Shown here piece by piece: positions 1 to 64,000 of a DNA stretch of 64,000 nucleotides. This DNA is from a virus (lineage: Duplodnaviria; Heunggongvirae; Uroviricota; Caudoviricetes). Both the position numbers and the translations under genes were made by a program. Positions within the stretch are counted from its first letter, which is position 1, and each line of letters opens with the position of its first letter. The notes under the pieces were generated by a model that made no database searches, was not told where the DNA came from, and worked only from the letters and a program-made list of their open reading frames with translations. The stretch is from IMG/VR virus record IMGVR_UViG_2565956726_000008, one strand, 5' to 3'.

Positions 1-660
1 GAAAACTTCTGGTTCTGGCAGAATTACGTGAAGGTGGCCTATCAGCGCGGCACGGCACAGGAATATGCCAACCTCGCTAACCAGTCTGTCACGTACTCAA
101 GCGCCTACCCTGATGTATCTGCCGTGTTATCAAGCACAACTTACCGCACCCGCCTTGCCCTGGTACGTACCCGTGTATTTGAGGAAATGCGCGGGCTGAC
201 CGCACAGATCAAAAAGGATATGGCAAGAAGATTAACCGAAGGTATGGCACGCGGTTTAAATCCACTGGAAATAGCGCGCACATTGAATCAGGAGACGCGG
301 TTACCGCTATACAGGTGCAAACGTATTGCCCGAACTGAAATATGCACAGCGTTACGCACAGCGCGTATGGATGAGGCAGAAGCGGCGACAGAAGAATTTA
401 ATCTGCGCACTATGCAAATGCACATTTCGGCATTATCACCGACTACCAGGCTATCGCACGCGCAGCGGCACGGTAAAACATACACCATAGATGAGCAGCG
501 CGAATGGTGGAGTAGATCCCCTAATTCAATTAACTGCAAATGTAGCACGATTACCGTATTAGTTGACGAAGACGGTAACATATTAAACGAACGAATATTA
601 GATCTGGCGCAAGAAAACTATAAAGTTGCGCACGCTAAATATGGCGAAGATTGGGAGTAA
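1..660 (+). CDS. phage head morphogenesis protein (Mu F / SPP1 gp7-like), 5' end outside window
   Basis: Reading frame is open from nt 1; sits immediately upstream of scaffold and capsid genes. Confidence 0.5.
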   Translation, partial: ENFWFWQNYVKVAYQRGTAQEYANLANQSVTYSSAYPDVSAVLSSTTYRTRLALVRTRVFEEMRGLTAQIKKDMARRLTEGMARGLNPLEIARTLNQETRLPLYRCKRIARTEICTALRTARMDEAEAATEEFNLRTMQMHISALSPTTRLSHAQRHGKTYTIDEQREWWSRSPNSINCKCSTITVLVDEDGNILNERILDLAQENYKVAHAKYGEDWE

Positions 661-1934
661 AAACCGTGAGTAAAGAATTAATTCAGGTTAATACCAAATT
701 AACCGCTAATACCATACGCCGGGAAACGTATAACGGGCGGGAACATATTGTTGTTCCGTCCTACACGTTACCCTTTAACATCGTAATGAACCGGGAATAT
801 TACCCGGAAGCTGAAATTATCGCTAATTACCAGTCACTGGAGGGTACGCTTGCCCCGCTGGGCCATCCTACCGTTGACGGTAAATTTGTTTCAGCATTTA
901 GCCCGGAAGGATTAAACACGGGTTTTTGTGGTGCGTGGAACAGAAACGTTGAGTTACGCGGCAACCGTGTTTATGTGGAAAAATGGGTGGATGTGGAAAC
1001 CGCCAGCCATTCAAGCCAGGGCCGCGAATTATTAGCCAGACTGGAAGCACTGGAGAAAGGAGAAAGCAAAGATCCTATCTGGTCGTCCGTCGCTGTATAT
1101 CGCCAGCGTATGCCAGCCACCGAAAAAATGAAAGCCCAGGGTGCTGACCATGTAGTGAAAATCATGTCGATCGACCATGACGCTATCTTGCTGCATGAGC
1201 CGCCAGCCGCTTCGCCGGAACAGGGCGTAGGCTTAATGGTTAATACCGACCAGGCGAAGCCGTTAATGGCGGTGGCAATGAAAGAAAATAGCTATCGCAC
1301 ACTTGAAAAACAGTTAACCGCTGCCGCGCGGGAAATGTTCCCTGACGCTGATTACGTATACGTGGTGGACTTCACTGATAGAGAGGTGACGATCGCCACT
1401 AATGAAAACTGTGCGGAAAGATACAACTACGAAAAACAGGCTGATAAAATTATTCTCAATAATGGCGAGCTTGCAACCAACGAGGAAAGTAAATCATGGT
1501 TTGCTCAGTTCGCTGAACACCTTTCTAATCTTTTCTCCCTGAATGAAAAAATTAAGGCCAATAAATCGGAGGACGATCCCATGCCTTTGACAAAAGAAGA
1601 ACGCGCCGAACTGGTAAAAGAAATTAACGAAGGCTTATCCGCCAATATCGCTAATGCAGTAGCAGAGGCATTAAAACCAGTACAGGCAAGCGTTGAAGAA
1701 TTACAGACCAATCAGAAAGCGATTAAAGAAGAGATCGCAGCAAACGCAAATAAAGAAGAAGCAGAAAAACGCGCCGCAGTAGCAAAAGTACACGGCGAAA
1801 TTGTTGCTAACGCATTAAGCGGTGAAGCATTAGAGGCAATGTTTAAATCCCTGGGTAAAGCAACTCCGCTAGCCGCCAACACAGCAAGTGAAGACAAAAA
1901 AGGTGAAGTCCCTGACTTTAACACTTATTTCTAA
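651..1934 (+). CDS. capsid scaffold / prohead protease-like protein (DUF2213-type) with C-terminal coiled coil
   Basis: 427-aa ORF (probable real start GTG ~666 after GGGAG); Ala/Glu/Lys-rich coiled-coil tail; position before capsid gene. Confidence 0.45.
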   Translation: MGVKTVSKELIQVNTKLTANTIRRETYNGREHIVVPSYTLPFNIVMNREYYPEAEIIANYQSLEGTLAPLGHPTVDGKFVSAFSPEGLNTGFCGAWNRNVELRGNRVYVEKWVDVETASHSSQGRELLARLEALEKGESKDPIWSSVAVYRQRMPATEKMKAQGADHVVKIMSIDHDAILLHEPPAASPEQGVGLMVNTDQAKPLMAVAMKENSYRTLEKQLTAAAREMFPDADYVYVVDFTDREVTIATNENCAERYNYEKQADKIILNNGELATNEESKSWFAQFAEHLSNLFSLNEKIKANKSEDDPMPLTKEERAELVKEINEGLSANIANAVAEALKPVQASVEELQTNQKAIKEEIAANANKEEAEKRAAVAKVHGEIVANALSGEALEAMFKSLGKATPLAANTASEDKKGEVPDFNTYF

Positions 1935-1948
1935 CTGGAGGGAATACA

Positions 1949-2377
1949 ATGTCTCGTTTTTGTCGTGTAAATATTGATGGTAAATCCATTACCGAAACCT
2001 ACACTGCTAAGGTCGCAGTAAAACCAGGTGAACTGGTAAAACTGGACGGAGGTGAGTTTGCAAAAGCAACCAGTGCTGATGTCGGTGCAGCTCAGTTGTA
2101 CATCGTCAACCCGGCATTCCACGAAGGCAAAACCATTACTGATGCAATCGCTGCAAATGAAACTGTTGTTGCTGATTATGTGGAACAGGGCCGAGAGTTT
2201 GCTCTCCTTGTTCCTGCAGCCGCTTATGTTAAGGGTGCAGCTATTGCTCTCGCAGCCGACGGGGTGAAACTGTTTGTTGCGCCAAGTGAACAGGCAGCGC
2301 CAGATCCGATCATCGCATACTGCCAGGAAGACGTAACCCTGGAAGCGGAAGATTTTATCCGCGTTCGCGTTGCTTAA
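1949..2377 (+). CDS. phage head structural protein (decoration-like)
   Basis: 142-aa ORF with GGAGG RBS between scaffold and major capsid genes. Confidence 0.4.
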   Translation: MSRFCRVNIDGKSITETYTAKVAVKPGELVKLDGGEFAKATSADVGAAQLYIVNPAFHEGKTITDAIAANETVVADYVEQGREFALLVPAAAYVKGAAIALAADGVKLFVAPSEQAAPDPIIAYCQEDVTLEAEDFIRVRVA

Positions 2378-2394
2378 TTTAAAAGGGGAAAAAC

Positions 2395-3459
2395 ATGTAC
2401 TTTACAAAAGAAAACCTTGCCACCAACGCCCGTATGCAGGGCCATTGGAAAGAACTGTGGGCGCAACGCAATATCTTCAACGAGCAGCACAACGCCATGA
2501 TTGCAGCAAATCAGGCAAATATGACCGCTGAAATGTTGACCTGTAACGCCGTCGGCGGCTTCGCAAAAGAATTCTGGAAAGAAATCGATAACCAGATTAT
2601 CGAACTGAACACCGAAGAAATCGGTATTGAGATCGTAAACGACCTGATGGGTGTGCAAACCGTGCTGCCAGTCGGTAAAACGCTGAAAATGTACAACGTA
2701 TCCGGTGACATCAATGATGAAGTTGTGATGTCTATGGATGGTCAAGCGCCACACGGCTTTGATCACACCGAATACGATAGCGATGGCGACCCGATCCCGA
2801 TGTTCGCGGCTGGTTACGGTGTTAACTGGCGTCTCGCTCAGGGCTTGAATACTGTAGGCATCGACCTTGCCCTGGATAGTCAGCGCCTGAAACTGAAAAA
2901 ATTCAACAAAGCACGCGTCCAGTTCTACCTGAATGGTAACGATCGCATCGTGGTTGATGGTCATAAAGCTATGGGTATTAAAAACCACAAAAGCACCCAG
3001 CAGCTTAAACTAAAAACCGTCGCAAAAGTCGACCTGACTACTGCGGTTTTCGACAAGATCATTGACTTCTTCACCGTTGGTGAGTTCGGCAAGCTGGCTC
3101 GCGCCAACTTCGTAGCTAAATACGACGTCATGTGGGTATCGCCTGAGATCATGGCTAACCTGGCCCGTCCACACATCGTCAATGGTGCTGTAGTCGGTAG
3201 CGTGCTGAGCGTCATTATGCCGTTCGCTCCGGTTGGTGAGATTCGCCAGAGCTATGCATTGTCCGGCAACGAGTTCATTGCTTATCAGCGCAGCCGTAGC
3301 GTAATTACCCCGCTGGTTGGTATGACTACTGGTGTTGTACCGTTACCGCGCATGATGCCGACTGATAACTACAACTTCCGCATCATGTCCGCTGAGGGTC
3401 TGCAAATCACCCGTGACATGGAAGGTCGTTCAGGAGTGGTCTACGGCAGCAATACCTGA
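2395..3459 (+). CDS. major capsid protein (prophage A)
   Basis: 354-aa ORF with strong RBS, followed by a strong intrinsic terminator; gene order scaffold-decoration-capsid. Confidence 0.6.
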   Translation: MYFTKENLATNARMQGHWKELWAQRNIFNEQHNAMIAANQANMTAEMLTCNAVGGFAKEFWKEIDNQIIELNTEEIGIEIVNDLMGVQTVLPVGKTLKMYNVSGDINDEVVMSMDGQAPHGFDHTEYDSDGDPIPMFAAGYGVNWRLAQGLNTVGIDLALDSQRLKLKKFNKARVQFYLNGNDRIVVDGHKAMGIKNHKSTQQLKLKTVAKVDLTTAVFDKIIDFFTVGEFGKLARANFVAKYDVMWVSPEIMANLARPHIVNGAVVGSVLSVIMPFAPVGEIRQSYALSGNEFIAYQRSRSVITPLVGMTTGVVPLPRMMPTDNYNFRIMSAEGLQITRDMEGRSGVVYGSNT

Positions 3460-3478
3460 TTGATATGTTTCTGTAGCT

Positions 3479-3506
3479 CCCCGGCGCAATGCCGGGGATT
3501 TTTTTT
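3479..3506 (+). terminator. rho-independent terminator after capsid gene
   Basis: GC hairpin ccccggc-gcaat-gccgggg followed by a run of about 8 T. Confidence 0.6.
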
Positions 3507-3524
3507 GTATGTGGAGAAAACAAA

Positions 3525-3911
3525 ATGGTTACCACACAACAGGCGCGGGAATATCTCGAAAGCCAGGGGATTGAAATACCAGACGTGGTTTTATCTTTGC
3601 TGGTGGAGCAGGCAAATAGCGTTAATGAATGCCTTGATGCCAATTATCCGTCCTCCACTGCAACATTGATTCAGCTTTATCTCATTGGCCTGTTAGGACT
3701 CAGCCAGGCTGATAAATACGTTTCCTCGCAGACTGGTCCGAACGGTGCAAGCCAGTCTTACCGCTATGTCGATTTTAATAAGCGATGGAAGGCGGCCTAT
3801 TCGTTGCTTTACTCACTGGACAAACACCATTGTACAGCCGAACTAATTCCACCAGATCCAGAAAACACCGTGCACGCCGGGCTGTGGATTGGTAAGAGCA
3901 GGAGGATGTGA
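3525..3911 (+). CDS. head-tail connector / head completion protein (putative)
   Basis: 128-aa ORF from internal ATG of the track ORF; position after capsid gene. Confidence 0.4.
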   Translation: MVTTQQAREYLESQGIEIPDVVLSLLVEQANSVNECLDANYPSSTATLIQLYLIGLLGLSQADKYVSSQTGPNGASQSYRYVDFNKRWKAAYSLLYSLDKHHCTAELIPPDPENTVHAGLWIGKSRRM

Positions 3912-4099
3912 CAATGTGGAACGACCTGACATTACCAAATCCAGTATTGCCGAAACCATTTACCCGCGTGTGGGTTAAAACGGATAGCGGACGCCAGGTG
4001 GCGGCCTACCTCAATGATGCTGGCTTATGGGTAATTCTTTGCCCGCGCGTGGCGAAAACTCATCCAAAGGTCATTAGCTGGAGTTACGGCTATGAGTAA
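3908..4099 (+). CDS. small phage structural-module protein, hypothetical
   Basis: 63-aa ORF overlapping neighbours at both ends (translational coupling). Confidence 0.3.
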   Translation: MTMWNDLTLPNPVLPKPFTRVWVKTDSGRQVAAYLNDAGLWVILCPRVAKTHPKVISWSYGYE

Positions 4100-4460
4100 G
4101 ATTGCGCGATTCAGTTACAAGGCATTAGCCACCATCTACCCCGTAACGCATGACGACTGGACAAACGCCGACGTATACGGCGCACCATACCTGATTAACT
4201 GCGCATGGGAGCGCACCGACGGCACTGCAACAGACACAAACGGTAATGAGGTTAGCAATACAATAACCGTATTTACCGAACTGCTTCATAATATGCAGCC
4301 AGTGCAGCGCCCGAAAAACGGCTGGATGATTGCCACTGGCGACACCACTAATATTTCCGACCCGCTGGTGGCTGGGGCCAACGTTATTACCGGGATCGTT
4401 GAATGGGATATGAGCATGTTTAACGACACGCCGGATTATAAGATCGTGACAGGGGGTTAA
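4092..4460 (+). CDS. head-tail joining protein (putative)
   Basis: 122-aa ORF in tightly coupled structural operon. Confidence 0.4.
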   Translation: MSKIARFSYKALATIYPVTHDDWTNADVYGAPYLINCAWERTDGTATDTNGNEVSNTITVFTELLHNMQPVQRPKNGWMIATGDTTNISDPLVAGANVITGIVEWDMSMFNDTPDYKIVTGG

Positions 4461-4462
4461 TC

Positions 4463-4927
4463 ATGCCTATCAAGGGGGTTAAACGCGTCCGTGAGAGATT
4501 AAAGCAGGAACTAAAGGAAATCACCGATAAAAAGACGCACGAAGTTTTATGGCGCGTCGGTATGCTGGCTGGTGGCTTCGCGGCTAATATGACGCCAGTC
4601 GATACGGGCTTCTTAATTAACAGTCAGTTCCAGTACATAGGGAACACGGCGGACGGTATGCAATTACGCCTGGGATATACGGCCCGCTACGCTGAATGGG
4701 TGCACAATATGCCGGGTACATTAAAAGGCCAGCCGCGCGAAGATTTCGGCAAAACGAATAACCTTTCAGATTTCGGACCGAAACAGGTAATTAGTTTTGG
4801 TGGTGGTACTGGAAAGGGTAATTATTGGGATCCAAATGCGGAGCCTGGATTCTTGCGTAAGGCATTCGAAGATCCTAACCACGCCGATGATATTTATAAA
4901 GAAATTGTAGAAGGTTACAAAGTATGA
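4463..4927 (+). CDS. HK97 gp10-like tail component protein
   Basis: 154 aa; PVDTGFL motif typical of gp10-family neck proteins. Confidence 0.5.
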   Translation: MPIKGVKRVRERLKQELKEITDKKTHEVLWRVGMLAGGFAANMTPVDTGFLINSQFQYIGNTADGMQLRLGYTARYAEWVHNMPGTLKGQPREDFGKTNNLSDFGPKQVISFGGGTGKGNYWDPNAEPGFLRKAFEDPNHADDIYKEIVEGYKV

Positions 4928-5310
4928 AACGCAGCGAAGTTTACGACGAAATAAGGGATTGGATTCAATCCCACGGATACGATGAAGGCTATATTTTGCA
5001 GGCCCGTTTCTGGAATGAGCGAAGTAATTCGAATAATGACAGATACATCGTGATCCAGCAAAACGGCGGCGCGGCTGGTGAGGAAGCAATAACCCGTGAT
5101 TATTTCCGCATCCTGGTTATTTCAGCGCGTAATGATGCAAATATCAGTGAGGTGGAAGACCTTGCCGATGCCATCCGTCAAAGTATGTTAACAGAATATA
5201 AAACTGATAAAATTACACACATGAAGCCAGTTGGCGCTATTCCTGCAATACAGACAAGAGAAGGGCGCTTTATTTTTACCGTAGCCTTTCAAACCATCAT
5301 ATCAAGATAA
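4924..5310 (+). CDS. tail terminator / tail completion protein (putative)
   Basis: 128-aa ORF overlapping previous stop, immediately before major tail gene. Confidence 0.4.
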   Translation: MKRSEVYDEIRDWIQSHGYDEGYILQARFWNERSNSNNDRYIVIQQNGGAAGEEAITRDYFRILVISARNDANISEVEDLADAIRQSMLTEYKTDKITHMKPVGAIPAIQTREGRFIFTVAFQTIISR

Positions 5311-5323
5311 GAGGTAAATTAAC

Positions 5324-5800
5324 ATGTCTCAGACTTGCGAAAAAGGCACGTTTACAGGCCGTGACGTTGCTGTATTCTTCGCTATCGCTTGTCCAAATGC
5401 GAAGCCGGAAGTTGGAGCGTACAAAGCGTTAGGCATGATGCGTGGTAAAACACTTTCCGTTGAATGGGAAACCGCTGACGCCACCGCCGATAAATCAGCC
5501 GATTACACGAAAGAATCAATGGTTACTTACAAATCCGTTTCTTTCTCCGGCGACGGTGTGTCCCGCACTGAAGAAATCCATAATCAGAAAGCGCTGAAAC
5601 GCCACGTAATTACGCCAGGTGAAACCACCGGATCACAACCTTATGTATGGCTGAAGATCGTTTCTCCTGTAGACGTAACTGAAGGCCCATTCCTTTGCAC
5701 TTCCTTTAAAGAAGAAGATCCGCATGATGATGTTTCCACCTGGTCTATTGAGTGCGAAAGCGCTGGCAAGGTAACGGTAGGCGACGTTCCGCCAGCATAA
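5324..5800 (+). CDS. major tail protein (prophage A)
   Basis: 158-aa ORF followed by intrinsic terminator; position before chaperone and tape measure. Confidence 0.5.
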   Translation: MSQTCEKGTFTGRDVAVFFAIACPNAKPEVGAYKALGMMRGKTLSVEWETADATADKSADYTKESMVTYKSVSFSGDGVSRTEEIHNQKALKRHVITPGETTGSQPYVWLKIVSPVDVTEGPFLCTSFKEEDPHDDVSTWSIECESAGKVTVGDVPPA

Positions 5801-5818
5801 CAGCCAATATTAACAATC

Positions 5819-5843
5819 GGGGCCATTTGGCCCCTTTTCTTTT
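5819..5843 (+). terminator. rho-independent terminator
   Basis: Hairpin ggggcc-attt-ggcccc followed by TTTTCTTTT. Confidence 0.5.
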
Positions 5844-5846
5844 AAG

Positions 5847-6533
5847 GTGAATACTATGATCCATGTTCGTACAGGACAATTTGCTGCCGTGGTGAACGGT
5901 AAGCGCTATGAGTTTAATCCTTGCTTTGCTGCGATGGCTAAAATCGGCAACGATAGTGAGCTTGTCGAATATTTCGCACTTATCCACGGCGGCAAATATC
6001 CATCACGATTGCCAGCAGATCCAGACCTCCGCAATCGCATTATGGCGCGGTGTTATGGTGAGATAGTACAAACGTCAATGCGCATCCTGAAATGTTGCTC
6101 AGACGACGAAATAGCCCCGTTATTGGGTGAATGTAGGTCAACTTCTTCCGGCAAGTTACGACTAAAACCCGGACTGATGCCGACCAGTGACGTTATCACG
6201 CTGGCACAACATTGCATGTACCACGGTTTAATCGGTGACGGGCCAGAAGAAGACGCCGGAGAGATCCGGGAAGGGGAATATAAGCCGACTTTTAACGTGC
6301 TGGAATTCGTTTATTCTGCCGTAGCTCACCTGGGATTATCTGAATCAGAAGCGTGGAATATGACAATGACCGGATATAGGGCCGCTGTACGCGCTAAAAC
6401 GCCGCCAGAAGCAAGAAACAAACAAAAACGCCCAAATGTATTGCTGGATAAAAAGGCTTATGACGATGGAATGAATGGTGCTATGGAGATACTAAAAAGA
6501 ATGAAAAATCGCGAGCAAGAAAAAACCCGGTAG
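5847..6533 (+). CDS. tail assembly chaperone-like protein (putative)
   Basis: 228-aa ORF between major tail and tape measure genes; probable real start ATG ~5856. Confidence 0.35.
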   Translation: MNTMIHVRTGQFAAVVNGKRYEFNPCFAAMAKIGNDSELVEYFALIHGGKYPSRLPADPDLRNRIMARCYGEIVQTSMRILKCCSDDEIAPLLGECRSTSSGKLRLKPGLMPTSDVITLAQHCMYHGLIGDGPEEDAGEIREGEYKPTFNVLEFVYSAVAHLGLSESEAWNMTMTGYRAAVRAKTPPEARNKQKRPNVLLDKKAYDDGMNGAMEILKRMKNREQEKTR

Positions 6534-6558
6534 ATCCGGGCGTTTTTGTTAAGTTCGC

Positions 6559-6879
6559 TTATGCTATTTTTTCGTAAAGCACATTCATCTGGGTGCGAAT
6601 CACTGTTAATATATTGATTGCTGCGTTCTTATTAATGCGTTTATTCGCTACTATTTTTGTTTTCCCATCAATAACAACCAGATCTGCGTGCAATACATGG
6701 TTGAAGTTGACAATGTAATAATACTGTTTATCGCCAACATGTTGAACATATGCACCATTTAGATTTCCTTTATACCCACAATCACGCTCTGCGACACCGA
6801 AGTCAAATTCGCGGTTCATCTTGCGATTATATGCTACTTGTTTATGTTCCCATTTTCTCATCCATTCATCGCGTTTCAT
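6559..6879 (-). CDS. hypothetical protein, cargo gene 2 of lipoprotein pair
   Basis: 106-aa minus-strand ORF in AT-rich insert; 9-nt gap after the lipoprotein gene. Confidence 0.5.
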   Translation of the reverse strand: MKRDEWMRKWEHKQVAYNRKMNREFDFGVAERDCGYKGNLNGAYVQHVGDKQYYYIVNFNHVLHADLVVIDGKTKIVANKRINKNAAINILTVIRTQMNVLYEKIA

Positions 6880-6888
6880 GTTTCACCC

Positions 6889-7548
6889 TTAATTCCAGTT
6901 GCAAGCGTTTTTCACTTTGTCGATGTGGTTATAAAGACCATCAATGTTAAACACTGCTTTCTCAATGTCGCCAGCTTCCGGCACTGCTTCAATGATAAAT
7001 TGTTTTTCGTTAACCAGTTTTTTAATCATTGGGATGGCTTTTTTGCCGTCCCATAATCCAAGAGCTTTATAATTAGTTGACCGCCACCACTCAGTAGCTA
7101 CAGCTTTGTGATCGCCGATCCGGTAGTTAATATAAGTAGTGTCCCCAGCGTCAGTTACATGGTTTGACCATGCTACGAACATTTTTGTTTTATTACCCTG
7201 GCAAGCGATTGTTAATACAGGTTTGTTTTCATCCCGTGCTTTCAGTGTAGGGAAAGCATCAAGACTTCCGCTGAAATGTTCTGCTTTCACGAAAAGGAAC
7301 ACGTTTTTTGTGTCCTGCATATCATCTTTTCTTTCGACCACAAGCCACTGTTTACCAGCTTTTTCTTTTGCTAACTGTGCCTCATATGCGGCTTGTTTTG
7401 CTTGTTGTTCTGCAAGCCATTTAGCATTTTTCTCTGCTAATGCTTGTTGTTCTTGAGTGGTCACTATAGGCGCTTTTTCATTATCCTCATTGCAACCAAC
7501 CAGACCCAATACCGCCGCAATCATTGCCACTTTTGCTAACCGTTTCAT
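6889..7548 (-). CDS. outer-membrane lipoprotein (signal peptide, lipobox LVGC, Asn at +2), cargo gene
   Basis: N-terminus MKRLAKVAMIAAVLGLVGC-N; coiled-coil stretch then globular C-terminal domain; opposite strand to tail genes. Confidence 0.6.
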   Translation of the reverse strand: MKRLAKVAMIAAVLGLVGCNEDNEKAPIVTTQEQQALAEKNAKWLAEQQAKQAAYEAQLAKEKAGKQWLVVERKDDMQDTKNVFLFVKAEHFSGSLDAFPTLKARDENKPVLTIACQGNKTKMFVAWSNHVTDAGDTTYINYRIGDHKAVATEWWRSTNYKALGLWDGKKAIPMIKKLVNEKQFIIEAVPEAGDIEKAVFNIDGLYNHIDKVKNACNWN

Positions 7549-7675
7549 AACCCACCACGCTAACTTGATTTACTGACCATTCCCTTTGGCTTCTTTATAC
7601 AAAATGGAGTCGTTGAAGTAAAGCCATTTTGTATAAAATAGATACACAGATCACATTTTTGCATGAGGTTAAATC

Positions 7676-10018
7676 ATGGATACCAGTGTAGGTACAATTT
7701 ATTACGAAGTTGATGCGAAAACTAGTCAACTTCTCGTTGCACAACGACAGGCAGACCAGGCCTTTGGGCGTATAGAGCGCGGCGCAAAACAGGCTGACCG
7801 CCAGGTAAACACCCTGAAAACATCCATCAAGGCACTGACCAGGGTTATCCATTTGCTAATTGCTGCGGAGGCCGTGCGTCAATTCATGGATATGGCGGAG
7901 CAAGCAAAAATGCTTCGCGTAAAAATCAAAATGCTTACGGGCGATGCGGAGTCCGCCGGACGGGTTTTTGATGGCCTGAAAGCAATATCAAAAGAAACAG
8001 GCCAAAGCATGAAGGATACCGGGGATCTGTGGCAAGGCTTAGCTATCTCACTGAAGAACACGTCCGCCACTGAAGGGCAATTGCTTAACCTGGTAGGTAC
8101 GATTCAGAAAATGGGGGCATTAGGCGGCGCGTCAGCGGAACAGATGTCTAACTCAATGCGTCAATTCCGTCAGTCTATCGACGGCGGTGTTCTTCGTGCC
8201 GAAGAATTTAACAGCCTGCTTGAAAATACGCCGACCATCGTACAAACAATGGCCCGCCATATGGGATTATCAATGGGCCAGTTCCGCGCCGAAATGCTGG
8301 ACGGCAAGATCACGGCTGAAAGGATGGTTAACGCAATACAGGCGGCTACGCAGGAAACAAACGATAAGTTTGCTCAGTTGCCGCGCACATCCGGCATGGC
8401 TATCAATGAGCTTAAAGTAGAAATTATGGGCCTTGTTGAGCAGTTGGATGATCTTTTTGGCGTGTCAGATGGCGTTGTTTCAGCTATCGACTTGATCACG
8501 AAAGGCGTTAAAGGGCTTGGCGATGGCGCTAAATTCGCTAAAACCTGCTTCGACACACTCAAAACGGCTGGTAGCGAATTTATCGACATGTTTGATGATG
8601 TGGCTGTTAAGGCTGGAGAGGTGGCAGAGAAGATCATCGCAATGGTGACGCCAATCAAGGCGCTAATGGATGGCTATAAATGGATGAAGGAGGTAGTAGG
8701 AGAGCAAACCGACGAATATAACAGCAACTACGAGAAGAAATACGGGAAGACCGTTGGCAAGGTCATGCAACTACAGGATGATCTGACCGCAGCAATCCAG
8801 GCTACAGAAGAAGCAAGGAAAAATGAACAGAATGCTGCCAATGACGGAGCGATTACCGGATTCGACAAGCCAGTAGACAAGCCGAAAAAACAGAAAAAAG
8901 AGAAGAAATCGGAAGCTGATCGGCTTGGTGACAAAGGTATAAGCGTTTCTGATCAGTACAACAAAGACGCCGCCGCCATGCGCAAAGCGTTGGAGAACGG
9001 CAAGGCCATTGATGCTGCATTTGCCCAGGGTAAAATCACGCTCCTTGAGTACCGCGCCGCGCAAAAAGGGATCGGCAAGGAACTGAAAGAAGAATTAGCA
9101 CAAATTCCGGTAGATGAATTGCGTGATAAATGGTCACAAATAGTAAGCCCGATGGATCAGCTAAAAGGCGAAGTTGACCCCATCCAGCAGGCGCAAAATG
9201 AATGGGCCATCCGTAAGCAAATGCTTATAGACCTGGGCGCTACTGAAGCGCAACAGAAACAGGAATTGTTAGCCTATGAGCAACAGATCCGCGATCTGAA
9301 ATGGGAACAATGGCAGGCGCAAAGCGACACAAACGGCCTTATCGGTGATTGTGTTAATGGCCTTAAAGGCGGAATGAGTAATGCGCTTGTTGGCCTGTTA
9401 AACGGCACTCAATCATTGAGTGATGTTTTTGCTAACTTAGGAAGCAATATACTCGGCAATATCGGTAACAGACTCTCAGACATAGCTGCAAACTGGATAG
9501 CAGATCAGATCATGATGGAGACACAAAGCAAGGCCACGCAAACAAGTACAACAGCAAGCGCGGTAGCAGCTCAGGGAAGCATTGCTGCGGCGGCGGCCCC
9601 AGCAGCGGCGGCAACTGCGGCGTCAACTGGCGGTAGCTGGGCGGCGGCTGGTTCGGCGGCGCTCACTGCGATCATGTCGCTGGCTACGTCAATTTTCGGC
9701 GGCGGTCGCTTTAATGGTGGTAGCGTCATTGGTGGTAATATGTACCGCGTAGGGGAACACAACAGGCCGGAGCTATTCCAGACATCTAACGGCAATCAAT
9801 ATATGATCCCTGGCGAGAACGGCAGAGTTATTCCGGGCCGTGATATTGGCGGCGGTGGCGGTATTAGTATGCCTGTCAGTATCAGCATTCAGACCACGAA
9901 CGGATTCAGCGACGAAGACAGCCGCAGACTTGAATTAACAATGGAACGTGTAGCCATGAAAATGATAACAAGGGAATCTCAAAGACCAGGCGGAATGTTG
10001 CAACCTCGCCGCAAATAA
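7676..10018 (+). CDS. tail tape measure protein (prophage A)
   Basis: 780 aa, alpha-helical, Gly/Ala-rich C-terminal region; position before M. Confidence 0.8.
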   Translation: MDTSVGTIYYEVDAKTSQLLVAQRQADQAFGRIERGAKQADRQVNTLKTSIKALTRVIHLLIAAEAVRQFMDMAEQAKMLRVKIKMLTGDAESAGRVFDGLKAISKETGQSMKDTGDLWQGLAISLKNTSATEGQLLNLVGTIQKMGALGGASAEQMSNSMRQFRQSIDGGVLRAEEFNSLLENTPTIVQTMARHMGLSMGQFRAEMLDGKITAERMVNAIQAATQETNDKFAQLPRTSGMAINELKVEIMGLVEQLDDLFGVSDGVVSAIDLITKGVKGLGDGAKFAKTCFDTLKTAGSEFIDMFDDVAVKAGEVAEKIIAMVTPIKALMDGYKWMKEVVGEQTDEYNSNYEKKYGKTVGKVMQLQDDLTAAIQATEEARKNEQNAANDGAITGFDKPVDKPKKQKKEKKSEADRLGDKGISVSDQYNKDAAAMRKALENGKAIDAAFAQGKITLLEYRAAQKGIGKELKEELAQIPVDELRDKWSQIVSPMDQLKGEVDPIQQAQNEWAIRKQMLIDLGATEAQQKQELLAYEQQIRDLKWEQWQAQSDTNGLIGDCVNGLKGGMSNALVGLLNGTQSLSDVFANLGSNILGNIGNRLSDIAANWIADQIMMETQSKATQTSTTASAVAAQGSIAAAAAPAAAATAASTGGSWAAAGSAALTAIMSLATSIFGGGRFNGGSVIGGNMYRVGEHNRPELFQTSNGNQYMIPGENGRVIPGRDIGGGGGISMPVSISIQTTNGFSDEDSRRLELTMERVAMKMITRESQRPGGMLQPRRK

Positions 10019-10025
10019 ACTAAAT

Positions 10026-10050
10026 CCCGGTGCAATGCCGGGGTTATTTT
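10026..10050 (+). terminator. rho-independent terminator after tape measure gene
   Basis: Hairpin cccgg-tgcaatg-ccggg plus T-run; near-copy of the 3479 hairpin. Confidence 0.5.
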
Positions 10051-10104
10051 TCGTATTTATAAACGACCATTCCGCGCGATATATCCCCTTTCGAATATCT
10101 CGAC

Positions 10105-10359
10105 TCACTTATGAGTGCCTTTCACGCCACATAACTTGTTATAGGCATGGTGCTCAACAATTAACCAAACCTTCAAATCTTCGCTAAACAGCCTCCAATC
10201 AAGATTGATATCCATTTTGTATCCGTAACCGTCGCGTAACTTTTTGGGGTAAACTTCTTTTCTCAGAAAGGCTTTAAGTAATTCCTTACCTTTCTTGATG
10301 ATCCGGTCCTGTGCGTTTTTCTGTGCTTTCAGATTTCTGTCAATCGCTACCAGTTTCAT
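10105..10359 (-). CDS. RelE/ParE-fold toxin-like protein (candidate)
   Basis: 84 aa, basic; C-terminal pattern DWRLF...VWLIVEHHAY resembles RelE/ParE family; second gene of two-gene operon. Confidence 0.4.
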   Translation of the reverse strand: MKLVAIDRNLKAQKNAQDRIIKKGKELLKAFLRKEVYPKKLRDGYGYKMDINLDWRLFSEDLKVWLIVEHHAYNKLCGVKGTHK

Positions 10360-10376
10360 AACTCACCCCATCATCC

Positions 10377-10532
10377 TTAGTTAAGTGCCTTCAGGAAGAA
10401 GTCCCGGTATTCATCTTCTTTCGCATTCATCATGAATTGACCGTATTTGAATGCGTCGTCGAAACCCTTAACGATTGCTATTTCCACTTGTTCGAATGCG
10501 TTATTTAGCATTACTACTACATAGCGTTTCAT
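10377..10532 (-). CDS. small acidic partner protein (candidate antitoxin)
   Basis: 51-aa ORF below the ORF-track size cut-off; AGGAGG RBS; stop 18 nt before the toxin-like start. Confidence 0.35.
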   Translation of the reverse strand: MKRYVVVMLNNAFEQVEIAIVKGFDDAFKYGQFMMNAKEDEYRDFFLKALN

Positions 10533-10623
10533 TTTGGGCCTCCTTCGTTGGTACTACTTTCTTCTTGCTTTCTATATACATCTTGTTGCGTGCTATGTGA
10601 AGCCATTTTGTAAACTAGCTATA

Positions 10624-10640
10624 ATCATTGTGACAATGAT
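10624..10640. promoter_or_regulatory. 17-bp perfect palindrome ATCATTGTGACAATGAT upstream of the TA-like operon (candidate operator)
   Basis: Read directly from sequence; about 90 bp upstream of the operon start. Confidence 0.4.
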
Positions 10641-10699
10641 CTTATTTTTCGCGTAGAAGCGCGTAAAGATATATACAAAATGTAACTTGTGGGGGTTTT

Positions 10700-11053
10700 A
10701 TGCCGGAAGTGTTCAGATGGACGCCGCAAAGAAGCTACAGCGTGACCAGGAAGCCAGACGTATCTGTTGTTAAGCTGGGCGATGGTTATGAGCAAAGACA
10801 GGTAAAAGGTATCAATCCATTGCTTGATAGCTACACCCTGGTGTTTAAAGGCAGTAGCGCCGGATGTGGTGATGGTGGAAACGTAGCAATCCAGGCGGAA
10901 GCATTCTTGAGGGCGCGCGGCGCGGTCGAGGCTTTTTACTGGTCGCCGTCAATGGATAACGTGCAAAGGCTTTTTGTCTGTCGGCAATGGAGCATGACTA
11001 AAGACGGGCCTTTGTACACGCTAAACGCAACGTTTGAGCAAGTTGTTGGCTAA
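10700..11053 (+). CDS. minor tail protein M (lambda gpM-like)
   Basis: 117 aa; GDGYEQR and C-terminal FEQVV motifs shared with lambda M. Confidence 0.8.
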   Translation: MPEVFRWTPQRSYSVTRKPDVSVVKLGDGYEQRQVKGINPLLDSYTLVFKGSSAGCGDGGNVAIQAEAFLRARGAVEAFYWSPSMDNVQRLFVCRQWSMTKDGPLYTLNATFEQVVG

Positions 11054-11250
11054 TGGGGGTTGTTATGTACGGGACTTGTGTAGTTGACAAAACTTACGCT
11101 TTTACATTGTTTGACGACTATGAGATCAACGACCTTACTGTAAAAGCTGACAACGGCGATATATGGTATCTTCACGACGTTGGTGATGGGTACGTTGGGT
11201 GTAGATCCCGGGAAGGGAAGGAGGTTTTATTTTTGGTTGATGGCGTATAA
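11053..11250 (+). CDS. small hypothetical protein inserted after M
   Basis: 65-aa ORF whose ATG overlaps the M stop. Confidence 0.3.
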   Translation: MGVVMYGTCVVDKTYAFTLFDDYEINDLTVKADNGDIWYLHDVGDGYVGCRSREGKEVLFLVDGV

Positions 11251-11256
11251 ACACGA

Positions 11257-11284
11257 CCCCGCGCGAAGCGGGGTTATTTTTATT
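11257..11284. terminator. intrinsic terminator between convergent genes
   Basis: Hairpin ccccgc-gcgaa-gcgggg followed by TTATTTTTATT. Confidence 0.5.
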
Positions 11285-11406
11285 CTATTTCCATTAATGC
11301 TATATTTTCTGCTATCGTTTTCCAGTCCAGATCTACAGCATGAACGCCAAATACTATCAACCCCATTATTATTAGCGCCAAAACTTCTATTTTTATAATC
11401 AGTCAC

Positions 11407-11655
11407 CTATAAGTTATCACGCAGATAATTAACGCCCTTATCAGTGACGAATGAATGGTTAACCTGGTTTTCATCCGTCATGATGATGAATAACTTTTCA
11501 TGTAGGTATTTCGCTTTCGGGTACAGCGTTAAACAGACCTGGTACAGTATCCCGCGCTCAATCAGCAAATCAATAAATTCGTGTTCATGATAACCGATGA
11601 GGCGGGCGGCCTGTTTCAACGTGTACACATAATCACCGTGATTGCGCCGCCCCAT
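11407..11655 (-). CDS. small HTH protein, gene 3 of M|L cassette
   Basis: 82 aa; helix-turn-helix-like stretch YTLKQAARLIGYHEHEFIDLLIERGIL. Confidence 0.45.
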   Translation of the reverse strand: MGRRNHGDYVYTLKQAARLIGYHEHEFIDLLIERGILYQVCLTLYPKAKYLHEKLFIIMTDENQVNHSFVTDKGVNYLRDNL

Positions 11656-11664
11656 GTTGCCGCC

Positions 11665-12012
11665 TTATTTATCGAATGCTGAAAGGTTATCGATACAGAA
11701 ATCTTTCGCCGCTTTTTCGTATTCGCGTTTTGCTTCTGGATCGTCAGCCGGGAAACCTTTTGCGTGTATTTCACCAGGGCAAGACTGGTCCATAGAATCT
11801 GCATAATAAGCAGTGAAGCTACCATTAATATCTTTCGGGTTCATATCTTCCACCTCATCAACTATCTGTACCGGATTAGCAGCATATTTCACTGGATGGC
11901 CTAAACTACATTCAAGAATCCTGCCTTCTTCCAGGGCTACTTCTTCGCTATCAAATAATCCGAAACACTCCTTGCTACCACTTAACCACACATCAAGACT
12001 GTATTTTTTCAT
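11665..12012 (-). CDS. hypothetical acidic protein, gene 2 of M|L cassette
   Basis: 115 aa from internal ATG with GAGG RBS (track ORF runs to 12114). Confidence 0.45.
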   Translation of the reverse strand: MKKYSLDVWLSGSKECFGLFDSEEVALEEGRILECSLGHPVKYAANPVQIVDEVEDMNPKDINGSFTAYYADSMDQSCPGEIHAKGFPADDPEAKREYEKAAKDFCIDNLSAFDK

Positions 12013-12181
12013 TTTTGTTAGCCTCATATTTGACAGGTTCGATCTGGTATCCCAAAAGGCGGTCATCCTCAGCAAGTAAAAGCGCGTCAACCAATGCTTC
12101 ACCCTCGTCGTCATACAGGGCGATAACCTTTTCCCTACCGTCTGTCATGAATACCGTCAACTTCCATAGCTTTTCAGTCAT
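11993..12181 (-). CDS. hypothetical small protein, gene 1 of M|L cassette
   Basis: 62 aa from ATG MTEKLWK (track ORF runs to 12301 from a TTG). Confidence 0.4.
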   Translation of the reverse strand: MTEKLWKLTVFMTDGREKVIALYDDEGEALVDALLLAEDDRLLGYQIEPVKYEANKNEKIQS

Positions 12182-12310
12182 AACGCACCTCCGCGCCATT
12201 TTGTTAACTATGCTTCCGTTTGAGTAAAATATACATATTGTAAAAACCGCGATCAATCCATTTTGGTATGATTTAGCGTGACGCAGATCACAGAATGACA
12301 AGGTGAGAAA

Positions 12311-13015
12311 ATGCGCAATATTCCGAGAGAAATGATTATTGATTCCGTCGATGCCGGAGTCGGCGCGGTAATTGACTTGTTTGAATTAGACCTCACGCCC
12401 CTGGGTGGCGAGGTTATCCGCTTCCATTCCGGCGTGAATGGCTATTACGGCCCGGTTATCTGGAAGGGGGTGGCTTACAACAGCTACCCTATCGAGGCCA
12501 CTGGCTTCGAAATGAAAAACGAGGGTGTCTATTCACGCCCGCAAATGGTTGTAGCCAACATTGGCGGCCTAATCACCGGGATGAATAACGATTTCAACGA
12601 CCTGCGAGGAATGAAAGTTACACGCCGCCAGGTGGAAGTAAAATACCTGGACGCCATCAACTTCCCCAACGGCAACCCGGATGCAGATCCGTCTATCGAG
12701 GCGGTGTCTTTTTACGTCGTTGAGGCGATGAGCGAAGAAACAGCCGACCAGGTGCAATATGAGCTGTCAACGCCAATTGATGCTGACAAGGCGGTTATCC
12801 CAGGGCGCACAATCCTTGCTGACGTTTGCCAATGGCAATATCGCGGCGACGGTTGCGGATACAGTGGCGGCCCTGTAGCTACTGATAAAGACGAATCGAC
12901 CAGCGATCCAAAGCTGGATAAATGCAGCCACCGCCTGAGCGGTTGCCGTTTACGTTTCCCGCGCCCGAATCCGTTACCAATTTCATGTTTCCCAGGATCG
13001 AGCAAGGTGGGTTGA
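12311..13015 (+). CDS. minor tail protein L (lambda gpL-like)
   Basis: 234 aa; Cys-rich C-terminus as in lambda L. Confidence 0.85.
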   Translation: MRNIPREMIIDSVDAGVGAVIDLFELDLTPLGGEVIRFHSGVNGYYGPVIWKGVAYNSYPIEATGFEMKNEGVYSRPQMVVANIGGLITGMNNDFNDLRGMKVTRRQVEVKYLDAINFPNGNPDADPSIEAVSFYVVEAMSEETADQVQYELSTPIDADKAVIPGRTILADVCQWQYRGDGCGYSGGPVATDKDESTSDPKLDKCSHRLSGCRLRFPRPNPLPISCFPGSSKVG

Positions 13016-13017
13016 TT

Positions 13018-13749
13018 ATGGCACTTGAAGATAAAATGATTCGCTATGCAGCAGCCCACCCGCGCGAGGAAGTGTGCGGGCTGGTGATAGATAACGATTA
13101 TTTTTACCCGTGCGCTAACGTGTCTGAAACGCCGCACAACAGCTTTAAAATCTCGCCTGACGATTATATCAAAGCTGACGAATTGGGCGTTATAACAGCC
13201 GTTTTCCACTCTCACGTTGAAGATATTCCGGTATTGTCGGCACGGGATCGACAACAGCAGGTTATTTCCGGCCTGCCGTGGTTTTTATGTTCCGGTGGCA
13301 GGGTTAGAAAATTCCGCCCGGTAGCGCACCTGTTAGGCCGAAAATTTGAGCACGGGAAAACAGACTGCTACGCGCTTTTCCGCGACGCATATCACCTTTG
13401 TGGCGTGGATCTACCGGACTTCGAGCGCCTTGATGGCTGGTGGCTGCGTGGGGAAAACCTGTACATAAAAAACCTGCCATTGAACGGGTTTTTCATGGTT
13501 GATGCGCAAAGCATTCAGCCTGGTGACGTGATTATTCGCCAGCCGTTCAAGGGTGCTGACCCATGTCACGCGATGATTTACCTGGGCGATAACACTGTTT
13601 TGCATCATGACAATGCCGGACTGCTAAGCCGCCGCGAGCAAATGCGGCCCGCGTATGTTCGACAAACGCATTCAATATGGAGATCTGACAAATGCTCAAA
13701 TTTAGATTTACGGGCAATCTTCGAAGATATTACGGCAAAGTGTGTTTAA
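13018..13749 (+). CDS. tail assembly protein K (JAB/MPN + NlpC/P60-like)
   Basis: Starts MALEDKMIRYAAAHPREEVCG as in lambda K; ATG 2 nt after the L stop. Confidence 0.8.
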   Translation: MALEDKMIRYAAAHPREEVCGLVIDNDYFYPCANVSETPHNSFKISPDDYIKADELGVITAVFHSHVEDIPVLSARDRQQQVISGLPWFLCSGGRVRKFRPVAHLLGRKFEHGKTDCYALFRDAYHLCGVDLPDFERLDGWWLRGENLYIKNLPLNGFFMVDAQSIQPGDVIIRQPFKGADPCHAMIYLGDNTVLHHDNAGLLSRREQMRPAYVRQTHSIWRSDKCSNLDLRAIFEDITAKCV

Positions 13750-14222
13750 ACGTTGATACGCCAGCACAAGGACTTAGCCTATTGACCGCGCAGAATCAGG
13801 AGTTCAAGAAGGCTTTTTTAAATACACCTTTGCGGTTACGGATTGCCGGGAAAGATTATAACGAAAAGACGGCCCCGGCAGCGGTTAATAGTAAATACCC
13901 TGACGGAACTACCGTCATTATTGCGCCAGTAGTTGAAGGCGGTATTGCTGGGATTGGTGTTGTAGGCTGGATCCTGATTGGTGTTTCGGTGGTTAGCGTT
14001 GCGTTCTCAATCTTTATGTCCCGCAACATGAAGATAAAAACATCGGCAGAAAGCGCACAAGATAACACCATAACGAACAACACCTACACCAGCATTGAAA
14101 ACAAGGTGGGCCAGGGTAGACCAGTGCCAATACTATTAGGTGAAATGAAAATAGGTTCAAACGTCGGATCGTTAGGCATAGACACAAGCAACAATAGAGA
14201 CGCCTTAGACGTTGTAAGTTAA
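13692..14222 (+). CDS. tail assembly protein I (lambda gpI-like)
   Basis: 176 aa; Gly-rich hydrophobic middle segment; position between K and J. Confidence 0.75.
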   Translation: MLKFRFTGNLRRYYGKVCLNVDTPAQGLSLLTAQNQEFKKAFLNTPLRLRIAGKDYNEKTAPAAVNSKYPDGTTVIIAPVVEGGIAGIGVVGWILIGVSVVSVAFSIFMSRNMKIKTSAESAQDNTITNNTYTSIENKVGQGRPVPILLGEMKIGSNVGSLGIDTSNNRDALDVVS

Positions 14223-14235
14223 CAGGAGAAAAACC

Positions 14236-17200
14236 ATGAGTAGCGGCGGCGGCAAAGCCAAAACACCAACATTATTGAACGATAACCTGTATCACAAACA
14301 GTTTTATCGTGTTTTAGATATTCTCAGCGAAGGGCCGATATACGGTCCGGTAAACCAGAAAGCGCCATTGAATGACGTGATGCTTAATGACACTCCTGTT
14401 ACTGACGCAAACGGGAATACATCAATTCCGGGGATTAGTATAGCCTGGCGCAACGGCACGGCTGACCAATCGCCGATTAATGGTTTTAACGCCATTGAGT
14501 CAACCGTTATTGTCAACGCAAAGGTAACTCACGACACACCAATAATCAGGACTGTTTCAGATCCAAACGTTACCCGCGTCAGGTTGAATCTTGGTGTTGA
14601 TGCTCTCGTTCAGTCAGATGAAAAGGGCAATCAATATAATACATCCGTCATGTTGATGGTTGATGTTAAACCGTCATCATCTTCTACGTGGTCGCTGATT
14701 AAAGACATACACATTGGCCCTGGTAAACAAAGCGGTGAATACCTGGAAGCTCACATCATTAAAGCGCCGGATGAAAAACCGTTTGATATTCGCGTTCGTC
14801 GCATAACACCAGACAGCAACGGCGATCTATTGCGGAATGATACGCGGTGGAGTAGTTACAGCGAAATAATAGATGATAATCTGTCTTATCCTCATACCGC
14901 TGTAGCTGGCGCCGTAATTGACCATGATCAGTATACTGATACGCCTACCCGCACCTATCACCTTCGCGGCCTGATTGTTGATGTGCCTGACAACTACAAC
15001 CCTGAAACGCGCACATATTCAGGTTTATGGCTTGGTGGATTTAAAAAGGCGTATACCAATAACCCTGCATGGCTTTTCCGGTATCTGGTTAAAAACGAGC
15101 GCTTTGGACTTGCTCGACATGCTGGTTACATTGATGTTGATGATGGCGCTTTGTACGTGCTTTCTCAATACTGCGATCAGTTGGTTGATGATGGCTATGG
15201 TGGCCTTGAACCTCGCATGACGCTTAACGCTTACATTACGGAGCAAATGAGCGCCCGCGACCTACTGGATAACATCGCAGGTATGTTCCGTGGTATCGCG
15301 TTATGGGACGGACAACGTCTTACCGTGATGATTGATGCGCCACAAGATCCAATCGCCACCATCACAAATGCAAACGTCGTTGATGGCGCGTTTACTCGTT
15401 CAAGTATCGCACGCGCAGAATGCTACAACGCCGTGATCGTATCCTGGACTGACCCTGAAAACGGCTGGGAGCAATCAAAAGAATATGTCGCAGATGATAA
15501 ACTAATCGCCCGTGATGGTTATAACGAAACCACGTTGGAGGCGTTCGGTTGCACTTCACGCGGGCAAGCGCACCGCGCTGGTAAATGGCTGATCGAAACA
15601 GCGAAACGCGAGCCGTCAAAATTCACATTTAAAATGGCCCGTGACGCCATTCACTTTACGCCGGGGGATATAATCGAGATCCTCGATAATAATCGCGCAG
15701 GCGCTCGTTTAGGCGGTCGCATCGTGGCGAACAATGGCAGAGCGATCACGGTCGACAAGGTTGATTCTGAATATATCGCGGCTGGCGACACCATCAGCTT
15801 ACTTGATAGCGATGGTAAATTTAAAAAACACCAGATCATCGGAGTTAACGGGAACATTATCACCCTTGCAGCCGCCCCGGCGTGGATTCGTAACGGCACT
15901 GTTTTTGCTGTATCAACCAACGCAGCAAAACCCGTTTTATGTCGAATCACCAGTGTAGCAGAAACAGAAAATAACAGCGTATACACCATCGAGGCCGCAC
16001 AGCATGATCCACATAAGCAGGCCGTAGTCGATAATGGCGCAATCTTCGAGATCAATAACGACACGCTTAATCACTTCCGCGTGCCGAACATTGAAAATCT
16101 GAAGGTGTTAAACGTTGGATCTGAAACGGTTCAATGTCGCGCAACATGGGAAACACAGACGACAACGCGTCGCCTGACCTTTGAGATTCGCGTGTATAAC
16201 GCCGAAGGCGCTGTAGTTAAAAGCTACGAAACCACGAATTACAGTTATGATTTTTATGGCATTGATGCTGGCAACTACTCATTAGGCATTCGTGGCAGAA
16301 ATGACACGGGCATGAAGGGTGCGGAAAGCATTGTCGATCTGGTTATTGGCGCACCAGCGGCCCCAGTTGGCGTTAATTGGGTTCCCGGTGTATTCCAGGC
16401 TACAGTTTACCCGATCAGCAGAACAACGCTCACCACTGATACCAGTTACGAGTTTTATTACTCAGGTGAAACGCAGATCACTGATCCGGCATCAATAACC
16501 ACTAAAGCACAATATACCGGGCGTGGTCATCAGTGGACGTTTGGCGGCATGAATACAGGTCACACATATTACGTTTATGTGCGCGCGCGTAACGCTTTTG
16601 GTGTGTCTGACTTTGTGGAAGCGTCAGGTAAGCCAACAGAAAACTTTGATGAAATTACCGATTACGTCACCAAAGACGTAATGAATTCCAAACAATTTAA
16701 AGAAATGGTTGGTGACATTAAAGATCTAGGCGACCGCACTGATCTTATCGAAAGCGCTACGAATGACCTTAAAACTGCTACTGACAACCTCAAAACTGCA
16801 ACTGATAATCTGACCAACATAACTGACGATTTAAGGACTGAAACTGACAACCTAACCATAGAAACAGGATCAATAAAAGCTGATACTGATACGCTCAAAA
16901 AAGAAACGGAAGATCTTTATAAAAAAGTTAAGGAAAACGCCGATGATATTGGACAGCATGAGTCGAGAATCGACTCGCTGGAGGTGTCTAGCGAAAAAGT
17001 TGGCAGCGAACTGGCGCAAGCAAAAGCAAGTCTGCAAAACGCCTCACTTGCTCTTATTAATAACTCGCTTGCACAGACTAACACTCGCGTAACTCTTACC
17101 GCTCAGTACAAGAAAGGCAGGACAGAGACGAAAGCGGAAATTGACCGCATTGACAACGTTATCGCTGAAGAGAAAAAAGCGACAGCGGAATCACTGGAAA

Positions 17201-19098
17201 CCATCACGGCAGAAATGAATGTGATGGACACAAACCTTAAAGGTCAGATCTCTAATGTGCAACGCGCAGTAGCTGACGAGGCCAGCGCCCGCGCTGAAGC
17301 TATTAACGGTGTAAATGCCTCAATAAGCAATCTTGACAAGAAAACTGACGCCAGCGTAAACCGTCTTGATCAGGCAATTGCAGACGAAACAAGTGCGCGT
17401 ACTCAGGCTATCAGCGACGTGAACGCAAGTATCTCAACACTTGACAAGAAAACTGACGCCAGCGTTAAGCGCCTCGATAATGCAATATCAGATGAAACGC
17501 AGGCAAGAAGCGACGCAATAACAGTGGTTAAAGCTGATTTAACAACGCTTGAAAATAACACAAATGCCAGTGTTAGCCGTCTTGATCAAGCTATCGCTGA
17601 TGAATCAAGCGCACGTGCTCAGGCGATATCAGGTATCAGCGCGACGCTTGGCGGCGTTAAAAGTGAGGTTGATAAAAACAGCGACGAGATAGATCAGGCG
17701 AAAGCAAGTCTGCAAAACGCATCTCTGGCGCTTATTAATAACTCAATGGCGCAAAGCAAGATGAGCACTGTTATTGAGGCGAAATACAGGAAAGGACAAA
17801 CAAAAACAAAAGCGGAAATAGCAAGGGTAGACACAGCAATCGCAGATGAGGCGAGCGCACGCGCAGAAGCTATTAGCGGGGTTAATGCGTCAATTTCCAC
17901 GCTCGATAGCAAGGTGACAAGCAACGTAACCAGGATGGATAAAGCGATCGCAGATGAGAAGAATGCACGCACTGACGCAATCAGCAGCCTTAACTCATCG
18001 CTTACCAGTACGATTAATTCGAAAGTATCCGAAGTGTCAACTGCACTTTCTACGCATGAAACATCAAGCGCGGAAAAATTTGGCCAGATCTCGGCATCTT
18101 TCGACGATGTAAACTCAAGCATCACGGAATGGTCACAGGCTATGGCAACGGCAGACGAGGCATTGTCAACCAGAATCGACCAGTTGAAAGTAACTATTAA
18201 CGGAAACACAACGGCGATAGAAACGACATCAAAAGCACTGACTGACTTCAAAGGTAACGTTGATGCGTCATATTCAATTAAGATTGCCACTGATAAAAAC
18301 GGTATGAAATACGCTACAGGAATGTCGCTCGGCCTTACTGGTAGCGGGACTAACGTTCAATCGCAGTGTATTTTCCTCGTTGACCGTTTCGTGCTTATGA
18401 CTGCGGCAGGTGGCTCCTATCAGACCCCGTTCTATGTTACTAACGGTGCTTGCTACATCCGTGATGCGTGGATCAGAGACGCATCAATCACTACCGCGAA
18501 GATTGCGCAGCAAATTCAGTCAACCAACTATAAAGCTGGTTCGGCTGGCTGGATGCTAAATAAAAACGGCAATGCGGAGTTCAACAACGTCACTGTACGC
18601 GGTACGGTGTACGCAACATCTGGTAAATTCACTGGTGAGATTCAGGCCACAAGCGGGAAGTTTAAAGGTACAGTAGAGGCAAAGTCATTTGTCGGTGACG
18701 TTGCTAACATGGGGGTTGGTCCAGATCGAGTGCTTGGGCATAACGGAAGTTATAGCGCAACCATCACATATAAAGACAGCACGGATAATGCATTGACGAA
18801 ATCAGTTATGCTTATGGCGACTATTTCATTAATGTCTGGTGAATATAGATCCACTTATAACGTAACGTTTAGTTGCGGAGATAAAAACAAAACAATTTCA
18901 TATTACGTGCCTTATGGTGGATGCACATTAACAGTGCAATGCGCTTTTTCTGGTTTAAAAGCATCAGATATTATCGGGAAAATATATTGTCCTCAAACAT
19001 CATCATCTGAAGGATACGCATATTGTACCGCGTTGTATTCTCCAACAATGATAGTAGCAAGAGGCACCGGATCATTTAGAACATCAACGACAGCATAA
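14236..19098 (+). CDS. host specificity / tail tip protein J with expanded repeat region
   Basis: 1620 aa; N-terminal ~990 aa collinear with lambda J (ISEGPIYGPV, FGCTSRGQAHRAGKWLIETA); central coiled-coil tandem repeats; distinct C-terminal domain. Confidence 0.85.
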   Translation: MSSGGGKAKTPTLLNDNLYHKQFYRVLDILSEGPIYGPVNQKAPLNDVMLNDTPVTDANGNTSIPGISIAWRNGTADQSPINGFNAIESTVIVNAKVTHDTPIIRTVSDPNVTRVRLNLGVDALVQSDEKGNQYNTSVMLMVDVKPSSSSTWSLIKDIHIGPGKQSGEYLEAHIIKAPDEKPFDIRVRRITPDSNGDLLRNDTRWSSYSEIIDDNLSYPHTAVAGAVIDHDQYTDTPTRTYHLRGLIVDVPDNYNPETRTYSGLWLGGFKKAYTNNPAWLFRYLVKNERFGLARHAGYIDVDDGALYVLSQYCDQLVDDGYGGLEPRMTLNAYITEQMSARDLLDNIAGMFRGIALWDGQRLTVMIDAPQDPIATITNANVVDGAFTRSSIARAECYNAVIVSWTDPENGWEQSKEYVADDKLIARDGYNETTLEAFGCTSRGQAHRAGKWLIETAKREPSKFTFKMARDAIHFTPGDIIEILDNNRAGARLGGRIVANNGRAITVDKVDSEYIAAGDTISLLDSDGKFKKHQIIGVNGNIITLAAAPAWIRNGTVFAVSTNAAKPVLCRITSVAETENNSVYTIEAAQHDPHKQAVVDNGAIFEINNDTLNHFRVPNIENLKVLNVGSETVQCRATWETQTTTRRLTFEIRVYNAEGAVVKSYETTNYSYDFYGIDAGNYSLGIRGRNDTGMKGAESIVDLVIGAPAAPVGVNWVPGVFQATVYPISRTTLTTDTSYEFYYSGETQITDPASITTKAQYTGRGHQWTFGGMNTGHTYYVYVRARNAFGVSDFVEASGKPTENFDEITDYVTKDVMNSKQFKEMVGDIKDLGDRTDLIESATNDLKTATDNLKTATDNLTNITDDLRTETDNLTIETGSIKADTDTLKKETEDLYKKVKENADDIGQHESRIDSLEVSSEKVGSELAQAKASLQNASLALINNSLAQTNTRVTLTAQYKKGRTETKAEIDRIDNVIAEEKKATAESLETITAEMNVMDTNLKGQISNVQRAVADEASARAEAINGVNASISNLDKKTDASVNRLDQAIADETSARTQAISDVNASISTLDKKTDASVKRLDNAISDETQARSDAITVVKADLTTLENNTNASVSRLDQAIADESSARAQAISGISATLGGVKSEVDKNSDEIDQAKASLQNASLALINNSMAQSKMSTVIEAKYRKGQTKTKAEIARVDTAIADEASARAEAISGVNASISTLDSKVTSNVTRMDKAIADEKNARTDAISSLNSSLTSTINSKVSEVSTALSTHETSSAEKFGQISASFDDVNSSITEWSQAMATADEALSTRIDQLKVTINGNTTAIETTSKALTDFKGNVDASYSIKIATDKNGMKYATGMSLGLTGSGTNVQSQCIFLVDRFVLMTAAGGSYQTPFYVTNGACYIRDAWIRDASITTAKIAQQIQSTNYKAGSAGWMLNKNGNAEFNNVTVRGTVYATSGKFTGEIQATSGKFKGTVEAKSFVGDVANMGVGPDRVLGHNGSYSATITYKDSTDNALTKSVMLMATISLMSGEYRSTYNVTFSCGDKNKTISYYVPYGGCTLTVQCAFSGLKASDIIGKIYCPQTSSSEGYAYCTALYSPTMIVARGTGSFRTSTTA

Positions 19099-19127
19099 AA
19101 AACGGGGCATAAGCCCCGTTTTTTTTT
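19097..19127. terminator. bidirectional intrinsic terminator
   Basis: AAAAA-cggggc-ataa-gccccg-TTTTTTTTT between convergent J and small secreted-protein gene. Confidence 0.55.
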
Positions 19128-19138
19128 ATGCATTGTTT

Positions 19139-19384
19139 TTATTTTTTACACCCATCATTTACACCAGAAAAATGGATAGGTAAATTACATTCACTGTCAA
19201 TAATTTTACCTTGTAGTTGTTTTTCTTTCCATGAGTCAGTATTGAAATAACTCGAACGTTGGTTATCAAGGCCAGTATCACCATATTGAGCAGTGCCAGC
19301 ATCACTCTTATCTGTCGAATTTACAGAAGCAAAAGCACCAAAAGACAGAGCTGATAAGATGCAAGCAACAATTAGTTTTTTCAT
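19139..19384 (-). CDS. small secreted protein (signal peptide, two Cys), cargo at lom-equivalent position
   Basis: 81 aa from MKKLIVACILSALSFGAFA; AT-rich; between J and tail fibre. Confidence 0.5.
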   Translation of the reverse strand: MKKLIVACILSALSFGAFASVNSTDKSDAGTAQYGDTGLDNQRSSYFNTDSWKEKQLQGKIIDSECNLPIHFSGVNDGCKK

Positions 19385-19581
19385 TGTATTCACCTTACTG
19401 TTTGTTTTACTGTCATTTGTTGTTCGTGATGATCCACCCATCCGATGAGCAAATCACCGCAGAAGCTATCATTTCGTATGTTGATATAGATCAAAAAATA
19501 CACTATGTATAAGCCCAAAGTGTAACACAGATCACAAAATGGTAGAATTGTTTAGTTAATTAACAAAACGGAGTTATTGCG

Positions 19582-21378
19582 ATGATTTACACAACAGGCA
19601 CTATAGCTGTTAGCGGAAACACAGTTACCGGGGCAGGGACTGAATTCAACGCCGCATTATCTCTGATCAGAGTGGGTTGCACTCTTATTGCCATTAGCGA
19701 TCCGGTGCAGATTTTTTCAATCACAAAGGTAAAAAGCGCAACAAGTTTGTCGGTAACTCCTGCGGCAAGTCCGGCTATTCCGGCTGGAACTAAATTTAGC
19801 ATCCTGCTTTCAGATTCGATCTCTGTGGATGGTCTTGCTCAGGATGTTGCCGAAACACTGCGTTACTACCAGGGCAAAGAATCAGAAATAGCTGACGCTG
19901 TGGAGTTTTTCAGCGACAACAAAGATGTGATTTCAGCATCAAAATTAGCATTAGCATCAGCTACCACTGCAACCAATGCGGCAACAACAGCGACAAGCGC
20001 CGCCGATTCAGCCAAGACATACAGAGACGAAGCCCACGAATACGCCAATCAGACCGCACAGCCTTACGCGTATGTTTTGCAACCGCTGCCGGACGTATGG
20101 ATACCGTTTAACGATTCTCTCGATATGATCACGGGCTACGGCCCTGGTACTAAAAAAGTAACCATTAATGGGGAAGAAAAAACAATATCATCAGATAAAG
20201 TTGTTTCTTTCTCACGCGCAAGCACTGCTACTTACATTAACAAATCAGGTGTTTTAACTGTGGCTGGTATTAATGAGCCACGTTTTGAACGCGAAGGATT
20301 ACTGATTGAGGGGACGCGCACAAACCTGTTAATAAACAGTACAGACCCTTCGAAGTGGAATAAGTCAACTTCACTGGACGTTACAGAAACAGGCACAGAT
20401 AGTTTTGGGTTTAATTATGGCCGGTTTGTCGTACAGGATTCGATTGTTGGTACAAGTAAAGCGCATACCATTATCGGACTGTATTCGAGTGCCGGAGGGG
20501 TTGATACTTCAGGGGACGAAAAGCATGTAACTATATCCTGTCGGGTAAAAAGTGAAGTTGATAATATCGCCGTTCGTATTTTATTTGAACATTATGATGG
20601 GGAGGTAAGGACATCAATAGGAGCAGCAAACCTGAACCTTACCACCCGCATAATTAGCAAGACAGGTCAGACAAGCCGTGTTACAGCAAGGTCTGTTAAG
20701 GATGATGCAACTGGCTGGATATTTTTTGAGGCTACATTAAAAGCAGATACAACAGAAAATACGGTTGGTGGTTTCGTCCAGTATTCTCCGGATACAGGTC
20801 AGATGGTGGCATCAGGGGATTGTCTCGATGTAACCACTCCACAGATTGAGGCTGGTGCAGGCGCATCATCTTTTATTGTTACGGGGTCGGCACCAGCAAC
20901 GCGGGCAAGCGATATGGTGACAGTCCCAATCAAGAATAACCTTTATAATCTTCCTTTTACGGTTCTTTGTGAGGTACATAAGAACTGGTATAAAACGCCA
21001 AATGCAGCGCCGCGTGTTTTTGATACCGGCGGTCATCAAACCGGAGCGGCGATCGTAATGGGGTTTGGTTCATCAGGTGGGTACGACGGTTTTCCGTATT
21101 GTGATATAGGTGGTTCAAACCGACGAATAAATGAAAATGCCGGGCTGGAAAAAATACTTATTGGTATGCGGGTAAAGTCCGAACGGTCCACATGTGTAGT
21201 CAGTAACGGTAAGTTAAGCAGCGAAACAAAAACAACCTGGACTTATATTCAAAGCTCCGCAACTATTCGTATCGGTGGTCAGACAACGACAGGACAACGT
21301 CATTTATTTGGTCATGTTAGAAATTTTCGAGTATGGCATAAGGCATTAACTGATGCGCAATTAAGCGAAATTGTTTAA
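19582..21378 (+). CDS. tail fibre protein (prophage A)
   Basis: 598 aa, Ser/Thr/Ala-rich fibrous N-terminal part, position after J. Confidence 0.65.
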   Translation: MIYTTGTIAVSGNTVTGAGTEFNAALSLIRVGCTLIAISDPVQIFSITKVKSATSLSVTPAASPAIPAGTKFSILLSDSISVDGLAQDVAETLRYYQGKESEIADAVEFFSDNKDVISASKLALASATTATNAATTATSAADSAKTYRDEAHEYANQTAQPYAYVLQPLPDVWIPFNDSLDMITGYGPGTKKVTINGEEKTISSDKVVSFSRASTATYINKSGVLTVAGINEPRFEREGLLIEGTRTNLLINSTDPSKWNKSTSLDVTETGTDSFGFNYGRFVVQDSIVGTSKAHTIIGLYSSAGGVDTSGDEKHVTISCRVKSEVDNIAVRILFEHYDGEVRTSIGAANLNLTTRIISKTGQTSRVTARSVKDDATGWIFFEATLKADTTENTVGGFVQYSPDTGQMVASGDCLDVTTPQIEAGAGASSFIVTGSAPATRASDMVTVPIKNNLYNLPFTVLCEVHKNWYKTPNAAPRVFDTGGHQTGAAIVMGFGSSGGYDGFPYCDIGGSNRRINENAGLEKILIGMRVKSERSTCVVSNGKLSSETKTTWTYIQSSATIRIGGQTTTGQRHLFGHVRNFRVWHKALTDAQLSEIV

Positions 21379-21388
21379 GGTGGTTAAC

Positions 21389-21655
21389 ATGAAAGACGTT
21401 AGCTTGCAATTTACTGACAAACAGCAATACAACGACATTGTGATTAATAGCGGCTGGCTGGATGCCAATTGGTCAACCGTGTTTATTGATGATATCGGTT
21501 TTGTCCTTGTATTCGACGATCCAGAAAGCGAGACACCTGTACTTATTGGGAAAAAAGGTTATTACGTCAACGTGCGTATAACTGGTGACGATGTTGATAT
21601 TTCTCAGCTTGAGCCTTTCATCGTTCCAGATCCAGGCGTCCGCGCATGGGCTTAA
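21389..21655 (+). CDS. small protein downstream of tail fibre (possible fibre assembly/accessory protein)
   Basis: 89 aa from ATG MKDVSLQF with GGTGG RBS; overlaps tail-fibre stop region. Confidence 0.3.
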   Translation: MKDVSLQFTDKQQYNDIVINSGWLDANWSTVFIDDIGFVLVFDDPESETPVLIGKKGYYVNVRITGDDVDISQLEPFIVPDPGVRAWA

Positions 21656-21697
21656 TGATGCGGCAGTGATAGCATGGTGATGTTGAAAGCATCGCCG

Positions 21698-21727
21698 AGA
21701 AACGAGGCTAACGCCTCGTTTCTTTTT
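21698..21727 (+). terminator. intrinsic terminator at end of prophage A tail operon
   Basis: Hairpin aacgaggc-taac-gcctcgtt followed by TCTTTTTGTG. Confidence 0.5.
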
Positions 21728-22102
21728 GTGTACCAAATAGTGACCAAATATCAAAAACTAAAATCAAAAACAACATAACATTATGTTTTATAAATGATTA
21801 TTCGTTACACTAATCATTCCAGACAGGACTGGTGAGTAAGTCCAGGGTATTGAAGTTGTGCGTAATCATTGAGATCCCGTTATTTTTATCAATTTTTGTT
21901 GCTATCCGATCGCAAAAAAGCCACGTCATATGATCAGATAATTCTGATAATGATAGACGCTATTTAACACTTCACACGGTTTGTATATGGAAAAGCATTT
22001 TGCTTTTTGTATTCAATTTAGACAGAATTTTATTAATCATTTCAGGGTAATGGGGTGATGAGATGTTGCGTAACAGGGCCAGAAGGCTAGACTACAAAAT
22101 AA

Positions 22103-23107
<1,005 letters not shown>

Positions 23108-23153
23108 CAAAAGCAATTTTTCCGGCTATCTGTATACAAAAACGCCGCAAAGT

Positions 23154-23167
23154 TTGAGCGAAGTCAA
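23154..23167 (+). promoter_or_regulatory. FNR box TTGAGCGAAGTCAA centred about -42 from FnrS start
   Basis: Matches TTGAT-N4-ATCAA consensus; class II spacing to the sRNA 5' end. Confidence 0.5.
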
Positions 23168-23202
23168 TAAACTCTCTACCCATTCAGGGCAATATCTCTC
23201 TT

Positions 23203-23324
23203 GCAGGTGAATGCAACGTCAAGCGATGGGCGTTGCGCTCCATATTGTCTTACTTCCTTTTTTGAATTACTGCATAGCACAATTGATTCGTACGACGCCG
23301 ACTTTGATGAGTCGGCTTTTTTTT
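23203..23324 (+). ncRNA. fnrS: FnrS small RNA
   Basis: Sequence GCAGGTGAATGCAACGTCAAGCGATGGG...GCCGACTTTGATGAGTCGGCTTTTTTTT matches FnrS as recalled; zntB-dbpA intergenic location; terminal hairpin plus U-run. Confidence 0.75.
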
Positions 23325-23381
23325 GCCTGTTATTTATCAGCGTCTACCCTTTAAGAGTCCACCCAATGACCGGAGGGAAAT

Positions 23382-23555
23382 ATGACGACACTTATTTATT
23401 TGCAAATTCCTGTCCCTGAACCGATTCCTGGCGATCCTGTTCCAGTGCCCGATCCGATCCCTCGCCCGCAACCCATGCCTGACCCACCACCCGATGAAGA
23501 ACCGATTAAATTGTCGCATCGTGAGCGTAGATCTGCGAGGATACGCGCCTGCTAA
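23382..23555 (+). CDS. proline-rich small protein (57 aa), putative
   Basis: ATG with GGAGGG RBS; PxP-repeat sequence; below the ORF-track size cut-off. Confidence 0.3.
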   Translation: MTTLIYLQIPVPEPIPGDPVPVPDPIPRPQPMPDPPPDEEPIKLSHRERRSARIRAC

Positions 23556-23584
23556 CTTTGCGTCGATGACCACGAGAATAGATT

Positions 23585-24958
23585 GTGACCGCTTTTTCTA
23601 CCCTGAATGTTTTGCCTCCCGCCCAACTCACGAACCTTAATGAGTTGGGTTATTTAACCATGACGCCGGTGCAGGCCGCCGCGCTTCCGGCGATCCTTGC
23701 CGGAAAAGATGTTCGCGTGCAGGCGAAAACCGGCAGCGGCAAAACGGCGGCTTTTGGCCTCGGCTTGTTACAGCAAATTGATGCGTCGCTATTTCAAACC
23801 CAGGCTTTAGTGCTGTGTCCTACGCGTGAACTGGCGGATCAGGTGGCAGGTGAATTGCGTCGGCTGGCGCGTTTTCTACCAAATACCAAAATTTTGACGT
23901 TGTGCGGTGGTCAACCGTTCGGTATGCAGCGTGATTCGTTGCAACATGCGCCGCATATTATCGTGGCAACGCCGGGCCGTTTGTTGGATCATCTGCAAAA
24001 AGGCACGGTATCACTGGATGCGTTGAATACGCTGGTGATGGATGAGGCCGACCGCATGCTGGATATGGGATTTAGCGACGCCATTGATGATGTCATCCGT
24101 TTTGCGCCAGCATCTCGACAGACGCTTCTGTTTTCGGCAACCTGGCCGGAAGCCATCGCCGCAATCAGCGGACGAGTGCAACGCGATCCTTTAGCGATTG
24201 AAATTGACTCAACAGATGCTCTGCCACCTATTGAACAACAATTTTATGAGACATCCAGCAAAGGCAAAATTCCGTTGTTGCAACGGTTATTAAGTTTACA
24301 TCAGCCATCCTCTTGCGTGGTGTTTTGCAATACCAAAAAAGATTGCCAGGCTGTCTGCGACGCGCTGAATGAAGTAGGGCAAAGTGCATTGTCGTTACAC
24401 GGCGATCTGGAGCAACGTGATCGCGATCAGACCCTGGTACGTTTTGCTAACGGTAGCGCCCGTGTACTGGTTGCGACTGATGTTGCTGCGCGAGGTCTGG
24501 ATATTAAATCGCTTGAGCTGGTGGTGAACTTTGAGCTGGCGTGGGATCCTGAAGTTCATGTACATCGCATCGGTCGTACAGCGCGTGCAGGAAATAGCGG
24601 TCTGGCGATCAGTTTCTGTGCCCCGGAAGAAGCACAGCGGGCCAATATCATTTCTGACATGTTGCAGATAAAACTTAACTGGCAAACGCCGCCAGTTAAT
24701 AGTTCCATTGTGCCGCTGGAAGCCGAAATGGCAACGTTATGTATCGATGGCGGGAAAAAAGCCAAAATGCGCCCGGGTGATGTATTAGGTGCGCTGACAG
24801 GAGATATCGGGCTTGATGGCGCAGATATTGGCAAAATCGCCGTGCATCCGGCGCATGTCTATGTCGCGGTGCGTCAGGCTGTTGCTCATAAAGCATGGAA
24901 ACAGTTACAGGGCGGGAAGATTAAAGGAAAAACGTGCCGGGTGCGGTTATTAAAATAA
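23585..24958 (+). CDS. dbpA: ATP-dependent RNA helicase DbpA
   Basis: 457 aa; DEAD-box motifs (AKTGSGKT, DEAD, SAT, HRIGRTAR); matches E. coli DbpA. Confidence 0.9.
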   Translation: MTAFSTLNVLPPAQLTNLNELGYLTMTPVQAAALPAILAGKDVRVQAKTGSGKTAAFGLGLLQQIDASLFQTQALVLCPTRELADQVAGELRRLARFLPNTKILTLCGGQPFGMQRDSLQHAPHIIVATPGRLLDHLQKGTVSLDALNTLVMDEADRMLDMGFSDAIDDVIRFAPASRQTLLFSATWPEAIAAISGRVQRDPLAIEIDSTDALPPIEQQFYETSSKGKIPLLQRLLSLHQPSSCVVFCNTKKDCQAVCDALNEVGQSALSLHGDLEQRDRDQTLVRFANGSARVLVATDVAARGLDIKSLELVVNFELAWDPEVHVHRIGRTARAGNSGLAISFCAPEEAQRANIISDMLQIKLNWQTPPVNSSIVPLEAEMATLCIDGGKKAKMRPGDVLGALTGDIGLDGADIGKIAVHPAHVYVAVRQAVAHKAWKQLQGGKIKGKTCRVRLLK

Positions 24959-25004
24959 TGAAATGTTGAATCGCAGGGTGCAAGAGTAAACATCTTATTC
25001 GGGA

Positions 25005-25085
25005 TTGCCGGATGCGACGCTGGCCGCGTCTTATCCGGCCTCCATAAGAGTAGCCCGATAAGCTTGCGCATCGGGCGCTATCCGG
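25005..25085. repeat. REP / BIME-type extragenic palindromes
   Basis: Two GCCGGATG...TTATCCGGCC-type imperfect palindromes between convergent dbpA and ttcA. Confidence 0.5.
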
Positions 25086-25086
25086 G

Positions 25087-26022
25087 TTATTTCACTTCAA
25101 CCACATTCAGTCGTAACTCATCCAACTGATTTTCATCTTCTTCAGGCTGCCAACCCGCCGGTTGTAGAGGGAGCTCTTCGCGATCAAACGCCAGATCACC
25201 CCCGTTAACCACTTCAGAACCGTGGGTAATGCCTTTGAAATCGAACAGGTTGGTATCGCACAGATGCGACGGCACCACATTCTGCATCGCGCTGAACATC
25301 GTCTCGATACGCCCTGGATAACGTTTATCCCAGTCACGCAACATGTCAGCAATCACCTGACGTTGCAGGTTAGGCTGTGAACCGCACAGATTGCACGGAA
25401 TAATCGGGAATGCTTTTGCATCGGCAAAGCGCTGAATATCTTTCTCGCGGCAGTAGGCCAGCGGACGAATCACAATATGTTTGCCATCATCGCTCATCAG
25501 TTTCGGAGGCATACCTTTCATCTTGCCGCCGTAGAACATATTTAAGAACAACGTTTGCAGGATATCGTCACGATGGTGACCCAGCGCGATCTTCGTCGCT
25601 CCCAGTTCCGTTGCGGTACGGTAAAGAATTCCGCGACGAAGACGAGAACACAGTGAGCAAGTGGTTTTGCCCTCCGGAATCTTCTCTTTCACGATACCGT
25701 AAGTGTTCTCTTCCACAATCTTGTACTCAACGCCCAGCTTTTCAAGATACTCGGGCAGAACGTGTTCCGGGAAGCCCGGTTGTTTTTGATCGAGGTTGAC
25801 AGCCACCAGCGAAAAATTGATTGGCGCGCTTTGCTGCAAATTGCGCAGAATTTCCAGCATGGTATAGCTGTCTTTACCCCCGGAGAGGCAAACCATGATG
25901 CGATCGCCTTCTTCAATCATATTGAAGTCAGCAATGGCTTCGCCCACGTTACGACGCAGACGTTTTTGTAATTTGTTCAGGTTGTATTGTTCTTTCTTTG
26001 TAATTTGTTGATTTTCTTGCAT
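25087..26022 (-). CDS. ttcA: tRNA 2-thiocytidine biosynthesis protein TtcA
   Basis: 311 aa; PP-loop SGGKDS and CxxC motifs; matches E. coli TtcA. Confidence 0.9.
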
Positions 26023-26073
26023 TATTTCAGTTCTCTGGTACTAAATGGGGCAAATTGGGGGCAAACTTTGCAA

Positions 26074-27309
26074 CTACGATAACCGCGCATTCAACATGGC
26101 TATCTGTTCGTCGTTCATGTCATCAATCCACATACCGTAAATTTCATACACCATCTGCGCAGTTTCATGCCCCATTTGGCTGGCTATAAATGCCGGGTTC
26201 GCTCCTGCCGTCAACAGCCAGCAGGCAAAAGTATGCCGCGTATGGTACGGATTACGGCGGCGAATACCAGCACGTTTTACTGCTGCATTCCACCTTGCCC
26301 CCAAACTGCTTACCGAGTAATAAGGTTTTTGTTTTCCGTTACACACCCTGGGCATGAAAACAAAATGCAGTTTTTGCTTTTCGGTTCTGCCGTACTCCCG
26401 ATGATAAAAGGTGATTTCGCTTTTGCGATGATGCCCGGTCAGTTTGTATTGCTCCTTCAGTGCTTCAAGAGCAGGCTGCAGTAGTGTTACTGTTCGGATC
26501 CCGGCATTTGTTTTTGGGGGACCGAACATATCAAGTATCGTCAGGTTTCTTCTGACATTCACTATTCCCTTTTCGAGATCCACATCCTCCCACGCCAGAG
26601 CTGCCAGTTCCCCGTGACGAAGTCCTGAGTAAACGGCAAATTTCCACAAGTTCTGGCTCTGTCCTTTTTCACTTTCCATTAATGCATTGAATTCTGTTTT
26701 AGATAACGGATCAGGCTTTATTCTGTTTCGCTGTAATTTTTTTACTCCTTCAAATGGTTTGGTTGATATAAATCCCGACTGATACGCAAAACGCAACAGC
26801 GAACAGAGCAGGGCGATATAGTTATCAACTGTGCGCACGGTTCTTCCTTTTTTGTTGGATCTTGGATTATCCAGGTAAAGCGTTTCTCCATGCAGCAGTT
26901 CATTCCGGTAGTTTAAGATATCGCTATAACGAATATGTGATATCGGGGTACTTTCACAAATTATTATTCTGAGTGTTTTTAATTGTGATTTCGTTTTCTT
27001 CATTGTGTTTGTTGTTAACTCTGTCTCTTTAATTTTTGTCCAGATATCACAAAGCTCTCCGAACGTTTTTATGACTCTCGTTGTCACCATTTTTGCCCCA
27101 GTGCTGGACTGGGGAAAACGTCTTAAATACTCAAATTCACCGGAGTTTATTTCATGAACTATCAGCGCTCTTAAATTTCCGGCCTTTTTAATATTACTGT
27201 TTGTAATCTCCCAGCCTTTTAATGTTTCCCGACATCGTTTTCCTCGAAACATGAACCAGATGCGAATGTATCTACCTCTAATCTCGACACCTGTTGGTAA
27301 TTTAGACAT
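26074..27309 (-). CDS. intR: Rac prophage tyrosine integrase
   Basis: 411 aa; C-terminal R...HxxR...Y catalytic region; adjacent to ttcA as in K-12 Rac. Confidence 0.9.
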   Translation of the reverse strand: MSKLPTGVEIRGRYIRIWFMFRGKRCRETLKGWEITNSNIKKAGNLRALIVHEINSGEFEYLRRFPQSSTGAKMVTTRVIKTFGELCDIWTKIKETELTTNTMKKTKSQLKTLRIIICESTPISHIRYSDILNYRNELLHGETLYLDNPRSNKKGRTVRTVDNYIALLCSLLRFAYQSGFISTKPFEGVKKLQRNRIKPDPLSKTEFNALMESEKGQSQNLWKFAVYSGLRHGELAALAWEDVDLEKGIVNVRRNLTILDMFGPPKTNAGIRTVTLLQPALEALKEQYKLTGHHRKSEITFYHREYGRTEKQKLHFVFMPRVCNGKQKPYYSVSSLGARWNAAVKRAGIRRRNPYHTRHTFACWLLTAGANPAFIASQMGHETAQMVYEIYGMWIDDMNDEQIAMLNARLS

Positions 27310-27310
27310 A

Positions 27311-27526
27311 TCATGAGTCTTTGATAAACTGATTTATCTTTGGATAGTTGTACCAGATAATCCCTCGTTTGCTGTCTGGCTTACCTAAAGGAGATACTCG
27401 TTTGAAGTGGAAGCCCTCCACCCAACAGTTCTGGCGGTATGCTTCAATTTGTCTGGCCCCCAGACCAGTGCGAAGCATCAGGCCGTATTCAACCATCCAC
27501 TCTTCATTAAAGATTACTTGTGCCAT
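27311..27526 (-). CDS. xisR: Rac excisionase
   Basis: 71 aa from [10 protein letters not shown]; immediately upstream of intR. Confidence 0.7.
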
Positions 27527-27604
27527 CGCATCACCTCTGGCAGGCGCCAATGTTAGACTGAAATTGACGCCCGATGTTGATTATTAATAATCAGCTATGA
27601 AGTT

Positions 27605-27886
27605 TTAATTTGAATACAATGCAATTCTCGAGGACTGAAGTTTCTCGCAATTAAAATTTATCAGTTTTACTTTCTGCTCTCTGGAAACGCCTGCTTCTTT
27701 TTTACCTGAGAGCATTTTTTCGCATTCTGATTTCGTTAGTTTAGATTTTGAATATCTTGTCCAGTTAGTAGGAGTGCCACCTTCCTTTTCAATAGTGGCG
27801 GTAATTTTATACATGAACACCTCCATTATTATTTCCAGTGGTTCGTTTATTCCATCTTTCGAGTGCTTCTTTTTCACTTCCACCAT
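27605..27886 (-). CDS. ydaC: Rac small protein YdaC-like
   Basis: ORF overlapping ralR 3' region; gene order as in Rac; true start may be an internal ATG. Confidence 0.5.
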   Translation of the reverse strand: MVEVKKKHSKDGINEPLEIIMEVFMYKITATIEKEGGTPTNWTRYSKSKLTKSECEKMLSGKKEAGVSREQKVKLINFNCEKLQSSRIALYSN

Positions 27887-28001
27887 AACCGGTTCGGGAT
27901 TCGCATCCGTTACACTTCGCTCGGTAATATCCTGAAATGGCTTTCACCGTTACTGATGGACAACCACAAAATGGACATGGTTTAACATTGTCATATCTCA
28001 T
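27807..28001 (-). CDS. ralR: RalR/Lar restriction-alleviation protein (type I toxin, nonspecific DNase)
   Basis: 64 aa from MRYDNVKPCPFCGCPS with two CxxC pairs. Confidence 0.8.
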   Translation of the reverse strand: MRYDNVKPCPFCGCPSVTVKAISGYYRAKCNGCESRTGYGGSEKEALERWNKRTTGNNNGGVHV

Positions 28002-28057
28002 AATTTTTCTCATAAAAAATATTTCAAGTTGGCGGTGCATTACACCGCCAGGCTGAA

Positions 28058-28867
28058 TTATTCCTCTGAATTATCGATTACACTGTATTCCCCGGTTAAT
28101 ACAGAGGAATCTGCAGGATCGATTGTCAGTGGTTCCTTTTCATCCATTGATACTGCACGCTGGATCTCAATTGATACGGGCAGATATTTGAACAGGCGAC
28201 GAATAGCCGTTTTCTTTGCCATTTCTTCCCAGTGAGTTACCCACGGCCCGTTATTACCAGCTTTACTCAGGCTGCGCACCAGCTCAATCTGTTTGCGCGT
28301 CATAACTTCAAACTGAGTACCTCCGTCTTTCAGTCTTGCGACAGCATAGACGTGGGTAACCGGGGCATCTTCGTTTTCTCCCGGGCGGTGTATTAACTTT
28401 TCATCAAGGCCAAATTCGAAGCTAAACTCGTCACCTTCACGGACAACACGGGCTGACAGGCTGGCGATTTGACCAGAACGGCGAGCCAGATCAATCATGC
28501 CGCGATAGCCAATGATTAGCTGAACGTTCTTTTTACCGCTCTTTTCGTTTTTATTACCAAAAGGCAGTAAATATGCATGACCGAGGGCGCTACCTGGCTC
28601 AAGTCCGAGCTGTGAACACTGTACGATCGCACTGACAAAACTCATAGTGTCACAGTTTCCTAACGCCGGAACTTTACGAATTTCTGTAGTGGCGATACGG
28701 ATCATACGTTCAGCCGTCATATGGCGTGGAAGAGCTGCTGCCAGTTGCTCTTTCATTGATGGCTGGTTAATAAAACTAATCACGTCGCTATTTTTAACTG
28801 CTGCTGGTGCACGGTTTCCCTGAGTTTTTTGCAGATCGGCTTTTGCGATTGGTGGTTGCTTAGTCAT
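28058..28867 (-). CDS. recT: recombinase RecT (single-strand annealing protein)
   Basis: 269 aa from MTKQPPIAK; overlaps the recE stop by 8 nt. Confidence 0.9.
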
Positions 28868-31460
28868 TTGCATATTCCTTAGCCCAGCGGGGCAGTGATA
28901 ATGTCTTAATAGCTGGCCATTCATCGGTATTCAGGCAGTCAGACAGGGTTCGCAGATTGCGGTGATATTCCTGTTGACCTGCCAGTTTTGCTTCTTCGCC
29001 CATCATGAAAATTTCAACCGGATAACGTCCGCATTCAATAGTTGTGCTGGCAACCAGAAAAACGAAAGTTGGCTGCACTCCAAACAGTGCTTCATAACCG
29101 TCACTGTAGAATGCATCCTGAACGTGATAGCGGTAGTCGTAATAAGCGGTTTTGAATCGTTGAATATCCGCCGTAGTTTTCACGTCCATGATCCAGTGAA
29201 ATTCAGGGATAATTTTGTCCGGACGGCACCGACACAAAATTCCTGTTTCAGGATCTTCCCAGTAAATTGATGATTCAGCGTGTCCGGCGCTTTCAACAAG
29301 CCATTGCCCCAGCGGCAAAGCCATAACGCTTTGATACATGAGTTCAATTTTCCGGCCTTCTTCCGCAGTGATAACCGTTTTTCCTGTGCTTGCGCATTCC
29401 ATCAGAAACGCTTTCTCTTCTTCTTTTCCGGCGTTTGTACGGCGGTTAAATTCAGGTGCTACGATAAAGCGGTTACTGAATTCTTCCGGTTCAAGTACCC
29501 GGCAGTGGAAAGCAGTTCCTAAATCGAGCGTTTTTGTCTTTGTGGTGTCCACGGGGGCATTTTTACGCCACAAATATAGTGCCGGAGTATCAGCAATGTC
29601 ATCGAGCTGAGACTTACTGATACCGGGACCCGCGTGGTAATTCTCATTCGAAATTCCGTAATAAATACCTGGCTCTATGTCTTCTACGATTACGGGATCT
29701 GCGACTTCGCCAGTTTCATCACTGCAATCGTGATGCGGATCGCTGCCAGCATTCTCATTGTGCGGATGTTCAGCGCCTTCCATTTCCTCCGGATCATTTT
29801 CCTTAGCTTCAACCTGACTCTCTTCATCGAATGTTTCCTGGTATGTTGCGTCGCCCATCACCGCACCACAGTCAGGGCAGTTATCCCCGCCAGTCTGGCC
29901 GCAGGCATTGCAGGCTATTTCCGGTTCCTGTTGCACTACTGGCTCAGGTTGATTCATATCTGGGCTGGTTTTTTCCGTTTCTGGCTGGTTCTGGTACACA
30001 CAATCGCGAGTCTGGATCCCCTTTACCCATTTCGGATCGTTCGGGTCGCTAATTCCGTCAACAAATTCACCACGTGATGCAGCAAGCAATTTATCGGCAT
30101 CGACAGGATTTTTTGATGGAATGTTTTTCCGGGCTTCATGGAGTTCTGCCCGCAGTTCCTGATATTTCGCATCAACAGAATTTACCTGTGACTGAGCATC
30201 CAGCGGCTGCGTGTCCTGATGATGTTCAGTTGCGTCCGGTTCCATTGTTTCAGCCTCTCCCTGTTCAACTGCCGTTGTTCCAGATGGTTGCGGTTTTTCT
30301 TCATCATCCTGTTTTCCTTCTTCTGTTACTCGCTGCGGCATCGGGGCAGAGGAGCGACTGCAGGCAATATCCACGATTTCCGGATCAGGGTTGGCATGAT
30401 CGGTTTCAGTCAGTACTTTGTTCAGATATTCAGTGACGTGCGCGGGGATGACCTCGATCCCAATTGGTGCTTCTTTTACGGACGCAACCACGATGGCGCG
30501 GGAATAATCCAGCCCGCCAGGCATGGTGATGAATTTGTCGCGGAAAACAGAAAAGGGCGGTTTATTTTCAGCGATAATTTCCTCAATGCGTTTAGCGTGT
30601 GCCGGATGAAGGTTATAGATGTCCAGATCCATTGAACGGGCCAGTACGCCAGTGGCTACGTCGCGCGCCAGTGACGTCAGATCGTGTACGAAACCTTCGC
30701 CGCGATCGGTGAGGTTTCCGCCGCCAGCATTAGCACCGGAAGCCGTGCGAGTGATGTGTGAAACACGATTACCCTTCATCCACTCTTTTGTCAGCAGTCC
30801 TCGATCGGTGTAGTCAGCGTTCAGGTATGCTTCGAAAAAAGCAGTTATCAGTCCCAGGTTTGAATTACCAGGATTAGGGAAAACTTTGTCAGTGTCACGA
30901 ACCAGTTTGTGGAGTTCGCGAATTTCCAGCGGGTCGAGCAGGCTGGTTTTGTGGGAAACAGCCAGGGCAGTAACAGCCGGTAGTTCTTCAGCCCGAGCAA
31001 TGTGTAATGCCTGGAGTCCGTCGCGTGAAACGTGCGTTACCGGTTTTTCGCTGCCGTGTTGAGCAAGCCAACGAATGGGCAGTTCCTGGCCAGAAATTGG
31101 GAGTAGCATATTCTCCTCAATCTCAGTCATGTCTTCGCCGTTGACGTTGGTATTGCCTTGATAATGAGCGTTGTCTGGTGCTGCTCCCGGTTTTAGTTCC
31201 CATGTCATGGAGTCTTTGCTGAGTTGATAGCGTTCACTCCAGGTAAAATCGATCTCACCTTCAGCGGGCAGGTCATTAACGACAGGAAAATTCGTGGCAA
31301 CAGCTTTAAAATAGCTGCTCAGTTTTTTACCTGACTTAACGATCAGGTAGTCCAGAGTGGCACAGGTCGATTCAAAATCGTTGCTTGCCCACAGGACGAC
31401 GTCAGGTTCACCGGATGATTTTTTCGCTTTCCGTAACAGGAAGAGTGGTTTTGTGCTCAT
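28860..31460 (-). CDS. recE: exonuclease VIII RecE
   Basis: 866 aa; acidic linker; C-terminal nuclease domain; same length as K-12 RecE. Confidence 0.9.
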
Positions 31461-31561
31461 TGTTTTTTAACCTCAACTCAGATTAAAATTCGTTTTGTTC
31501 AGTGAATGATCTTGCCGGATACACACTGTTCATAGCCTGCGCCATACGCAGGCTATTTCTT

Positions 31562-31837
31562 TCAGATTTCACCTTTTAATTTCATTGCAATTAGAGTTGC
31601 CAGAAATTCGGCTTTTTTTTCTGCGGGCAGATTCTTTCCGATATGCACCAGGCACATTTTTTTGACACCTTCATCAAGTGTTTTTACGTTGCCTGATGGA
31701 CCATCGATATCAACCACAGTGAATGGGGTTTCTTTATTTTCTGTTTTAATTACGTAGCCAATGCGCTTTCCTTCCAGATTCACCTCGTGAACAATGTCAT
31801 CGGTAGTTACAACAGTGGCTTCATAATTGGTAATCAT
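31562..31837 (-). CDS. racC: Rac protein RacC
   Basis: 91 aa from MITNYEATVV; position upstream of recE. Confidence 0.7.
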   Translation of the reverse strand: MITNYEATVVTTDDIVHEVNLEGKRIGYVIKTENKETPFTVVDIDGPSGNVKTLDEGVKKMCLVHIGKNLPAEKKAEFLATLIAMKLKGEI

Positions 31838-31911
31838 GTTTTTCTCCTTAATTAAGGTTGAGCGAATACCTGCCATTTCTGGCATAAATTCAGTTTCGAA
31901 TAGTCAATTAA

Positions 31912-32088
31912 TTAAAGTTCATGTGCCATCTGGTCTTTTTCGGCACAAGCTTCACTGCAATATTTTCTCGGTTCGTCTTTTGATAAAATCCCGTGCATGA
32001 AGTGAAGCATTCTTTCAATAGCTTTGCTTTCTTCAACGTCTTTTTTGCAAAGGTGGTAAGCACATTTTATTTTCTTAGTCATCACCAT
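31912..32088 (-). CDS. ydaE: small zinc-ribbon protein YdaE-like (coordinates approximate)
   Basis: About 58-aa minus-strand ORF ([14 protein letters not shown]...CSEAC...) between racC and kilR; below track size cut-off. Confidence 0.45.
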
Positions 32089-32303
32089 GACTCCGCCTTT
32101 ACAGGTAAACCATCACAACCGAGGAAGACTTTAATCATGCGGTCAGTAATGCATGTTTTTGTGGTCAGGTTACGAATATATAGTTTTCGCTTTTTAATAT
32201 TGTTTGCCGAGGCAATATATGTCCGGCCTTCATGAAGAACATAATCGCCAGGAGTCACACACTGACGTGGTATTTCATCAGTTCCGAAGTGATGTGCAAT
32301 CAT
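32082..32303 (-). CDS. kilR: FtsZ-inhibiting killing protein KilR
   Basis: 73 aa from [15 protein letters not shown]; matches KilR as recalled. Confidence 0.8.
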
Positions 32304-32744
32304 AATTATCTCCATTTTTACAAATGAATTTTGTTGATGCGGTGCCTGGTGCCTCCAGGTGACTGCAACCAGTTAACAATTACAGTCGGCTTTCCCACCC
32401 AAACCAATAAGGACTAACATGACTTTTAACTGTGCCACGTGCGCTTAGCCGCATTCACCGCATCACAAAATTCACTTTAAAAAGGGCGGACATCAGCCGA
32501 ACTTCAAGAAAAAAACTGATGCCGCCAGGACTACACACAGCAATGTCGTTATTTACAACCGGAGGCGCACTCCCACCATTTAAATTTAACAGACAAGACC
32601 GACTCTTTATGGATATCGGAAATGCGCCTTCGTGTTGTGCCCGGTTTTATTTCACCACCTCCGGGCTTCGGTGGTCTCGGCTATACCCCTACAGCGAGAG
32701 CTTGTGTTAACATTTCAATACCCTTACAGTTGAGAGTTATTGAT

Positions 32745-33233
32745 ATGTTGGATGTATTTACTCCATTGTTGAAACTTTTTGCTAACGAGCCACTCGAAAG
32801 ACTTATGTATACGATTATCATTTTTGGTCTCACTCTCTGGCTGATACCGAAAGAGTTTGCTGTCGCATTCAATGCTTATACTGAAATACCCTGGCTCTTT
32901 CAGATTATCGTTTTTGCCTTTTCTTTCGTGGTCGCTATTTCCTTCTCAAGATTGCGAGCACATATTCAAAAGCATTATTCATTGCTACCAGAGCAACGAG
33001 TATTGCTTCGTTTATCTGAGAAAGAAATCGCTGTATTTAAAGATTTCCTTAAAACAGGAAATCTTATTATCACTTCTCCTTGCCGTAACCCGGTTATGAA
33101 AAAATTAGAACGGAAGGGCATCATTCAACATCAGAGTGATAGCGCAAACTGTTCTTATTATCTCGTCACCGAAAAATACTCCCACTTTATGAAGTTATTC
33201 TGGAACAGCAGGAGCAGGCGTTTTAATCGTTAG
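32745..33233 (+). CDS. sieB: superinfection exclusion protein B
   Basis: 162 aa from MLDVFTPLLKLF with two TM segments; track ORF extends upstream from a non-ATG start. Confidence 0.8.
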   Translation: MLDVFTPLLKLFANEPLERLMYTIIIFGLTLWLIPKEFAVAFNAYTEIPWLFQIIVFAFSFVVAISFSRLRAHIQKHYSLLPEQRVLLRLSEKEIAVFKDFLKTGNLIITSPCRNPVMKKLERKGIIQHQSDSANCSYYLVTEKYSHFMKLFWNSRSRRFNR

Positions 33234-33234
33234 C

Positions 33235-33387
33235 TTACTGTGTGCTTCTCCAACCATCGTCGTGCGCCAGCTTCGGTTTTAAACGTTTTGCTTTTGGTAT
33301 ACGTCATGGCAGTGAACGTTCCATCCTGGTTGGGGAACACGCCGCACACCAGGGATTCGTTATTGCCGAGGTCGATTTTTTGCATTT
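33235..33387 (-). CDS. small protein YdaG-like (approximate, uncertain reading)
   Basis: Minus-strand ORF beginning MQKIDLGN between sieB and racR; I could not read this stretch consistently. Confidence 0.25.
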
Positions 33388-33395
33388 TTCGCACC

Positions 33396-33578
33396 TCACA
33401 TCTTGTTGTTGCGGATAGAGGCTTCTGCCTGCCAGAGATCCCAGTCGTTGCTGCGTAGAGCCTGTACAGCCTGGCTGTAAGTGATATCGCAACAATCCAT
33501 CAAATACTGAACTACTTCGTAATGCACCATCTTATCTCTCCCCTTAACGCCGGGTGGCGGAACTGAAACCTGCTGCAC
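33396..33578 (-). CDS. small protein YdaF-like
   Basis: 60-aa track ORF (likely shorter from MVHYEVVQYL) in the sieB-racR interval. Confidence 0.35.
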   Translation of the reverse strand: MQQVSVPPPGVKGRDKMVHYEVVQYLMDCCDITYSQAVQALRSNDWDLWQAEASIRNNKM

Positions 33579-33820
33579 TGCAAAATCTGAACCCTGCCGT
33601 CATGTTCATACGCCTCGGGCTGGCTACTTAACCCCTGACCACTGCCTGGTAACTCGAAGTATTGCCCTGCGTTCTGTGGGGCGGGGTGGGTTGGTAGGTA
33701 TATGATGTACTTTGTGTTCATTGATGTAAAGTACTTTAAGTACATTTTGTGTGTAAAAAAATGAGATGGGATAAAGTGAAGCACAAACCCGGAGGGGGGA
33801 GCTACCGGATTTATGCTGGT

Positions 33821-34240
33821 TTAAGAGGCTTTTTGTTTTTTCTTTCGTGCTAACTCTTCGTAAATTGCATTGTACTTCTGTTTTTTCTCCTCAAGAGTTT
33901 TTAAAAGTTCATCTGTCTCACTGTCAGGGAGCTCGTCCAGAAGGTCAATGATGATTTTTTGTCTTGGATTTAACTCCTGATAGAAACGTACCTGTCCACT
34001 TTCTTCTGTATCCTCTCCCAAAAGATAGGTTGGTGTTGTTCCAATGAGTGTTGCTAATTCCCTTAATTTCTCTCGGCGAGGAATTGTTTCGCCATTAAAC
34101 CATTTGCTAACCGCTTTTGGTGTTAATTTCATTCGACGGGCAATTTCTGCCTGCCTTCCATGTTGTTCATAACCAGCGTTTTCACAGGCTAGCGCAAGCC
34201 TACTGGCGAACTCTTTACGCGCTTTATCTTCATGAACCAT
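33821..34240 (-). CDS. racR: Rac prophage repressor RacR
   Basis: 139 aa with N-terminal HTH; divergent from ydaS. Confidence 0.8.
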   Translation of the reverse strand: MVHEDKARKEFASRLALACENAGYEQHGRQAEIARRMKLTPKAVSKWFNGETIPRREKLRELATLIGTTPTYLLGEDTEESGQVRFYQELNPRQKIIIDLLDELPDSETDELLKTLEEKKQKYNAIYEELARKKKQKAS

Positions 34241-34319
34241 AAGTTCAATGATATTCGCTCTTGAATGTACTGTCAGTTCTGTTATAGCATGTACTCAAAG
34301 TTCACATTGTGAGGGTGAT

Positions 34320-34574
34320 ATGAACCAGAAAACACTTGAAGATGTAATCAAAACTGTTCGCGTTTCTGTTGTGGCCGACGTTTGTGGTGTCAGCCAAAGA
34401 GCAATCTACAAATGGATGGATAACGGAAAATTGCCTCGCACAGAATATACCGGCGAAACAAATTACGCTGAAAAAATCGCTCATGCATCAAACGGATTAT
34501 TTTCTGCCGATGTAATTTTAACTATTGGCAGAAATAAAACTACTACGAAAAAGCTGATGGGAGTTGATTCATGA
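34320..34574 (+). CDS. ydaS: Cro-like HTH protein YdaS (toxic when derepressed)
   Basis: 84 aa from MNQKTLED with GAGGG RBS; HTH GVSQRAIYKW. Confidence 0.75.
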   Translation: MNQKTLEDVIKTVRVSVVADVCGVSQRAIYKWMDNGKLPRTEYTGETNYAEKIAHASNGLFSADVILTIGRNKTTTKKLMGVDS

Positions 34575-34993
34575 AAATCAAGCATGAGCACATCGAGTCA
34601 GTGTTGTTAGCCCTGGCAGCCGAAAAAGGGCAGGCATGGGTAGCCAATGCCATTACTGAAGAATATCTGCGCCAGGGGGGCGGCGAATTGCCCCTGGTAC
34701 CAGGCAAGGACTGGAATAATCAGCAGAACATCTATCACCGTTGGTTAAAAGGTGAAACGGAAGCGCAAAGGGAAAAAATTCAGAAACTGATCCCTGCAAT
34801 TCTGGCAATCCTTCCGCGCGAGCTGCGTCACCGACTCTGCATCTTCGATACCCTGGAACGCCGTGCATTACTGGCGGCGCAGGAAGCGTTAAGTACGGCA
34901 ATTGATGCGCATGATGATGCAGTCCAGGCCGTTTACCGGAAAGCGCATTTCAGCGGCGGCGGGTCTTCCGACGATTCTGTCATTGTTCATTAA
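34571..34993 (+). CDS. ydaT: YdaT toxin-like protein
   Basis: 140 aa; start overlaps ydaS stop. Confidence 0.75.
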   Translation: MKIKHEHIESVLLALAAEKGQAWVANAITEEYLRQGGGELPLVPGKDWNNQQNIYHRWLKGETEAQREKIQKLIPAILAILPRELRHRLCIFDTLERRALLAAQEALSTAIDAHDDAVQAVYRKAHFSGGGSSDDSVIVH

Positions 34994-35056
34994 GCAAAAG
35001 TTTCCATGCTGTTTGTGCTTATTCTAAGCAACCGGGCAGCATCATACGGGGCAATT

Positions 35057-35863
35057 ATGGCCGCATTACCATACATGCAACTGTACATAGCTGATTACCT
35101 GGCTGACACCATGCATTTGTCAGCAGAGGAGCATGGTGCGTATTTGTTGCTGATGTTCAATTACTGGCAAACAGGAAAGCCAATACCTAAAAACAGGCTG
35201 GCAAAAATTGCCCGTCTGACTAACGAGCGATGGGCTGATGTTGAACCATCCTTGCAGGAGTTTTTTTGCGATAACGGCGAGGAATGGGTGCATCTTCGGA
35301 TTGAGGAAGATCTGGCATCAGTCAGGGAAAAATTAACCAAAAAATCAGCCGCAGGAAAAGCATCTGTTCAGGCCAGAAGAAGCAGAAAGGAAGCAGATGT
35401 TCAAACAAAACAAGAGAGAAATTTAACAGGTGTTCAAACAGATGTTGAAGTGGTGTTTGAACATGATGTCAACACAAAGGCAACTAATAAAGATACAGAT
35501 AAAGATCTAAAAACAGATCCCCCCCTAAATCCCCCCCGGGGGAATCGAGGTGTCAAAAAGTTTGACCCTCTGGATATTGCTTTGCCGAACTGGATTTCTG
35601 TCTCGCTTTGGCGTGAGTGGGTTGAATTTCGCCAGGCATTGCGAAAACCGATTCGAACGGAGCAGGGCGCTAACGGGGCGATACGGGAGCTGGAAAAATT
35701 CCGCCAGCAGGGTTTTTCACCTGAGCAGGTGATTCGACACAGCATCGCCAATGAATACCAGGGCTTGTTCGCGCCGAAAGGTGTTCGACCTGAGACGTTA
35801 CTCCGACAGGTTAACACCGTCTCGTTACCGGATAGTGCGATCCCGCCAGGCTTCAGGGGGTAA
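35057..35863 (+). CDS. ydaU: replication initiation protein YdaU (DUF1376-type)
   Basis: Starts MAALPYMQLYIADYLADT; directly upstream of the DnaC-like gene. Confidence 0.7.
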   Translation: MAALPYMQLYIADYLADTMHLSAEEHGAYLLLMFNYWQTGKPIPKNRLAKIARLTNERWADVEPSLQEFFCDNGEEWVHLRIEEDLASVREKLTKKSAAGKASVQARRSRKEADVQTKQERNLTGVQTDVEVVFEHDVNTKATNKDTDKDLKTDPPLNPPRGNRGVKKFDPLDIALPNWISVSLWREWVEFRQALRKPIRTEQGANGAIRELEKFRQQGFSPEQVIRHSIANEYQGLFAPKGVRPETLLRQVNTVSLPDSAIPPGFRG

Positions 35864-35869
35864 CTGACC

Positions 35870-36616
35870 ATGAAAAATATTGCGACAGGCGATGTTCTTG
35901 AACGTATCCGCAGACTGGCCCCGTCACATGTAACCGCGCCATTCAAGACGGTAGCGGAGTGGCGCGAGTGGCAACTTTCCGAAGGCCAGAAACGTTGTGA
36001 GGAGATCAACCGTCAGAATCGTCAGTTGCGGGTGGAAAAAATTCTGAATCGCTCTGGCATCCAGCCATTGCACCGCAAATGCTCGTTTTCGAATTACCAG
36101 GTGCAGAACGAAGGGCAGCGATACGCGTTGAGTCAGGCGAAATCCATCGCTGATGAACTGATGACCGGGTGTACAAATTTTGCGTTCAGCGGAAAACCTG
36201 GTACCGGGAAGAACCACTTAGCGGCAGCTATCGGGAATCGCCTGCTGAAAGACGGTCAGACAGTGATTGTGGTTACCGTGGCTGATGTTATGAGTGCCCT
36301 GCACGCCAGCTATGACGATGGGCAGTCAGGCGAAAAATTTTTGCGGGAACTGTGCGAAGTGGATCTGCTGGTTCTTGATGAAATTGGCATTCAGCGCGAG
36401 ACGAAAAACGAGCAGGTGGTACTGCACCAGATTGTTGATCGCCGGACAGCGTCGATGCGCAGCGTGGGGATGCTGACAAACCTGAACTATGAGGCCATGA
36501 AAACATTGCTCGGCGAGCGGATTATGGATCGCATGACCATGAACGGCGGGCGATGGGTGAATTTTAACTGGGAGAGCTGGCGTCCGAATGTCGTCCAGCC
36601 AGGAATTGCGAAGTAA
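35870..36616 (+). CDS. ydaV: DnaC/IstB-like replicative helicase loader
   Basis: 248 aa; Walker [11 protein letters not shown] and Walker B LLVLDEIG. Confidence 0.8.
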
Positions 36617-36638
36617 TTTTTACCGGGAGAAAAATTTA

Positions 36639-37400
36639 ATGGAGACTGTTTTTGACGCACTGAAAGCAATGGGAAAAGCCACATCCATAGAACTTGCTGC
36701 GCGACTTGATATCAGTCGTGAAGAAGTGCTGAACGAACTATGGGAACTGAAAAAGGCTGGTTTTGTTGATAAAAGCGCGTACACCTGGCGTGTGGCTGAT
36801 AACAACGTTCAGCAGGAACAGCCAGCGCAGGCAGAACTGCCGGAAGAAATCACCACAGCAACAGTAGCGAAAATCTCAGAGTGCGATTTAACCGCGACGA
36901 TTGAACAACGAGGACCACAAACGGCTGATGAGCTGGCTACATTGTTTGGTACCACATCACGCAAAGTGGCTTCAACGCTGGCAATGGCAATCAGCAAAGG
37001 TCGTCTGATTCGCGTAAATCAGGGCGGTAAATTTCGTTACTGCATACCGGGCGATAATTTACCAGCAGAGCCGAAAGCAGCATCGGTAGCGGAAACTGAT
37101 GGTAAGGCCTTTCCTCAGACCGCAGGTGTTGCGTTACCAGTACAGGAGGCTGCAACACAGGAAGATATTAAAACAGAAACTGTGGCGGACATTGTGCAGT
37201 CGCTGCCATCGTTTACTGAAACGCGAGCGGATGACCTGGTTTTACCATCACTGCATATGGCAAACCGCGAACTGCGTCGGGCGAAAAATCATGTCCAGAA
37301 GTGGGAGCGTGTCTGCGCCGCGCTGCGTGAGTTGAACAAGCACAGGGATATTGTACGACAGATTACTGATTCTTCCCGCCATGTTGCATCGGAAAAGTGA
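36639..37400 (+). CDS. hypothetical protein with winged-helix-like motifs (YdaW region)
   Basis: 253 aa from METVFDALK. Confidence 0.45.
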
Positions 37401-37415
37401 TTGCCGGAGGCACCT

Positions 37416-37838
37416 ATGGCAAAAGTATTTACACCAGAAGAGCGAGAAAAAATTAAAGGACAGGTTGTTGAACTTGTACCTCTGAGCGGTCGCGAGACGT
37501 TACGGCAACTGGAAGCCAAGACAGGTGAGACAAGATATCTGATGAGTGTTCTCGCCAGTGAGCTGGTTGCCAGTGGCGATGTATACAACTCTGGTTACGG
37601 GTTATTCCCGTCTGAACAGGCGCGTAAAGACTGGCAAAACGCCCGCAAAAAACTATCGAGGGCAAAGGTGAAGAAACCTGCTGTAGTTGATCCGGACCTT
37701 ATCTGGTCATTACCAGACGGAGAAATACGCCGCTATGACAGGCGTCTGAATATAATCTGTCGCGAGTGCCGGAAGAGCGAAGTCATGCAGCGTGTACTGG
37801 CGTTCTATCAGGGTAATTTTCAGGATGTGCTGTTGTGA
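37416..37838 (+). CDS. hypothetical protein (nin-region)
   Basis: 140 aa from MAKVFTPEE; C-terminal CxxC. Confidence 0.4.
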   Translation: MAKVFTPEEREKIKGQVVELVPLSGRETLRQLEAKTGETRYLMSVLASELVASGDVYNSGYGLFPSEQARKDWQNARKKLSRAKVKKPAVVDPDLIWSLPDGEIRRYDRRLNIICRECRKSEVMQRVLAFYQGNFQDVLL

Positions 37839-37999
37839 GCCAAATTAACAATCAGGGAACTGCGTGAACTGAAAGAGAAATCATAATCCAAATCTGAATA
37901 ATTAAATTTAGCACTGTAAATAAAATTTAATCCTTAACCGGAGGGGGGGGCTGCACCCTCAAAATATTAGGAGGCGGCCCGAAAGGGCGGTAATGAAAA

Positions 38000-38503
38000 A
38001 TGACTGAATTAACCAAAAAGCAATTAATCGAAGAAGCTAAATTAAAAATAGCGATTGAGAAATGCCACCCCAATTCAGGGATGGCACGGGTAGAGGGCGA
38101 ATTATTCAAAATTGCTCTGGCATCGCTGGAAGCAGAGCCAGTTGGTGATTTTTATGAATACAAACCGGATGACTGGTATCAGCGTTCGGCTGGAGATAAA
38201 GCGCCAAAATGGACGCCACCCTATGCCGTTTTTCCAGCGCCCGTAGTGCCGGAAGAAATGGATTTGCTTACATGCCATCTCGATGGTGTAACTGAAACAT
38301 ATGCTGAGGGATGGAACGCTTGCCGCGCTGCCCTGCTTCAGGGCAAAGGGGAGCCCGGGAAACAAGTTCGCGAATTGACAATGCTGGTTAAACAATTGGT
38401 TAGTCAACTGAAGAAACCGAAACCGGGCTGCAAATTGCCGGATAAAGTGATGGACTACCTGGAGCGAAGCGGACTTATAAGCGTGGAGGATGTTTTACGA
38501 TGA
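38000..38503 (+). CDS. hypothetical protein (nin-region)
   Basis: 167-aa ORF with GGAGG RBS. Confidence 0.4.
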   Translation: MTELTKKQLIEEAKLKIAIEKCHPNSGMARVEGELFKIALASLEAEPVGDFYEYKPDDWYQRSAGDKAPKWTPPYAVFPAPVVPEEMDLLTCHLDGVTETYAEGWNACRAALLQGKGEPGKQVRELTMLVKQLVSQLKKPKPGCKLPDKVMDYLERSGLISVEDVLR

Positions 38504-38583
38504 CCTGGCCTGAAGCATTCACAACGGTAGGAATTGCGATGGCGGTGGCGCTGGTGGTGTATTCGATTTGCCGCTGGGGTTGA
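38500..38583 (+). CDS. 27-aa hydrophobic peptide overlapping upstream stop
   Basis: MTWPEAFTTVGIAMAVALVVYSICRWG; ATGA overlap; single TM helix. Confidence 0.3.
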   Translation: MTWPEAFTTVGIAMAVALVVYSICRWG

Positions 38584-38623
38584 TAATACTAAATAACCAG
38601 CCCTTATGGGGCTGGCTAATCAT

Positions 38624-39397
38624 TTAGAACTGTTCATTGCCATCGAGGTTAGGTAGCATAATTTTTTCAATCAAGGCGAGAGCCTTTTTGTCCCGGTCAG
38701 CGAAGTATTTCGGGGCATATTGCGGCAACCAAATATTGTTAAAATGTTCTTTGAAATCTGCTAAATATTCATTTGGGTACAGCCTTGCAGGGTATACGCG
38801 ACCATCGGGATATTCATGGTCATAGGTAGGGAATGTTTTGGGTTCTACGTTTCTATTATCTCTTAACCATTGTGAAAATACTCTTCCTTGTGAAATGTCA
38901 GGAACCATTTTTTCTGGGAGTGTGTACCCTGCTTGTTCAAGAGGTGCAACCAAGTTGAATGTCAGTTCATTAAGAATAGAAAAGTGCGTGTGAGGAATTC
39001 TACTACGATTAACCATGTACCGTTTTAAATGTACAGGCATTTCTGCTGTAGTTCTTTCCCCTGACATCCATTCACGAACCCATCTTGAAACCTGGACTGC
39101 AAATTTGGGCGATAGCCACTGCGCTAGATTAATAGCGATGTCAGGATGCACCCATGTCCCTTGGTTTTCAGGTCTTCCACCTTTAAATGATTGAATTAAC
39201 TCCGATATGGGAATTCCCATATCGCGTGATAATTCGTCAAAAAACTCTTGAGTAGTTTTGAGTCTAGTGTAATCAGAGAGCAGTTTGCCCGCAGTTCTAC
39301 ACATTGATGTGGCGTTTATGTAACCATCTTTGGCACGTAAATGTATTATTTCGCCGTCAATTTCACGAGAAATCAAAGATAATTGAAAGGATGTCAT
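38624..39397 (-). CDS. KilA-N domain protein (antirepressor-like)
   Basis: 257 aa; N-terminal KilA-N-like region (GEIIHLRAKDGYINATSMCR). Confidence 0.55.
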   Translation of the reverse strand: MTSFQLSLISREIDGEIIHLRAKDGYINATSMCRTAGKLLSDYTRLKTTQEFFDELSRDMGIPISELIQSFKGGRPENQGTWVHPDIAINLAQWLSPKFAVQVSRWVREWMSGERTTAEMPVHLKRYMVNRSRIPHTHFSILNELTFNLVAPLEQAGYTLPEKMVPDISQGRVFSQWLRDNRNVEPKTFPTYDHEYPDGRVYPARLYPNEYLADFKEHFNNIWLPQYAPKYFADRDKKALALIEKIMLPNLDGNEQF

Positions 39398-39919
39398 TGA
39401 AAATTCCTCAAGTTGGAGAGTTCTGGAACATTAAGGCGAGGTGGCAGTAATGCACCATCTGTAATCTTTTGATACTGACGTAATCGGGCCTGATGTGCAA
39501 CGCCTTGCAAGTATGTAACTCATTGAAAACGATCATTTTTATCTATTGACATCAAATGGCAAACTGTCATTGTGCGGCTATGGCAAGTGGCAAATGCTTA
39601 TAAATCATATGGATATAAATAGTACAGAAAGAGTTGTTTTCTCTAGGATATGAGTATACGCCCAATGCTGATTGGTTGAATTTTGTTCTTGTTTTAAAGG
39701 GTAAGAGTTTAAAGTGTTGGCAGTGATGTATTGGATAGTTAGAATTGCTGTGGGTGCTTGAGGCTATCTGCCTCGGGCATGAACACCAAAGGTAGATAGA
39801 GAAAAGCCCCAGTTAACATTACGCGTCCTGCAAGACGTTTAACATTAATCTGAGGCCATATCTATGCGACACATAGAGATTAGCCTCTTACGGACCGAAA
39901 GGTCAAGGAGAAGCAGGCT

Positions 39920-40045
39920 ATGAAGCAGCAAAAGGCGATGTTAATCGCCCTGATCGTCATCTGTTTAACCGTCATAGTGACGGCACTGGTAACGAGGAAA
40001 GACCTCTGCGAGGTACGAATCCGAACTGGCAGACGGAGGCTCTGA
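39920..40045 (+). pseudogene. hok/gef-family type I toxin remnant (frameshift and nonsense)
   Basis: Translation MKQQKAMLIALIVICLTVIVTALVTRKDLCEVRIRTG then out-of-frame RRRL-stop; 3' end still shows ...TAC TAA TCT GAG TAA as in hok ...YESE. Confidence 0.5.
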
Positions 40046-40127
40046 TTCGTAGACTACTAATCTGAGTAAAAGACCCAGCGGGGAAAGAACCACGCCGGGA
40101 CTAGTTAATAAGATATTTATAGCGTGG

Positions 40128-40469
40128 CTATTCTTTTTTTGCGGTATAGACTTTTTCGCCTGAGAAGTCTGGAGCTACCCAAAAGTTAATATTAAACTGA
40201 GCATCATCGCTTAGTTCAACACGGTGCCAGTATTGTGGTGGGCTTGTTGCAAAAGCGCCAGCATTAATGACTACTTTTATCTCCGGTTCAGTAGCATTCT
40301 CATCAGCAAAACCATAATATGTTACAGTACCTTCCATCACGCATAACTGTCCAAAAACACCTGCTGCTGTATTATGATGTGTTAATAACGCTGAAGGTAC
40401 GTTCTCTTTTGTGAAGAACGGAGTTGAGCGTTTGATTACCCAGTCTTTAGGAATTCTCTTGTGTGTCAT
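40128..40469 (-). CDS. cupin-fold protein (DUF1971-like), cargo gene
   Basis: 113 aa from MTHKRIPKDW; beta-rich composition; isolated minus-strand gene flanked by AT-rich DNA. Confidence 0.45.
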   Translation of the reverse strand: MTHKRIPKDWVIKRSTPFFTKENVPSALLTHHNTAAGVFGQLCVMEGTVTYYGFADENATEPEIKVVINAGAFATSPPQYWHRVELSDDAQFNINFWVAPDFSGEKVYTAKKE

Positions 40470-41336
40470 AACCACCTCCCATAAAACATGCATTATAAAT
40501 GCACCTTTTTGAGGGTTATGTCAAGCTGTTATGAAACACATAATTGATATGTTGATTAGAGGAGAAGATAGAATCAATATGGTTGTTTTTCGTATAACTA
40601 TTTGTTTTACTTTTAGTTTGTGCATTCTGTGTGTTAGGAATAACTTATTAAAGTTTAACTAAAAAATCTCGATATAGTCCGCATAGATTACTGTTACTGA
40701 ATCTTATTGTGTGCATTAGTTGTGTTCTGAAATTTCAATTTAATTACTTATGATATATTTTTAACGATAAATGTTTTCCGGGTGAAAGACAGTGGGGGAT
40801 GAGATAAGCAATATATCATTAATCTTGATTATTTCCAGGATGCCTTTACTGTGCATATAAATAAATCATATACGCATCAAATAATGTAAAGGCATCCTTT
40901 TAGATATATCTTATCAAATGTTAATGATTTGAGTGGGAAACATGATTCCAGAAACTAATCATGCGGCTACTTTATAAAAATAATGCCCATATAAAACAGC
41001 CAGCGAAAAGGATTACGGATAAAAAAGGAGCGAGATGTGCATAGTTGTTATTTTCCATGTTTAACCACCTTAAATAATTGATGATGACGGGATGTGCATC
41101 TGTAATGCTTTTGTTGAAATGTTATGATAAAAAAGAACTTTTTCATAACATTAAAATGTAATTTATCTAATCGTTTTTAATAATAAGTGTTGTATTTCTA
41201 TCCTTGTATCAGCTATTTGATATGTAGTGTTTGTTCATGTTATGTGGAGCTTTACACCATAGCCAGTTTATTTATACTTTATTCGTCAGCCTGAACAACT
41301 GGCATCTGCTGCACTGCGCCATCGAGAGATTGAGAA

Positions 41337-41936
41337 ATGGCGCATATACAACTGGTCAAACAAACCTCTTCTGGACTACTTCTCCCGGCGACGCCGGAGA
41401 GTTGCGATTTTTTGCATCAAATCAAAATAGGCGAGTGGATACACGCAGACTTTAAGCGTGTGCGTAACTACGCATTCCACAAGCGTTTTTTCAAACTCCT
41501 GCAACTGGGATTCGATTACTGGACTCCGGTCGGTGGGGCGATCACGCCTCGCGAACGAAAGCTGGTTTCAGGATTCGTTGATTACCTATGTGAATCAGTA
41601 GGCCGGGAACATACGCCAGCTCTGAGCGAAGCCGCAGAGCAATATCTGAATACAGTTGCGACACGCAGAACCCGGGATACGGCATTGCTAAAGTCGTTTG
41701 AGGCTTTCCGCGAGTGGGTAACCATTCAGGCCGGATTTTACACCGAGCATCTTTATCCTGATGGTAGCCATGGGCGTCGGGCGAAATCCATCGCTTTTGC
41801 GAATATGGACGAAACCGAGTTTCAGCAGGTTTATAAATCTGTTCTGAATGTGCTGTGGAACTGGATTCTGTTCCGTAAATTTTCCTCTCCGGAACAAGTC
41901 GAAAATGTGACCGCGCAGCTGCTGGAGTTTGCGTAA
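41337..41936 (+). CDS. DUF1367-type lambdoid late-region protein
   Basis: 199 aa; position upstream of Q as ydfU-like genes in other lambdoid prophages. Confidence 0.45.
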   Translation: MAHIQLVKQTSSGLLLPATPESCDFLHQIKIGEWIHADFKRVRNYAFHKRFFKLLQLGFDYWTPVGGAITPRERKLVSGFVDYLCESVGREHTPALSEAAEQYLNTVATRRTRDTALLKSFEAFREWVTIQAGFYTEHLYPDGSHGRRAKSIAFANMDETEFQQVYKSVLNVLWNWILFRKFSSPEQVENVTAQLLEFA

Positions 41937-42226
41937 TGGTGGATTTACGTAAAGCGGCGCGGGGGCAGATGTGCACCGTCAGAATTCCTGGCTACTGCAA
42001 TCACGATCCGGAAACGTCTGTGCTGGCGCATTACCGACTGGCGGGAACGTGCGGAACAGCGACAAAACCACACGATATGCAGGCGGCGATTGCCTGTAGC
42101 TCATGCCACGATCTAATCGACGGGCGGGTAAAAACCAGCGATTACACCAAAGAAGAATTACGCCTGATGCATGCAGAAGGTGTTTTTCGCACACAAGAAA
42201 TCTGGAGAAAGGAGGGATATTTGTGA
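41936..42226 (+). CDS. small Cys-rich zinc-binding protein (DUF1364-like)
   Basis: 96 aa with CxxxxxxC and CxxC pairs; ATG overlaps previous stop. Confidence 0.45.
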   Translation: MVDLRKAARGQMCTVRIPGYCNHDPETSVLAHYRLAGTCGTATKPHDMQAAIACSSCHDLIDGRVKTSDYTKEELRLMHAEGVFRTQEIWRKEGYL

Positions 42227-42765
42227 TTTACCCAACGAATACAGGAAAAAGCGGAGAACACCTTCGTCTCGCCACGCTGGAAAGTGTCTGGATTCAGGGC
42301 AAACTGCGTATGTGGGGGCGCTGGTCGTATATTGGCGGTGGCAGGTCAGGAAATATGTTCAATCAGTTGTTGGCATCCAAAAAATTGACGAAAACAGCCA
42401 TCAATGAAGCCCTGCGCAGAATGAAAAAAGCGGGAATAGAGAAAGCTGAGCTGGAAGCGTTTTTGCGAGAGATGATCAACGGCAAGCAAAAGAGCTGGCT
42501 GGCGCATTGTACTGATGCAGAGGCGTTATGTATTGATCGAGTCATAAGTGAGGTGCTGGCAGAGCATCCTGGATTGATTAGTGTCCTCCGGCAACGGTAT
42601 GAAGGACGGGGGATGACTAAGCGCAAAATGGCTGAATTGCTAAATGATGCACATCCTGAGTGGTGTTTTAGCACATGCGAAAAGCGAATTGCTAATTGGT
42701 TGGCTGTTGCTGAGTATGCCCTATATATTCCCATGCGAGAATCATTTGCTCAAAAAATAGCTTGA
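42223..42765 (+). CDS. late-gene antiterminator Q-like protein
   Basis: 180 aa from GTG overlapping upstream stop (GTGA); followed by promoter-plus-terminator arrangement typical of P_R'-tR'. Confidence 0.55.
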   Translation: MIYPTNTGKSGEHLRLATLESVWIQGKLRMWGRWSYIGGGRSGNMFNQLLASKKLTKTAINEALRRMKKAGIEKAELEAFLREMINGKQKSWLAHCTDAEALCIDRVISEVLAEHPGLISVLRQRYEGRGMTKRKMAELLNDAHPEWCFSTCEKRIANWLAVAEYALYIPMRESFAQKIA

Positions 42766-42850
42766 TTTTTTACGCATAAACTGCTTCAATTCCGGTATGC
42801 TTCGCAAAGCTGTATCGCGAGGCGAACCAAGCGCATGAACTTTACCAGAA
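42766..42850 (+). promoter_or_regulatory. candidate late promoter P_R' / qut region
   Basis: Inferred from position between Q stop and tR'-like terminator; hexamers not confidently assigned. Confidence 0.35.
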
Positions 42851-42877
42851 CCCGCCATTGAGCGGGTTTTGTTGTTT
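42851..42877 (+). terminator. tR'-like intrinsic terminator
   Basis: Hairpin cccgc-cattga-gcggg followed by TTTTGTTGTTT. Confidence 0.5.
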
Positions 42878-42986
42878 CTGGTACTGGTGAACCTGATGTT
42901 TCATTTCTGGAGCGCGATTCCTGGCGGAATACCTAGAATCGAGACATTCTGGTAAAATTGTTTTCAGTACAGGATGTGGAGGTGAG

Positions 42987-43556
42987 ATGAGAGAACTACC
43001 TAAAGATTATTTTTTAGGAGTAGATGATGAGCTCGTCGATTATCTTGAAAAACAAGGGGAAGAGACGATACGAGAGATTCATCTTTCTAACAAAACCAAT
43101 GTTGAGAATGGATACAAACTTCTGAACATTCAGATTGTTGGAATTGGTTCATCTTTTTTATTGCTGACACAGAAAACTAATTTCGATTTTCTCACCGCCG
43201 GAATTACCACATTTACATTACTATGGACATGGTGCGCCATTTACTTGGTATGTACTGGTTTATCTGTGAAGGTTAGGGGCCTGATCAATGCCCCTCCTGA
43301 TCATATATATCATGAAAAATATAAGGATATGGAGCCCTCGAGCTTTAAAATATTCGCTGATGCAGGATATTTAGGACCTGATAAGTTATTGCCGCTTATA
43401 CGAAGGTATCGCCTTGTTGACTTGAGTGATACAGCAAGAGAGTTACTGTTGGAAAATGAGAAAATCCGCACGAGTCTCGATAAAGCAAGGATGTATACCA
43501 TCCTTGCTCCGGTAGCGGCGATGTTTATCTCGGCTGTTTTTTTATATGTTCAATGA
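42987..43556 (+). CDS. membrane protein of unknown function (moron between Q and holin)
   Basis: 189 aa; GGAGG RBS; two central hydrophobic helices and a C-terminal TM. Confidence 0.5.
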   Translation: MRELPKDYFLGVDDELVDYLEKQGEETIREIHLSNKTNVENGYKLLNIQIVGIGSSFLLLTQKTNFDFLTAGITTFTLLWTWCAIYLVCTGLSVKVRGLINAPPDHIYHEKYKDMEPSSFKIFADAGYLGPDKLLPLIRRYRLVDLSDTARELLLENEKIRTSLDKARMYTILAPVAAMFISAVFLYVQ

Positions 43557-43686
43557 CTGAGTCGGCAGAATCTCCAACAAAAACACGACGTGTAGCAAAG
43601 TCTGTAGTACTTTGTGTTGGAGTTGGTTTTGGTGCCACGGGTTGCTGAGGTTTATTTTCACCTTGTGGTTTGTTTTTTTCAGACAT
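43525..43686 (-). CDS. small Pro/Gln-rich protein convergent with the membrane-protein gene
   Basis: 53 aa from MSEKNKPQGENKPQQPVAPKP; AGAGGA RBS 5 nt upstream; overlaps the 3' end of 42987..43556. Confidence 0.35.
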   Translation of the reverse strand: MSEKNKPQGENKPQQPVAPKPTPTQSTTDFATRRVFVGDSADSVIEHIKKQPR

Positions 43687-43903
43687 AAAAATCCTCTTTG
43701 TTTGAATTGTTACTTTTGGCGATTTAACGATATCAAACACGAGTATATACCGCCAGAAGCTTAATCTGGCACTCCATCTGGCCCCGGCATGTCCCGGGGC
43801 TTTTTCGTTGTTAGGCTCTGGAAACATCCTCGACTTCTTGTTAGCAAGCCTGAGAGCCTGAATCTTACACTTAGCACCATCCGAACTCTCGGAGGTGAGG
43901 CTT

Positions 43904-44245
43904 ATGAAAATGCACAATGCCCCTCATTCCTGGCCTGACTTACTGGAACTCTTACAAAGTTGGTGGCGTGGAGATACGCCGCTGGGTGCAGTGGTTATGT
44001 CAATTATTATGGCTGGTTTGCGCATTGCCTATTTTGGCGGTGGCGGCGGCTGGAAACGAAAAACGCTTGAGATTCTGCTTTGTGGTGCTCTGACGCTGAC
44101 CTTTGCATCCGCGCTTGAGTATGTCGGATGGCCTAAATCACTTTCTGTTGCCATTGGTGGTGGGGTGGGGCTGATTGGTGTTGATGCTATTCGTGGTGCG
44201 GCAATGAGGGTCATCGGTAACAAGTTCGGTGCCCATAAGGAGTAA
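43904..44245 (+). CDS. holin with dual-start motif (Met-Lys-Met)
   Basis: 113 aa from MKMHNAP; TM segments; immediately upstream of endolysin. Confidence 0.75.
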   Translation: MKMHNAPHSWPDLLELLQSWWRGDTPLGAVVMSIIMAGLRIAYFGGGGGWKRKTLEILLCGALTLTFASALEYVGWPKSLSVAIGGGVGLIGVDAIRGAAMRVIGNKFGAHKE

Positions 44246-44248
44246 TTA

Positions 44249-44725
44249 ATGCAGACACTTAATTCCCAGCGTAAAGCTTTCCTTGATATGGTGGCATGGT
44301 CAGAAGGAACAGATAACGGACGGCAGAAAACCAGAAATCACGGTTATGATGTTATTGTCGGTGGCGAACTGTTCACTGATTACTCCGATCACCCCCGCAA
44401 ACTTGTCACGCTAAATCCGAAACTCAAATCAACAGCCGCTGGACGTTACCAGCTTCTTTCACGCTGGTGGGATGCCTACCGCAAGCAACTTGGCCTGAAA
44501 GATTTTTCTCCAGAAAGTCAGGATGCTGTAGCGCTGCAGCAGATTAAAGAGCGTGGCGCTTTGCCGATGATTGATCGCGGTGATATCCGTCAGGCTATCG
44601 ACCGTTGCAGCAATATATGGGCTTCACTGCCGGGCGCTGGTTATGGTCAGTTCGAGCATAAGGCTGACAGTCTGATTGCAAAATTCAAAGAAGCTGGCGG
44701 AACGGTCAGAGAGATTGAGGTATGA
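44249..44725 (+). CDS. R: endolysin, lambda R-type lytic transglycosylase
   Basis: 158 aa, near-identical to lambda R as recalled ([32 protein letters not shown]). Confidence 0.9.
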
Positions 44726-45186
44726 GCAGAGTAACCGCGATTATCTCCGCTCTGGTTATCTGCATCGTCGTCTGCCTGTCATGGGGTGTTAATCATTACC
44801 GTGATAACGCCATCGCCTACAAAGAACAGCGCGACAAAAATGCCAGAGAACTGAAGCTGGCGAACGCGGCAATTACTGACATGCAGATGCGTCAGCGTGA
44901 TGTTGCTGCGCTCGATGCAAAATACACGAAGGAGTTAGCTGATGCGAAAGCTGAAAATGATGCTCTGCGTGATGATGTTGCCGCTGGTCGTCGTCGGTTG
45001 CACATCAAAGCAGTCTGTCAGTCAGTGCGTGAAGCCACCACCGCCTCCGGCGTGGATAATGCAGCCTCCCCCCGACTGGCAGACACCGCTGAACGGGATT
45101 ATTTCACCCTCCGGGAACGACTGGTAATGATGCAGGCCCAACTTGAAGGTGCTCAGCAATACATAACCGAGCAGTGTTTAAAGTAA
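44722..45186 (+). CDS. Rz: i-spanin Rz
   Basis: 154 aa; N-terminal TM and coiled coil; overlaps R stop. Confidence 0.9.
44942..45127 (+). CDS. Rz1: o-spanin Rz1 (embedded in Rz, +1 frame)
   Basis: 61-aa lipoprotein [20 protein letters not shown] with PPPPP tract, entirely inside Rz. Confidence 0.85.
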
Positions 45187-45323
45187 AATCTTAACTACAA
45201 TATGATTCATTTTGATGATTGTTTCATAAGGAACAGTGAAGTAAGATCTAAGAGGAGTTAAATTTTATACAGTATAATCATAATATTGCAGCAAGGTGGT
45301 TATAATTGAAAGAATATTTAGAT

Positions 45324-46781
45324 ATGAATACATCTCATGTAAGAGTTGTTACTCATATGTGTGGGTTCCTGGTTTGGCTCTATAGTCTTTCAATGTTGCC
45401 ACCAATGGTTGTAGCATTGTTTTATAAAGAAAAAAGCCTGTTCGTTTTCTTTATAACTTTCGTTATATTTTTTTGCATTGGTGGCGGAGCGTGGTATACA
45501 ACTAAGAAATCTGGCATTCAATTACGTACCCGTGATGGGTTTATTATAATTGTAATGTTTTGGATTTTGTTTTCTGTTATTAGTGCATTCCCTTTATGGA
45601 TTGACTCAGAACTTAATTTAACGTTCATTGATGCTCTGTTTGAAGGGGTTTCTGGAATAACAACAACAGGAGCAACTGTAATTGATGATGTTAGTTCATT
45701 ACCTCGGGCATATTTGTACTATCGGTCACAGTTAAATTTTATAGGTGGTTTAGGAGTTATTGTTCTGGCGGTTGCTGTATTGCCATTATTGGGTATTGGT
45801 GGTGCAAAGCTTTATCAGTCAGAAATGCCGGGGCCATTTAAGGATGACAAACTCACTCCCCGCCTGGCCGATACGTCACGGACACTGTGGATAACTTATT
45901 CTTTATTAGGTATTGCTTGTATTGTCTGTTATAGACTTGCAGGAATGCCTTTGTTTGATGCTATTTGTCACGGGATTTCCACAGTTTCGCTTGGTGGTTT
46001 CTCAACTCATAGCGAGAGTATCGGATATTTTAATAACTATTTGGTTGAGCTGGTGGCTGGTTCTTTTTCCCTGCTATCGGCTTTCAACTTCACTCTTTGG
46101 TATATTGTTATTAGCAGGAAAACGATAAAACCTTTAATCAGAGATATTGAACTTCGTTTCTTTCTGTTAATAGCCTTAGGGGTGATCATTGTTACCTCTT
46201 TCCAGGTCTGGCATATAGGTATGTATGACTTGCATGGAAGTTTTATTCATTCGTTTTTTCTTGCCAGCTCCATGCTCACTGATAATGGTTTAGCTACGCA
46301 GGATTATGCAAGTTGGCCCACGCACACGATAGTGTTTTTGCTGTTGTCAAGTTTCTTTGGGGGATGTATAGGTTCAACTTGTGGTGGAATTAAGTCACTT
46401 CGATTTCTTATACTTTTCAAACAAAGCAAACACGAGATAAATCAGCTTTCTCATCCCAGAGCGTTGTTGAGTGTAAATGTAGGAGGGAAGATAGTTACAG
46501 ATCGTGTAATGAGGTCTGTATGGAGTTTCTTTTTTCTTTATACTCTCTTCACGGTGTTTTTTATACTGGTGTTAAATGGTATGGGATATGATTTTCTTAC
46601 ATCATTTGCAACAGTGGCTGCATGTATTAATAATATGGGATTAGGTTTTGGGGCTACTGCATCGTCATTCGGAGTGCTTAATGACATTGCAAAATGTTTA
46701 ATGTGCATAGCTATGATTCTTGGTCGCCTTGAAATTTATCCTGTTATTATATTGTTTTCAGGTTTTTTTTGGCGCTCCTAA
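45324..46781 (+). CDS. trkG: potassium uptake protein TrkG
   Basis: 485 aa from MNTSHVRVV; multi-TM; AT-rich gene as in Rac. Confidence 0.9.
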   Translation: MNTSHVRVVTHMCGFLVWLYSLSMLPPMVVALFYKEKSLFVFFITFVIFFCIGGGAWYTTKKSGIQLRTRDGFIIIVMFWILFSVISAFPLWIDSELNLTFIDALFEGVSGITTTGATVIDDVSSLPRAYLYYRSQLNFIGGLGVIVLAVAVLPLLGIGGAKLYQSEMPGPFKDDKLTPRLADTSRTLWITYSLLGIACIVCYRLAGMPLFDAICHGISTVSLGGFSTHSESIGYFNNYLVELVAGSFSLLSAFNFTLWYIVISRKTIKPLIRDIELRFFLLIALGVIIVTSFQVWHIGMYDLHGSFIHSFFLASSMLTDNGLATQDYASWPTHTIVFLLLSSFFGGCIGSTCGGIKSLRFLILFKQSKHEINQLSHPRALLSVNVGGKIVTDRVMRSVWSFFFLYTLFTVFFILVLNGMGYDFLTSFATVAACINNMGLGFGATASSFGVLNDIAKCLMCIAMILGRLEIYPVIILFSGFFWRS

Positions 46782-46918
46782 TATATGGCTGATTTATAAT
46801 TGTGAGTTTAATATTATGTTGACTCACTCATTGATCCAATACCTAACTTTACCAGCAACACCTCCGTCCCCAGTAGCACTGGCTGCTGGGGTGCGTTTTA
46901 TTCATAAAGCAAGGCTGT

Positions 46919-47710
46919 ATGAGCGAGAAATTAAAGATAGTCTATCGCCCATTACAAGAATTGTCACCGTATGCGCACAACGCCAGGACGCACAGTACTG
47001 AGCAGGTGGCACAACTGGTAGAAAGTATTAAGCAATTCGGCTGGACTAATCCGGTGCTGATTGACGAAAAGGGCGAAATTATTGCGGGTCACGGTCGTGT
47101 TATGGCGGCTGAAATGCTCAAAATGGATTCTGTTCCGGTCATTGTTCTGTCTGGCCTGACGGATGAGCAGAAAAAGGCGTACCGCCTGGCAGATAATCGC
47201 CTGCCGATGAATGCTGGCTGGGATGAAGATCTGTTGCGGATGGAGCTGTCGGACCTAATCAATGCTGATTTTGATGTCTCCCTGACAGGCTTCATCCCGA
47301 CAGAAATTGATGAACTGTTGACGGATGTTTTGCCCGGTACAGGAAATGAGGAGGAGCCGTATACGACGAAAATTGATACGCCTGTTTATGAGCCGTCGGG
47401 CGGTAAACCGGATATCAGTGAACTGTACGACGATACGAAAACTCAGGAGCTGATCAGCCGGATACGTTCGGCGTCCCTTGAGCCTGATATTGAGAAATTC
47501 CTCCTGTGTGCGGCAGAACGTCACACGGTGTTTAATTTCAGCAGAATTGCGGACTATTACGCTCACGCCCCCTCTGAAATTCAGTGTTTTTTCGAGGAGT
47601 CGGCGCTGGTGATCATTGATTATCAGCAGGCTATTGAAAATGGATTTGTCCGGATGACGCAGCGCATGGTGGAGATCATGCATGGTGGTGAGGAGGAGGA
47701 ATATGCGTGA
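46919..47710 (+). CDS. ynaK: ParB-like nuclease domain protein (full-length ynaK-like)
   Basis: 263 aa; N-terminal ParB/Srx motif region (IIAGHGRVMAA); K-12 carries a short version. Confidence 0.65.
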   Translation: MSEKLKIVYRPLQELSPYAHNARTHSTEQVAQLVESIKQFGWTNPVLIDEKGEIIAGHGRVMAAEMLKMDSVPVIVLSGLTDEQKKAYRLADNRLPMNAGWDEDLLRMELSDLINADFDVSLTGFIPTEIDELLTDVLPGTGNEEEPYTTKIDTPVYEPSGGKPDISELYDDTKTQELISRIRSASLEPDIEKFLLCAAERHTVFNFSRIADYYAHAPSEIQCFFEESALVIIDYQQAIENGFVRMTQRMVEIMHGGEEEEYA

Positions 47711-48635
47711 TGATTTTTGCGCCTTTATTCTGACTCACGGGCGACCGGACAAAGTTCTGACTTACCGGACGTTGCGTCGTGCTGGCTATACCGGGAAAAT
47801 TTTTATCGTTGTTGATGATGAAGATAAGACACGGCATCAGTACATGGCTGAATTTGGTGAACAGGTGCTGGTGTTTTCCAAAGCCGATATCGCCAGTCGT
47901 TTTGACGAAGCCGATAATTTCTGTGACCGCCGCTCAATTTTTTACGCCCGTAATGCCTGTTTCGACCTGGCAAAACTGGTCGGGTGTAAATACTTCATTC
48001 AGCTCGATGATGATTATCACGAGTTCCAGTTTCGGGTGGATCGCAACTATGACCAGGCCTATTTTCCGATAAGGAAACTGGATGCGATCCTTTCTGAAAT
48101 GCTGGCGTACTACGAATCAATACCTGCTCTTTCCATCGCTATGTCGCAGGGCGGGGATTTTCTTGGTGACAATGGCGGCCATGCTTCGTGGGTGAAACGC
48201 AAGGCAATGAACAGCTTTATCTGTTCGGTTGATCGACCGTTCTCATTCATGGGGCGCATTAACGAGGATGTGAATACGTACACGAATCTCGGTCGCTGTG
48301 GTGAATTGTTTATGACGATCGGTGCTGTCCAGTTAGGGCAGAAACAGACGCAGAAAAACAGCGGCGGAATGACCGAGCTGTATCTGGATTCCGGAACCTA
48401 CGTTAAAAGTTTTTACTCCGTCATGTATGCGCCGTCGTGCGTAAAAATCTCACTGATGGGTGCCAGCCATAAACGCATTCACCATCAGGTCACCTGGAAC
48501 AACGCTGCAGTAAAAATCCTTCACGAAAAATACAGGAAGAAGACACCCTGCATATCAATGGGGGTGACAAATGATTCCGTATTCGAAAGTCGAGTCTCTG
48601 GCAGCGTGCCGGATGACTGCACAACAAATCGCTGA
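47703..48635 (+). CDS. hypothetical protein with DxD motif (possible GT-A-like nucleotide-sugar transferase; ydaY-like)
   Basis: 310 aa from MRDDFCAF; IFIVVDDEDK and QLDDDYHEF acidic motifs; overlaps ynaK end. Confidence 0.35.
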   Translation: MRDDFCAFILTHGRPDKVLTYRTLRRAGYTGKIFIVVDDEDKTRHQYMAEFGEQVLVFSKADIASRFDEADNFCDRRSIFYARNACFDLAKLVGCKYFIQLDDDYHEFQFRVDRNYDQAYFPIRKLDAILSEMLAYYESIPALSIAMSQGGDFLGDNGGHASWVKRKAMNSFICSVDRPFSFMGRINEDVNTYTNLGRCGELFMTIGAVQLGQKQTQKNSGGMTELYLDSGTYVKSFYSVMYAPSCVKISLMGASHKRIHHQVTWNNAAVKILHEKYRKKTPCISMGVTNDSVFESRVSGSVPDDCTTNR

Positions 48636-48822
48636 CGTTCTGGATGTTGATCTGAACCGACTGAAAGAAAATCGGGAAGCAATGACAGATTTTTATGCGG
48701 CCATCCGTAAGGGCAGAGCGAAAGGTGAAGCCGAGTTACGAGCGGCATTGTTTAAGCTTGCCAGAAAAGGGGATGCCTTTGCTCTGCGCGAACTACTCAG
48801 GGTGGATAAAAATCAGGACTAA
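48571..48822 (+). CDS. small HTH DNA-binding protein (packaging-region)
   Basis: 83-aa ORF overlapping the previous gene end. Confidence 0.3.
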   Translation: MIPYSKVESLAACRMTAQQIADVLDVDLNRLKENREAMTDFYAAIRKGRAKGEAELRAALFKLARKGDAFALRELLRVDKNQD

Positions 48823-48825
48823 CTG

Positions 48826-49920
48826 ATGAGCAGACCGGACTGGGGGGCGTTGCAGCAGGAGTATATTGCTGAATACACCCGCTCCGGTATATCTCCGGTG
48901 GCATGGTGTGAAGCAAGGGGACTGAATTACGCAACAGCCCGTCGTTACATCAAAAAAACTCCGAAAAATGCGCAGACAGAAATGTGCAAAACTGCGCAAA
49001 AAAGTGCGCAGAAAAAATCTGCGCAGACTGCACAAAAGCGGAACGAAAAATCTCAGGAAAAAAAGCCAGTATTCGATGCGGGCCTGAATGAGGGCGACGC
49101 GGAGGAATTTTCGTTCTGTCCCGATGAATTCGGCATTTCTGACCAGCAGGCTAAGTTTGCGATGCTTGTTGCTCAGGGTAAAAAGCCGACAGAGGCGTAC
49201 CGACTAGCCGGTTATGAGGGGCAAGGTGCGACAGCTAATAGCAACGCCAGTCGTATGCTTAGAAATGCCAGGGTTTTTCGCGCTATCAGCTACTTCCGCA
49301 ATCAGTACCAGAAACGCTATACCGCAGACCTGGATTTACTAGTGAGTCAGTTGATGGCCATTGTCCTGGCCGACCCCAATCAGCTTGCACAATTTCGCCG
49401 TGTTAACTGCCGTTATTGCTGGGGCGAGAATCATCTCTACCAGTGGCGCGATATAGCAGAATTCGACAAGGCAGCGGCGCAGGCTTCCAGAGATGGCAAA
49501 CCCGAACCGGAATATGGAGGCCTCGGCTTTGTTGATAACGCCATACCCAATCCGGACTGCCCGAAGTGCTGCGGTGAGGGAACGGGACAGCTTTATATGG
49601 CTGATACCACTCTGCTTGATGGGGATGCGCGGCAATTATATGCAGGGGCAAAATTCGGAAAATTCGGCGTTGAGATCCTGCTGGAGGATAAGGCTGCCGC
49701 CCGGCGTGAATTGTTGCGTTTGCTTTCTGCTGGCGGGGCTTTATGTGCAGATAAGCGGCTACAGGAACTGGAAATTGAACGGCGCAGAATGGAAAACCAG
49801 AAGCTGCGCAAAGAGATCGAAACGGTGGAAGATAATGAACATCCCCAGCCTGTGGCGATCAATATTAATGTGGTTGATGCCAGAGTAAGGAGTGATGAAG
49901 ATGATCTCTCCGACGCTTAA
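48826..49920 (+). CDS. terminase small subunit-like protein (N-terminal HTH, Cys-rich zinc-ribbon-like region)
   Basis: 364 aa; immediately upstream of and overlapping the large terminase gene; CxxC...CPKCC motifs. Confidence 0.45.
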   Translation: MSRPDWGALQQEYIAEYTRSGISPVAWCEARGLNYATARRYIKKTPKNAQTEMCKTAQKSAQKKSAQTAQKRNEKSQEKKPVFDAGLNEGDAEEFSFCPDEFGISDQQAKFAMLVAQGKKPTEAYRLAGYEGQGATANSNASRMLRNARVFRAISYFRNQYQKRYTADLDLLVSQLMAIVLADPNQLAQFRRVNCRYCWGENHLYQWRDIAEFDKAAAQASRDGKPEPEYGGLGFVDNAIPNPDCPKCCGEGTGQLYMADTTLLDGDARQLYAGAKFGKFGVEILLEDKAAARRELLRLLSAGGALCADKRLQELEIERRRMENQKLRKEIETVEDNEHPQPVAININVVDARVRSDEDDLSDA

Positions 49921-51202
49921 TGTGCCTCAGGCGCGATTTCTTTCAATGCCCCATAAATTTAAAGCCTATATTGCTGGTTTTGGCTCGGGCAAAACATGGG
50001 TTGGGTGTGGCGGCATATGCAAGGGGATTTGGGAGCATCCAGGTATAAATCAGGGATATTTTGCGCCAACGTATCCCCAAATTCGCGATATTTTTTACCC
50101 TACAGTGGAAGAAGTTGCTGCTGACTGGGGATTGAACGTAAAAATTAATGAGGGAAATAAAGAGGTTCACTTTTATTACGGACGCCAGTATCGGGGAACC
50201 ACTATCTGCAGATCGATGGAGAAGCCACAAACGATCGTCGGTTTCAAAATTGGTAATGCGTTGGTGGATGAACTGGACATTTTGCCGAAGGAAAAAGCCA
50301 GAACGGCGTGGCGCAAGATAATTGCACGTATGCGTTATAAGATTGATGGACTTCGCAACGGTATTGACGTTACAACCACGCCGGAAGGATTCAAATTTGT
50401 CTACGAGCAGTTTGTTAAAGCCGTGCGTGAAAAAACAGAGCTGGCCTCACTGTATGGTCTGGTGCAGGCATCTACTTTCGATAATGAAAAGAACCTGCCA
50501 GCAGATTACATTCCTTCGCTTCTTGAATCATACCCTCCAGAGCTGATTAAAGCCTATCTTCGAGGACAGTTTACTAACCTGACAAGTGGTACTGTTTACC
50601 ATCAGTTTGACCGGAAACTGAATAATTGCGAAGAAGTGGAGCAGCCAGGGGAGCCGATTTATATTGGGATGGATTTTAACGTTGGAAAGATGGCGGGAAT
50701 CGTCCATGTGCTGCGTTTGGGGCTTCCATGTGCGGTAACTGAAATCATCAATGCCTACGATACGCCGGATATGATCCGCATCATTAAAGAACGCTTCTGG
50801 CTGTATGATGGGAATGATTACCGGAAAGTGAGGGAAATTTATATTTATCCAGATGCTTCCGGGGATTCCAGAAAATCAAGTAACGCAAGTACGACGGATA
50901 TAGCCCAGCTTAAGCAGGCTGGTTTTAACGTTGTGGTGAACAGCTCGAACCCGCCAGTAAAAGATCGCGTTAACTCAATGAATGCAATGTTCTGCAATGC
51001 CAATGGTGAGCGTCGCTATAAAGTTAATGTGAAGCGTTGCCCGTTATATGCCGAATCTCTGGAGCAACAGGTCTGGGATGAGAAGGGGGAGCCTGATAAA
51101 AAATCTGGCAATGATCACCCGAATGATGCCGGAGGTTATTTCATCGTTAAGCAATTCCCTATTGTCAAACCGACCGGAAGAGTCACATCACTTCGGATTT
51201 AA
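49892..51202 (+). CDS. terminase large subunit
   Basis: 436 aa; Walker A GFGSGKT; position before portal. Confidence 0.8.
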   Translation: MMKMISPTLNVPQARFLSMPHKFKAYIAGFGSGKTWVGCGGICKGIWEHPGINQGYFAPTYPQIRDIFYPTVEEVAADWGLNVKINEGNKEVHFYYGRQYRGTTICRSMEKPQTIVGFKIGNALVDELDILPKEKARTAWRKIIARMRYKIDGLRNGIDVTTTPEGFKFVYEQFVKAVREKTELASLYGLVQASTFDNEKNLPADYIPSLLESYPPELIKAYLRGQFTNLTSGTVYHQFDRKLNNCEEVEQPGEPIYIGMDFNVGKMAGIVHVLRLGLPCAVTEIINAYDTPDMIRIIKERFWLYDGNDYRKVREIYIYPDASGDSRKSSNASTTDIAQLKQAGFNVVVNSSNPPVKDRVNSMNAMFCNANGERRYKVNVKRCPLYAESLEQQVWDEKGEPDKKSGNDHPNDAGGYFIVKQFPIVKPTGRVTSLRI

Positions 51203-51204
51203 TT

Positions 51205-52611
51205 ATGGCTGATATATCAACACCCAACCTCGACTATAACGATATGCTGGAGGCGTGGGATATTAACGACGCACTGATGGGCGGTACGCTTGAAATGCGC
51301 AGGCAGGGGGAAAATTATCTCCCAAAATGGCCTAACGAAGATGAAGACGCTTATAAAAAACGCCTGTCTGTGGCTACGCTACTTCCTGTGTATGAAGAAA
51401 GCATCAAGCAAAATATTGGGCGCATATTTGCAGAGCCGACAGTATTGAGTGAGGAAACGCCGGCAAAAATCAGGGAATATGCAGAAAATATCGACATGGA
51501 GGGGAGCCGACTGGATGTGTGGGCGCAGCAATTTTTCAGCCTCGCATTTCAGTATGGTGTGGCACATGCGCTGGTGGACTATCCACGAACGGATATGAAA
51601 GAGATTCGGACAAAAGCCGATGAAAACGCGGCCGGTGGTCGTCCGTACGTTACGATGCTGAATCCACGCCAGGTTATTGGATGGAAATCGAAAGTTGAAA
51701 AAGGGAAAGTTGTTCTCACTGATTTGCGTATAAAAGAGGTCATCATTATTGATGGTGATGATTTCGGGCAGAAGAAGGTGGAGCAGATCCGCCATATTAT
51801 GCCCCGTCGAGTTGAAATTTATCGACGTAGCGAAGGCACTAATGGCGAATCTGTCTGGACGCTTCATGAGTCATGGAATACCAGCCGTGATGATATTCCT
51901 CTGGTAACACTGTACACGAAGAAAACAGGATTTATGCGTGGTACACCGCCATTGCTTAATCTTGGCTTGCTGAATATCAAGCACTGGCAAAGCCAGAGCG
52001 AGCAGGACAATATTCTTCATGTTGCCCGCGTTCCATTGCTGGTGGCCTACGGGCTGGACAGGAATGAAGAACTGACGGTTGGTGCATCCACCGCTACGAT
52101 TTTTGAGGACAGAACAAAAAATGGCCTCGAATATGTTGAACATAGTGGCGCAGCGATAGAATCTGGCGAAACATCACTTGAGAAGCTGGAAAATCAGATG
52201 CGTCATGCCGGCGCTAAACTTCTGCGTGCTGAAAATACATCCACCAAATCTGTTGATCAGACTAATGAAGAGCGAATGCAGGAAAACTCGCCGCTTTATA
52301 CAATGGCGAACTCCCTCGAAGATGCCCTCGATAATATTCTCCAGATAATGGCGGAATGGATCGGAGAGAGTTGCGGTGGCAATGTGGATGTGCGCACTGA
52401 ACTGGATGTATCTGCCCAGGTGTTTGACTCATCCTCCGCGCTGGCTGTTCAGTCATTGCGTCAGGGCGGTGATATACGTCAGATTGATGCGGTTCGGGTG
52501 TTGCAGGCGTTGAAATTTATCGATCAGGATTCCCGTCCAGAGGAAGTGATCGATGAATTAAAAAATCAGAGTGTAATGCTGATGGAAATCAATGATGCAA
52601 ACCGTGAATGA
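51205..52611 (+). CDS. portal protein
   Basis: 468 aa immediately after the large terminase gene. Confidence 0.7.
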   Translation: MADISTPNLDYNDMLEAWDINDALMGGTLEMRRQGENYLPKWPNEDEDAYKKRLSVATLLPVYEESIKQNIGRIFAEPTVLSEETPAKIREYAENIDMEGSRLDVWAQQFFSLAFQYGVAHALVDYPRTDMKEIRTKADENAAGGRPYVTMLNPRQVIGWKSKVEKGKVVLTDLRIKEVIIIDGDDFGQKKVEQIRHIMPRRVEIYRRSEGTNGESVWTLHESWNTSRDDIPLVTLYTKKTGFMRGTPPLLNLGLLNIKHWQSQSEQDNILHVARVPLLVAYGLDRNEELTVGASTATIFEDRTKNGLEYVEHSGAAIESGETSLEKLENQMRHAGAKLLRAENTSTKSVDQTNEERMQENSPLYTMANSLEDALDNILQIMAEWIGESCGGNVDVRTELDVSAQVFDSSSALAVQSLRQGGDIRQIDAVRVLQALKFIDQDSRPEEVIDELKNQSVMLMEINDANRE

Positions 52612-53707
52612 ACGGCTGCGTGATGAATCAATTGCTCATGCAGTCTGGATATCCCGCTATAGCACTGGCGTGGCTGCCAGAATGGTGAAAATACTGAATG
52701 ACAGCGATGCGGAACTTACTGCTCGCCTGCTGATAGCACTGGACAGCCTCGATCCAGGTAGTTTTACCGTTAAGCGCCTGGAGTCACTTCTGGCGAGCGT
52801 CAGAGAGGTTAACCGCACTGCTATTAACAGCATGTTTACCAGTCTCTCCGGAGAGCTGAACGAGCTGGCAATTTATGAGGCTGGTTATCAGTTAAGTCTG
52901 TTTGATTCTATGCTACCTGATTTTGTTGCTGATGTTCACCCTCTGGTTGGTATCTCTCCTGATGCACTTTATGCCGCTGCAATGGCGCGACCATTCCAGG
53001 GACGACTGCTCAGTGAGTGGGCCTCAGATCTTGAAGCGGATCGGCTCAGACGCATAACAAATACAGTGCGTCAGGGTTTTTTGCTGGGGGATACCAATGA
53101 GCAGATCGCAAGAAAAATTCGGGGACATGTCAGTAAGGGATTTCAGGATGGTGCATTGCAGATGAGCCGGGCTAATGCGGCCAGCATTGCAAAAACAGCG
53201 GTTGGACATCTTGCTGCTACTGCCCGTGAGAGTTTTGCCAGCGCGAATAATGATTTGATTAAGGGTAAGCAATGGTTATCAACGCTTGATAATCGTACTA
53301 CGCCACAATGTCGAATCAGGGATCGCCTCAAATATACGCTGAATAATAAACCTGTAGGTCACAGCGTGCCTTATTTGCAGGGGCCGGGAAAAATTCATTT
53401 CTGCTGCCGCTCAACGGAAACGTTCATTCTGAAATCAGCGAAGGAACTGGGTATTGATGTTCGCGATATTTCCCCGGCTGAGCGGGCCAGCATGGATGGC
53501 GTGGTGGCCGGAGATACAACCTACAGGGAATGGTTTTTGCGTCAGCCTTACACCAGACAAAAACAGATTGTGGGGGAAACCCGAGCAAAGCTGATTCGGG
53601 ATGGTGGTATGTCGCCAGATGAATTTTACACCGATAAAGGCGAATGGCTGACGCTGAAGCAGCTCCGTGAGCGTGATGCACAGGTATTCAGAAAAGCAGG
53701 GATTTAA
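52592..53707 (+). CDS. head morphogenesis protein (Mu F-like)
   Basis: 371 aa after portal; overlaps portal 3' end. Confidence 0.65.
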   Translation: MMQTVNERLRDESIAHAVWISRYSTGVAARMVKILNDSDAELTARLLIALDSLDPGSFTVKRLESLLASVREVNRTAINSMFTSLSGELNELAIYEAGYQLSLFDSMLPDFVADVHPLVGISPDALYAAAMARPFQGRLLSEWASDLEADRLRRITNTVRQGFLLGDTNEQIARKIRGHVSKGFQDGALQMSRANAASIAKTAVGHLAATARESFASANNDLIKGKQWLSTLDNRTTPQCRIRDRLKYTLNNKPVGHSVPYLQGPGKIHFCCRSTETFILKSAKELGIDVRDISPAERASMDGVVAGDTTYREWFLRQPYTRQKQIVGETRAKLIRDGGMSPDEFYTDKGEWLTLKQLRERDAQVFRKAGI

Positions 53708-53727
53708 ATAAATCATTTATTACAACA

Positions 53728-53753
53728 GGCTACCTTCGGGTGGCCTTTTTTAT
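53728..53753 (+). terminator. intrinsic terminator-like hairpin
   Basis: ggctacc-ttcg-ggtggcc followed by TTTTTTATT. Confidence 0.4.
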
Positions 53754-53811
53754 TGCTGCGATCCGGATGGTGAGCAGCGTAACTGTCGGAAGACTTAAAC
53801 CAGGTACTAAT

Positions 53812-54576
53812 ATGAAACTGAAAACGGTCGAGATTAACGGAAAACAATACGCAGAAATTGATACTGCTGGCCTGCCAGTTTATGTGCACGACGATGGTAA
53901 AGAAATTGGCTTCGATGCACCGCTGGCGACAAAAAAAATTACAGAGCTTAATGGCGAGGCAAAAAATCATCGCCTGGCTAAAGAAGCTGCAGAGGAAAAA
54001 CTGGCTAAGTTTGCCGCTATCGAAGACCCGAAGAAGGCGATCGAGGCACTGGAAATGCTGTCAAAAATCGACCAGAAAAAGCTGCTCGATGCGGGACAGG
54101 TTGACCAGGTTAAGGCAGAAATTACGAAAAATTTTCAGCAGCAATTAGATGAAGAAAAGCAACGCTCTCAGATGCTGGAGAAGCAGCTTTACGATTCTAT
54201 GATTGGCGGTAGTTTTGCGGGTTCAAAATATATTGCCGATAAAATTGCGATCCCGGCAGATTTATTACAAGCCCGCTTCGGGCAGGCATTCAAAGTGGAA
54301 GAAGGGAGGATCGTTGCTTATGACGCTTCCGGCAACAAAATTTATTCCCGCGCGAAGCCTGGCGAACTGGCGCAGTTTGATGAGGCGCTGGAGTTCCTTG
54401 TCGAAAATTACCCTCAGAAAGACTACATCCTGAAAGCCAGTGGCAACAATGGCGGCGGCTCCCGTCCGACACAGCATGATATTGGTCAGAAAACGATGAA
54501 ACGCTCTGCTTTTGATGCACTGGATGTTGCAGGTAAGCAAAACGCATTGAAAGACGGTATCACAATCGTTGATTAA
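53812..54576 (+). CDS. capsid scaffolding protein
   Basis: 254 aa from MKLKTVEINGK; charged alpha-helical; position before capsid gene. Confidence 0.55.
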   Translation: MKLKTVEINGKQYAEIDTAGLPVYVHDDGKEIGFDAPLATKKITELNGEAKNHRLAKEAAEEKLAKFAAIEDPKKAIEALEMLSKIDQKKLLDAGQVDQVKAEITKNFQQQLDEEKQRSQMLEKQLYDSMIGGSFAGSKYIADKIAIPADLLQARFGQAFKVEEGRIVAYDASGNKIYSRAKPGELAQFDEALEFLVENYPQKDYILKASGNNGGGSRPTQHDIGQKTMKRSAFDALDVAGKQNALKDGITIVD

Positions 54577-54674
54577 CACATTTGTCAGCTTCCGGATGGG
54601 AGCTGGTGTCAGGGCTGGATAGCTCATTACTCCATCTATTCACAATTACGCAAATTTTTAAGGAATATTTAATT

Positions 54675-55814
54675 ATGGCTGGAAATACCCTGACCGGGTT
54701 GATCCCGACTATTTATACCGCCCTGGATGTTGTATCCCGTGAGCAGGTAGGTTTTATCCCTGCGGTAGCAAAAAACGCAAAAGCTGACGCCGCAGCAAAA
54801 GATCAGACGGTAACCGCGCCAGTTGCGCCTGAGGCGAAAACCGAAGATATCGTACCGGGGCCGTCAGCTCCGAATACCGGTGATCAAAATATTGGCACTG
54901 TTGATGTAAAAATTACTAAATCCAAAATGGCACCGGTTAAATGGAATGGTGAAGAACAACTGGCTCTTGGCCCTTCAGGGACTTACAACACCATTCTGGC
55001 TGATCAGTTCAAGCAGGCTTTTCGCGCCCTTGCAAACGAGGTTGAGGCTGATCTTGGTGCGTTGTATTTCGGTGCTTCCCGCGCCGTGGGAACCGCAGGG
55101 ACAACGCCGTTTGGTGTTAAAGATGATCTTTCTGATGCTGCTCTGGCTCGTCAGGTTCTGGAGGATAACGGCGCACCGACAACCGATCTGCAGATGGTGC
55201 TTGGCTCCACTGCCATTGCTAATTTGCGCGGAAAACAGTCTGTATTGTTTAAAGTGAATGAATCCGGCACTGAACAGCTACTGCGTGAGGGCGTGTTGGG
55301 GCGTCTGGAGGGATTCAATATTCACAGTTCGGCAGGTGTGAAACGAGCGCCAAAGGTTGCTGCAACTGGTTATCTCGTGAATGGAGAGAAAAAAGAAGGC
55401 GATGTTCTTATTTCCATTGATACTGGTTCGGGGAGTATTTCTGCAGGTCAGATTGTTACGTTCGCTGGTGATCCGAATCAGTATGTTGTGGCAGCAGCGA
55501 CCAGCAATCTGATTACTCTTGCAGCGCCCGGACTGCGTCAGGATCTGGCCGATGATACTGCCATCACAGTTGTTGGGGCCTTTACTGCAAATATGGCGTT
55601 TGATCGCAACGCGTTTCTGCTGGCATCCCGTACTCCGGCAATGCCGGAAGGTGGCGATAATGCTGATGATGTAATGAATGTTACGGACCCGATTTCAGGG
55701 ATTACGTTCCAGATTGCACTGTATCGTCAGTATCGCCAGGTGCGCTATGAAGTTGGACTGGCATGGGGTGTTTCATCAGTGAAGCCGGCACATGGTTGTC
55801 TGATTCTTGGTTAA
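54675..55814 (+). CDS. major capsid protein (prophage B)
   Basis: 379 aa from MAGNTLTGLIP; followed by terminator hairpin. Confidence 0.7.
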   Translation: MAGNTLTGLIPTIYTALDVVSREQVGFIPAVAKNAKADAAAKDQTVTAPVAPEAKTEDIVPGPSAPNTGDQNIGTVDVKITKSKMAPVKWNGEEQLALGPSGTYNTILADQFKQAFRALANEVEADLGALYFGASRAVGTAGTTPFGVKDDLSDAALARQVLEDNGAPTTDLQMVLGSTAIANLRGKQSVLFKVNESGTEQLLREGVLGRLEGFNIHSSAGVKRAPKVAATGYLVNGEKKEGDVLISIDTGSGSISAGQIVTFAGDPNQYVVAAATSNLITLAAPGLRQDLADDTAITVVGAFTANMAFDRNAFLLASRTPAMPEGGDNADDVMNVTDPISGITFQIALYRQYRQVRYEVGLAWGVSSVKPAHGCLILG

Positions 55815-55823
55815 ACATTCAAA

Positions 55824-55845
55824 CGGGGCTTCGGCCCCATTTTTA
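55824..55845 (+). terminator. intrinsic terminator after capsid gene
   Basis: ggggc-ttcg-gcccc followed by ATTTTT. Confidence 0.5.
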
Positions 55846-55856
55846 ATGGGGGGCAT

Positions 55857-56033
55857 ATGGCCGGATTAACTAAAGAGCAAAGAGCACAGCGTGAAGCCGC
55901 ACAAAAAACGCAAATTGAGTTAGTGGTTATGGTGACCGATTATCAGATGTTTCCCGGCGCACCAACTATCGCTAATGTTCATCCTGATGAAGTTGACAAC
56001 TGGAAGGCTATGGGCTGGAAAACTCAGGAGTAA
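55857..56033 (+). CDS. small hypothetical protein (58 aa) between capsid and connector genes
   Basis: ATG after G-rich RBS; below ORF-track size cut-off. Confidence 0.3.
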   Translation: MAGLTKEQRAQREAAQKTQIELVVMVTDYQMFPGAPTIANVHPDEVDNWKAMGWKTQE

Positions 56034-56036
56034 CAC

Positions 56037-56432
56037 ATGATCACTTACGTGACCTGTGATGACGTTGATAATGCGTTTGGGAACGCCTGGACGAGTGAGA
56101 ACGCTAAAAATAAAGCTGTTTTAATGGCTAATGCCTGGCTTAATGGCTTCAACCTGAAAATTAACCCATCCCGTATTCCGGAAGAGGTAAAACTTGCGGG
56201 AGCATATGCAGCCAGAATTGCCTCATTCGGTAAGTTGTTTCAGCAGAAAAATGATTCTGGCGTTGTTATCAGTAAAGCCGTGTCGGCTGACGGGGTCAGT
56301 GTATCGAAATCATTTTCTGAGTTGCCAGCAAACAGCACTGCATTGCTTGAACCCGATTTACAGCTTGCGATAGCACTGCTGAAACAGTACGGACTTAGTC
56401 GCTCACAAGTCAGGGTTGTGAGGGGGGGATAA
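56037..56432 (+). CDS. head-tail connector protein
   Basis: 131 aa; first of four coupled small structural genes. Confidence 0.5.
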   Translation: MITYVTCDDVDNAFGNAWTSENAKNKAVLMANAWLNGFNLKINPSRIPEEVKLAGAYAARIASFGKLFQQKNDSGVVISKAVSADGVSVSKSFSELPANSTALLEPDLQLAIALLKQYGLSRSQVRVVRGG

Positions 56433-56815
56433 TGGGGCTTCGTGAAGAGATTCAGTCAGAGGTTGCCGCTGCTTTTGATGAGGATTTAGCGGACGCCGTG
56501 AGTGATTTTTCTGGTTCTTACGTTACGCACCGGCACTGGGATCCTGTGACGGAAACTGGCGGCGAATCCACCGCAATCTATACCGGGCGAGGCGTGTTGA
56601 CACGTTATAAGCTGGGCAGAATTGATGGGATTAATATTTTGCATGGTGACCTTAAATTAACCGCTCTGGTATGCGAGGTTACGGATAAACCAGCTGTCGA
56701 CCATATTATTGAGATTTATGATCCTGTATCAAGGCAGTTACAACGATACGAGGTAATTACAGCAAGTGTAGATCCTTCCGCATCAGTTTACTCTATCCAG
56801 TTAAGGAGAGCGTAA
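56432..56815 (+). CDS. head-tail joining protein
   Basis: 127 aa; ATG overlaps previous stop. Confidence 0.45.
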   Translation: MGLREEIQSEVAAAFDEDLADAVSDFSGSYVTHRHWDPVTETGGESTAIYTGRGVLTRYKLGRIDGINILHGDLKLTALVCEVTDKPAVDHIIEIYDPVSRQLQRYEVITASVDPSASVYSIQLRRA

Positions 56816-57196
56816 ATGGCAAAGGCATGGGATATAGAACCGTCAATATTTGCCGGGATGATTGAGGAAGATGTAGGGCTGAAGATTCGCTACATCGCTA
56901 TTCAGATTCTTACTGCTATTGATATTGCTGCTCCGGTTGATACCGGACGTTTCAGAAATAACAACCTGGTGTCGTTACAGCATCCCGATTTTGGTATATC
57001 TGATAACGTGGATCCGAACGGTACGATTGCTGTTCAGCGTGGGATCGGGGTTATTTCGAAAGCTGCAAATTACGGGGTTATTTATATCCAGAATAACCTT
57101 CCTTATGCAGAGGCTCTTGAAAACGGTCATTCACAACAAGCGCCAACTGGCGTGTATGCCAACGCTTTTCATGGTGTTTTACAGGCTTACAAATGA
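56816..57196 (+). CDS. HK97 gp10-like tail component protein
   Basis: 126 aa with PVDTGRFR motif. Confidence 0.5.
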   Translation: MAKAWDIEPSIFAGMIEEDVGLKIRYIAIQILTAIDIAAPVDTGRFRNNNLVSLQHPDFGISDNVDPNGTIAVQRGIGVISKAANYGVIYIQNNLPYAEALENGHSQQAPTGVYANAFHGVLQAYK

Positions 57197-57585
57197 AGTT
57201 TACTGAAATCAGAAATACGGTTATTTCCAGAATGACGGCACAGACGATTATTGATGGAAAAGACGTATTGTATCCGAACGGGCCAACGTTCGATCCTTCC
57301 GGTAAGTTAATCTGGGCGCGGTTAAGTAATATTCCCGGGCAAGCTGGAGTTAATGAAATTGGCGCGGGGCCGGTTGTTTATCGCACGGGGATAATCATTA
57401 TTCAGTTATTTGTCCCCGCAGGTTCTGGTTCAAAACTCATTACTGAGACAGCCGATAAATTGCGGGAACTGTTTGAGTTTCAGGATGACGATCGTCTCAG
57501 TTACCAGGCTGTTTCCTCAATAGCCGTCGGCGAAAAGAATGGCTGGTTCCAGCTTAATCTTCAAATTCCATATCGCGCGCTCTAG
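57193..57585 (+). CDS. tail terminator-like protein
   Basis: 130 aa; position before major tail gene. Confidence 0.45.
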   Translation: MKFTEIRNTVISRMTAQTIIDGKDVLYPNGPTFDPSGKLIWARLSNIPGQAGVNEIGAGPVVYRTGIIIIQLFVPAGSGSKLITETADKLRELFEFQDDDRLSYQAVSSIAVGEKNGWFQLNLQIPYRAL

Positions 57586-57611
57586 CGCAATTAATGACAT
57601 AGGAGGCTCCT

Positions 57612-58574
57612 GTGAGTTCAGGTGCAAAGGTTATCTCGGCATTTATCCGGGAGACAGTTGCAGGCACTACGCCAGCAAGTGGTGACTGGAGTTTATTAAA
57701 ACGCACAAGCTGGGGAGTAAAACCCACCCAGAATAAAGGCGAAAATAATGAGATTGGTGGCTCCCGGATGGCTCAGGGGGCGACGCCTGGCACTGTGGAT
57801 GTCGGCGGTGATGTTGGTACCAAATTTCGCTGGGGTCAACATGATGATTTTCTTGCATCCTGTTTCGGCGCGGAATGGTCAGGCGATTCTCTGACAATGG
57901 GGAATGAGCGAATAACATTTTCTCTGGCGACCTATGCGTCCGATGTCGGAATTGCCTCTGTCGTCAGAGGAGCGCAGGTTGGCTCATGGAAAATGCAGAT
58001 CCCTAACGACGGCGATATTACAGCGACCGTAACCTTTGCCGGGCTGGGCTGGGAATCAAAGGCCGATGATACGAATTTTATCAAAGGCGAACCTGTGGAT
58101 AGTGCAGGAAAGTTACGCTATTCGTTTAAGGCGGTTTCAGCAGTAAGCCTGAATGGTGTTGCCGGAGGTAACGGTTTTTGTATCGACAGTTTTGATATTC
58201 AGTTCGATAACAAACTCCAGACACAGCGTTGTATCGGGACTGGCTCGCCTTATGCAGGAGCAAATATTCCGACTACTTTTACACCGTCCGGTACGGTGAC
58301 GCTTTCATGGTCTAAAGCCGCGTGGGAAATCTGGAGTAAAACACTGACTGGAGAAACAGTTCCGTTCAGCTTCACGCTTTCGAATGGAGAGGGGGCATAC
58401 ACTTTCAGTTTCCCGAAGGTTCAGGTGTCAGGTGAATGGCCTGATGGGGGTAATACTGACATTATCCAGGTTCAATTGAGCATTACCGCAGCAGATGAAG
58501 CACCTACGATAACCAGAAAAAAATGCTCCCCGACTGCCGTGATCGCAAAAGCCAGTGCTGATGCGATTAGTTGA
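57612..58574 (+). CDS. major tail protein (prophage B)
   Basis: 320 aa, beta-rich; position before chaperone G/GT. Confidence 0.7.
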   Translation: MSSGAKVISAFIRETVAGTTPASGDWSLLKRTSWGVKPTQNKGENNEIGGSRMAQGATPGTVDVGGDVGTKFRWGQHDDFLASCFGAEWSGDSLTMGNERITFSLATYASDVGIASVVRGAQVGSWKMQIPNDGDITATVTFAGLGWESKADDTNFIKGEPVDSAGKLRYSFKAVSAVSLNGVAGGNGFCIDSFDIQFDNKLQTQRCIGTGSPYAGANIPTTFTPSGTVTLSWSKAAWEIWSKTLTGETVPFSFTLSNGEGAYTFSFPKVQVSGEWPDGGNTDIIQVQLSITAADEAPTITRKKCSPTAVIAKASADAIS

Positions 58575-58622
58575 TTTTCCGTTATTCCCCCTGTGGTACT
58601 GCACTACAGGGGGACGCATTGA

Positions 58623-59084
58623 ATGAGGTTATGGATGTTTATTCTTAATCAGAAAATTATCATCGGTGGAGAACGCTGGTTTACGCCAATGAAGGACTTA
58701 AAACCTATAGACGGGTTAAAACTGTTGGTGGCAAGCAGCGATAACGATCAGTATCGCTCCCGTAATGCATTAATCCGTCGTCACATTGAGAAAATGGATG
58801 CCAGTTTGCACGTCGGAACGAAGGAGTTTGATATTTCAAAGGTTTCCGAGGTAGATTCTGTTGATGATTTACTCATTGATAATGCTGCTCGTTATCTGCT
58901 GAAAGACTGGAAAGGGGTTGGTGAACTGGTTAATGGTGCTGAGGTTGCACTGGAATATACGCCAGAACGAGGGATCGCGCTGCTTAAGCAGAATCCAGAG
59001 TTGTACTGGCAGATCCTTGCAGAAGCAGCCAGCATCGCCCAGGGTAAAGAGCAGCAGAAGCAGGATACGATAAAAAAGCCATAG
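58623..59084 (+). CDS. tail assembly chaperone G
   Basis: 153 aa ending ...DTIKKP; slippery A_AAA_AAG 7 nt before stop. Confidence 0.7.
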   Translation: MRLWMFILNQKIIIGGERWFTPMKDLKPIDGLKLLVASSDNDQYRSRNALIRRHIEKMDASLHVGTKEFDISKVSEVDSVDDLLIDNAARYLLKDWKGVGELVNGAEVALEYTPERGIALLKQNPELYWQILAEAASIAQGKEQQKQDTIKKP

Positions 59085-59392
59085 CCGCCCAGCGGTGGTT
59101 ATCGGAGTTCGGGGGAGAAAGGGGGGAAAAGGCAAGATGGAAGCGAGAAAAACTCAGGTTGCCACCGATACCGGAACCAGAAATAGACCCGGTGCTTAAG
59201 GAATTGTTGTACGCCTATTCGGTAATATCCCGTGCCCGACGTTATGCTGGAATGACCGGGGTGCCTTTGCCTTTATCTCTGACAGAGATAAATGAATATT
59301 TAGCCACTCATCCGGTATTGATTGAGCGCGATGAGTTTGAAGCAGTGATCTTTGCACTGGATGACCAGTATTTTCAGGAGCAGTGTGTGTAG
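59048..59392 (+). CDS. T-domain reading frame of G-T fusion reached by -1 frameshift
   Basis: -1 frame is open from ~59048 through 59392 and overlaps the G 3' end; lambda G/GT analogy. Confidence 0.55.
   Translation, partial: RAAEAGYDKKAIAAQRWLSEFGGERGEKARWKREKLRLPPIPEPEIDPVLKELLYAYSVISRARRYAGMTGVPLPLSLTEINEYLATHPVLIERDEFEAVIFALDDQYFQEQCV
59072..59078 (+). other. programmed -1 ribosomal frameshift heptamer A_AAA_AAG
   Basis: Heptamer sits in the G frame as A AAA AAG, the same slippery sequence as in dnaX. Confidence 0.5.
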
Positions 59393-59555
59393 TTGTTAAT
59401 TACGTACACTCTGTTACAGAGATGTGATGGTGTCTTTAATTAAATCGATGATGCTCCTGGAGAAAAGCATTGCGTGGCCTCGTAATCGCTATATCTACTA
59501 TTATGTCGCCTGAAACCCACTTCGGTGGGCTTTTTGTTGTCTGGAGTTTTAATAA

Positions 59556-62500
59556 ATGGCAGAGCAAACCTCGCGTCTCGCAATAATTATTGATAGCACT
59601 GGAGCAAAAAATAATGCTGACAATCTGACCTCCTCATTAGTCAAAATGACGCAGGCCGGGGAAACTGCTGCAAATAGCGCAGGGAAAGTGACTAAGGCAA
59701 CAGAAGATGAGAAGAACGCGCTCGCAAAATTAAAAGCAGCTATTGATCCAGTTGGTGCCGCAATTGATACTGTCGGTCGACGCTATTCTGAATTAAAGAA
59801 ATTTTTCGATAAAGGGCTTATTGATAAAGAAGAATATGAATTTCTTGTCCGTAAACTTAATGAAACCACAGAGGAATTGAGCGGGGTTGCGCAAGCGCAG
59901 AGAGAAGCCGAGAAGGCCGGAAAACTTGCTGCCGCCCAGCAGGAAGCGCAGACTCAGGCCTTTCAAAGAATGCTGGACAAGATCGACCCTCTGGCTGCGG
60001 CGCTAAGAAATCTTGAACAACAGCAGGATGAACTTAATGCTGCGTTTGCATCCGGGAAAATAAATGGTTCTCAGTTTGAGAATTATAGCCGAAAAATACA
60101 GGAAACACGGCGAGAGCTTACCGGAGAGGCTCAGGCAGAGCGAGAAGCAGCAAAAGCGCATGATGAACAGGTTGCTGCTTTGCAACGTCTGATTGCTCAA
60201 CTTGACCCTGTCGGAACTGCTTTTAATCGTCTGGTAGAACAACAGAAACAGCTCAATGAAGCAAAAGCTAAGGGGATGCTCTCTCCTGAAATGTATGAGG
60301 AACTTTCTGGAAAACTTCGTGCTATGCGGAGTGAGCTTGAGGTTACTCAATCTCAATTAAGCAAAACCGGAATGTCGGCAAAACAAACGGCTTTTGCTAT
60401 GCGCATGTTGCCTGCACAAATGACGGATATTGTTGTTGGGTTGTCCACTGGTCAGTCGCCTTTTATGGTGTTAATGCAGCAGGGCGGCCAGCTAAAAGAT
60501 ATGTTCGGTGGGATTGGCCCGGCGATCAAAGGTGTTGGTTCTTATGTGCTGGGATTAATTAATCCTTTTACCCTGGCCGCAGCAGCCGTTGGCGTCTTAG
60601 GGCTGGCTTACTATAAAGGCTCTCAGGAGCAGGACGAATTTAATAAGTCTCTTATTCTTACCGGAAATCAGTTGGGGACAACCAGCGGGCAATTGGCCGA
60701 TATAGTTCAACGTGCCGGGAATGCGGCTGATTCGACAACTGGCGCTGCGGCGGCAGTATTAAACCAGCTTGTGCGTTCGGGAAAGGTAGCGAGCAGTTCG
60801 CTGGAGCAAGTGACGACAGCGATAGTAAAAACGAGCGAAGTAACAGGAATATCAACCGAACAACTGGTTAATGACTTCAATGAAATTGCAAAGGATCCTG
60901 TCAGTGCCATATCAAAACTTAATGATCAGTACCATTTTCTGACAATTGCGACTTATAACCAGATTAAGGCGCTACAGGATGAAGGGAACCAGCAGGAGGC
61001 CGCCCGCATTGCGACAGAAGCATACTCATCCTCAATGATCCAGCGCACCAACCAGATTAAAGAAAATCTTGGTTATCTTGAGACTGCATGGAAAGCTGTC
61101 GCAGACTCCGCAAAATGGGCATGGGATTCCATGCTGGATATTGGCCGTGAGGCCTCCCTTGATCAAAAAATCTCAGATGTTCTCCGTCAAATTGATGAAA
61201 TAGAAAAAAATACCCGACCCGGAGTTTTCGGGTTAGGTGGCATTGGAGATGGCGGAGCTCAAAATAAAAGGCTGGCACGATTAAAGCAGCAATTGGGCGT
61301 ACTTCAAGCAGAAAAAATTGCTCAGGACGTACTAAATTCATCAATAAACGATTACAACAAGCGACAACAGGAAGGAATTGAACTCAGACAGAGAGCAGAT
61401 GCCTTTTCAAAACAATATCAGACCCGGGAGCAGCAGAGAGCTAGTGAACTTGCAAAACTGGAAAAACTAAAGAGTCAGTATTCAAAGGAAGAATATAATA
61501 ATCTTATCGCTCAAATAAATGAGCGTTATAAAGATCCAAAGCAACCAAAGGCGAAAGGTTATTCGGATGATGCTGCCCAACGAATGATTGATCATCTGAA
61601 TCAACAGAATGCGTTACTAAGTTCACAAACTGAATTAACCGTTAAATTAAGTTCCTCTGAACAGGAACTGGTTAAGTGGCGTCAGCAGATTGCCGACCTG
61701 GAGTCACGACCGTCATCGAAATTAACCAAGGATCAGAAATCGCTTCTCTTACACCGGGAAGAAATAACCGCGTTGATGGAGAAAAATGTTGCGATTGAAA
61801 AAAATAACAGGCTAATCAAGGAATCCGCCGAAATAGCTGCATGGCGTGATTCATTGCAGGCTTCGATTGATAATCGTCAACAGGGGTATGATATTCAGAT
61901 TGCTGGTTATGGGGTTGGCGATAAAAATCAGCAACGCCAGCAGGAATTACTGCGGATTGAACGTGAATATAACAATCAGCGTCTGCAACTTGAACGTGAC
62001 TATGCAGATAAATCCCGTGGGATGTCAAATCATGTTTTTCAGGAGAAAATGCAGGCTCTGAATGATGCTCTGGAACGAGAAAAAGAAATTGTCAGACAGA
62101 AAAACGAGCAGCTCGATATTCAGGCAGGAGACTGGGTTAGTGGTGCCTCCCAGGGATTCAATAACTGGCTGGATGACACTAAGGATATCAGTGAGCAGAT
62201 AAAATCAACCACGACTCAGATGTTTGATGGAATGACCGATGCGCTGGGTGATTTTGTCACGACAGGCAAAGCAAATTTTCGTTCTTTCGCTACTTCCGTG
62301 ATTTCGGATCTTAGTCGAATAGCATTAAAGGCTTCAATTACTGGGATTTTCGACAGCATTAGTAACAGTTCTTCTGGGGGGATTTTAGGAACTATCGGGA
62401 GTGCTATTAGTAAATTTATTCCGAATGCAAAGGGCGGTGTTTATGAGTCTCCGTCATTGAACACGTATTCGAACGGTATTTATGATTCCCCGCAATTTTT

Positions 62501-62789
62501 TGCTTTTGCAAGAGGGGCTGGTGTTTTTGGTGAGGCTGGTCCGGAAGCCATTATGCCATTAACACGAACTTCCGATGGTTCTCTTGGTGTCAGAGCTGTT
62601 AATAGTAAAAGTGGTAATGGAGGCGGAGATATTACCTATGCCCCTGTATACCAAATCACTATTCAAAATGACGGCCAGAATGGAGAGATTGGCCCTCAGG
62701 CAATAAAAGCACTTATGGGGATGGTTGATCAGCGGGTGCAGGGCAATCTGTTAAATATGCGACGTGATGGGGGAATGTTAAGTGGCTAA
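59556..62789 (+). CDS. tail tape measure protein (prophage B)
   Basis: 1077 aa, alpha-helical, Gln/Ala-rich; followed directly by M. Confidence 0.85.
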
Positions 62790-63120
62790 TACGGAAGAAT
62801 TTCACTGGTTACCAGAGGATGGAATGAAAACAGAAAATAAACCATCGATAAAAACTGTAAGATTTGGCGATGGTTATGAGCAACGAAGTCCAAATGGACT
62901 TAATCATTCTCTGCGCGTTTTCACCTGTGATTTCAAAGTTGAGGCGAATGAACGTGATTCATTTGAAAAATTTTTAGCCCGGCATGAAGGCTATAAATCT
63001 TTTTTTTGGCGCCCGCCGGGTATTAACAGAAAAATCAGAGTGGTGTGTCGAACGTGGTCAGCGACAGAACATATCACCTATACCGATTTTTCGTGTCAGT
63101 TTGACGAAGTGGTGATCTGA
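62782..63120 (+). CDS. minor tail protein M (lambda gpM-like)
   Basis: 112 aa; FGDGYEQR motif. Confidence 0.85.
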
Positions 63121-63818
63121 TGCAGGACATACAACAGGAAACACTGAATGAATGCATTCGTGCGGAGCAGTCGGCCAGCGTGGTGCTCTGGGAAATCGAC
63201 CTGACCGAGGTAGGCGGGGATCGCTACTTTTTCTGTAATGAGCAGAACGAAAAAGGTGAGTCTGTCACCTGGCAGAGTCGGCAGTATCAGGCCTATCCCA
63301 TTCAGGGGAGTGGATTTGAGATGAACGGCAAGGGCAGTGCTGCCCGTCCGACACTGGCGGTCTCTAACCTGCACGGCATGATCACCGGGATGGCGGAAGA
63401 TCTGCAGAGTCTGGTCGGCGGAACGGTGGTCCGGCGTAAGGTTTACGCCCGCTTTCTGGATGCGGTGAACTTCGTCAACGGAAACAGCGAAGCCGATCCG
63501 GAGCAGGAGGTGATCAGCCGCTGGCGCATCGAGCAGTGCAGCGAACTGAGCGCGGTCAGTGCCTCTTTTGTACTGTCCACGCCGACTGAAACGGATGGCG
63601 CTGTTTTTCCGGGACGTATCATGCTGGCCAACACCTGCACCTGGACCTATCGCGGCGATGAGTGCGGTTATAGCGGTCCGGCGGTCGCGGATGAATATGA
63701 CCAGCCGACGTCCGATATCACGAAGGATAAATGCAGCAAATGCCTGAGTGGCTGTAAGTTTCGCAATAATGTCGGCAACTTTGGCAGCTTCCTTTCCATT
63801 AACAAACTTTCGCAGTAA
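63120..63818 (+). CDS. minor tail protein L (lambda gpL-like)
   Basis: 232 aa, collinear with prophage A L and lambda L. Confidence 0.85.
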   Translation: MQDIQQETLNECIRAEQSASVVLWEIDLTEVGGDRYFFCNEQNEKGESVTWQSRQYQAYPIQGSGFEMNGKGSAARPTLAVSNLHGMITGMAEDLQSLVGGTVVRRKVYARFLDAVNFVNGNSEADPEQEVISRWRIEQCSELSAVSASFVLSTPTETDGAVFPGRIMLANTCTWTYRGDECGYSGPAVADEYDQPTSDITKDKCSKCLSGCKFRNNVGNFGSFLSINKLSQ

Positions 63819-63823
63819 ATCCC

Positions 63824-64000
63824 ATGACAGAGACAGAATCAGCGATTCTGGCGCACGCCCGGCGATGTGCGCCAGCGGAGTCGTGCGGCTTCGTGGTGAG
63901 AACGCCGGAGGAGGAAAGATATTTTCCCTGCGTGAATATCTCCGGTGAGCCGGAGGAGTATTTCCGGATGTCGCCGGAGGACTGGCTGAGTGCAGAAATG
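63824..64000 (+). CDS. tail assembly protein K, 3' end outside window
   Basis: Starts MTETESAILAHARRCAPAESCGFVV as in lambda K; runs off window. Confidence 0.75.
   Translation, partial: MTETESAILAHARRCAPAESCGFVVRTPEEERYFPCVNISGEPEEYFRMSPEDWLSAEM

Follow-up and report, generated by a model that had tools for sequence, protein, structure and literature searches.

The tail module at positions 1-21730 of the window, the 64,000-nucleotide stretch of viral DNA analysed here, is best explained as five plus-strand blocks of tail genes with four antisense sockets, two of which (slots 1 and 4) hold exchangeable genes whereas the other two (slots 2 and 3) hold genes that are fixed in the family; we give this reading a probability of about 70%. 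The region is the late and tail region of a temperate siphophage of the mEp021-like ('mEpimmI') type, an E. coli prophage with an insertion site adjoining ynaN/zntB. Islands of minus-strand genes lie between the chaperone and the tape measure gene (TMP; slot 1), between TMP and M (slot 2), between M and L (slot 3) and between J and stf (slot 4). RefSeq annotates the same inserted genes in the prophage of E. coli M1/5 (L001, 98.8% identical). The sequence-only reading had proposed insertions, mostly on the opposite strand, at these junctions of a canonical lambda-like tail, and this was correct: the open reading frames are in place, the only one of them on the plus strand is the 65-aa gene, and Pfam detects the expected core (tail tube, TMP_3, Phage_min_tail, Phage_tail_L, NlpC/P60 and J domains). 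Of the 57 related loci compared, virtually all have the four islands, and the layout is common to mEp021, mEp010, mEp013, mEp044, mEp515, MagusPhagus, E. coli prophages and IMG/VR contigs. The four islands are thus a trait of the whole mEp021-like family and not peculiar to the prophage in the window. Their G+C content is lower than that of the tail genes (0.35-0.42 vs 0.45-0.50), and their GC skew is reversed.

Features of the tail module in the window, with supporting matches, distribution in relatives and dN/dS values
Feature	Position	Strand	Remarks
Tail tube gene (V equivalent)	5324..5800	+	Pfam Phage_tail_2; RefSeq 'phage tail tube protein' in L001
Two-way hairpin GGGGCCATTTGGCCCC, tube gene/DUF6246	5819..5834	both	51/51 close relatives holding the region; median dG -13.9
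DUF6246 gene, tail-chaperone position	5847..6533	+	Pfam PF19759, E 2e-54
Hairpin overlapping DUF6246 stop codon, left edge of slot 1	6526..6540		median dG -11.6, 51 loci
Slot 1 distal gene, 106 aa	6559..6879	-	no signal peptide; 8/51 loci
Slot 1 proximal gene, 219-aa lipoprotein, VasI/TagO domain	6889..7548	-	Pfam PF11319, 59 bits; 20/51 loci; dN/dS 0.21
Control gap 1	7549..7675		palindrome TATACAAAATGG-N16-CCATTTTGTATA at 7596-7635
Tape measure gene (TMP, H equivalent)	7676..10018	+	Pfam TMP_3
Two-way terminator-like hairpin after TMP	10023..10045		54/54 loci; median dG -16.8
ParE-like gene, 84 aa	10105..10359	-	Pfam PF24732, 45 bits vs cut-off 24.4; 54/54 loci; dN/dS 0.07
51-aa gene, upstream of ParE-like gene	10377..10532	-	phrog_29810; 52/54 loci; dN/dS 0.04
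Control gap 2	10533..10699		motif GCCATTTTGT at 10602; small hairpin CGCGTAGAAGCGCG
Minor tail protein M	10700..11053	+	Pfam Phage_min_tail
65-aa gene	11053..11250	+	phrog_3249
Two-way terminator-like hairpin after 65-aa gene	11255..11275		median dG -16.0, 54 loci
Stand-alone KilAC-domain gene, 82 aa	11407..11655	-	Pfam PF03374, 29.4 bits vs 25.3; 54/54 loci; dN/dS 0.11
115-aa gene	11665..12012	-	phrog_38567; 54/54 loci counting three alleles; dN/dS 0.19
62-aa gene, first in slot 3 island	11993..12181	-	RefSeq-annotated in L001; 50/54 loci
Control gap 3	12182..12310		CCATTTTG at 12196 and 12258; CRP-like CGTGACGCAGATCACA at 12277-12292
L, K, I, J tail-tip genes, uninterrupted in window	12311..19098	+	Pfam; L 12311-13015, J 14236-19098
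Two-way terminator-like hairpin AAAAAACGGGGCATAAGCCCCGTTTTTT after J	19097..19127 (about)		
81-aa secreted protein gene	19139..19384	-	signal peptide MKKLIVACILSALSFGAFA|S
Control gap 4	19385..19581		CRP-like TGTAACACAGATCACA at 19521-19536
stf (19582-21378) and 94-aa downstream gene	19582..21655	+	RefSeq names in L001
Final tail-region terminator, near prophage end	21697..21724	+	followed by ynaN, zntB

Each island has a G+C-rich hairpin at its 3' end, convergent and directly behind the upstream tail gene, and at its start, instead of a hairpin, a short gap of 127-197 bp oriented away from the tail gene that follows. The idea that every island is bounded by hairpin terminators therefore holds for one side only. 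Virtually all close relatives have the hairpins behind the tube gene, TMP, the 65-aa gene and J; T runs follow those at slot 1, after TMP, after the 65-aa gene and after J, and between positions 5300 and 22100 we counted 31 terminator-like sites as compared to 17.2 +/- 4.3 in shuffled sequences. Five loci lack any gene between J and stf, and the J hairpin is kept in them. The junction between the tube gene and the DUF6246 gene, which we regard as the chaperone gene by its position, has a hairpin but no cargo.

The gaps that precede TMP, M, L and stf hardly vary despite the differing cargo (gap 1 across 39 distinct relatives), and they have motifs in common: within their 619 bp lie five of the eight copies of ACAAAATGG/CCATTTTGT in the window and all three copies of CAGATCACA. 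Candidate minus-strand promoters were found in three of them, i. e. TTTACT-17-TATAAA in gap 1 (-35 at 7622-7617, -10 at 7599-7594), TTCACA-17-TATATA in gap 2 (-35 at 10601-10596, -10 at 10578-10573) and TTGATC-17-TATATT in gap 3 (12256-12228); the first two were read from the gap sequence, and the third came from the promoter scan, which overall gave no enrichment (26 sites found vs 31.5 expected from shuffles). In gap 4, no minus-strand promoter could be placed convincingly. Promoter function, strand and timing are predicted here from the sequence of the gaps. Since the gaps also hold plus-strand promoter-like elements, among them a candidate GTCGTT-17-TATAAA in gap 1 (-10 at 7632-7637) and a putative extended -10 element, ACAAAATGG-TAGAAT, in gap 4, the tail blocks might be separately promoted rather than read through.

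Slot 1 is freely exchangeable: the 51 loci tabulated show 10 gene arrangements with at least seven unrelated families, mostly envelope proteins, and the content does not correlate with the type of tape measure protein. Cassettes are swapped cleanly between near-identical backbones. In such relatives, L013 among them, a gene for a 124-aa lipoprotein stands in place of the 106-aa gene. The identity of L013 to the window breaks at 6546 and 6874, and that of L021 at 6551, at the hairpin, and at 7596, at the -10 element. The 106-aa protein matches no family in Pfam or PHROG, and the TagO-like lipoprotein scores below the TIGR03360 cut-off. Slot 1 lies at the same junction as the HK97 gp15 moron (Juhala et al. 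2000; Cumby et al. 2012; PMC3594210), the product of which is made from the prophage and prevents injection of the genome (PMC3594210). This shared position makes injection-blocking exclusion the likeliest role of slot 1. As is predicted for slot 1, the gp15 element comes with a separate promoter and terminator, deviates in G+C content and encodes a small envelope protein, but gp15 is YebO-like, unrelated to the slot 1 products of the window (the VasI/TagO-domain lipoprotein and the 106-aa protein). Moreover, HK97 has a single such element that is absent from most of its close relatives, whereas slot 1 is always filled in this family, antisense, and one of four.

Slot 4 is an exchange site as well, with seven states among 49 loci, including the empty one, and its content tracks the type of the receptor-binding C-terminus of J. 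The 81-aa gene occurs only together with the J C-terminus of the window type (15 of the 17 such loci), and a 71% identical homologue lies behind a different J gene with a related C-terminus in a different tail backbone. Cor- and Lpp-type genes fill this slot in relatives. As for Cor, T5 Llp and the Lpp lipoproteins, the gene immediately follows that of the receptor-binding tail tip, and its type varies with the receptor used (PMC11893012). Lpp genes of the slot excluded phages upon expression, with Lpp021 and Lpp010 acting on phages that use the matching receptor (PMC11893012). The 81-aa protein has no detectable sequence similarity to Lpp type A (PF24052), Lpp type C or Cor, and it resembles a soluble protein exported by Sec more than a lipoprotein. 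By its linkage to J and by analogy to these tested proteins, it is most likely a receptor-masking exclusion protein.

The view of the tail junctions as a cargo hotspot thus applies to slots 1 and 4. Slots 2 and 3, whose genes had also been taken for variable cargo, contain fixed family genes, each present in 50-54 of 54 loci and under purifying selection, with the 62-aa gene lacking an estimate; the dN/dS values of 0.04-0.21 refer to five window genes, the ParE-like, 51-aa, KilAC, 115-aa family and TagO-like genes. In the 115-aa protein, the C-terminal half is most conserved (alignment A1). The 65-aa gene, previously counted among the cargo between M and L, does not belong there since it is on the plus strand and tblastn detects it in 56 of the 57 close relatives and in no distant one; it is a core gene of the family. 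The ParE-like and 51-aa genes possibly form a toxin-antitoxin pair: the ParE_like domain match is above threshold, and the small same-strand gene 17 bp upstream corresponds to the usual antitoxin-then-toxin order, making the 51-aa gene a candidate antitoxin by position. In contrast to known ParE/RelE-type pairs, the 51-aa partner matches no antitoxin family and the pair occurs in a single phage family only; the structure model of the ParE-like protein was too poor to confirm the fold.

These fixed genes support the most serious alternative, which we nevertheless regard as unlikely, namely that there is no cargo and that all four islands are long-standing integral genes needed for the life cycle of mEp021-like phages, which appear as insertions only because lambda served as the reference. 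The low dN/dS values in slots 2 and 3 (0.04-0.19), the saturated synonymous divergence of the ParE-like gene (dS 1.3) and the restriction of the homologues to this family are in favour of this idea, and the mEpimmI paper lists a KilAC-like protein among the core genes. However, it does not fit the many arrangements of slots 1 and 4 and the clean cassette swaps. Moreover, slots 2 and 3 gain and lose optional extras at their terminator end, and one relative (L039) lacks both slot 3 and the 65-aa gene, so that fixed does not prove essential.

Junction lengths were measured in the 57 close and in 46 distant loci. In the distant relatives (L protein about 70% identical), nothing lies between TMP and M in 27 of 44 loci and between M and L in 19 of 45; the filled junctions hold unrelated genes. 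The junction of the chaperone gene and TMP is likewise either empty or occupied by unrelated genes, and its length ranges from 42 bp to 5.3 kb. Mobile genes also enter the module. HNH genes were found at the TMP/M, M/L and I/J junctions of relatives, the last of these measuring 13 bp in the window and carrying a 571-bp HNH gene in three loci (L002, L007, L022). Between TMP and M, a zinc-finger and T5orf172 (GIY-YIG-type) gene occurs in one piece in mEp013 and split in mEp021, and an IS200-type insertion with its transposase sits at the TMP hairpin in one locus (L016). It is conceivable, if rather improbable, that such selfish genes are the main drivers of variability and that the other genes hitchhike by gene conversion instead of being selected as cargo of benefit to the host. 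Yet, the selfish genes occur in few loci, most cassette swaps have none of them nearby, the genes of slots 1 and 4 are under purifying selection (0.07-0.21), and the exclusion function of Lpp proteins has been demonstrated.

We consider it very improbable that the junction genes encode virion or assembly components that are transcribed backwards as part of the tail machinery. Among the junction genes in the mEp021 record, only gp80 (DUF6453, minus strand, between J and stf) carries the label of a virion structural protein, and in distant relatives members of the DUF6453 family follow J on the plus strand, but the window has no DUF6453 gene. Moreover, the mEp021 homologues gp67, gp68, gp71, gp73 and gp74 are unmarked even though 16 virion proteins were mapped, and products of slots 1 and 4 carry export signals typical of host-envelope proteins. 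The sequence-only reading had named the same genes, invariant and virion-associated at all four positions, as the outcome that would contradict it; invariance was found at two positions only, and the one junction product marked as virion-associated, gp80, is missing from the window. Finally, the idea that the islands consist of open frames that arose by chance in long intergenic stretches can practically be dismissed: several are as short as 51, 62 and 65 aa, the dN/dS of the 62-aa frame is uninformative and the 106-aa gene is without a family match, but the Pfam and PHROG matches, the independent RefSeq and GenBank annotations, the low dN/dS values and the reversed skew with packed gene spacing all speak against it.

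We thus favour the model of blocks and sockets, although the promoter scan, the unplaced slot 4 promoter, the dissimilarity of the 81-aa protein to Lpp and Cor, the independence of slot 1 content from the tape measure type, the poor ParE-like model, the negative comparison with defence families and the loss of slot 3 in L039 count against it. The five blocks (tube and DUF6246; TMP; M and 65-aa; L-K-I-J; stf) would each end in a two-way terminator hairpin, and the four minus-strand units would each start from a sigma-70-like promoter in the near-invariant gap and stop at the hairpin of the preceding gene. Since conserved gaps and hairpins enclose variable DNA, they may serve as fixed sockets, the content of which would be swapped by homologous recombination in the conserved flanks. 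Like classical morons, the islands would have transcripts of their own, most likely in lysogens. Late transcription probably passes the hairpins only when antiterminated, as the family encodes a Q-type regulator (gp37 in the mEp021 record). Slot 1 would supply mostly envelope proteins that may block injection, slot 4 a factor matched to the adjacent receptor-binding end of J, and slots 2 and 3 the fixed genes with optional extras beside the terminator, and homing-endonuclease-like genes and an IS element are also found at the junctions in relatives.

The tail module represents a version of the known moron hotspots that has several slots, with gene functions that are putative. Phage variability hotspots such as the P2 sites Z/fun and old/tin (Rousset et al. 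2022; iLund4u preprint 10.1101/2024.10.15.618418) are likewise fixed sites between conserved genes, some of them tail genes, at which unrelated accessory genes alternate in short terminator-bounded units. The module in the window differs from them in that known defence families have no match among the island proteins, four sites lie within 14 kb and all are antisense, the promoter gaps are near-identical, and two of the slots hold fixed genes.

The first 21730 nucleotides of the window belong to a temperate siphophage, of which they carry the region for head completion and the tail; this phage is of the mEp021-like group, which has been named 'mEpimmI' (PMC11893012). Positions 5300-22000 are matched best by a prophage of E. 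coli M1/5, at 98.8% identity, and the cultured phages mEp021, mEp044, mEp010, mEp554, mEp013, mEp515 and MagusPhagus are about 85% identical to the window across 55-71% of the stretch. The prophage end adjoins ynaN, zntB and dbpA; beyond dbpA and ttcA (24000-64000), there are an integrase gene on the minus strand (26074-27309) and an apparent second prophage. Pfam matches were obtained for the tail terminator, the tail tube, the tape measure protein (TMP, the equivalent of H), M, L, K (NlpC/P60) and J. The lambda-type order V, H, M, L, K, I, J is present, with I assigned from its position and its RefSeq name, and a DUF6246 gene occupies the place of the G/GT frameshift chaperone. Relatives were 12 annotated loci and 90 more that were located via minor tail protein L and retrieved with flanks of 10 kb: the close family comprises 57 loci (L identity of at least 85%), and the distant set comprises 46 loci of other Enterobacterales phages with lambda-type tails (L identity 68-72%). 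The gene content of the junctions was determined by tblastn with 37 annotated reference proteins.

Minus-strand genes interrupt this tail operon at four junctions: chaperone/TMP (slot 1), TMP/M (slot 2), M/L (slot 3) and J/stf (slot 4). The sequence-only reading had placed genes, mostly on the minus strand, at these junctions, and our analysis confirms them: the same genes are annotated by RefSeq in M1/5, and most of them match PHROG families. Several properties of morons in the Juhala/Hendrix definition are found here. The genes are inserted between genes that are neighbors in relatives, where short or empty junctions exist; their base composition is deviant, with a G+C content of 0.346-0.417 versus 0.447-0.499 in the tail genes and a reversed GC skew; and each island has a predicted hairpin with a T run at its 3' end, a pattern of terminators that is kept in the relatives. 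The idea that hairpins bound the islands on both sides holds only for this 3' end, whereas the 5' end is formed by a gap of 127-197 bp that points away from the next tail gene. Since the open reading frame at 11053-11250 is on the plus strand, codes for 65 amino acids and is present in 56 of the 57 close relatives (it is absent only from L039), it should not, contrary to what had been proposed, be counted as cargo of the M/L junction.

Features of the tail module (window coordinates) and state of its four junctions in the close family
Feature	Position or length	Content or source
Terminator-like hairpin	5819-5834	
Terminator-like hairpin	6526-6540	
Terminator-like hairpin	10023-10045	
Terminator-like hairpin	11255-11275	
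Terminator-like hairpin	~19097-19127	
Terminator-like hairpin	21697-21724	
VasI/TagO	6889-7548	Pfam
ParE_like	10105-10359	Pfam
KilAC	11407-11655	Pfam
Chaperone/TMP junction (slot 1)	640-1319 bp	10 arrangements in 51 loci, at least 7 unrelated families
TMP/M junction (slot 2)	681-2330 bp	ParE-like gene 54/54 loci, 51-aa gene 52/54
M/L junction (slot 3)	1175-1888 bp	KilAC 54/54, 115-aa family 54/54, 62-aa family 50/54
J/stf junction (slot 4)	108-1357 bp	seven states in 49 loci
J/stf states		window 81-aa gene 15 loci; Lpp type C 17; DUF6453, alone or together with Lpp type A, 4; Cor plus one or two genes on the plus strand 6; none 7

The layout and the boundaries of the islands are conserved. The hairpins 3' of the tube, TMP, 65-aa and J genes are kept across essentially the whole close family, at median dG values of -14 to -17, and the median for the hairpin overlapping the DUF6246 stop is -11.6. 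In the empty J/stf junctions, the J hairpin and the stf leader are retained. In the locus L016 (IMGVR_UViG_2563366998_000011), which is otherwise about 98-99% identical to the window, a gene for an IS200-type transposase of 169 aa (7122-7631) sits exactly at the TMP terminator hairpin. The tube/DUF6246 junction has a perfect two-way hairpin, never contains cargo and measures 35-46 bp in all close relatives; perhaps this hairpin is an attenuator that sets the ratio of the tube protein to the downstream products.

Two kinds of slots can be distinguished. Slots 1-3 are almost never empty in the close family; the genes of slots 1 and 4 are variably present in close relatives, and such variation was not found for the ParE-like, 51-aa, KilAC, 115-aa and 62-aa genes of slots 2 and 3. 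Thus, the proposal of a cargo hotspot stands for the chaperone/TMP and J/stf junctions and for the wider clade, whereas the genes seen at TMP/M and M/L are fixed genes of the family.

The families found in slot 1 include the TagO-like lipoprotein with either the 106-aa gene or a gene for a 124-aa lipoprotein, gp63 of mEp021, gp91 of mEp044, gp83 of mEp515 and others, and most of the products have a signal peptide, a lipobox or a membrane helix. Breakpoints of exchange are seen in two loci: (i) In L013, which is about 99% identical elsewhere, the identity to the window breaks at 6546 and 6874, and the distal 106-aa gene alone is swapped. (ii) In L021, the breaks are at 6551 and 7596, and the entire island is swapped, from the hairpin through the -10 element of the predicted minus-strand promoter. 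The content of slot 1 does not track the type of TMP or DUF6246 (90% single-linkage clustering), unlike slot 4, which tracks J. The genes are under selection, with pairwise dN/dS values across alleles of 0.21 for the TagO-like gene and 0.13 for gp63. The TagO-like protein of the window matches the Pfam domain PF11319; it is not the VasI/TagO equivalog of type VI secretion, as it scores 47 bits with TIGR03360 (cut-off 124.2) and its neighbors are phage tail genes.

In slot 4, the content tracks the last 200 residues of J. The 81-aa gene occurs only with the C-terminal J type 1 of the window, in 15 of the 17 such loci; the other two hold 210-bp deletion remnants of the window-type cassette. These two are among the seven loci without a gene in the slot, and the remaining five are truly empty (108-113 bp). 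Moreover, a 71%-identical homolog of the 81-aa protein is encoded convergently behind a J-like gene in a different tail module, and this J and the J of the window have mainly the C-terminal 350 residues in common (35% identity, E 4e-58). Lpp021 and Lpp010 from this slot have been demonstrated to exclude phages that use the matching receptor (PMC11893012). The 81-aa gene resembles the genes for Lpp, Cor and Llp in that it adjoins the receptor-binding end of J and varies with it. The protein has no Pfam match, and its tblastn family is separate from Lpp type A (which matches PF24052), Lpp type C (pairwise dN/dS across alleles 0.07) and Cor. Its N-terminus (MKKLIVACILSALSFGAFA, followed by S) resembles a Sec type I signal, and the sole lipobox-like string, IVAC at residues 5-8, is too near the start. 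Since the 81-aa protein is unlike Lpp021 and Lpp010 and looks Sec-exported rather than lipidated, we infer its putative role in exclusion from position and linkage and not from homology. The DUF6453 gene is on the minus strand in the J/stf junction of the close family, whereas distant relatives encode it downstream of J on the plus strand; the record of mEp021 lists the DUF6453 protein gp80 (L002, 17966-18901) among the structural proteins of the virion.

The islands of slots 2 and 3 combine fixed genes with optional ones. Up to four optional genes are found in TMP/M at the end closest to the TMP hairpin (15 arrangements), and the optional genes in M/L are likewise on the terminator side (9 arrangements). 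The one exception to the presence of the 65-aa gene, L039 (IMGVR_UViG_3300045988_076424; 9875-10001), has lost this gene, its hairpin and the whole M/L island; the promoter gap is joined to the stop codon of M, and 125 bp are left. The pairwise dN/dS values across alleles are 0.07 for the ParE-like gene, 0.04 for the 51-aa gene, 0.11 for KilAC and 0.19 for the 115-aa gene, and no usable value was obtained for the 62-aa gene. For the ParE-like and 115-aa proteins, all homologs found are from E. coli or from phage-sized contigs of the mEp021-like family.

The ParE-like protein matches the toxin domain PF24732 (45.3 bits, cut-off 24.4); it has no match among PDB sequences, and its AlphaFold model (mean pLDDT 57.9) is unusable for judging a ParE/RelE fold. 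The 51-aa protein matches no antitoxin family, and gene order, the one argument available, makes the two a candidate toxin-antitoxin pair. The KilAC protein matches PF03374 (29.4 bits, cut-off 25.3); it has this C-terminal domain in common with the phage antirepressor Ant but, with 82 aa, it consists of the KilAC region only and lacks the N-terminal AntA/BRO-type domain. PDB sequence matches of the 115-aa protein to RecA (E 6e-8) are due to six-fold repeated RecA fusion chains and amount to 4.5 bits per repeat, so that we do not regard it as a RecA relative. In its AlphaFold model (pLDDT 67 overall), only the N-terminal beta-beta-alpha-beta domain is confident. Foldseek found no PDB match with E < 1 for this model; the best match of the small domain, T7 Gp2 (E 1.7), is not significant. 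In this protein (11665-12012, minus strand), the N-terminal half is variable in sequence though confidently folded, and the C-terminal half hardly varies (SMDQxCPGEIHAKGFPADDP...EYEKAAKDFCIDNL) but is modeled at low confidence, as would be expected of a segment that folds on a partner. PADLOC assigned none of the island proteins to a defense family, and NCBIfam added nothing above cut-off for them.

The TMP/M junction measures -1 to 2 bp in 27 of 44 distant loci, the M/L junction 36 bp in 19 of 45, and the chaperone/TMP junction ranges from 42 bp (L102) to 5.3 kb, with the latter lengths being approximate since the TMP starts in these loci were inferred from partial matches. If filled, the distant junctions contain unrelated genes on either strand; for chaperone/TMP, these code for lipoproteins, antirepressor-like, Cor-like and even TagO-like proteins. 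Given that they are short or empty or variously filled in distant relatives, chaperone/TMP, TMP/M and M/L are cargo sites across this wide clade, too. Varied genes follow J in the distant relatives, and no empty J/stf junction was seen among them. What sets the close family apart is that all of its islands are antisense and that two of them have fixed genes.

Phage hotspots and morons as such are well known, and some of these sites have a history. The term moron was first applied to the chaperone/tape measure site, where HK97 gp15 is located, a prophage-expressed protein that blocks injection (PMC3594210). Both the mEpimmI family and Cor/Llp provide known cases of exclusion genes behind the tail-tip gene (PMC11893012), and hotspots between tail genes are known from P2 (Rousset et al. 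2022; 10.1101/2024.10.15.618418). The 2025 paper on mEpimmI puts the majority of the variable genes in the regulation cluster; the words moron, antisense and opposite are absent from it, and it mentions no antisense islands (PMC11893012). A phage family common in the human gut with four putative antisense expression slots in one tail module, a conserved predicted promoter gap and a conserved hairpin for each slot, and two slots with family-invariant genes appear to be undescribed. New exclusion factors may be sought in slots 1 and 4, which are small and well bounded, and the linkage to the end of J offers a direct way of pairing each factor with a receptor. The fixed operons with the ParE-like and KilAC genes are candidates for functions indispensable to the mEp021-like family.

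Gaps 1-4, which precede TMP, M, L and stf, respectively, are more conserved than the surrounding coding DNA. Five of the eight copies of ACAAAATGG/CCATTTTGT in the window and all three copies of CAGATCACA fall within these 619 bp. The 8-mer CCATTTTG seemed to be enriched window-wide; since most of its copies outside the gaps are in coding regions or at a gene start, only the longer motifs in the gaps are meaningful. In slots 1-3, predicted sigma-70-like -35/-10 pairs, each spaced by 17 bp, precede the first gene by 34-40 bp. In gap 1, the palindrome TATACAAAATGG-N16-CCATTTTGTATA provides such a pair on either strand, that on the minus strand being TTTACT-17-TATAAA about 39 bp ahead of the TagO-like start; the pairs in gaps 2 and 3 are TTCACA-17-TATATA and TTGATC-17-TATATT, the latter also picked up by a promoter scan. 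Gap 4 offers no convincing placement for a minus-strand promoter, and promoter-like elements are not in excess over shuffles region-wide. In mEp021 (L103, 11900-11970 and 20060-20160), ACAAAATGG/CCATTTTGT is also present in the immunity region, with one copy directly upstream of TTGACT-17-TATATT, near and downstream of the repressor gene; in addition, the motif flanks the terminator TERM_4 on both sides within a large palindrome. As this 9-mer lies beside a promoter-like element in the immunity region, it looks like a general promoter-associated motif of this phage. As for CRP, only two sites in the 64 kb match the consensus TGTGA-N6-TCACA with at most one mismatch (12277-12292 and 19521-19536), one in gap 3 and the other in gap 4, while gaps 2 and 1 contain weaker versions (10629-10644 and 7651-7655). 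The site centers precede the predicted minus-strand starts by about 60-72 bp, which might, speculatively, correspond to a class-I-like spacing.

How could antisense islands be accommodated in a tail operon? Since mEp021 encodes a Q-type late regulator, late transcription, once antiterminated, would probably pass through the junction hairpins and read the plus-strand tail blocks as one transcript. The antisense units may fire from their own promoters, and the hairpins may halt them before they enter the upstream tail gene. It is tempting to go one step further and to regard the gaps as a dedicated regulatory device, i. e. as near-identical two-way promoter cassettes with the palindrome and CRP-like sites, and the fixed operons as part of the phage's own control; we give this combined reading a chance of about one in five. 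If it were true, the expression of the antisense islands would be coupled to the physiology of the host and to the late transcription that approaches them, and a promoterless gene placed between gap and hairpin would be expressed at once, in an integron-like 'plug-in' system that works without an integrase. The ParE-like and KilAC operons would then be part of the control of lysogeny or anti-defense rather than passengers.

Finally, a few relatives carry endonuclease-type genes, HNH in TMP/M, M/L and I/J as well as a zinc-finger plus T5orf172 gene in TMP/M. The I/J junction, a fifth one, measures 13 bp in the window and contains a 571-bp HNH gene on the plus strand in the mEp021 record L002 (12183-12749) and in the loci L007 and L022.

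Follow-up and report, generated by a model that had tools for sequence, protein, structure and literature searches.

How a prophage comes to carry, within its tail gene cluster and on the opposite strand, a gene for a lipoprotein predicted to be exported, and what such a protein might do for the phage or its lysogen, are the questions raised by a short segment of the 64,000-nt stretch of viral DNA analysed here (the window). The segment belongs to an mEp021-like (mEpimmI) E. coli prophage and consists of two minus-strand genes, for a 219-aa lipoprotein and a 106-aa protein, flanked by the tape measure gene and by a DUF6246 gene that occupies the tail-assembly-chaperone position (Table 1). The original prediction had seen in them a novel outer-membrane lipoprotein with a partner, acting perhaps by blocking a phage receptor. 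The inverted insert, the lipoprotein signal and the distinction from Cor and Llp have stood up, and the novelty, the partner and outer-membrane sorting across the clade have not.

A moron at the chaperone/tape-measure junction

The open reading frames, their strands and the 9-nt spacer between them (6880-6888) are exactly as first described, and the flanking genes, matching PF19759 on one side and TMP_3 (PF20155) on the other, confirm an inverted AT-rich insert at this junction, the DUF6246 gene itself coming after the tail tube gene (PF06199). Both reading frames are real genes, since dN/dS is 0.08-0.26 for the lipoprotein gene and 0.26-0.34 for the 106-aa gene (the latter against its 72%-identical homolog). 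The claimed AT-richness was also borne out: GC is 0.414 and GC3 0.368 in the lipoprotein gene and 0.368 and 0.355 in the 106-aa gene, as against 0.47-0.51 and 0.44-0.60 in the flanking tail genes. This deviant base composition is one mark of a moron in the Juhala/Hendrix sense, and variable content of the junction is another, with at least five different fillings among 33 related loci. On this evidence the lipoprotein/106-aa unit is a classical phage moron, set opposite to the late tail operon in the chaperone/tape-measure slot.

The intergenic region from which the tape measure gene and the moron diverge is nearly identical whether the first gene encodes the 219-aa protein of the window (TagO-219), a 203-aa variant (TagO-203) or an unrelated 160-aa exported protein, and in the alignment of slot variants conservation continues for about 30 nt into the signal-peptide coding sequence and then ends. 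Judged from this alignment, the conserved part of the slot comprises the upstream region and the beginning of the signal peptide. The 125 conserved upstream nucleotides include TTTACT-17-TATAAA, a candidate promoter that is kept in five of the seven aligned slot variants and is absent from the list given by a consensus promoter scan, which missed it because the final -10 base is not T. A CRP-like half-site (TGTGA...) is also present upstream of the moron, its second half-site being a poor match. At the other end, the bidirectional terminator lies 18 nt past the stop of the 106-aa gene. The mEpimmI group uses Nus-dependent antitermination (PMC11893012), so that late transcription could read through the insert.

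Table 1. Positions in the window of the moron, its flanking genes and its predicted parts
Feature	Position	Strand	Basis
DUF6246 gene, tail-assembly-chaperone position (left flank)	5847-6533	+	PF19759 at 2e-54
Bidirectional intrinsic terminator, common to DUF6246 gene (+) and moron (-)	6525-6541	.	GC-rich stem-loop, T-run on both strands
106-aa gene	6559-6879	-	ORF
Lipoprotein gene, 219 aa, VasI/TagO family	6889-7548	-	ORF, Pfam, PHROG
VasI-type beta-sandwich domain, residues 68-215	6904-7347	-	AlphaFold2; family-invariant Cys116, Cys216, and Trp218 just after domain
Ala/Gln/Lys-rich helical stalk, residues 31-63	7360-7458	-	AlphaFold2 helix, pLDDT about 70-80
Lipobox (LVGC) signal peptide, residues 1-19	7492-7548	-	Sequence, lipobox scan
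Divergent intergenic region, tape measure start to moron ('launcher')	7549-7675	-	Alignment of slot variants
Candidate sigma-70 promoter	7594-7622	-	-35 TTTACT (7622-7617), 17-nt spacer, -10 TATAAA (7599-7594)
Tape measure protein gene (right flank)	7676-10018	+	PF20155 TMP_3 at 6.2e-49; PHROG 1538

Export signal and predicted fold of the lipoprotein

Bacterial lipoprotein signals of the PROSITE PS51257 type combine a basic n-region, an uncharged h-region and a lipobox [LVI][ASTVI][GAS]C, with the cysteine at position 15-35. The N-terminus of the 219-aa protein, MKRLAKVAMIAAVLGLVGC followed by NED, conforms to this rule, with three basic residues, a 12-residue hydrophobic core and L-V-G-C ending at Cys19 (codon at 7492-7494). 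The LVGC lipobox and the Asn at +2 that had been claimed are thus both present, G18 and C19 are invariant across the protein's clade, and a lipobox scan found no other credible lipoprotein ORF within window positions 1-27000. On the strength of this signal peptide and lipobox the protein is predicted to reach the periplasm. Its further sorting to the outer membrane, as first proposed, is predicted for the window protein by Asn at +2, but the signal varies across the clade, where N, E, R, D and G all occur at this place.

An AlphaFold2 model, built from a shallow alignment of 12 sequences and of moderate confidence (mean pLDDT 69.3), places one long helix (31-63) before a beta-rich domain (68-215). 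The globular C-terminal domain of the original prediction is therefore recovered, and its coiled coil persists as one predicted helix and no further. The 203-aa variant has a shorter, different helix-prone linker in place of the stalk. A match of the stalk to the Lpp/OprI alanine zipper was considered and set aside as not significant, scoring 13 bits where the cut-off is 43. Solved structures searched by sequence, with the single protein and with a 146-sequence profile, gave no match, and a Foldseek search of the PDB with the predicted model gave no significant one. The model is structurally similar to solved IalB (PDB 3dtd); this likeness, and that to the flagellar LPHT-ring component 8z5n_A, is at the level of fold only (7-8% identity), and the roles of these proteins are unrelated to the lipoprotein or not informative for it. 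The window protein has no match to Pfam IalB (PF06776), against which the VasI homolog of P2-like phages scores 20.6 bits, the cut-off being 22.1.

A VasI/TagO paralog outside the T6SS

The lipoprotein is not an uncharacterised novelty, as had been supposed, but a member of the Pfam VasI/TagO family: it matches PF11319 with 59.2 bits (gathering cut-off 26.5, E 5.6e-16) over profile positions 25-184 of 184, falls in PHROG 1848 at 1.8e-57 as its only PHROG match, and is already named TagO in RefSeq. Across an alignment of 146 sequences, the window protein among them, residues C116, C216 and W218 never vary. A phmmer search returned 1167 cluster representatives at E<=1e-3, among which the window clade stands apart, with 65% and 57% identity and the next at 41% or less; a repeat of the word-indexed homolog search with alignment recovered the same 12 clusters and none further. 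A scan of GTDB species representatives found no member of this clade, and the nearest outgroup (P0019), used as query, had no match in viral or genome contigs. An N-terminal hydrophobic segment is present in 123 of 153 representatives of the VasI family.

The likeness to the VasI protein of type VI secretion systems (VCA0118; PF11319/DUF3121; TIGR03360) extends to the C-terminal domain, the Cys pair, the C-terminal AC-x-W, a periplasmic export signal and a similar size, and identity to the E. coli T6SS protein is 33% over 113 aa (E 7e-12). T6SS VasI has a signal peptide and RLxCYD, whereas the window protein has a lipobox and a helical stalk, is borne by a prophage and has no T6SS cluster around it. 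Against the VasI equivalog model TIGR03360 it scores 47 bits, below the cut-off of 124.2, while the genuine VasI of E. coli EDL933 scores 257.4; the EDL933 gene occupies the canonical place in its T6SS cluster, between tssH/clpV and tssA, and the window gene adjoins tail genes. The N-terminal RLxC[YF][DE] motif, found in EDL933 VasI, in the homologs of P2-like, Labrenzia and Brucella phages and in 49 of the 153 family representatives, is absent from the window clade. The lipoprotein is a VasI paralog that falls outside the T6SS equivalog, and the RefSeq label 'TagO' on such prophage genes (kept here as a name) overstates what is known.

Other phages have recruited exported VasI homologs independently, in at least four further lineages and at moron or immunity positions. 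In Brucella phage BiPBO1 the gene comes straight after that of the repressor, in a Labrenzia phage it neighbours cI, in Pasteurella phage Pmp14 it lies between chaperone and tape measure, and in P2-like phages it stands at the end of the prophage. These homologs are predicted to be soluble periplasmic proteins.

Variation at the slot and the 106-aa gene

The 106-aa gene has its own Shine-Dalgarno sequence (AAGGGTGA), and the sequence of its product shows neither a signal peptide nor a membrane segment. No match was found in Pfam, PHROG, NCBIfam or PADLOC, or by tblastn of phage records; homologs form only three clusters, all from E. coli, and a low-confidence model (pLDDT 65.6) gave no meaningful fold match. 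TagO is followed by the 106-aa gene in nine loci besides the window, one of them diverged (77% and 84% identity), and by a gene for a 124-aa lipoprotein in 13, where TagO is 94-98% identical; it stands alone in two, and in four others the 160-aa protein is followed by the 106-aa and 124-aa genes, these counts being of loci among the 33 related ones and not of independent events. The claim that the lipoprotein has a partner thus falls, as beside a near-identical TagO the 106-aa gene is exchanged for the 124-aa lipoprotein gene or missing, and it also occurs without TagO. It is an independent, freely reassorting cassette, predicted to be co-transcribed with TagO, and not a dedicated partner. The insert as a whole is missing from mEp021, MagusPhagus and mEp554. 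Near-identical TagO alleles lie beside tape measure genes that have diverged, the N-terminal region being 45% identical in locus L007, so that TagO and the tail gene next to it do not vary together. Whatever other first gene fills the slot, its product is exported, the 160-aa and 137-aa proteins having type-I signal peptides, as is the 124-aa lipoprotein encoded downstream of TagO in many loci.

Superinfection exclusion and other possible roles

One plausible explanation, which we favour tentatively and with rather less than even confidence, is that the lipoprotein is a prophage-expressed periplasmic factor that hinders incoming phages in crossing the envelope. The lysogen would make it from its own candidate promoter; anchored in a membrane, it would hang into the periplasm and there, as a protein-binding module, might disturb an incoming tail tip or DNA conduit on its way across the envelope, the outcome being superinfection exclusion after adsorption. 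Such exclusion would have its parallel for position and logic in HK97 gp15, and for fold class and compartment in SDIC4B. The sole experimental phenotype of a true VasI family member, T6SS killing and not phage resistance, counts against this interpretation.

HK97 gp15, the first moron to be described and an exclusion protein, shares with the lipoprotein the chaperone/tape-measure slot, the anatomy of a moron and an envelope-located product. It is a small YebO-like inner-membrane protein without relation to the lipoprotein in sequence or fold, and its exclusion is proven, whereas for the window protein exclusion is a proposal. The other comparison, SDIC4B (Serratia defence island candidate 4), is described as having a VasI-like fold and by itself gives 10-200-fold protection from phage, and the same preprint notes VasI-like-fold proteins outside T6SS clusters (bioRxiv 10.1101/2024.01.28.577318). 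Its sequence, which we recovered from the plasmid table of the preprint, begins with a Sec signal peptide and contains two cysteines. It too is a periplasmic protein reached by export, with about 150 residues when mature, and it has a neighbour gene that is dispensable and whose product is exported. Unlike the window protein, which is the lipoprotein of a tail-slot moron, SDIC4B is not a lipoprotein, and its gene is chromosomal and BrxR-associated. Homology between the two was tried and rejected (hhalign E 0.41 and 0.44 with shallow and deep profiles); SDIC4B has no Pfam match and falls in phrog_3429, against 1848 for the window protein. No BrxR or defence-island association was found at the window gene, whose neighbours are tail genes, and PADLOC gave no match for the window pair. 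The existing link between VasI and defence through SDIC4B is a claim of fold alone.

A second possibility is that the protein serves the fitness or envelope of the host, in the manner of Bor, Lom, IalB or a factor of envelope homeostasis, and so aids the lysogen in the gut. We regard this as fairly unlikely: the lack of a Pfam IalB match and the obscurity of IalB's own molecular role leave that comparison with little to offer, the variable +2 residue speaks against surface exposure, and its slot neighbours are exported ORFans of phage type and not known virulence genes.

It is also conceivable that the lipoprotein brings about a lysogenic conversion related to the T6SS, either by modulating the host's own system or by shielding the lysogen from T6SS or tailocin attack. 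The homology to T6SS VasI is real, and E. coli has a T6SS cluster containing VasI. The V. cholerae protein, VCA0118, is exported and is needed for efficient killing of target cells but not for secretion of Hcp and VgrG (PMC3166118), so that its action is on delivery and not on assembly, and its loss alters killing without altering secretion. A 2026 review still enters the function of VasI/TagO as 'Unknown', a question that dates from 2011. On balance this role is unlikely for the window protein, in view of its TIGR03360 score far under that of genuine VasI, the want of RLxCYD in its clade and the lack of T6SS genes near its gene. Furthermore, one homolog is carried by a phage of Brucella, a genus that is not known to have a T6SS, and the existence of VasI-like-fold proteins outside T6SS clusters (bioRxiv 10.1101/2024.01.28.577318) points the same way.

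The model first put forward, in which an outer-membrane lipoprotein of Cor/Llp type blocks the phage's own outer-membrane receptor, now seems improbable. Cor, T5 Llp, Lpp021 and Lpp010, the last two from the same phage group as the window prophage, are likewise phage lipoproteins encoded in or near the tail cluster, the residue at +2 of the window protein is not Asp, and the mEpimmI group uses small lipoproteins for exclusion (PMC11893012) where the window prophage has none. Those proteins, however, are of 61-82 aa, are encoded after J and act on receptors, whereas the window protein has 219 aa, a VasI fold and another slot. The PHROG search gave no Cor match, and no sequence relation was found to Lpp021 (72 aa) or Lpp010 (82 aa), so that the distinction originally drawn from the small exclusion lipoproteins holds for Cor, Llp, Lpp021 and Lpp010 alike. 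Outer-membrane residence is not conserved, as the clade includes Asp and Gly at +2, the homologs of other phages are soluble in the periplasm, and a near-identical TagO can lie next to a diverged tape measure gene. In the GF66.2 prophage TagO is found together with a Cor-like (Lpp021-like) small lipoprotein, and hence it is not simply an enlarged receptor-blocking factor. That TagO might substitute for the group's small exclusion lipoprotein was considered and rejected, GF66.2 having both, though the window prophage has only TagO. For post-adsorption exclusion by the periplasmic lipoprotein, the co-occurrence implies that any such role would be additional to that of the Cor-like protein and not required.

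An obligate two-component pair, whether an envelope sensor with a cytoplasmic effector or a toxin with its immunity protein, might be suspected from the close spacing of the genes, their common candidate promoter and terminator, a ribosome-binding site for each, and the recurrence of the pair, once in diverged form. It is highly improbable, given the loci in which TagO stands alone or with the 124-aa gene and those in which the 106-aa gene follows the 160-aa gene; moreover the 106-aa protein, lacking both signal peptide and membrane segment, can make no direct contact with the periplasmic domain. A tail component, whether structural or for assembly, to which only the location inside the tail gene cluster points, is almost certainly not what the gene encodes, since it lies on the opposite strand, specifies a lipoprotein export signal and is absent from mEp021, MagusPhagus and mEp554, all of which have functional virions; nor was homology to a tail structural lipoprotein found, the observation that the original prediction had named as telling against itself.

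Wider implications for the VasI/TagO fold and the exchange slot

Lone phage-borne paralogs away from any T6SS would provide a simple one-gene assay for the periplasmic role of the VasI/TagO fold. If the lipoprotein excludes phages, direct homology would connect anti-phage defence with an accessory family of the T6SS, a second and mechanistically different layer of exclusion would be present in a phage group common in the human gut, and the classic HK97 gp15 slot would prove to be a site that receives envelope-targeted defence cargo in general. If it leaves phages unaffected, it is left as a candidate factor of lysogenic conversion, for the T6SS or for envelope biology.

A broader proposal, speculative and in our estimate unlikely, is that VasI/TagO beta-sandwiches are a general periplasmic module acting on puncturing devices that cross the envelope, aiding delivery in the T6SS, while paralogs captured by temperate phages of at least five unrelated lineages would block incoming tails and perhaps T6SS or tailocins. 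The mEpimmI site would then be a dedicated exchange slot with a fixed 'export launcher', made up of a conserved promoter, ribosome-binding site and the first half of the signal peptide, behind which recombination exchanges the mature domains.

The two-gene island and its source prophage

Two minus-strand ORFs separate the tail chaperone-position gene from the tape measure gene (table). The original prediction that this island is AT-rich is borne out by a GC content of 0.414 in the 219-aa gene and 0.368 in the 106-aa gene, against 0.47-0.51 in the surrounding tail genes; the corresponding GC3 values are 0.368 and 0.355 against 0.44-0.60. Both ORFs are under protein-type evolution, with dN/dS of 0.08-0.26 for the lipoprotein gene and 0.26-0.34 for the 106-aa gene (measured against a 72%-identical homolog). 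Identity of the region with a prophage of E. coli M1/5 is 99.3%, and its tail genes share 81-87% identity with phages mEp021, mEp010, mEp554 and MagusPhagus, members of the mEpimmI group of non-lambdoid, temperate, Nus-dependent coliphages (PMC11893012). The first prophage ends at about 21.7 kb, host-like genes follow, and a second prophage then opens with an integrase gene. Close relatives of the 219-aa protein (the window clade) occur in IMG/VR on 18 contigs, mostly of 52-57 kb, as are mEpimmI genomes, and were not found among GTDB species-representative genomes.

Features of the island and its surroundings in the window
Feature	Coordinates	Strand	Remarks
DUF6246 gene	5847-6533		left neighbour; follows tail tube gene
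Bidirectional terminator	6525-6541	both	3' end of unit; common to DUF6246 gene
106-aa gene	6559-6879	-	ORF; 9 nt from 219-aa ORF
219-aa lipoprotein gene	6889-7548	-	ORF
Candidate promoter	TTTACT 7622-7617, 17 nt, TATAAA 7599-7594	-	in conserved upstream stretch
Tape measure gene	7676-10018		right neighbour; TMP_3
Second AT-rich insert	10105-10359 and 10377-10532	-	between tape measure and minor tail genes
Third block in tail cluster	11407-12301	-	82-aa protein, 149-aa and 102-aa ORFs
J-like gene	14236-19098	+	1620 aa; host-specificity protein
~81-aa protein	19139-19441	-	directly after J-like gene; internal start MKKLIVACILSALSFGAFA|S
zntB, presumed	22124-23107		recognised by eye from translation
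dbpA, presumed	23585-24958		recognised by eye from translation
ttcA, presumed	25087-26022	-	recognised by eye from translation
Integrase	26074-27309	-	start of second prophage, which occupies remainder of window
Rz1-type spanin lipoprotein, likely	44942-45127

A predicted lipid-anchored paralog of VasI

The 219-aa protein is no orphan, since it matches the Pfam family VasI (PF11319, 'Type VI secretion system VasI, EvfG, VC_A0118'; 59 bits, gathering score 26.5) and belongs to PHROG 1848; the family and the type of element are already known and the protein is already catalogued. Searched in full with phmmer, a set of 1.84 billion cluster representatives yielded 1167 relatives at E<=1e-3, among which the window clade is set apart, with identities of 65% and 57% and the next at 41% or below. 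In a 146-sequence family alignment Cys116, Cys216 and Trp218 are the only invariant columns; each of them is present in the window protein. It shares 33% identity over 113 residues (E 7e-12) with the E. coli T6SS VasI of EDL933, which is encoded between tssH and tssA. On the NCBIfam equivalog model TIGR03360 (cut-off 124) the EDL933 protein scores 257 bits, the window protein 47 and other phage-borne homologs 47-76, a clear separation; the window protein thus belongs to the family as a paralog and is not a T6SS VasI.

The N-terminus (MKRLAKVAMIAAVLGLVGC|NED) comprises a basic n-region, a 12-residue hydrophobic core and, as had been claimed, a lipobox LVGC (Cys19) with Asn at +2; a lipobox scan identified this as the sole credible lipoprotein ORF of the first prophage. 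Such an anchor is atypical of the family, with a lipobox in 9 of 153 VasI-family representatives, three of them from the window clade; the RLxC[YF][DE] motif, carried by 49 of the 153, is absent from the clade. Under the Lol-avoidance rule the relevant residue is Asp at +2, and because N, E, R, D and G all occur there across the clade, the membrane of residence would not be conserved: the Asn of the window protein predicts sorting to the outer membrane, and the predicted property common to the clade is a periplasmic location. A moderate AlphaFold2 model (12 clade sequences, pLDDT 69.3) has a disordered tether, a single long helix (31-63) and a beta-sandwich (68-215). The main product is shown to be a VasI/TagO-family paralog, predicted to be lipid-anchored and periplasmic and to have an IalB-like fold.

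VasI homologs were detected by tblastn in 24 phage records, and type-I signal peptides lacking a lipobox precede all four that were translated. In Brucella phage BiPBO1 the homolog directly follows the repressor gene, in a Labrenzia phage it adjoins cI, in Pasteurella phage Pmp14 it falls between chaperone and tape measure, and in a P2-like phage it comes after D/ogr at the prophage end; all of these match PF11319, and their positions are typical of lysogeny-expressed or moron genes. A cytoplasmic zinc-ribbon with a membrane segment stands before, or is fused to, some family members (2669-3899 of a locus in P2-like phage 500465-2, L015; the homolog P0029), and gp66 of mEp021, in the post-tape-measure moron block, is also a zinc-ribbon protein; the association may be recurrent.

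Moron anatomy and exchangeable cargo

The slot occupied by the island is variably filled in relatives, and all first genes begin with a common signal-peptide start (MKRLAKVA...). In an alignment of slot variants the upstream 125 nt are nearly identical for the 219-aa and 203-aa TagO forms and an unrelated 160-aa protein, and conservation (window 7549-7675 onward) stops after roughly the first 30 nt of the coding sequence. Promoter region, ribosome-binding site and signal-peptide start are common, whereas the mature domains of these three and of a 137-aa protein differ. The cassette has its 5' recombination junction within the signal-peptide coding sequence, so that the common part would act as a fixed 'export launcher'. 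The candidate promoter is not listed by a consensus scan because its final -10 base is A. With a conserved upstream region, a candidate promoter and a bidirectional terminator, the unit has the anatomy of a moron and can be called one, in the archetypal tail slot.

Among 33 related loci (counted as loci, not independent events), TagO is followed by the 106-aa gene in nine, as in the window, and by a 124-aa lipoprotein gene in 13; the 203-aa TagO stands alone in two, the exported 160-aa protein precedes both the 106-aa and 124-aa genes in four, and the exported 137-aa protein (mEp021 gp63, MagusPhagus) is alone in two. Either second gene may follow TagO alleles that are 94-95% identical. This pattern, clear although the loci are not independent, contradicts the proposed role of the 106-aa gene as a partner and indicates that it reassorts independently; an obligate two-gene system is improbable, and the 106-aa ORFan is shown to be an independent cassette. 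Its product gave no signal peptide prediction, no match in Pfam, PHROGs, NCBIfam or PADLOC, no tblastn match among 50,697 phage records, and a low-confidence model without a meaningful fold match; its homologs form three clusters only, all from E. coli. The alternative 124-aa lipoprotein (MKNIIKAVLIGVMALALTGC|ARS; phrog_18614), absent from the window, is encoded at 2632-3006 (-) and 5345-5719 (+) of two related loci (L005 and L010), has sub-threshold matches to BamE and DUF7738, and is a further envelope-targeted cargo of the slot.

Possible functions

TagO/VasI function is listed as 'Unknown' in a 2026 review (PMC13584744). V. cholerae VasI (VCA0118), predicted to be exported, is dispensable for Hcp/VgrG secretion and needed for efficient target killing, and thus acts on delivery, not assembly, of a tail-like machine (PMC3166118). 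The Serratia defence protein SDIC4B is described in a preprint as having a VasI-like fold without BLAST similarity, and is reported there to give 10-200-fold phage protection alone (bioRxiv 10.1101/2024.01.28.577318). Its sequence, recovered from the preprint's plasmid table (supplement 3), contains two cysteines besides a Sec signal peptide. It matches phrog_3429 (4e-13), and phages therefore carry SDIC4B-like proteins as well. A sequence relationship between SDIC4B and the VasI family was looked for and not detected, and the parallel therefore remains a lead. SDIC4A, too, has a Sec signal peptide; neither signal peptide is mentioned in the preprint text. In phage HK97 the moron in the same slot is gene 15, whose product prevents superinfecting phages from injecting their genomes (PMC3594210).

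The reading we favour, tentatively, is post-adsorption exclusion: the lipoprotein would be expressed in the lysogen and would interfere with envelope crossing by incoming phage. Exclusion in the mEpimmI group is exerted by small lipoproteins located after J (Lpp021 and Lpp010), unrelated to TagO; a lipobox scan found none of this type in the window prophage. In the related prophage GF66.2 TagO occurs alongside an Lpp021-like gene, so it is not simply a substitute for these lipoproteins. A contribution to host fitness or to the envelope is unlikely, and a T6SS- or tailocin-related role, for which family membership speaks and against which the TIGR03360 separation counts, is somewhat less likely still. 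Cor-like receptor blocking is improbable, and a structural role very improbable.

Other features of the tail region

Several antisense moron blocks interrupt the tail operon of the mEpimmI group. In the second insert a 51-aa ORF (phrog_29810) comes before the gene for a protein with a ParE-like toxin domain (PF24732, 9e-12), and the insert may represent a toxin-antitoxin moron; at this position other small genes are present in related phages. The 82-aa protein of the third block is KilAC-domain antirepressor-like (RefSeq annotation, M1/5 prophage). The ~81-aa protein has a type-I signal peptide, no proper lipobox and a weak match to phrog_2243 (1.6e-4); the same position in mEp021 and mEp010 holds their tested exclusion lipoproteins. 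The J-like protein contains a long near-repeat stretch in its C-terminal third (e.g. 'NASISTLDKKTDASV.RLD.AI.DE..AR..AI'), and variable-length repeats are reported from the same J region of the mEpimmI group (PMC11893012).

Follow-up and report, generated by a model that had tools for sequence, protein, structure and literature searches.

The gene pair A51 and T84, carried on the minus strand at the tape-measure/M junction of an Escherichia coli prophage, is read here, tentatively, as a prophage moron operon that encodes a ParE-like effector (T84) and a dispensable partner (A51). The pair had been described in a first-pass annotation as a toxin-antitoxin (TA)-like operon with a palindromic operator. 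An ordinary accessory operon, rather than a classical addiction module, is preferred because relatives keep T84 without A51 and because the palindrome is unconserved and compatible with chance.

In the preferred model, the pair is a conserved moron of mEp021-type temperate coliphages: a separate transcription unit of accessory genes, inserted in antisense orientation where the tape-measure gene is followed by tail gene M. The operon would be expressed in the lysogen, probably from a sigma-70-type promoter in the M-proximal spacer of about 170 bp (the candidate is TTCACA-17-TATATA), and its transcript would end at a bidirectional terminator behind the tape-measure gene. T84 would be the effector, a small protein of RelE/ParE-superfamily type that acts on a nucleic-acid-associated target, with gyrase and ribosome-bound mRNA as candidates. 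A51 would be its co-transcribed partner, and may bind and temper T84. A partnership of a toxin-antitoxin-like kind, with a putative TA function, is possible.

Layout of the operon and elements of its spacer

The window (the whole stretch of DNA that was analyzed, 64 kb in length) represents an mEp021-type E. coli prophage. Prophages of ten complete E. coli genomes match the region at 99.3-99.9% identity, and the temperate phages mEp021, mEp554, mEp010, mEp044, mEp013 and mEp515, as well as phage MagusPhagus, match it at 82-95%. Judging from the annotated copy in strain M1/5, the structural arm of the prophage fills the window to about 21.8 kb, with host genes beyond. This prophage end (window ~21760-22230) adjoins zntB, and the host chromosome past it includes dbpA, ttcA, an integrase remnant, ompN, nifJ, ldhA, ydbH and a large autotransporter gene. 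The paper describing the mEp021-group genomes does not mention ParE or discuss TA genes.

Both minus-strand open reading frames (ORFs) that the first-pass annotation placed at the H-M junction are present (Table 1), as is the AGGAGG ribosome binding site of A51, which relatives keep as GGAGG or GGGGG. The gap between the genes, given earlier as 18 nt, measures 17 nt (10376-10360). Each gene has its own ribosome binding site. Two adjacent, co-transcribed small genes are a feature of type II TA systems, and a classical system of that type is an alternative that we regard as unlikely. T84 would then be a ParE/RelE-type toxin and A51 a labile proteic antitoxin that neutralizes it by binding; the complex would autoregulate the operon, perhaps via the palindrome, and the prophage would be stabilized or infection by other phages aborted. 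Gene order, gene sizes and a spacing of 17-24 nt are kept in all loci carrying both genes, as that explanation would have it, and the position typical of a moron suits it as well.

Table 1. Positions of the A51-T84 operon, its neighbors and the spacer elements in the window, and of example PF24732 genes in other loci
Feature	Position	Strand	Remarks
A51, 51-aa ORF	10377-10532	-	First gene of the operon
T84, 84-aa ORF	10105-10359	-	Second gene of the operon
Ribosome binding site of A51, AGGAGG	10544-10539	-	6 nt upstream of the A51 ATG; identified by inspection of the sequence
Ribosome binding site of T84, GGGGTGAG	10369-10362	-	Inside the 17-nt gap; identified by inspection of the sequence
Tape-measure gene	7676-10018	+	Pfam TMP_3
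Tail gene M	10700-11053		Phage_min_tail; begins 167 nt past the A51 start
Hairpin terminator	10023-10045	both	Common to the tape-measure gene (+) and the A51-T84 operon (-); terminator scan
Candidate sigma-70 promoter of the operon	TTCACA 10601-10596, TATATA 10578-10573	-	17-nt spacer; manual reading
TATAAT, possible -10 for downstream tail genes	10620-10625	+	Faces gene M
Palindrome ATCATTGTGACAATGAT	10624-10640		Perfect 8+1+8, 17 bp; 91 nt from the A51 ATG
PF24732 gene, SGI4 (locus L112)	1801-2049		
PF24732 gene, Pantoea plasmid (locus L013)	1501-1749		
PF24732 gene, phage Sortsne (locus L010)	1489-1710		

Two further antisense insertions occur in the same tail cluster. The first, a moron at 11407-12181 (minus strand), lies between M (plus a 65-aa ORF) and L, and encodes 62-aa, 115-aa and 82-aa KilAC-domain proteins. 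Over 52 residues, the 62-aa protein and the N-terminal part of the 115-aa protein share 35% identity, an indication that a small domain has been duplicated; no paralogy was detected between A51 and the first small gene of this moron. The second insertion, at 6559-7548 (minus strand) between a tail-assembly gene and the tape-measure gene, consists of a 219-aa lipoprotein-like ORF, labeled "type VI secretion system-associated protein TagO" in RefSeq, and a 106-aa ORF.

The downstream boundary of the A51-T84 operon is marked by the hairpin behind the tape-measure gene, a position at which the records of mEp phages also have an annotated terminator. At the other end, a consensus promoter scan found no site in 10533-10699; the candidate TTCACA-17-TATATA falls below its threshold and does not have the final T of a -10 element. 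Among 42 unique intergenic sequences, the TTCAC (10597-10601) and TGTATA (10575-10580) blocks are at least 95% conserved, with a variable spacer between them, a pattern consistent with a role for this candidate as the operon promoter. Alternative minus-strand promoters were rejected (for example TTTACG-17-TAAGAT, which overlaps the palindrome), as their -10 is not conserved in relatives. Repeats common to the leaders of this moron and the M-L moron (D1 and D6) were likewise set aside as chance matches, their order being inverted between the leaders.

The plus strand of the spacer may carry signals of its own. In the 42 unique relatives, conservation within the spacer is highest at two elements, the direct repeat CGCGTA-N4-CGCGTA (10650-10665) and the plus-strand TATAAT, which is at least 95% conserved and does not vary in the aligned sequences displayed. 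TATAAT could be the -10 element of a promoter for the tail genes from M on; its only -35 candidate is poor (GTGAAG, 3/6). Together, the repeat and TATAAT may constitute a promoter or regulator site for these downstream tail genes.

The palindrome reported about 90 bp upstream of the pair is real and perfect, but its interpretation as a TA autoregulatory operator is not supported. It is perfect in 12 of 49 related loci, all belonging to one near-identical clade that contains the window. In the other lineages, the 8-bp arms have 3-5 mismatches, and the region reads, on the operon strand, ATCTTCATCACAATGAT, AACTTCGTCACAAGAAT or AAATTCATCACAAGAAT. The palindrome columns are conserved at 0.85, against an intergenic mean of 0.89, and the left arm is among the most variable stretches. 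A first-order Markov simulation leads one to expect about 1.1 perfect 8+1+8 palindromes per 64 kb, against 3 in the window; when loops of 0-4 nt are allowed, the window has 10 and the simulation gives 5.7 +/- 3.0. Further perfect palindromes, 16-20 bp long, lie at 39204-39223, 59273-59291, 9406-9422 and 27578-27593 (for example GATATGGGAATTCCCATATC) and entered the analysis as background to this chance estimate. Relative to the candidate minus-strand transcription start, the palindrome lies at -58 to -74, which is not an operator position for the candidate minus-strand promoter. These comparisons point to a coincidence peculiar to one lineage; in all probability, the palindrome does not serve as an operator.

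A variant of the operator hypothesis places the site on the other strand. The palindrome would then be a genuine regulatory site, an operator acquired by this lineage at a promoter for tail genes M onward. It is centered at 10632, 7 nt past the conserved TATAAT, where operators are classically found, and it overlaps the end of TATAAT and the expected start site. However, about one such palindrome per window is expected by chance, this one is found in a single near-identical clade, and no second copy within 2 mismatches occurs in the 64-kb window. Given, in addition, the poor -35 and the lack of an identified candidate binding protein, we consider a plus-strand operator very improbable.

The T84 and A51 proteins

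T84 matches the Pfam family PF24732 (ParE_like) over residues 19-75 (E = 9e-12, 45.3 bits against a cutoff of 24.4), and all 13 diverse family members tested match the same model. It also matches PHROG 1525, a family of unknown function, and RefSeq already names it "ParE family toxin-like protein". The RelE/ParE-like appearance of its C-terminus, remarked on in the first-pass annotation, is therefore borne out as far as PF24732 is concerned, but does not extend to the canonical families: the Pfam models of ParE (PF05016), RelE, YoeB, HigB and YafQ gave no match at E <= 10 with any of the 13 family members, and no toxin family other than PF24732 was matched at that threshold by T84 and twelve diverse relatives. 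Sequence and profile searches of PDB chains with the T84 family found no match, the sole weak profile hit reflecting an Asp-box-like S-x-D-x-G-x-T-W motif that many PF24732 proteins carry. Searches of PADLOC, NCBIfam and Rfam yielded nothing. Membership of T84 in PF24732 is established by these searches; its place in the canonical ParE/RelE superfamily goes no further than the Pfam name. The Pfam match would be in keeping with a classical type II TA system, whereas the missing similarity to canonical ParE, RelE and YoeB models and the lack of a PADLOC match count against one.

Six residues are invariant across distant T84 relatives (W55, R56, S59, D61, W65 and H70), and the S-x-D...W part of the family resembles an Asp-box hairpin. 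The conserved R56 and H70, together with Y73, are suggestive, and only suggestive, of the activities of that superfamily, which are poisoning of gyrase for ParE and cleavage of mRNA on the ribosome for RelE. The AlphaFold model of T84, of low confidence (pLDDT 60.5), comprises a long helix, three strands and a short helix; this is the order of elements expected of a RelE/ParE fold, in which helices from the N-terminus pack against an antiparallel sheet of three or four strands, but the model is too poor to confirm the fold. By eye, the W-R...H..Y pattern aligns with the core of YoeB/RelE, but hhalign comparisons of the T84 family with single RelE, YoeB and RK2 ParE sequences (which were not database copies) gave probabilities below 1%, which are not significant.

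A51 is more isolated still. It matches only phrog_29810, a family of unknown function, and no match was found in Pfam, NCBIfam, PADLOC or the PDB, nor any ribbon-helix-helix (RHH), helix-turn-helix (HTH) or other recognizable domain, in agreement with the earlier remark that the upstream protein does not look like a standard RHH/HTH antitoxin. RefSeq labels it "hypothetical protein", and its predicted structure is a single long helix, of doubtful meaning. A search of 1.84 billion proteins returned only 5 true representatives of the family at 50% identity, and an exhaustive profile search recovered the same narrow family plus one spurious repeat protein. Word-indexed homologue searches with A51, T84 and Sortsne gp07 found close relatives only. 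By these searches, A51 is an orphan family confined to the mEp021-type phage group. Without a DNA-binding domain in A51 or a conserved operator upstream, the locus does not have the DNA-binding antitoxin and conserved operator of a classical type II TA system.

The charges of the two proteins are complementary. T84 is strongly basic (pI 9.9, charge +9.8), as first described; A51 is acidic, but mildly so (pI 5.1, charge -1.5). An acidic protein paired with a basic one is in line with a type II TA system and, more generally, favors a partnership between A51 and T84.

Linkage, loss and selection of the two genes

The comparison covered, in overlapping sets, the window itself, 9 annotated loci, and loci collected by way of T84 (39) or of A51 (44); the sources were phage records, E. 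coli genomes and IMG/VR. A51 and T84 are real genes under strong purifying selection, with dN/dS values of 0.054 and 0.061, respectively, on a par with the 0.060 of the essential tail protein M. T84 lies 17-24 nt downstream of A51 in 44 of 44 loci recruited through A51, and in these loci A51 is never seen without a downstream T84. In every related phage or prophage examined that carries both, the pair comes first in the antisense unit at the tape-measure/M junction. The content behind T84 differs among mEp021, mEp554, mEp010, mEp013, mEp515, MagusPhagus and E. coli prophages: there is nothing in the window, and elsewhere there are small ORFs, an HNH endonuclease, a zinc-ribbon protein or a 436-aa protein. 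Because this cargo varies between relatives, the site appears to be a moron hot spot, and an insertion at this junction that has a terminator of its own and differs in content is what a moron should look like. In many relatives, a 30-aa ORF (MNDDKFTWREIWNIWQVMFARSYIARNGRL) begins 8-10 nt after the T84 stop and is followed by a 56-59-aa ORF (e.g. L032 1755-1850); both are absent from the window, where T84 runs straight to the terminator.

The constant presence of T84 behind A51 would be expected of a type II TA pair, but the linkage could reflect synteny within one phage group and not function. Identical A51 proteins occur with T84 variants of 67-100% identity, and there is therefore no co-variation between them. 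It may be that the operon simply holds two functionally independent small moron genes on one transcript, T84 being a non-toxic nucleic-acid-binding or regulatory protein of mobile elements and A51 being unrelated to it. The free reshuffling of A51 and T84 variants by recombination fits such independence, as does the fact that each gene is dispensable in some natural genome. The tight and conserved order and spacing of the genes, the restriction of A51 to the slot directly upstream of T84, their complementary charges and the alignment by eye with the YoeB/RelE core all speak against it, and we judge it unlikely, if slightly less so than a classical type II system.

The preferred moron reading, with A51 as a dispensable partner, draws on genomes in which T84 occurs without an intact A51. 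Intact T84 without any A51 gene occurs in E. coli UMNK88 and in the IMG/VR contig L032, from a metagenomic phage; in both, the A51 gene is missing and T84 is joined directly to the same leader. The IMG/VR locus L035 is identical to the UMNK88 locus over the T84 gene and leader. Every residue state of the L032 protein is also found in A51-linked T84 proteins, and there is no sign of an attenuating substitution in the solitary genes. Between the two T84 genes that lack A51, 7 codons differ by synonymous changes only and 2 by amino-acid changes, and T84 is therefore still under selection without A51. Additionally, A51 is frameshifted at codon 5 in strain MFDS1019527 and near codon 33, in an A-run, in GCA_003357765.1, beside an intact T84 in each. 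Both frameshifted alleles could be assembly errors, whereas the UMNK88 case cannot. In a classical type II system, a toxin is not expected to be kept intact without its antitoxin, and the maintenance of intact T84 without A51 in nature argues that this is not a strict, addiction-type TA pair. The obligatory link between toxin and antidote implied by the first-pass annotation is accordingly left without support.

Disrupted alleles are, on the other hand, commoner in T84 (P0091-P0097, strains PAR and Ecol_244) than in A51, which is intact in PAR and Ecol_244, where T84 is disrupted. This would be the expected direction if toxins decay first, but several of the T84 frameshifts fall at a C4A5 run and may be sequencing errors. 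The run, within T84 at 10241-10249 (TTTTTGGGG, plus strand), is the site, or close to the site, of the frameshifts in alleles P0092, P0093 and P0096, which could represent either real, phase-variation-like decay or sequencing error.

PF24732 relatives and known systems

Outside this phage group, PF24732 genes belong to the conserved backbone of SGI4- and ICEclc-type elements, where they lie between a BisC-like DUF2857 gene and a STY4528-family gene. The same order, with the PF24732 gene after the DUF2857 gene and before the STY4528-family gene, is found in SGI4 (where the first two genes overlap) and in Pantoea and Citrobacter plasmids, and the PF24732 gene is translationally coupled to the DUF2857 gene in SGI4 and the Pantoea plasmids. 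DUF2857 corresponds to the BisC subunit of BisDC, the master activator of ICEclc (PMC7423338). Sortsnevirus phages have the PF24732 gene coupled to one for a 115-125-aa protein, upstream of the lysis cassette or holin. Strings of overlapping genes are the setting of the PF24732 gene in a Klebsiella plasmid and in prophage regions of Kosakonia, Superficieibacter and Pseudescherichia.

The copies from integrative and conjugative elements (ICEs) and plasmids (SGI4, Pantoea) and from Sortsnevirus phages belong to the same Pfam family as T84 and have the invariant W-R, S-x-D...W and H in common with it. They are 73-82 aa long and 25-37% identical to T84, and they follow a BisC-like DUF2857 gene or the 115-125-aa phage gene rather than an A51-like gene. 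No antitoxin-like neighbor of a PF24732 gene was found in the ICEs, plasmids or Sortsnevirus phages examined, which counts against a classical type II toxin. By contrast, the occurrence of PF24732 in regulatory or early ICE operons, coupled to the BisC-like gene, and in strings of overlapping early-type genes in enterobacterial prophages is what one would anticipate if T84 were a non-toxic regulatory protein independent of A51. The literature is in keeping with such a role as well: searches on PF24732, the RefSeq protein accessions and the RefSeq product name found no papers and no report of toxicity.

A more speculative possibility, which we think quite unlikely, is that A51 and T84 form a new kind of pair for prophage defense or exclusion. 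In this view, PF24732 would be a novel branch of RelE/YoeB-like ribonucleases, with T84 acting through R56, H70 and Y73, and A51 would represent a new family of inhibitors, free of any DNA-binding domain, that restrains T84 until another phage infects. More broadly, PF24732 proteins may perhaps be a distinct, non-addiction class of small effectors or regulators common to BisDC-type ICE operons, phage-plasmids and phages. If the pair were a working TA or defense module, it would define a new antitoxin family and provide the first function for PF24732, whose members occur in coliphages, phage-plasmids and ICE backbones. As matters stand, the value of the locus is mostly cautionary. The RefSeq "ParE-like toxin" label rests on the family name, and no experimental report was found; natural genomes tolerate T84 without its supposed antidote, and a textbook-looking operator palindrome appears to be a chance feature of one lineage.

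Among known systems, the type II operons ParDE and RelBE offer one comparison, in that a small upstream acidic gene is closely followed by a small basic gene with a ParE-like Pfam domain on a mobile element. However, T84 has no HMM similarity to PF05016 ParE, RelE, YoeB or HigB, A51 has no RHH, Phd or HTH domain, there is no conserved operator, and T84 is tolerated without its partner. Another is the PaaR2-PaaA2-ParE2 system of E. coli O157:H7 prophages, in which the antitoxin of a ParE-type protein is reportedly very small and without a DNA-binding domain (PDB 5CW7). A51-T84 is similar in combining a prophage-borne ParE-like protein with a very small partner of this kind. It differs in that the third gene, paaR2, which serves regulation, has no counterpart at the A51-T84 locus, and neither A51 nor T84 has a sequence match to any PDB chain, ParE2 and PaaA2 included.

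In its organization, the operon is comparable to the morons found in phage tail-gene clusters, such as lambda lom and bor and HK97 gp15. Like these, it stands apart as a unit that has a terminator and probably a promoter of its own, located between conserved, adjacent tail genes and variable in its cargo, although the products come from different families and A51-T84 is known here from sequence. Finally, the T4 endoribonuclease RegB, which has a RelE/YoeB-like fold, is encoded by its phage without an antitoxin. It is a precedent for a solitary RelE-superfamily protein in a phage and, by way of analogy only, a parallel to the partner-less PF24732 genes.

Follow-up and report, generated by a model that had tools for sequence, protein, structure and literature searches.

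In lambda gpJ (PDB 8iyk, 8xck, 8xcj), a hub, FNIII/Ig domains and a Phage_Tail_Tip domain follow one another, and a helical segment of ~50 residues (809-861) lies between FNIII-2 and the beta-prism; upon LamB binding, these helices are converted into beta strands (PMC11101478). A long shaft between FNIII and a Phage_Tail_Tip-like beta-prism is also present in the fibres of F-type pyocins (F2 PA0641, PDB 25vf; F7) and in T1 gp33 (PDB 9l9p), where it spans 160-250 residues and where neither 36-aa tandem units nor copy-number polymorphism are reported. Residues 907-1084 of the F2-pyocin fibre form a solved trimeric coiled coil (bioRxiv 10.64898/2026.02.24.707460), while a 163-residue coiled coil of the F7 central fibre refolds into a beta-prism (PMC12874032). 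Among coliphages, the J proteins of the mEpimmI (mEp021-like) group are of unequal size and have 'repeats of different length (positions 950-1,475)', according to PMC11893012, which also identifies mEp021 J as a virion protein by mass spectrometry. Variable-length repeats in the J of this group are thus already known; no dissection of the repeat units, of the helical register or of an exact-unit allelic series was found in the text consulted.

The window, i.e., the whole 64,000-nt stretch of IMG/VR record IMGVR_UViG_2565956726_000008 that was analysed, derives from an Escherichia coli prophage of the mEpimmI (mEp021-like) group; all features reported here lie on its plus strand. The J gene (14236..19098) is an intact ORF encoding a central tail fibre / tip attachment protein of 1620 aa, and its DNA is 84-90% identical, over 65-87% of the gene, to that of coliphages mEp010, mEp013, mEp021, mEp044, mEp515 and mEp554 and of Escherichia phage MagusPhagus. 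These phages share with the window the L-K-I-J gene order and the heptads, headers and 36-aa units described below, whereas the six characterised mEp phages lack both the window allele (units 4+2, 1620 aa) and its C-terminal receptor-binding type. The protein was assigned to PHROG 31 ('central tail fiber J'), matched the lambda gpJ structure 8iyk_J (E = 7e-187), and exceeded the respective gathering thresholds for the Pfam families FNIII-A_GpJ, Phage-tail_3, Ig_J, Ig_J_second and Phage_Tail_Tip (PF24801, PF13550, PF24421, PF24489, PF09327). The ORFs immediately 5' of J (12311-13015, 12922-13749 and 13692-14222) have counterparts in relatives annotated as minor tail protein L, C40 peptidase (K) and tail assembly protein I. 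Judged by its hub, FNIII/Ig and Phage_Tail_Tip domains and by its L-K-I-J position, J is classified as a lambda-type tip attachment protein. The full-length NCBIfam model lambda_TipJ (NF049904) was not reached (725 bits against a cut-off of 1950), its alignment covering only aa 1-944, and J is classified by sequence as a J homologue rather than as a lambda-J equivalog.

An excess of about 490 aa over lambda J had been proposed in an earlier note on this DNA, and the comparison of 1620 with 1132 aa sets it at 488 aa. The excess falls entirely between the last conserved domain ahead of the repeats, Ig_J_second (FNIII-2; aa 709-811, 16362..16668; PF24489), which ends at ~aa 811, and the Phage_Tail_Tip (DUF1983) beta-prism domain, which starts at aa 1327 (aa 1327-1464, 18214..18627; PF09327, E = 3e-40). 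The Pfam map shows no assigned domain at aa 812-1326. A conserved anchor motif, FDEITDY, is located at aa 804 in nearly all J homologues, and the Phage_Tail_Tip domain aligns with residues 832-1000 of lambda gpJ, with T1 gp33 and with the F2-pyocin fibre. Since lambda gpJ aligns to J aa 1-851 and then again from ~aa 1314, the ~490 aa represent an insertion at the place where lambda has its helical segment. The segment is ~500 residues long and repetitive in J, against ~50 residues (809-861) in lambda, which accounts for the 488-aa excess. As the best explanation overall, this region very probably encodes the shaft of a trimeric central tail fibre, being a greatly expanded version of the lambda helical segment.

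The shaft would be an alpha-helical coiled coil assembled from in-register modules, namely heptads, 36-residue units and a two-fold super-repeat, each copy of which combines a header with units. The short repeats previously noticed after the conserved region correspond to a heptad tract of variable copy number (aa 833-927, 16732..17016), in which ~8 units of (D/N)L(K/T/R)x(A/E)TD type precede heptads of lower regularity; the series TATDNLK TATDNLT NITDDLR TETDNLT... is recognisable at aa 840-916. The tract is defined by its printed register, by its hydrophobic periodicity and by Tandem Repeats Finder, which located a period of 21 nt at 16756-16805; a separate repeat search also recovered the heptad family (D6). 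Two copies of a 46-aa header were delimited by repeat search and by alignment to each other: header 1 (aa 928-974, QAKASLQNASLALINNS...KKGRTETKAEIDRIDN; 17017..17157) and header 2 (aa 1155-1200; 17698..17835). The duplicated segment starting with QAKASLQNASLALINNS, reported near 17017 and 17698, was found at 17017 and 17695/17698, with 83% identity between the header DNA copies over 59 nt (family D4). The alignment of aa 928-1154 with aa 1155-1381 scored 334, against 63 ± 9.6 for shuffled sequences. The 227-aa segment described in the earlier note as occurring twice is indeed duplicated, but 227 aa is the spacing at which the super-repeat recurs, and the second copy is shorter: it comprises a 46-aa header and two units followed by unique sequence, lacking the degenerate unit and two further units.

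The internal sub-repeats are likewise real, although the unit measures 36 aa (108 nt) instead of ~38 aa. J contains six clear units and one degenerate unit (aa 975-1010, VIAEEKKATAESLETITAEMNVMDTNLKGQISNVQR; 17158..17265), which lies in register, is 17-22% identical to the clear ones and is picked up weakly in relatives by the unit HMM. Block 1 comprises four units (aa 1011-1154, 17266..17697), as indicated by repeat families D1/D3, unit HMM scores of 58-66 bits and a periodicity of 3.60, and block 2 comprises two (aa 1201-1272, 17836..18051), identified through the unit HMM and comparison with relatives as the site of copy-number polymorphism. The six clear units show a mean in-register identity of 47% (range 31-75%), against 8.5% for shuffled sequence, and in the repeat search the DNA copies were spaced by 108 nt with 74-81% identity. 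The consensus, A-I-A-D-E-x-x-A-R-x-x-A-I-S-G-V-N-A-S-I-S-T-L-D-x-K-T-D-A-S-V-x-R-L-D-Q, reads as two heptads plus two hendecads, equal to 10 helical turns, with core positions 2, 5, 9, 13, 16, 20, 23, 27, 31 and 34. In a profile built from 370 units (161 distinct), residues I, L, V, M or F account for 87-100% at positions 2, 13, 16, 20, 23, 31 and 34, position 27 is T or V, and E5 and R9 occur at 100% and 94%, respectively.

The suggestion that the J repeats form a coiled coil is supported by AlphaFold2 helix prediction, a periodicity of 3.5-3.6 and alignment with the F2-pyocin fibre. In the single-sequence AlphaFold2 model (all runs being of the monomer only), helices at aa 819-959, 964-1185 and 1191-1335 are almost continuous over aa 819-1335, with one break, aa 960-963, within header 1; the two breaks at the headers, as modelled, could act as hinges or fold-backs. 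Repeats do occupy the region 16650-18060 originally delimited, but the helical region in this model runs past its end to ~aa 1335 (nt 18240). In the hydrophobicity profile, periods of 3.52 (heptad tract) and 3.60 (36-aa units) stand out, and the flanking domains have no such peak. The distal shaft aligns with the F2-pyocin central fibre (25vf_A), while T1 gp33 shares the header-plus-'IADETQAR' arrangement of J, header 2 and a unit aligning with residues 849-900 of 9l9p_S. The F2 shaft is described as mainly heptad-based with one stutter, whereas each window unit has two hendecad stutters and a periodicity of 3.6. The J shaft is read from sequence and monomer models; by analogy with the lambda, T1 and F-pyocin homologues, it would probably be trimeric. 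Each 36-aa unit would contribute ~5.3 nm to the physical length of the shaft if this is fully extended.

Variation was surveyed in a set of 56 complete homologues of J. Between the anchor and header 1 these have 89, 96, 103, 110, 117, 124, 138 or 152 aa, lengths that differ by multiples of 7 aa; they carry 0-14 of the 36-aa units and one or two header blocks each. Four alleles differing by ≤2 nt outside the repeat carry 0, 1, 2 or 3 nucleotide-identical 108-nt units, giving lengths of 4863, 4971, 5079 and 5187 nt. The window has the shortest, 0-copy allele (units 4+2), also found in two IMG/VR isolate contigs (L026 and L027), and the lineage includes 4+3, 4+4 and 4+5, CB7286, GN04592 and LP-26 carrying 1, 2 and 3 extra identical units in block 2, respectively. 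Overlapping BLAST pieces and the unit sequences delimit a 42-nt stretch (17836..17877), identical in the missing and retained units, as the putative site of the crossover or slippage behind the 108-nt indel. The allelic series and the exact 7- or 36-aa multiples thus confirm the earlier view of these duplications as a substrate for recombinational length variation; internal repetition is evident, and its architecture differs among homologues. All modules are multiples of 3 nt, and neighbouring copies retain stretches of identical DNA, so that gain or loss can spare both the reading frame and the coiled-coil register. Unequal homologous recombination or replication slippage would add or remove whole modules, yielding alleles that differ in shaft length. 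Recombinational length variation of the J shaft is demonstrated by these alleles; how the recombination proceeds, and whether shaft length influences fitness, are matters of inference. A phase-variation contingency locus was rejected, as the units are of 21 or 108 nt and all 56 alleles are in frame. A blastn search of 16600-19098 against the whole window returned internal repeats only, with no template repeat of a DGR.

It is improbable that the length variation reflects neutral drift or repeats collapsed or expanded in assemblies. Many database J homologues are 'partial' and end at contig ends within or near the repeats, which indicates that the region troubles assemblers; the repeat count in any single assembly, the window included, could be an assembly error, and no phenotype is known for J shaft length. 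Against this, the same J alleles are found repeatedly, in complete genomes of independent origin and in IMG/VR contigs, every length change keeps the reading frame and the helical register, and the units have diverged in DNA (44-69% nt identity) yet conserve their core residues at 87-100%, which points to purifying selection on each unit. It is equally hard to credit that repeat number itself sets the receptor or host, with host range switching through repeat change, despite the position of the repeats directly upstream of the receptor-binding end (aa 1465-1620, 18628..19095, of the type ending ...RGTGSFRTSTTA, delimited by sequence comparison with relatives) and the possibility that the length of the shaft might affect access to outer-membrane proteins across O-antigen or capsule. 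The repeat-driven host-range variation envisaged in the earlier note is not supported as stated, receptor choice following the C-terminal domain and not repeat number. OmpA is needed by both mEp021 (12 units) and mEp515 (4 units), and LamB by both mEp013 (4 units) and mEp044 (12 units); OmpA-dependent phages have 4 or 12 units and LamB-dependent ones 4 to 12, whereas receptor classes track the C-terminal sequence type. The window C-terminus is 100% identical in CB7286, GN05505, FAH, LP-26 and GN04592, and its last 150 aa are ≤42% identical to those of LamB- and OmpA-dependent mEp phages; this type pairs with 4, 5, 6, 7, 8 and 9 units. At least six receptor-binding C-termini, each with several shaft lengths, occur among the 56 homologues, and a GN05505 / CB7286 recombination breakpoint was located at aa 805, demonstrating that shaft and receptor-binding end assort independently.

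A further reading is compatible with the expanded coiled-coil shaft and would add a function to it: as a tentative possibility, the repeats may be, or may lengthen, a metastable coiled coil which is converted into a beta-prism on receptor binding; such a switch is proven in two homologues, the F7 pyocin fibre and, on a more modest scale, lambda gpJ. J aa ~1206-1446 align with F2-pyocin fibre residues 946-1185, and the published strand motif SxSxxMxxLxS has 30 matches in aa 812-1335, compared with 9.2 ± 3.0 when the sequence is shuffled. The pattern is permissive, and since the units repeat one another they are not independent observations, which inflates the enrichment. One forward and one reverse match fall in each 36-aa unit, with residues at L and M falling within the coiled-coil core and those at S outside it. 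The nearly invariant E5/R9 pair (i, i+4; 100% / 94%) sits at unit core positions, and the F7 preprint describes Asp/Glu-Arg pairs four residues apart as salt bridges stabilising the coiled coil, but neither E5 nor R9 coincides with the M position of the motif matches. A switch of ~500 residues would be three times as long as the longest described so far, and the fold-switch papers are preprints on a distant homologue. Slightly less likely is the more specific idea that each 36-residue unit may serve as a modular 'cartridge' of the coiled-coil-to-beta-prism switch, becoming one beta-hairpin after binding. Under the fold-switch reading, the number of units would determine how much energy is stored and by how much the shaft shortens to draw the tail tip to the membrane; under the cartridge reading, the natural alleles of 2 to 14 units, including the isogenic 0/1/2/3-unit series to which the window belongs, would titrate switch length and stored energy, and no larger metamorphic protein segment than the shaft would be known from a non-contractile phage tail. 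The alternative predictions themselves were obtained for aa 1278-1335 only: the 36-aa units stay helical with an alignment (pLDDT 91-95, the alignment being thin there), whereas two AlphaFold2 models disagree on the non-repetitive distal shaft (aa 1273-1335, 18052..18240), a candidate fold-switch segment. Here, aa 1278-1335 are a helix in the single-sequence prediction and a beta-meander when a 76-sequence alignment is supplied, and the alignment-based model is closer to the open lambda fibre (8xcj_F, E = 4e-16) than to the closed one (8xck_F, E = 4e-8).

The J gene of the window (14236-19098, plus strand), labelled 'central tail fiber J' in PHROGs, is an intact ORF of 1620 aa; the mEp021 group and phage MagusPhagus have J genes 84-90% identical to it. 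Pfam domains were assigned at aa 88-214 (FNIII-A_GpJ), 335-492 (Phage-tail_3), 609-707 (Ig_J), 709-811 (Ig_J_second) and 1327-1464 (Phage_Tail_Tip/DUF1983), the Pfam search leaving aa 812-1326 with no domain; the C-terminal receptor-binding type ends ...RGTGSFRTSTTA. Lambda gpJ (1132 aa) aligns with aa 1-851 of this protein, and lambda residues 832-1000 align from about aa 1314. As lambda gpJ matches both sides of the gap, the 488 extra residues, estimated in the earlier note at about 490, constitute an insertion where lambda has only a short helix-forming stretch (residues 809-861; PMC11101478). J begins 14 nt past I (14222-14236); a 567-nt gene lies between the two in mEp021 and mEp515 (2437-3003 in both records, L001 and L003), its annotation being putative HNH endonuclease in the former and hypothetical protein in the latter, and is absent from the window and most relatives.

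Between the Ig_J_second and tail-tip domains, the shaft is built of repeats. The anchor FDEITDY (aa 804) is followed by a heptad tract (SATNDLK TATDNLK TATDNLT NITDDLR TETDNLT IETGSIK ADTDTLK KETEDLY ...) extending to aa 927. Two super-repeat blocks succeed it, the first comprising header 1 (QAKASLQNASLALINNS...; aa 928-974), one degenerate 36-aa unit (aa 975-1010) and four clear ones (aa 1011-1154), the second comprising header 2 (aa 1155-1200) and two further units (aa 1201-1272), and a non-repetitive stretch runs from aa 1273 to about aa 1335. This repetition is far beyond chance: in-register identity of the units is 31-75% (mean 47%), against 8.5% in shuffles, alignment of one super-repeat segment with the other scores 334 where shuffled sequences reach 63 ± 9.6, and a repeat search recovered DNA copies spaced at 108 nt with 74-81% identity. 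The tandem repeats that the earlier note had located within J at 16650-18060 are therefore confirmed, and its coordinates were accurate. The sub-repeats are real, but the unit measures 36 aa rather than about 38; likewise, the duplication of a '227-aa' segment holds, but the second copy is shortened rather than full. Self-BLASTP of J yielded only the trivial self-hit and no internal repeat match, and the repeat statistics rest instead on identity in register, on shuffled controls and on an HMM of the unit. Tandem Repeats Finder reported a 21-nt array only, the 108-nt units being too diverged (44-69% nucleotide identity) for its threshold. A minus-strand ORF of 198 aa (17694-18290), antisense within the Ala/Ser-rich repeat and without homology support, was dismissed as spurious; it is probably a by-product of sense-strand codon composition.

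The architecture is not identical among relatives. Across 56 complete J ORFs, taken from phage records, complete E. coli genomes and IMG/VR contigs, J length ranges from 1350 to 1914 aa, the number of 36-aa units from 0 to 14, and header blocks number one or two. The segment from anchor to header measures 89, 96, 103, 110, 117, 124, 138 or 152 aa, lengths that differ only by multiples of 7, with the heptad register intact. Protein homologue searches with the repeat region or the C-terminal part returned no full-length J and almost exclusively short 'partial' entries, unfit for length statistics. The partial homologues of the distal half (P0004-P0086) mostly begin inside or just past the repeat region, among them P0004 (437 aa, 43 member sequences, 100% identity to the window's C-terminus). 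This pattern suggests that short-read assemblies routinely break in the J repeat, and repeat-module variation accounts for the frequent breaks of J in draft assemblies.

The recombinational length variation proposed in the earlier note finds its clearest support in four alleles, no more than 2 nt apart outside the repeat, which carry 0, 1, 2 or 3 copies of a nucleotide-identical 108-nt unit: none in the window and the IMG/VR isolate contigs L026 and L027, one in CB7286 and at least nine others, two in GN04592 and L021, and three in LP-26. The extra unit enters at window position 17836 and shares its first 42 nt, without a mismatch, with the next unit, which provides a crossover site. Since the commonest allele of the series is 4+3 (four units in the first block, three in the second), the window allele was probably derived from it by loss of one unit. 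Recombination between in-frame repeats would add or remove whole helical modules independently of the receptor-binding tip, and such gain and loss accounts for the range of about 1350 to 1914 aa in this prophage family. Phase variation was rejected as an explanation, as every length change stays in frame, and so was targeting by a DGR, no template repeat having been found in the window. Such variation has been remarked on before in these phages: PMC11893012, which defines the 'mEpimmI' group, describes its J proteins as of unequal size with 'repeats of different length'; the window adds an allele to what is now a well-documented case of length change in a phage tail-fibre shaft.

At least six C-terminal types of J occur, each paired with several shaft lengths. 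LamB is the receptor of mEp010, mEp013, mEp044 and mEp554, and OmpA that of mEp021 and mEp515 (PMC11893012); LamB-type proteins carry 4-14 units, OmpA-type proteins 4 (mEp515) and 12 (mEp021), and those of the window's type 4-9. As each type occurs with several unit counts, the receptor is not specified by repeat number; the choice of receptor is independent of it, and J length or repeat count is an unsafe guide to the receptor. The host-range variation that the earlier note linked to the repeats stays conjectural. Comparison of GN05505 (L009) with CB7286 gives 295 differences as far as J nt 2415 (aa 805; window 14236-16650) and none beyond it, a sharp breakpoint indicating that shaft and receptor-binding tip were exchanged as one cassette at a domain boundary.

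The coiled-coil character attributed to the repeats is supported by several lines of evidence. Single-sequence AlphaFold2 (pLDDT about 70) predicted helices over aa 819-959, 964-1185 and 1191-1335, the sole breaks being KKGR and RKGQT, one in each header. Hydrophobic residues recur with a period of 3.52 along the heptad tract and of 3.60 along the 36-aa units; the flanking domains show no comparable peak. The 56 proteins supply 370 units, 161 of them distinct; in their profile, positions 2, 13, 16, 20, 23, 31 and 34 are 87-100% ILVMF and position 27 is T or V, while the invariant E5 and R9 (94%) occupy the remaining core slots; the resulting spacing, 3-4-4-3-4-3-4-4-3-4, amounts to ten helical turns in each unit, made up of two heptads and two hendecads. 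Fully extended, such a coiled coil would gain about 5.3 nm with every unit. The distal shaft is also homologous to the F2-pyocin central fibre, whose residues 907-1084 form a solved trimeric coiled coil (bioRxiv 10.64898/2026.02.24.707460). An antiparallel bundle, with the three helices folded back on one another, is unlikely, given that segment lengths vary independently among homologues, and NCBIfam matches to SMC, Rad50 and 'helix-rich protein', far under cut-offs, were read as compositional coiled-coil similarity, not homology. Precomputed Pfam annotation assigns PF28217, missing from the Pfam copy used for our domain search, to the shaft of some homologues (P0003, P0004, P0005); it may be an already existing curated model of this coiled-coil region.

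The shaft may have a further function, as a fold switch. The F7 pyocin central fibre converts a 163-residue coiled coil into a beta-prism upon target binding, and the same switch was predicted for 21 of the 24 siphophage central fibres tested (preprint, PMC12874032). The strand motif defined for that fibre, SxSxxMxxLxS, whose M positions take acidic-Arg pairs (PMC12874032), matches J aa 812-1335 30 times, against 9.2 ± 3.0 in shuffles, with one forward and one reverse match per unit, and its S, M and L fall on surface/core positions of the coiled-coil register in agreement with PMC12874032. The S positions correspond to unit positions 1, 3, 8, 10, 18 and 29. AlphaFold2 with a 76-sequence alignment (pLDDT 83.5) gave a beta-meander instead of a helix for aa 1278-1335 and kept the units helical; of the two states of the lambda fibre, this model resembled the open, LamB-bound state (8xcj_F, E = 4e-16) more closely than the closed state (8xck_F, E = 4e-8). 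The predictions are suggestive of a coiled-coil-to-beta switch in the distal 60 residues of the shaft and only compatible with one in the 36-aa units. That the J shaft at large switches fold as the F-pyocin fibre does seems to us rather doubtful; if true, the natural allelic series would offer near-isogenic material on how the length of a metastable segment relates to adsorption, tail-tip opening and DNA ejection.

The host element is an E. coli prophage adjoining ydaN/zntB, an arrangement common to LP-26, M1/5, FAH and others, and J of mEp021, a member of the mEpimmI group, has been detected in virions by mass spectrometry (PMC11893012). At the right prophage junction (about 21778-21818), the window is without some 7.4 kb, from abgT' through part of dgcM, present in CB7286 (L008 27654-35108). 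Downstream of J lie a 598-aa protein (19582-21378, plus strand), annotated in RefSeq relatives as 'phage head spike fiber domain-containing', and a small signal-peptide/lipoprotein-like gene (19139-19441, minus strand); lipoprotein superinfection-exclusion genes have been described for the mEpimmI group (PMC11893012).
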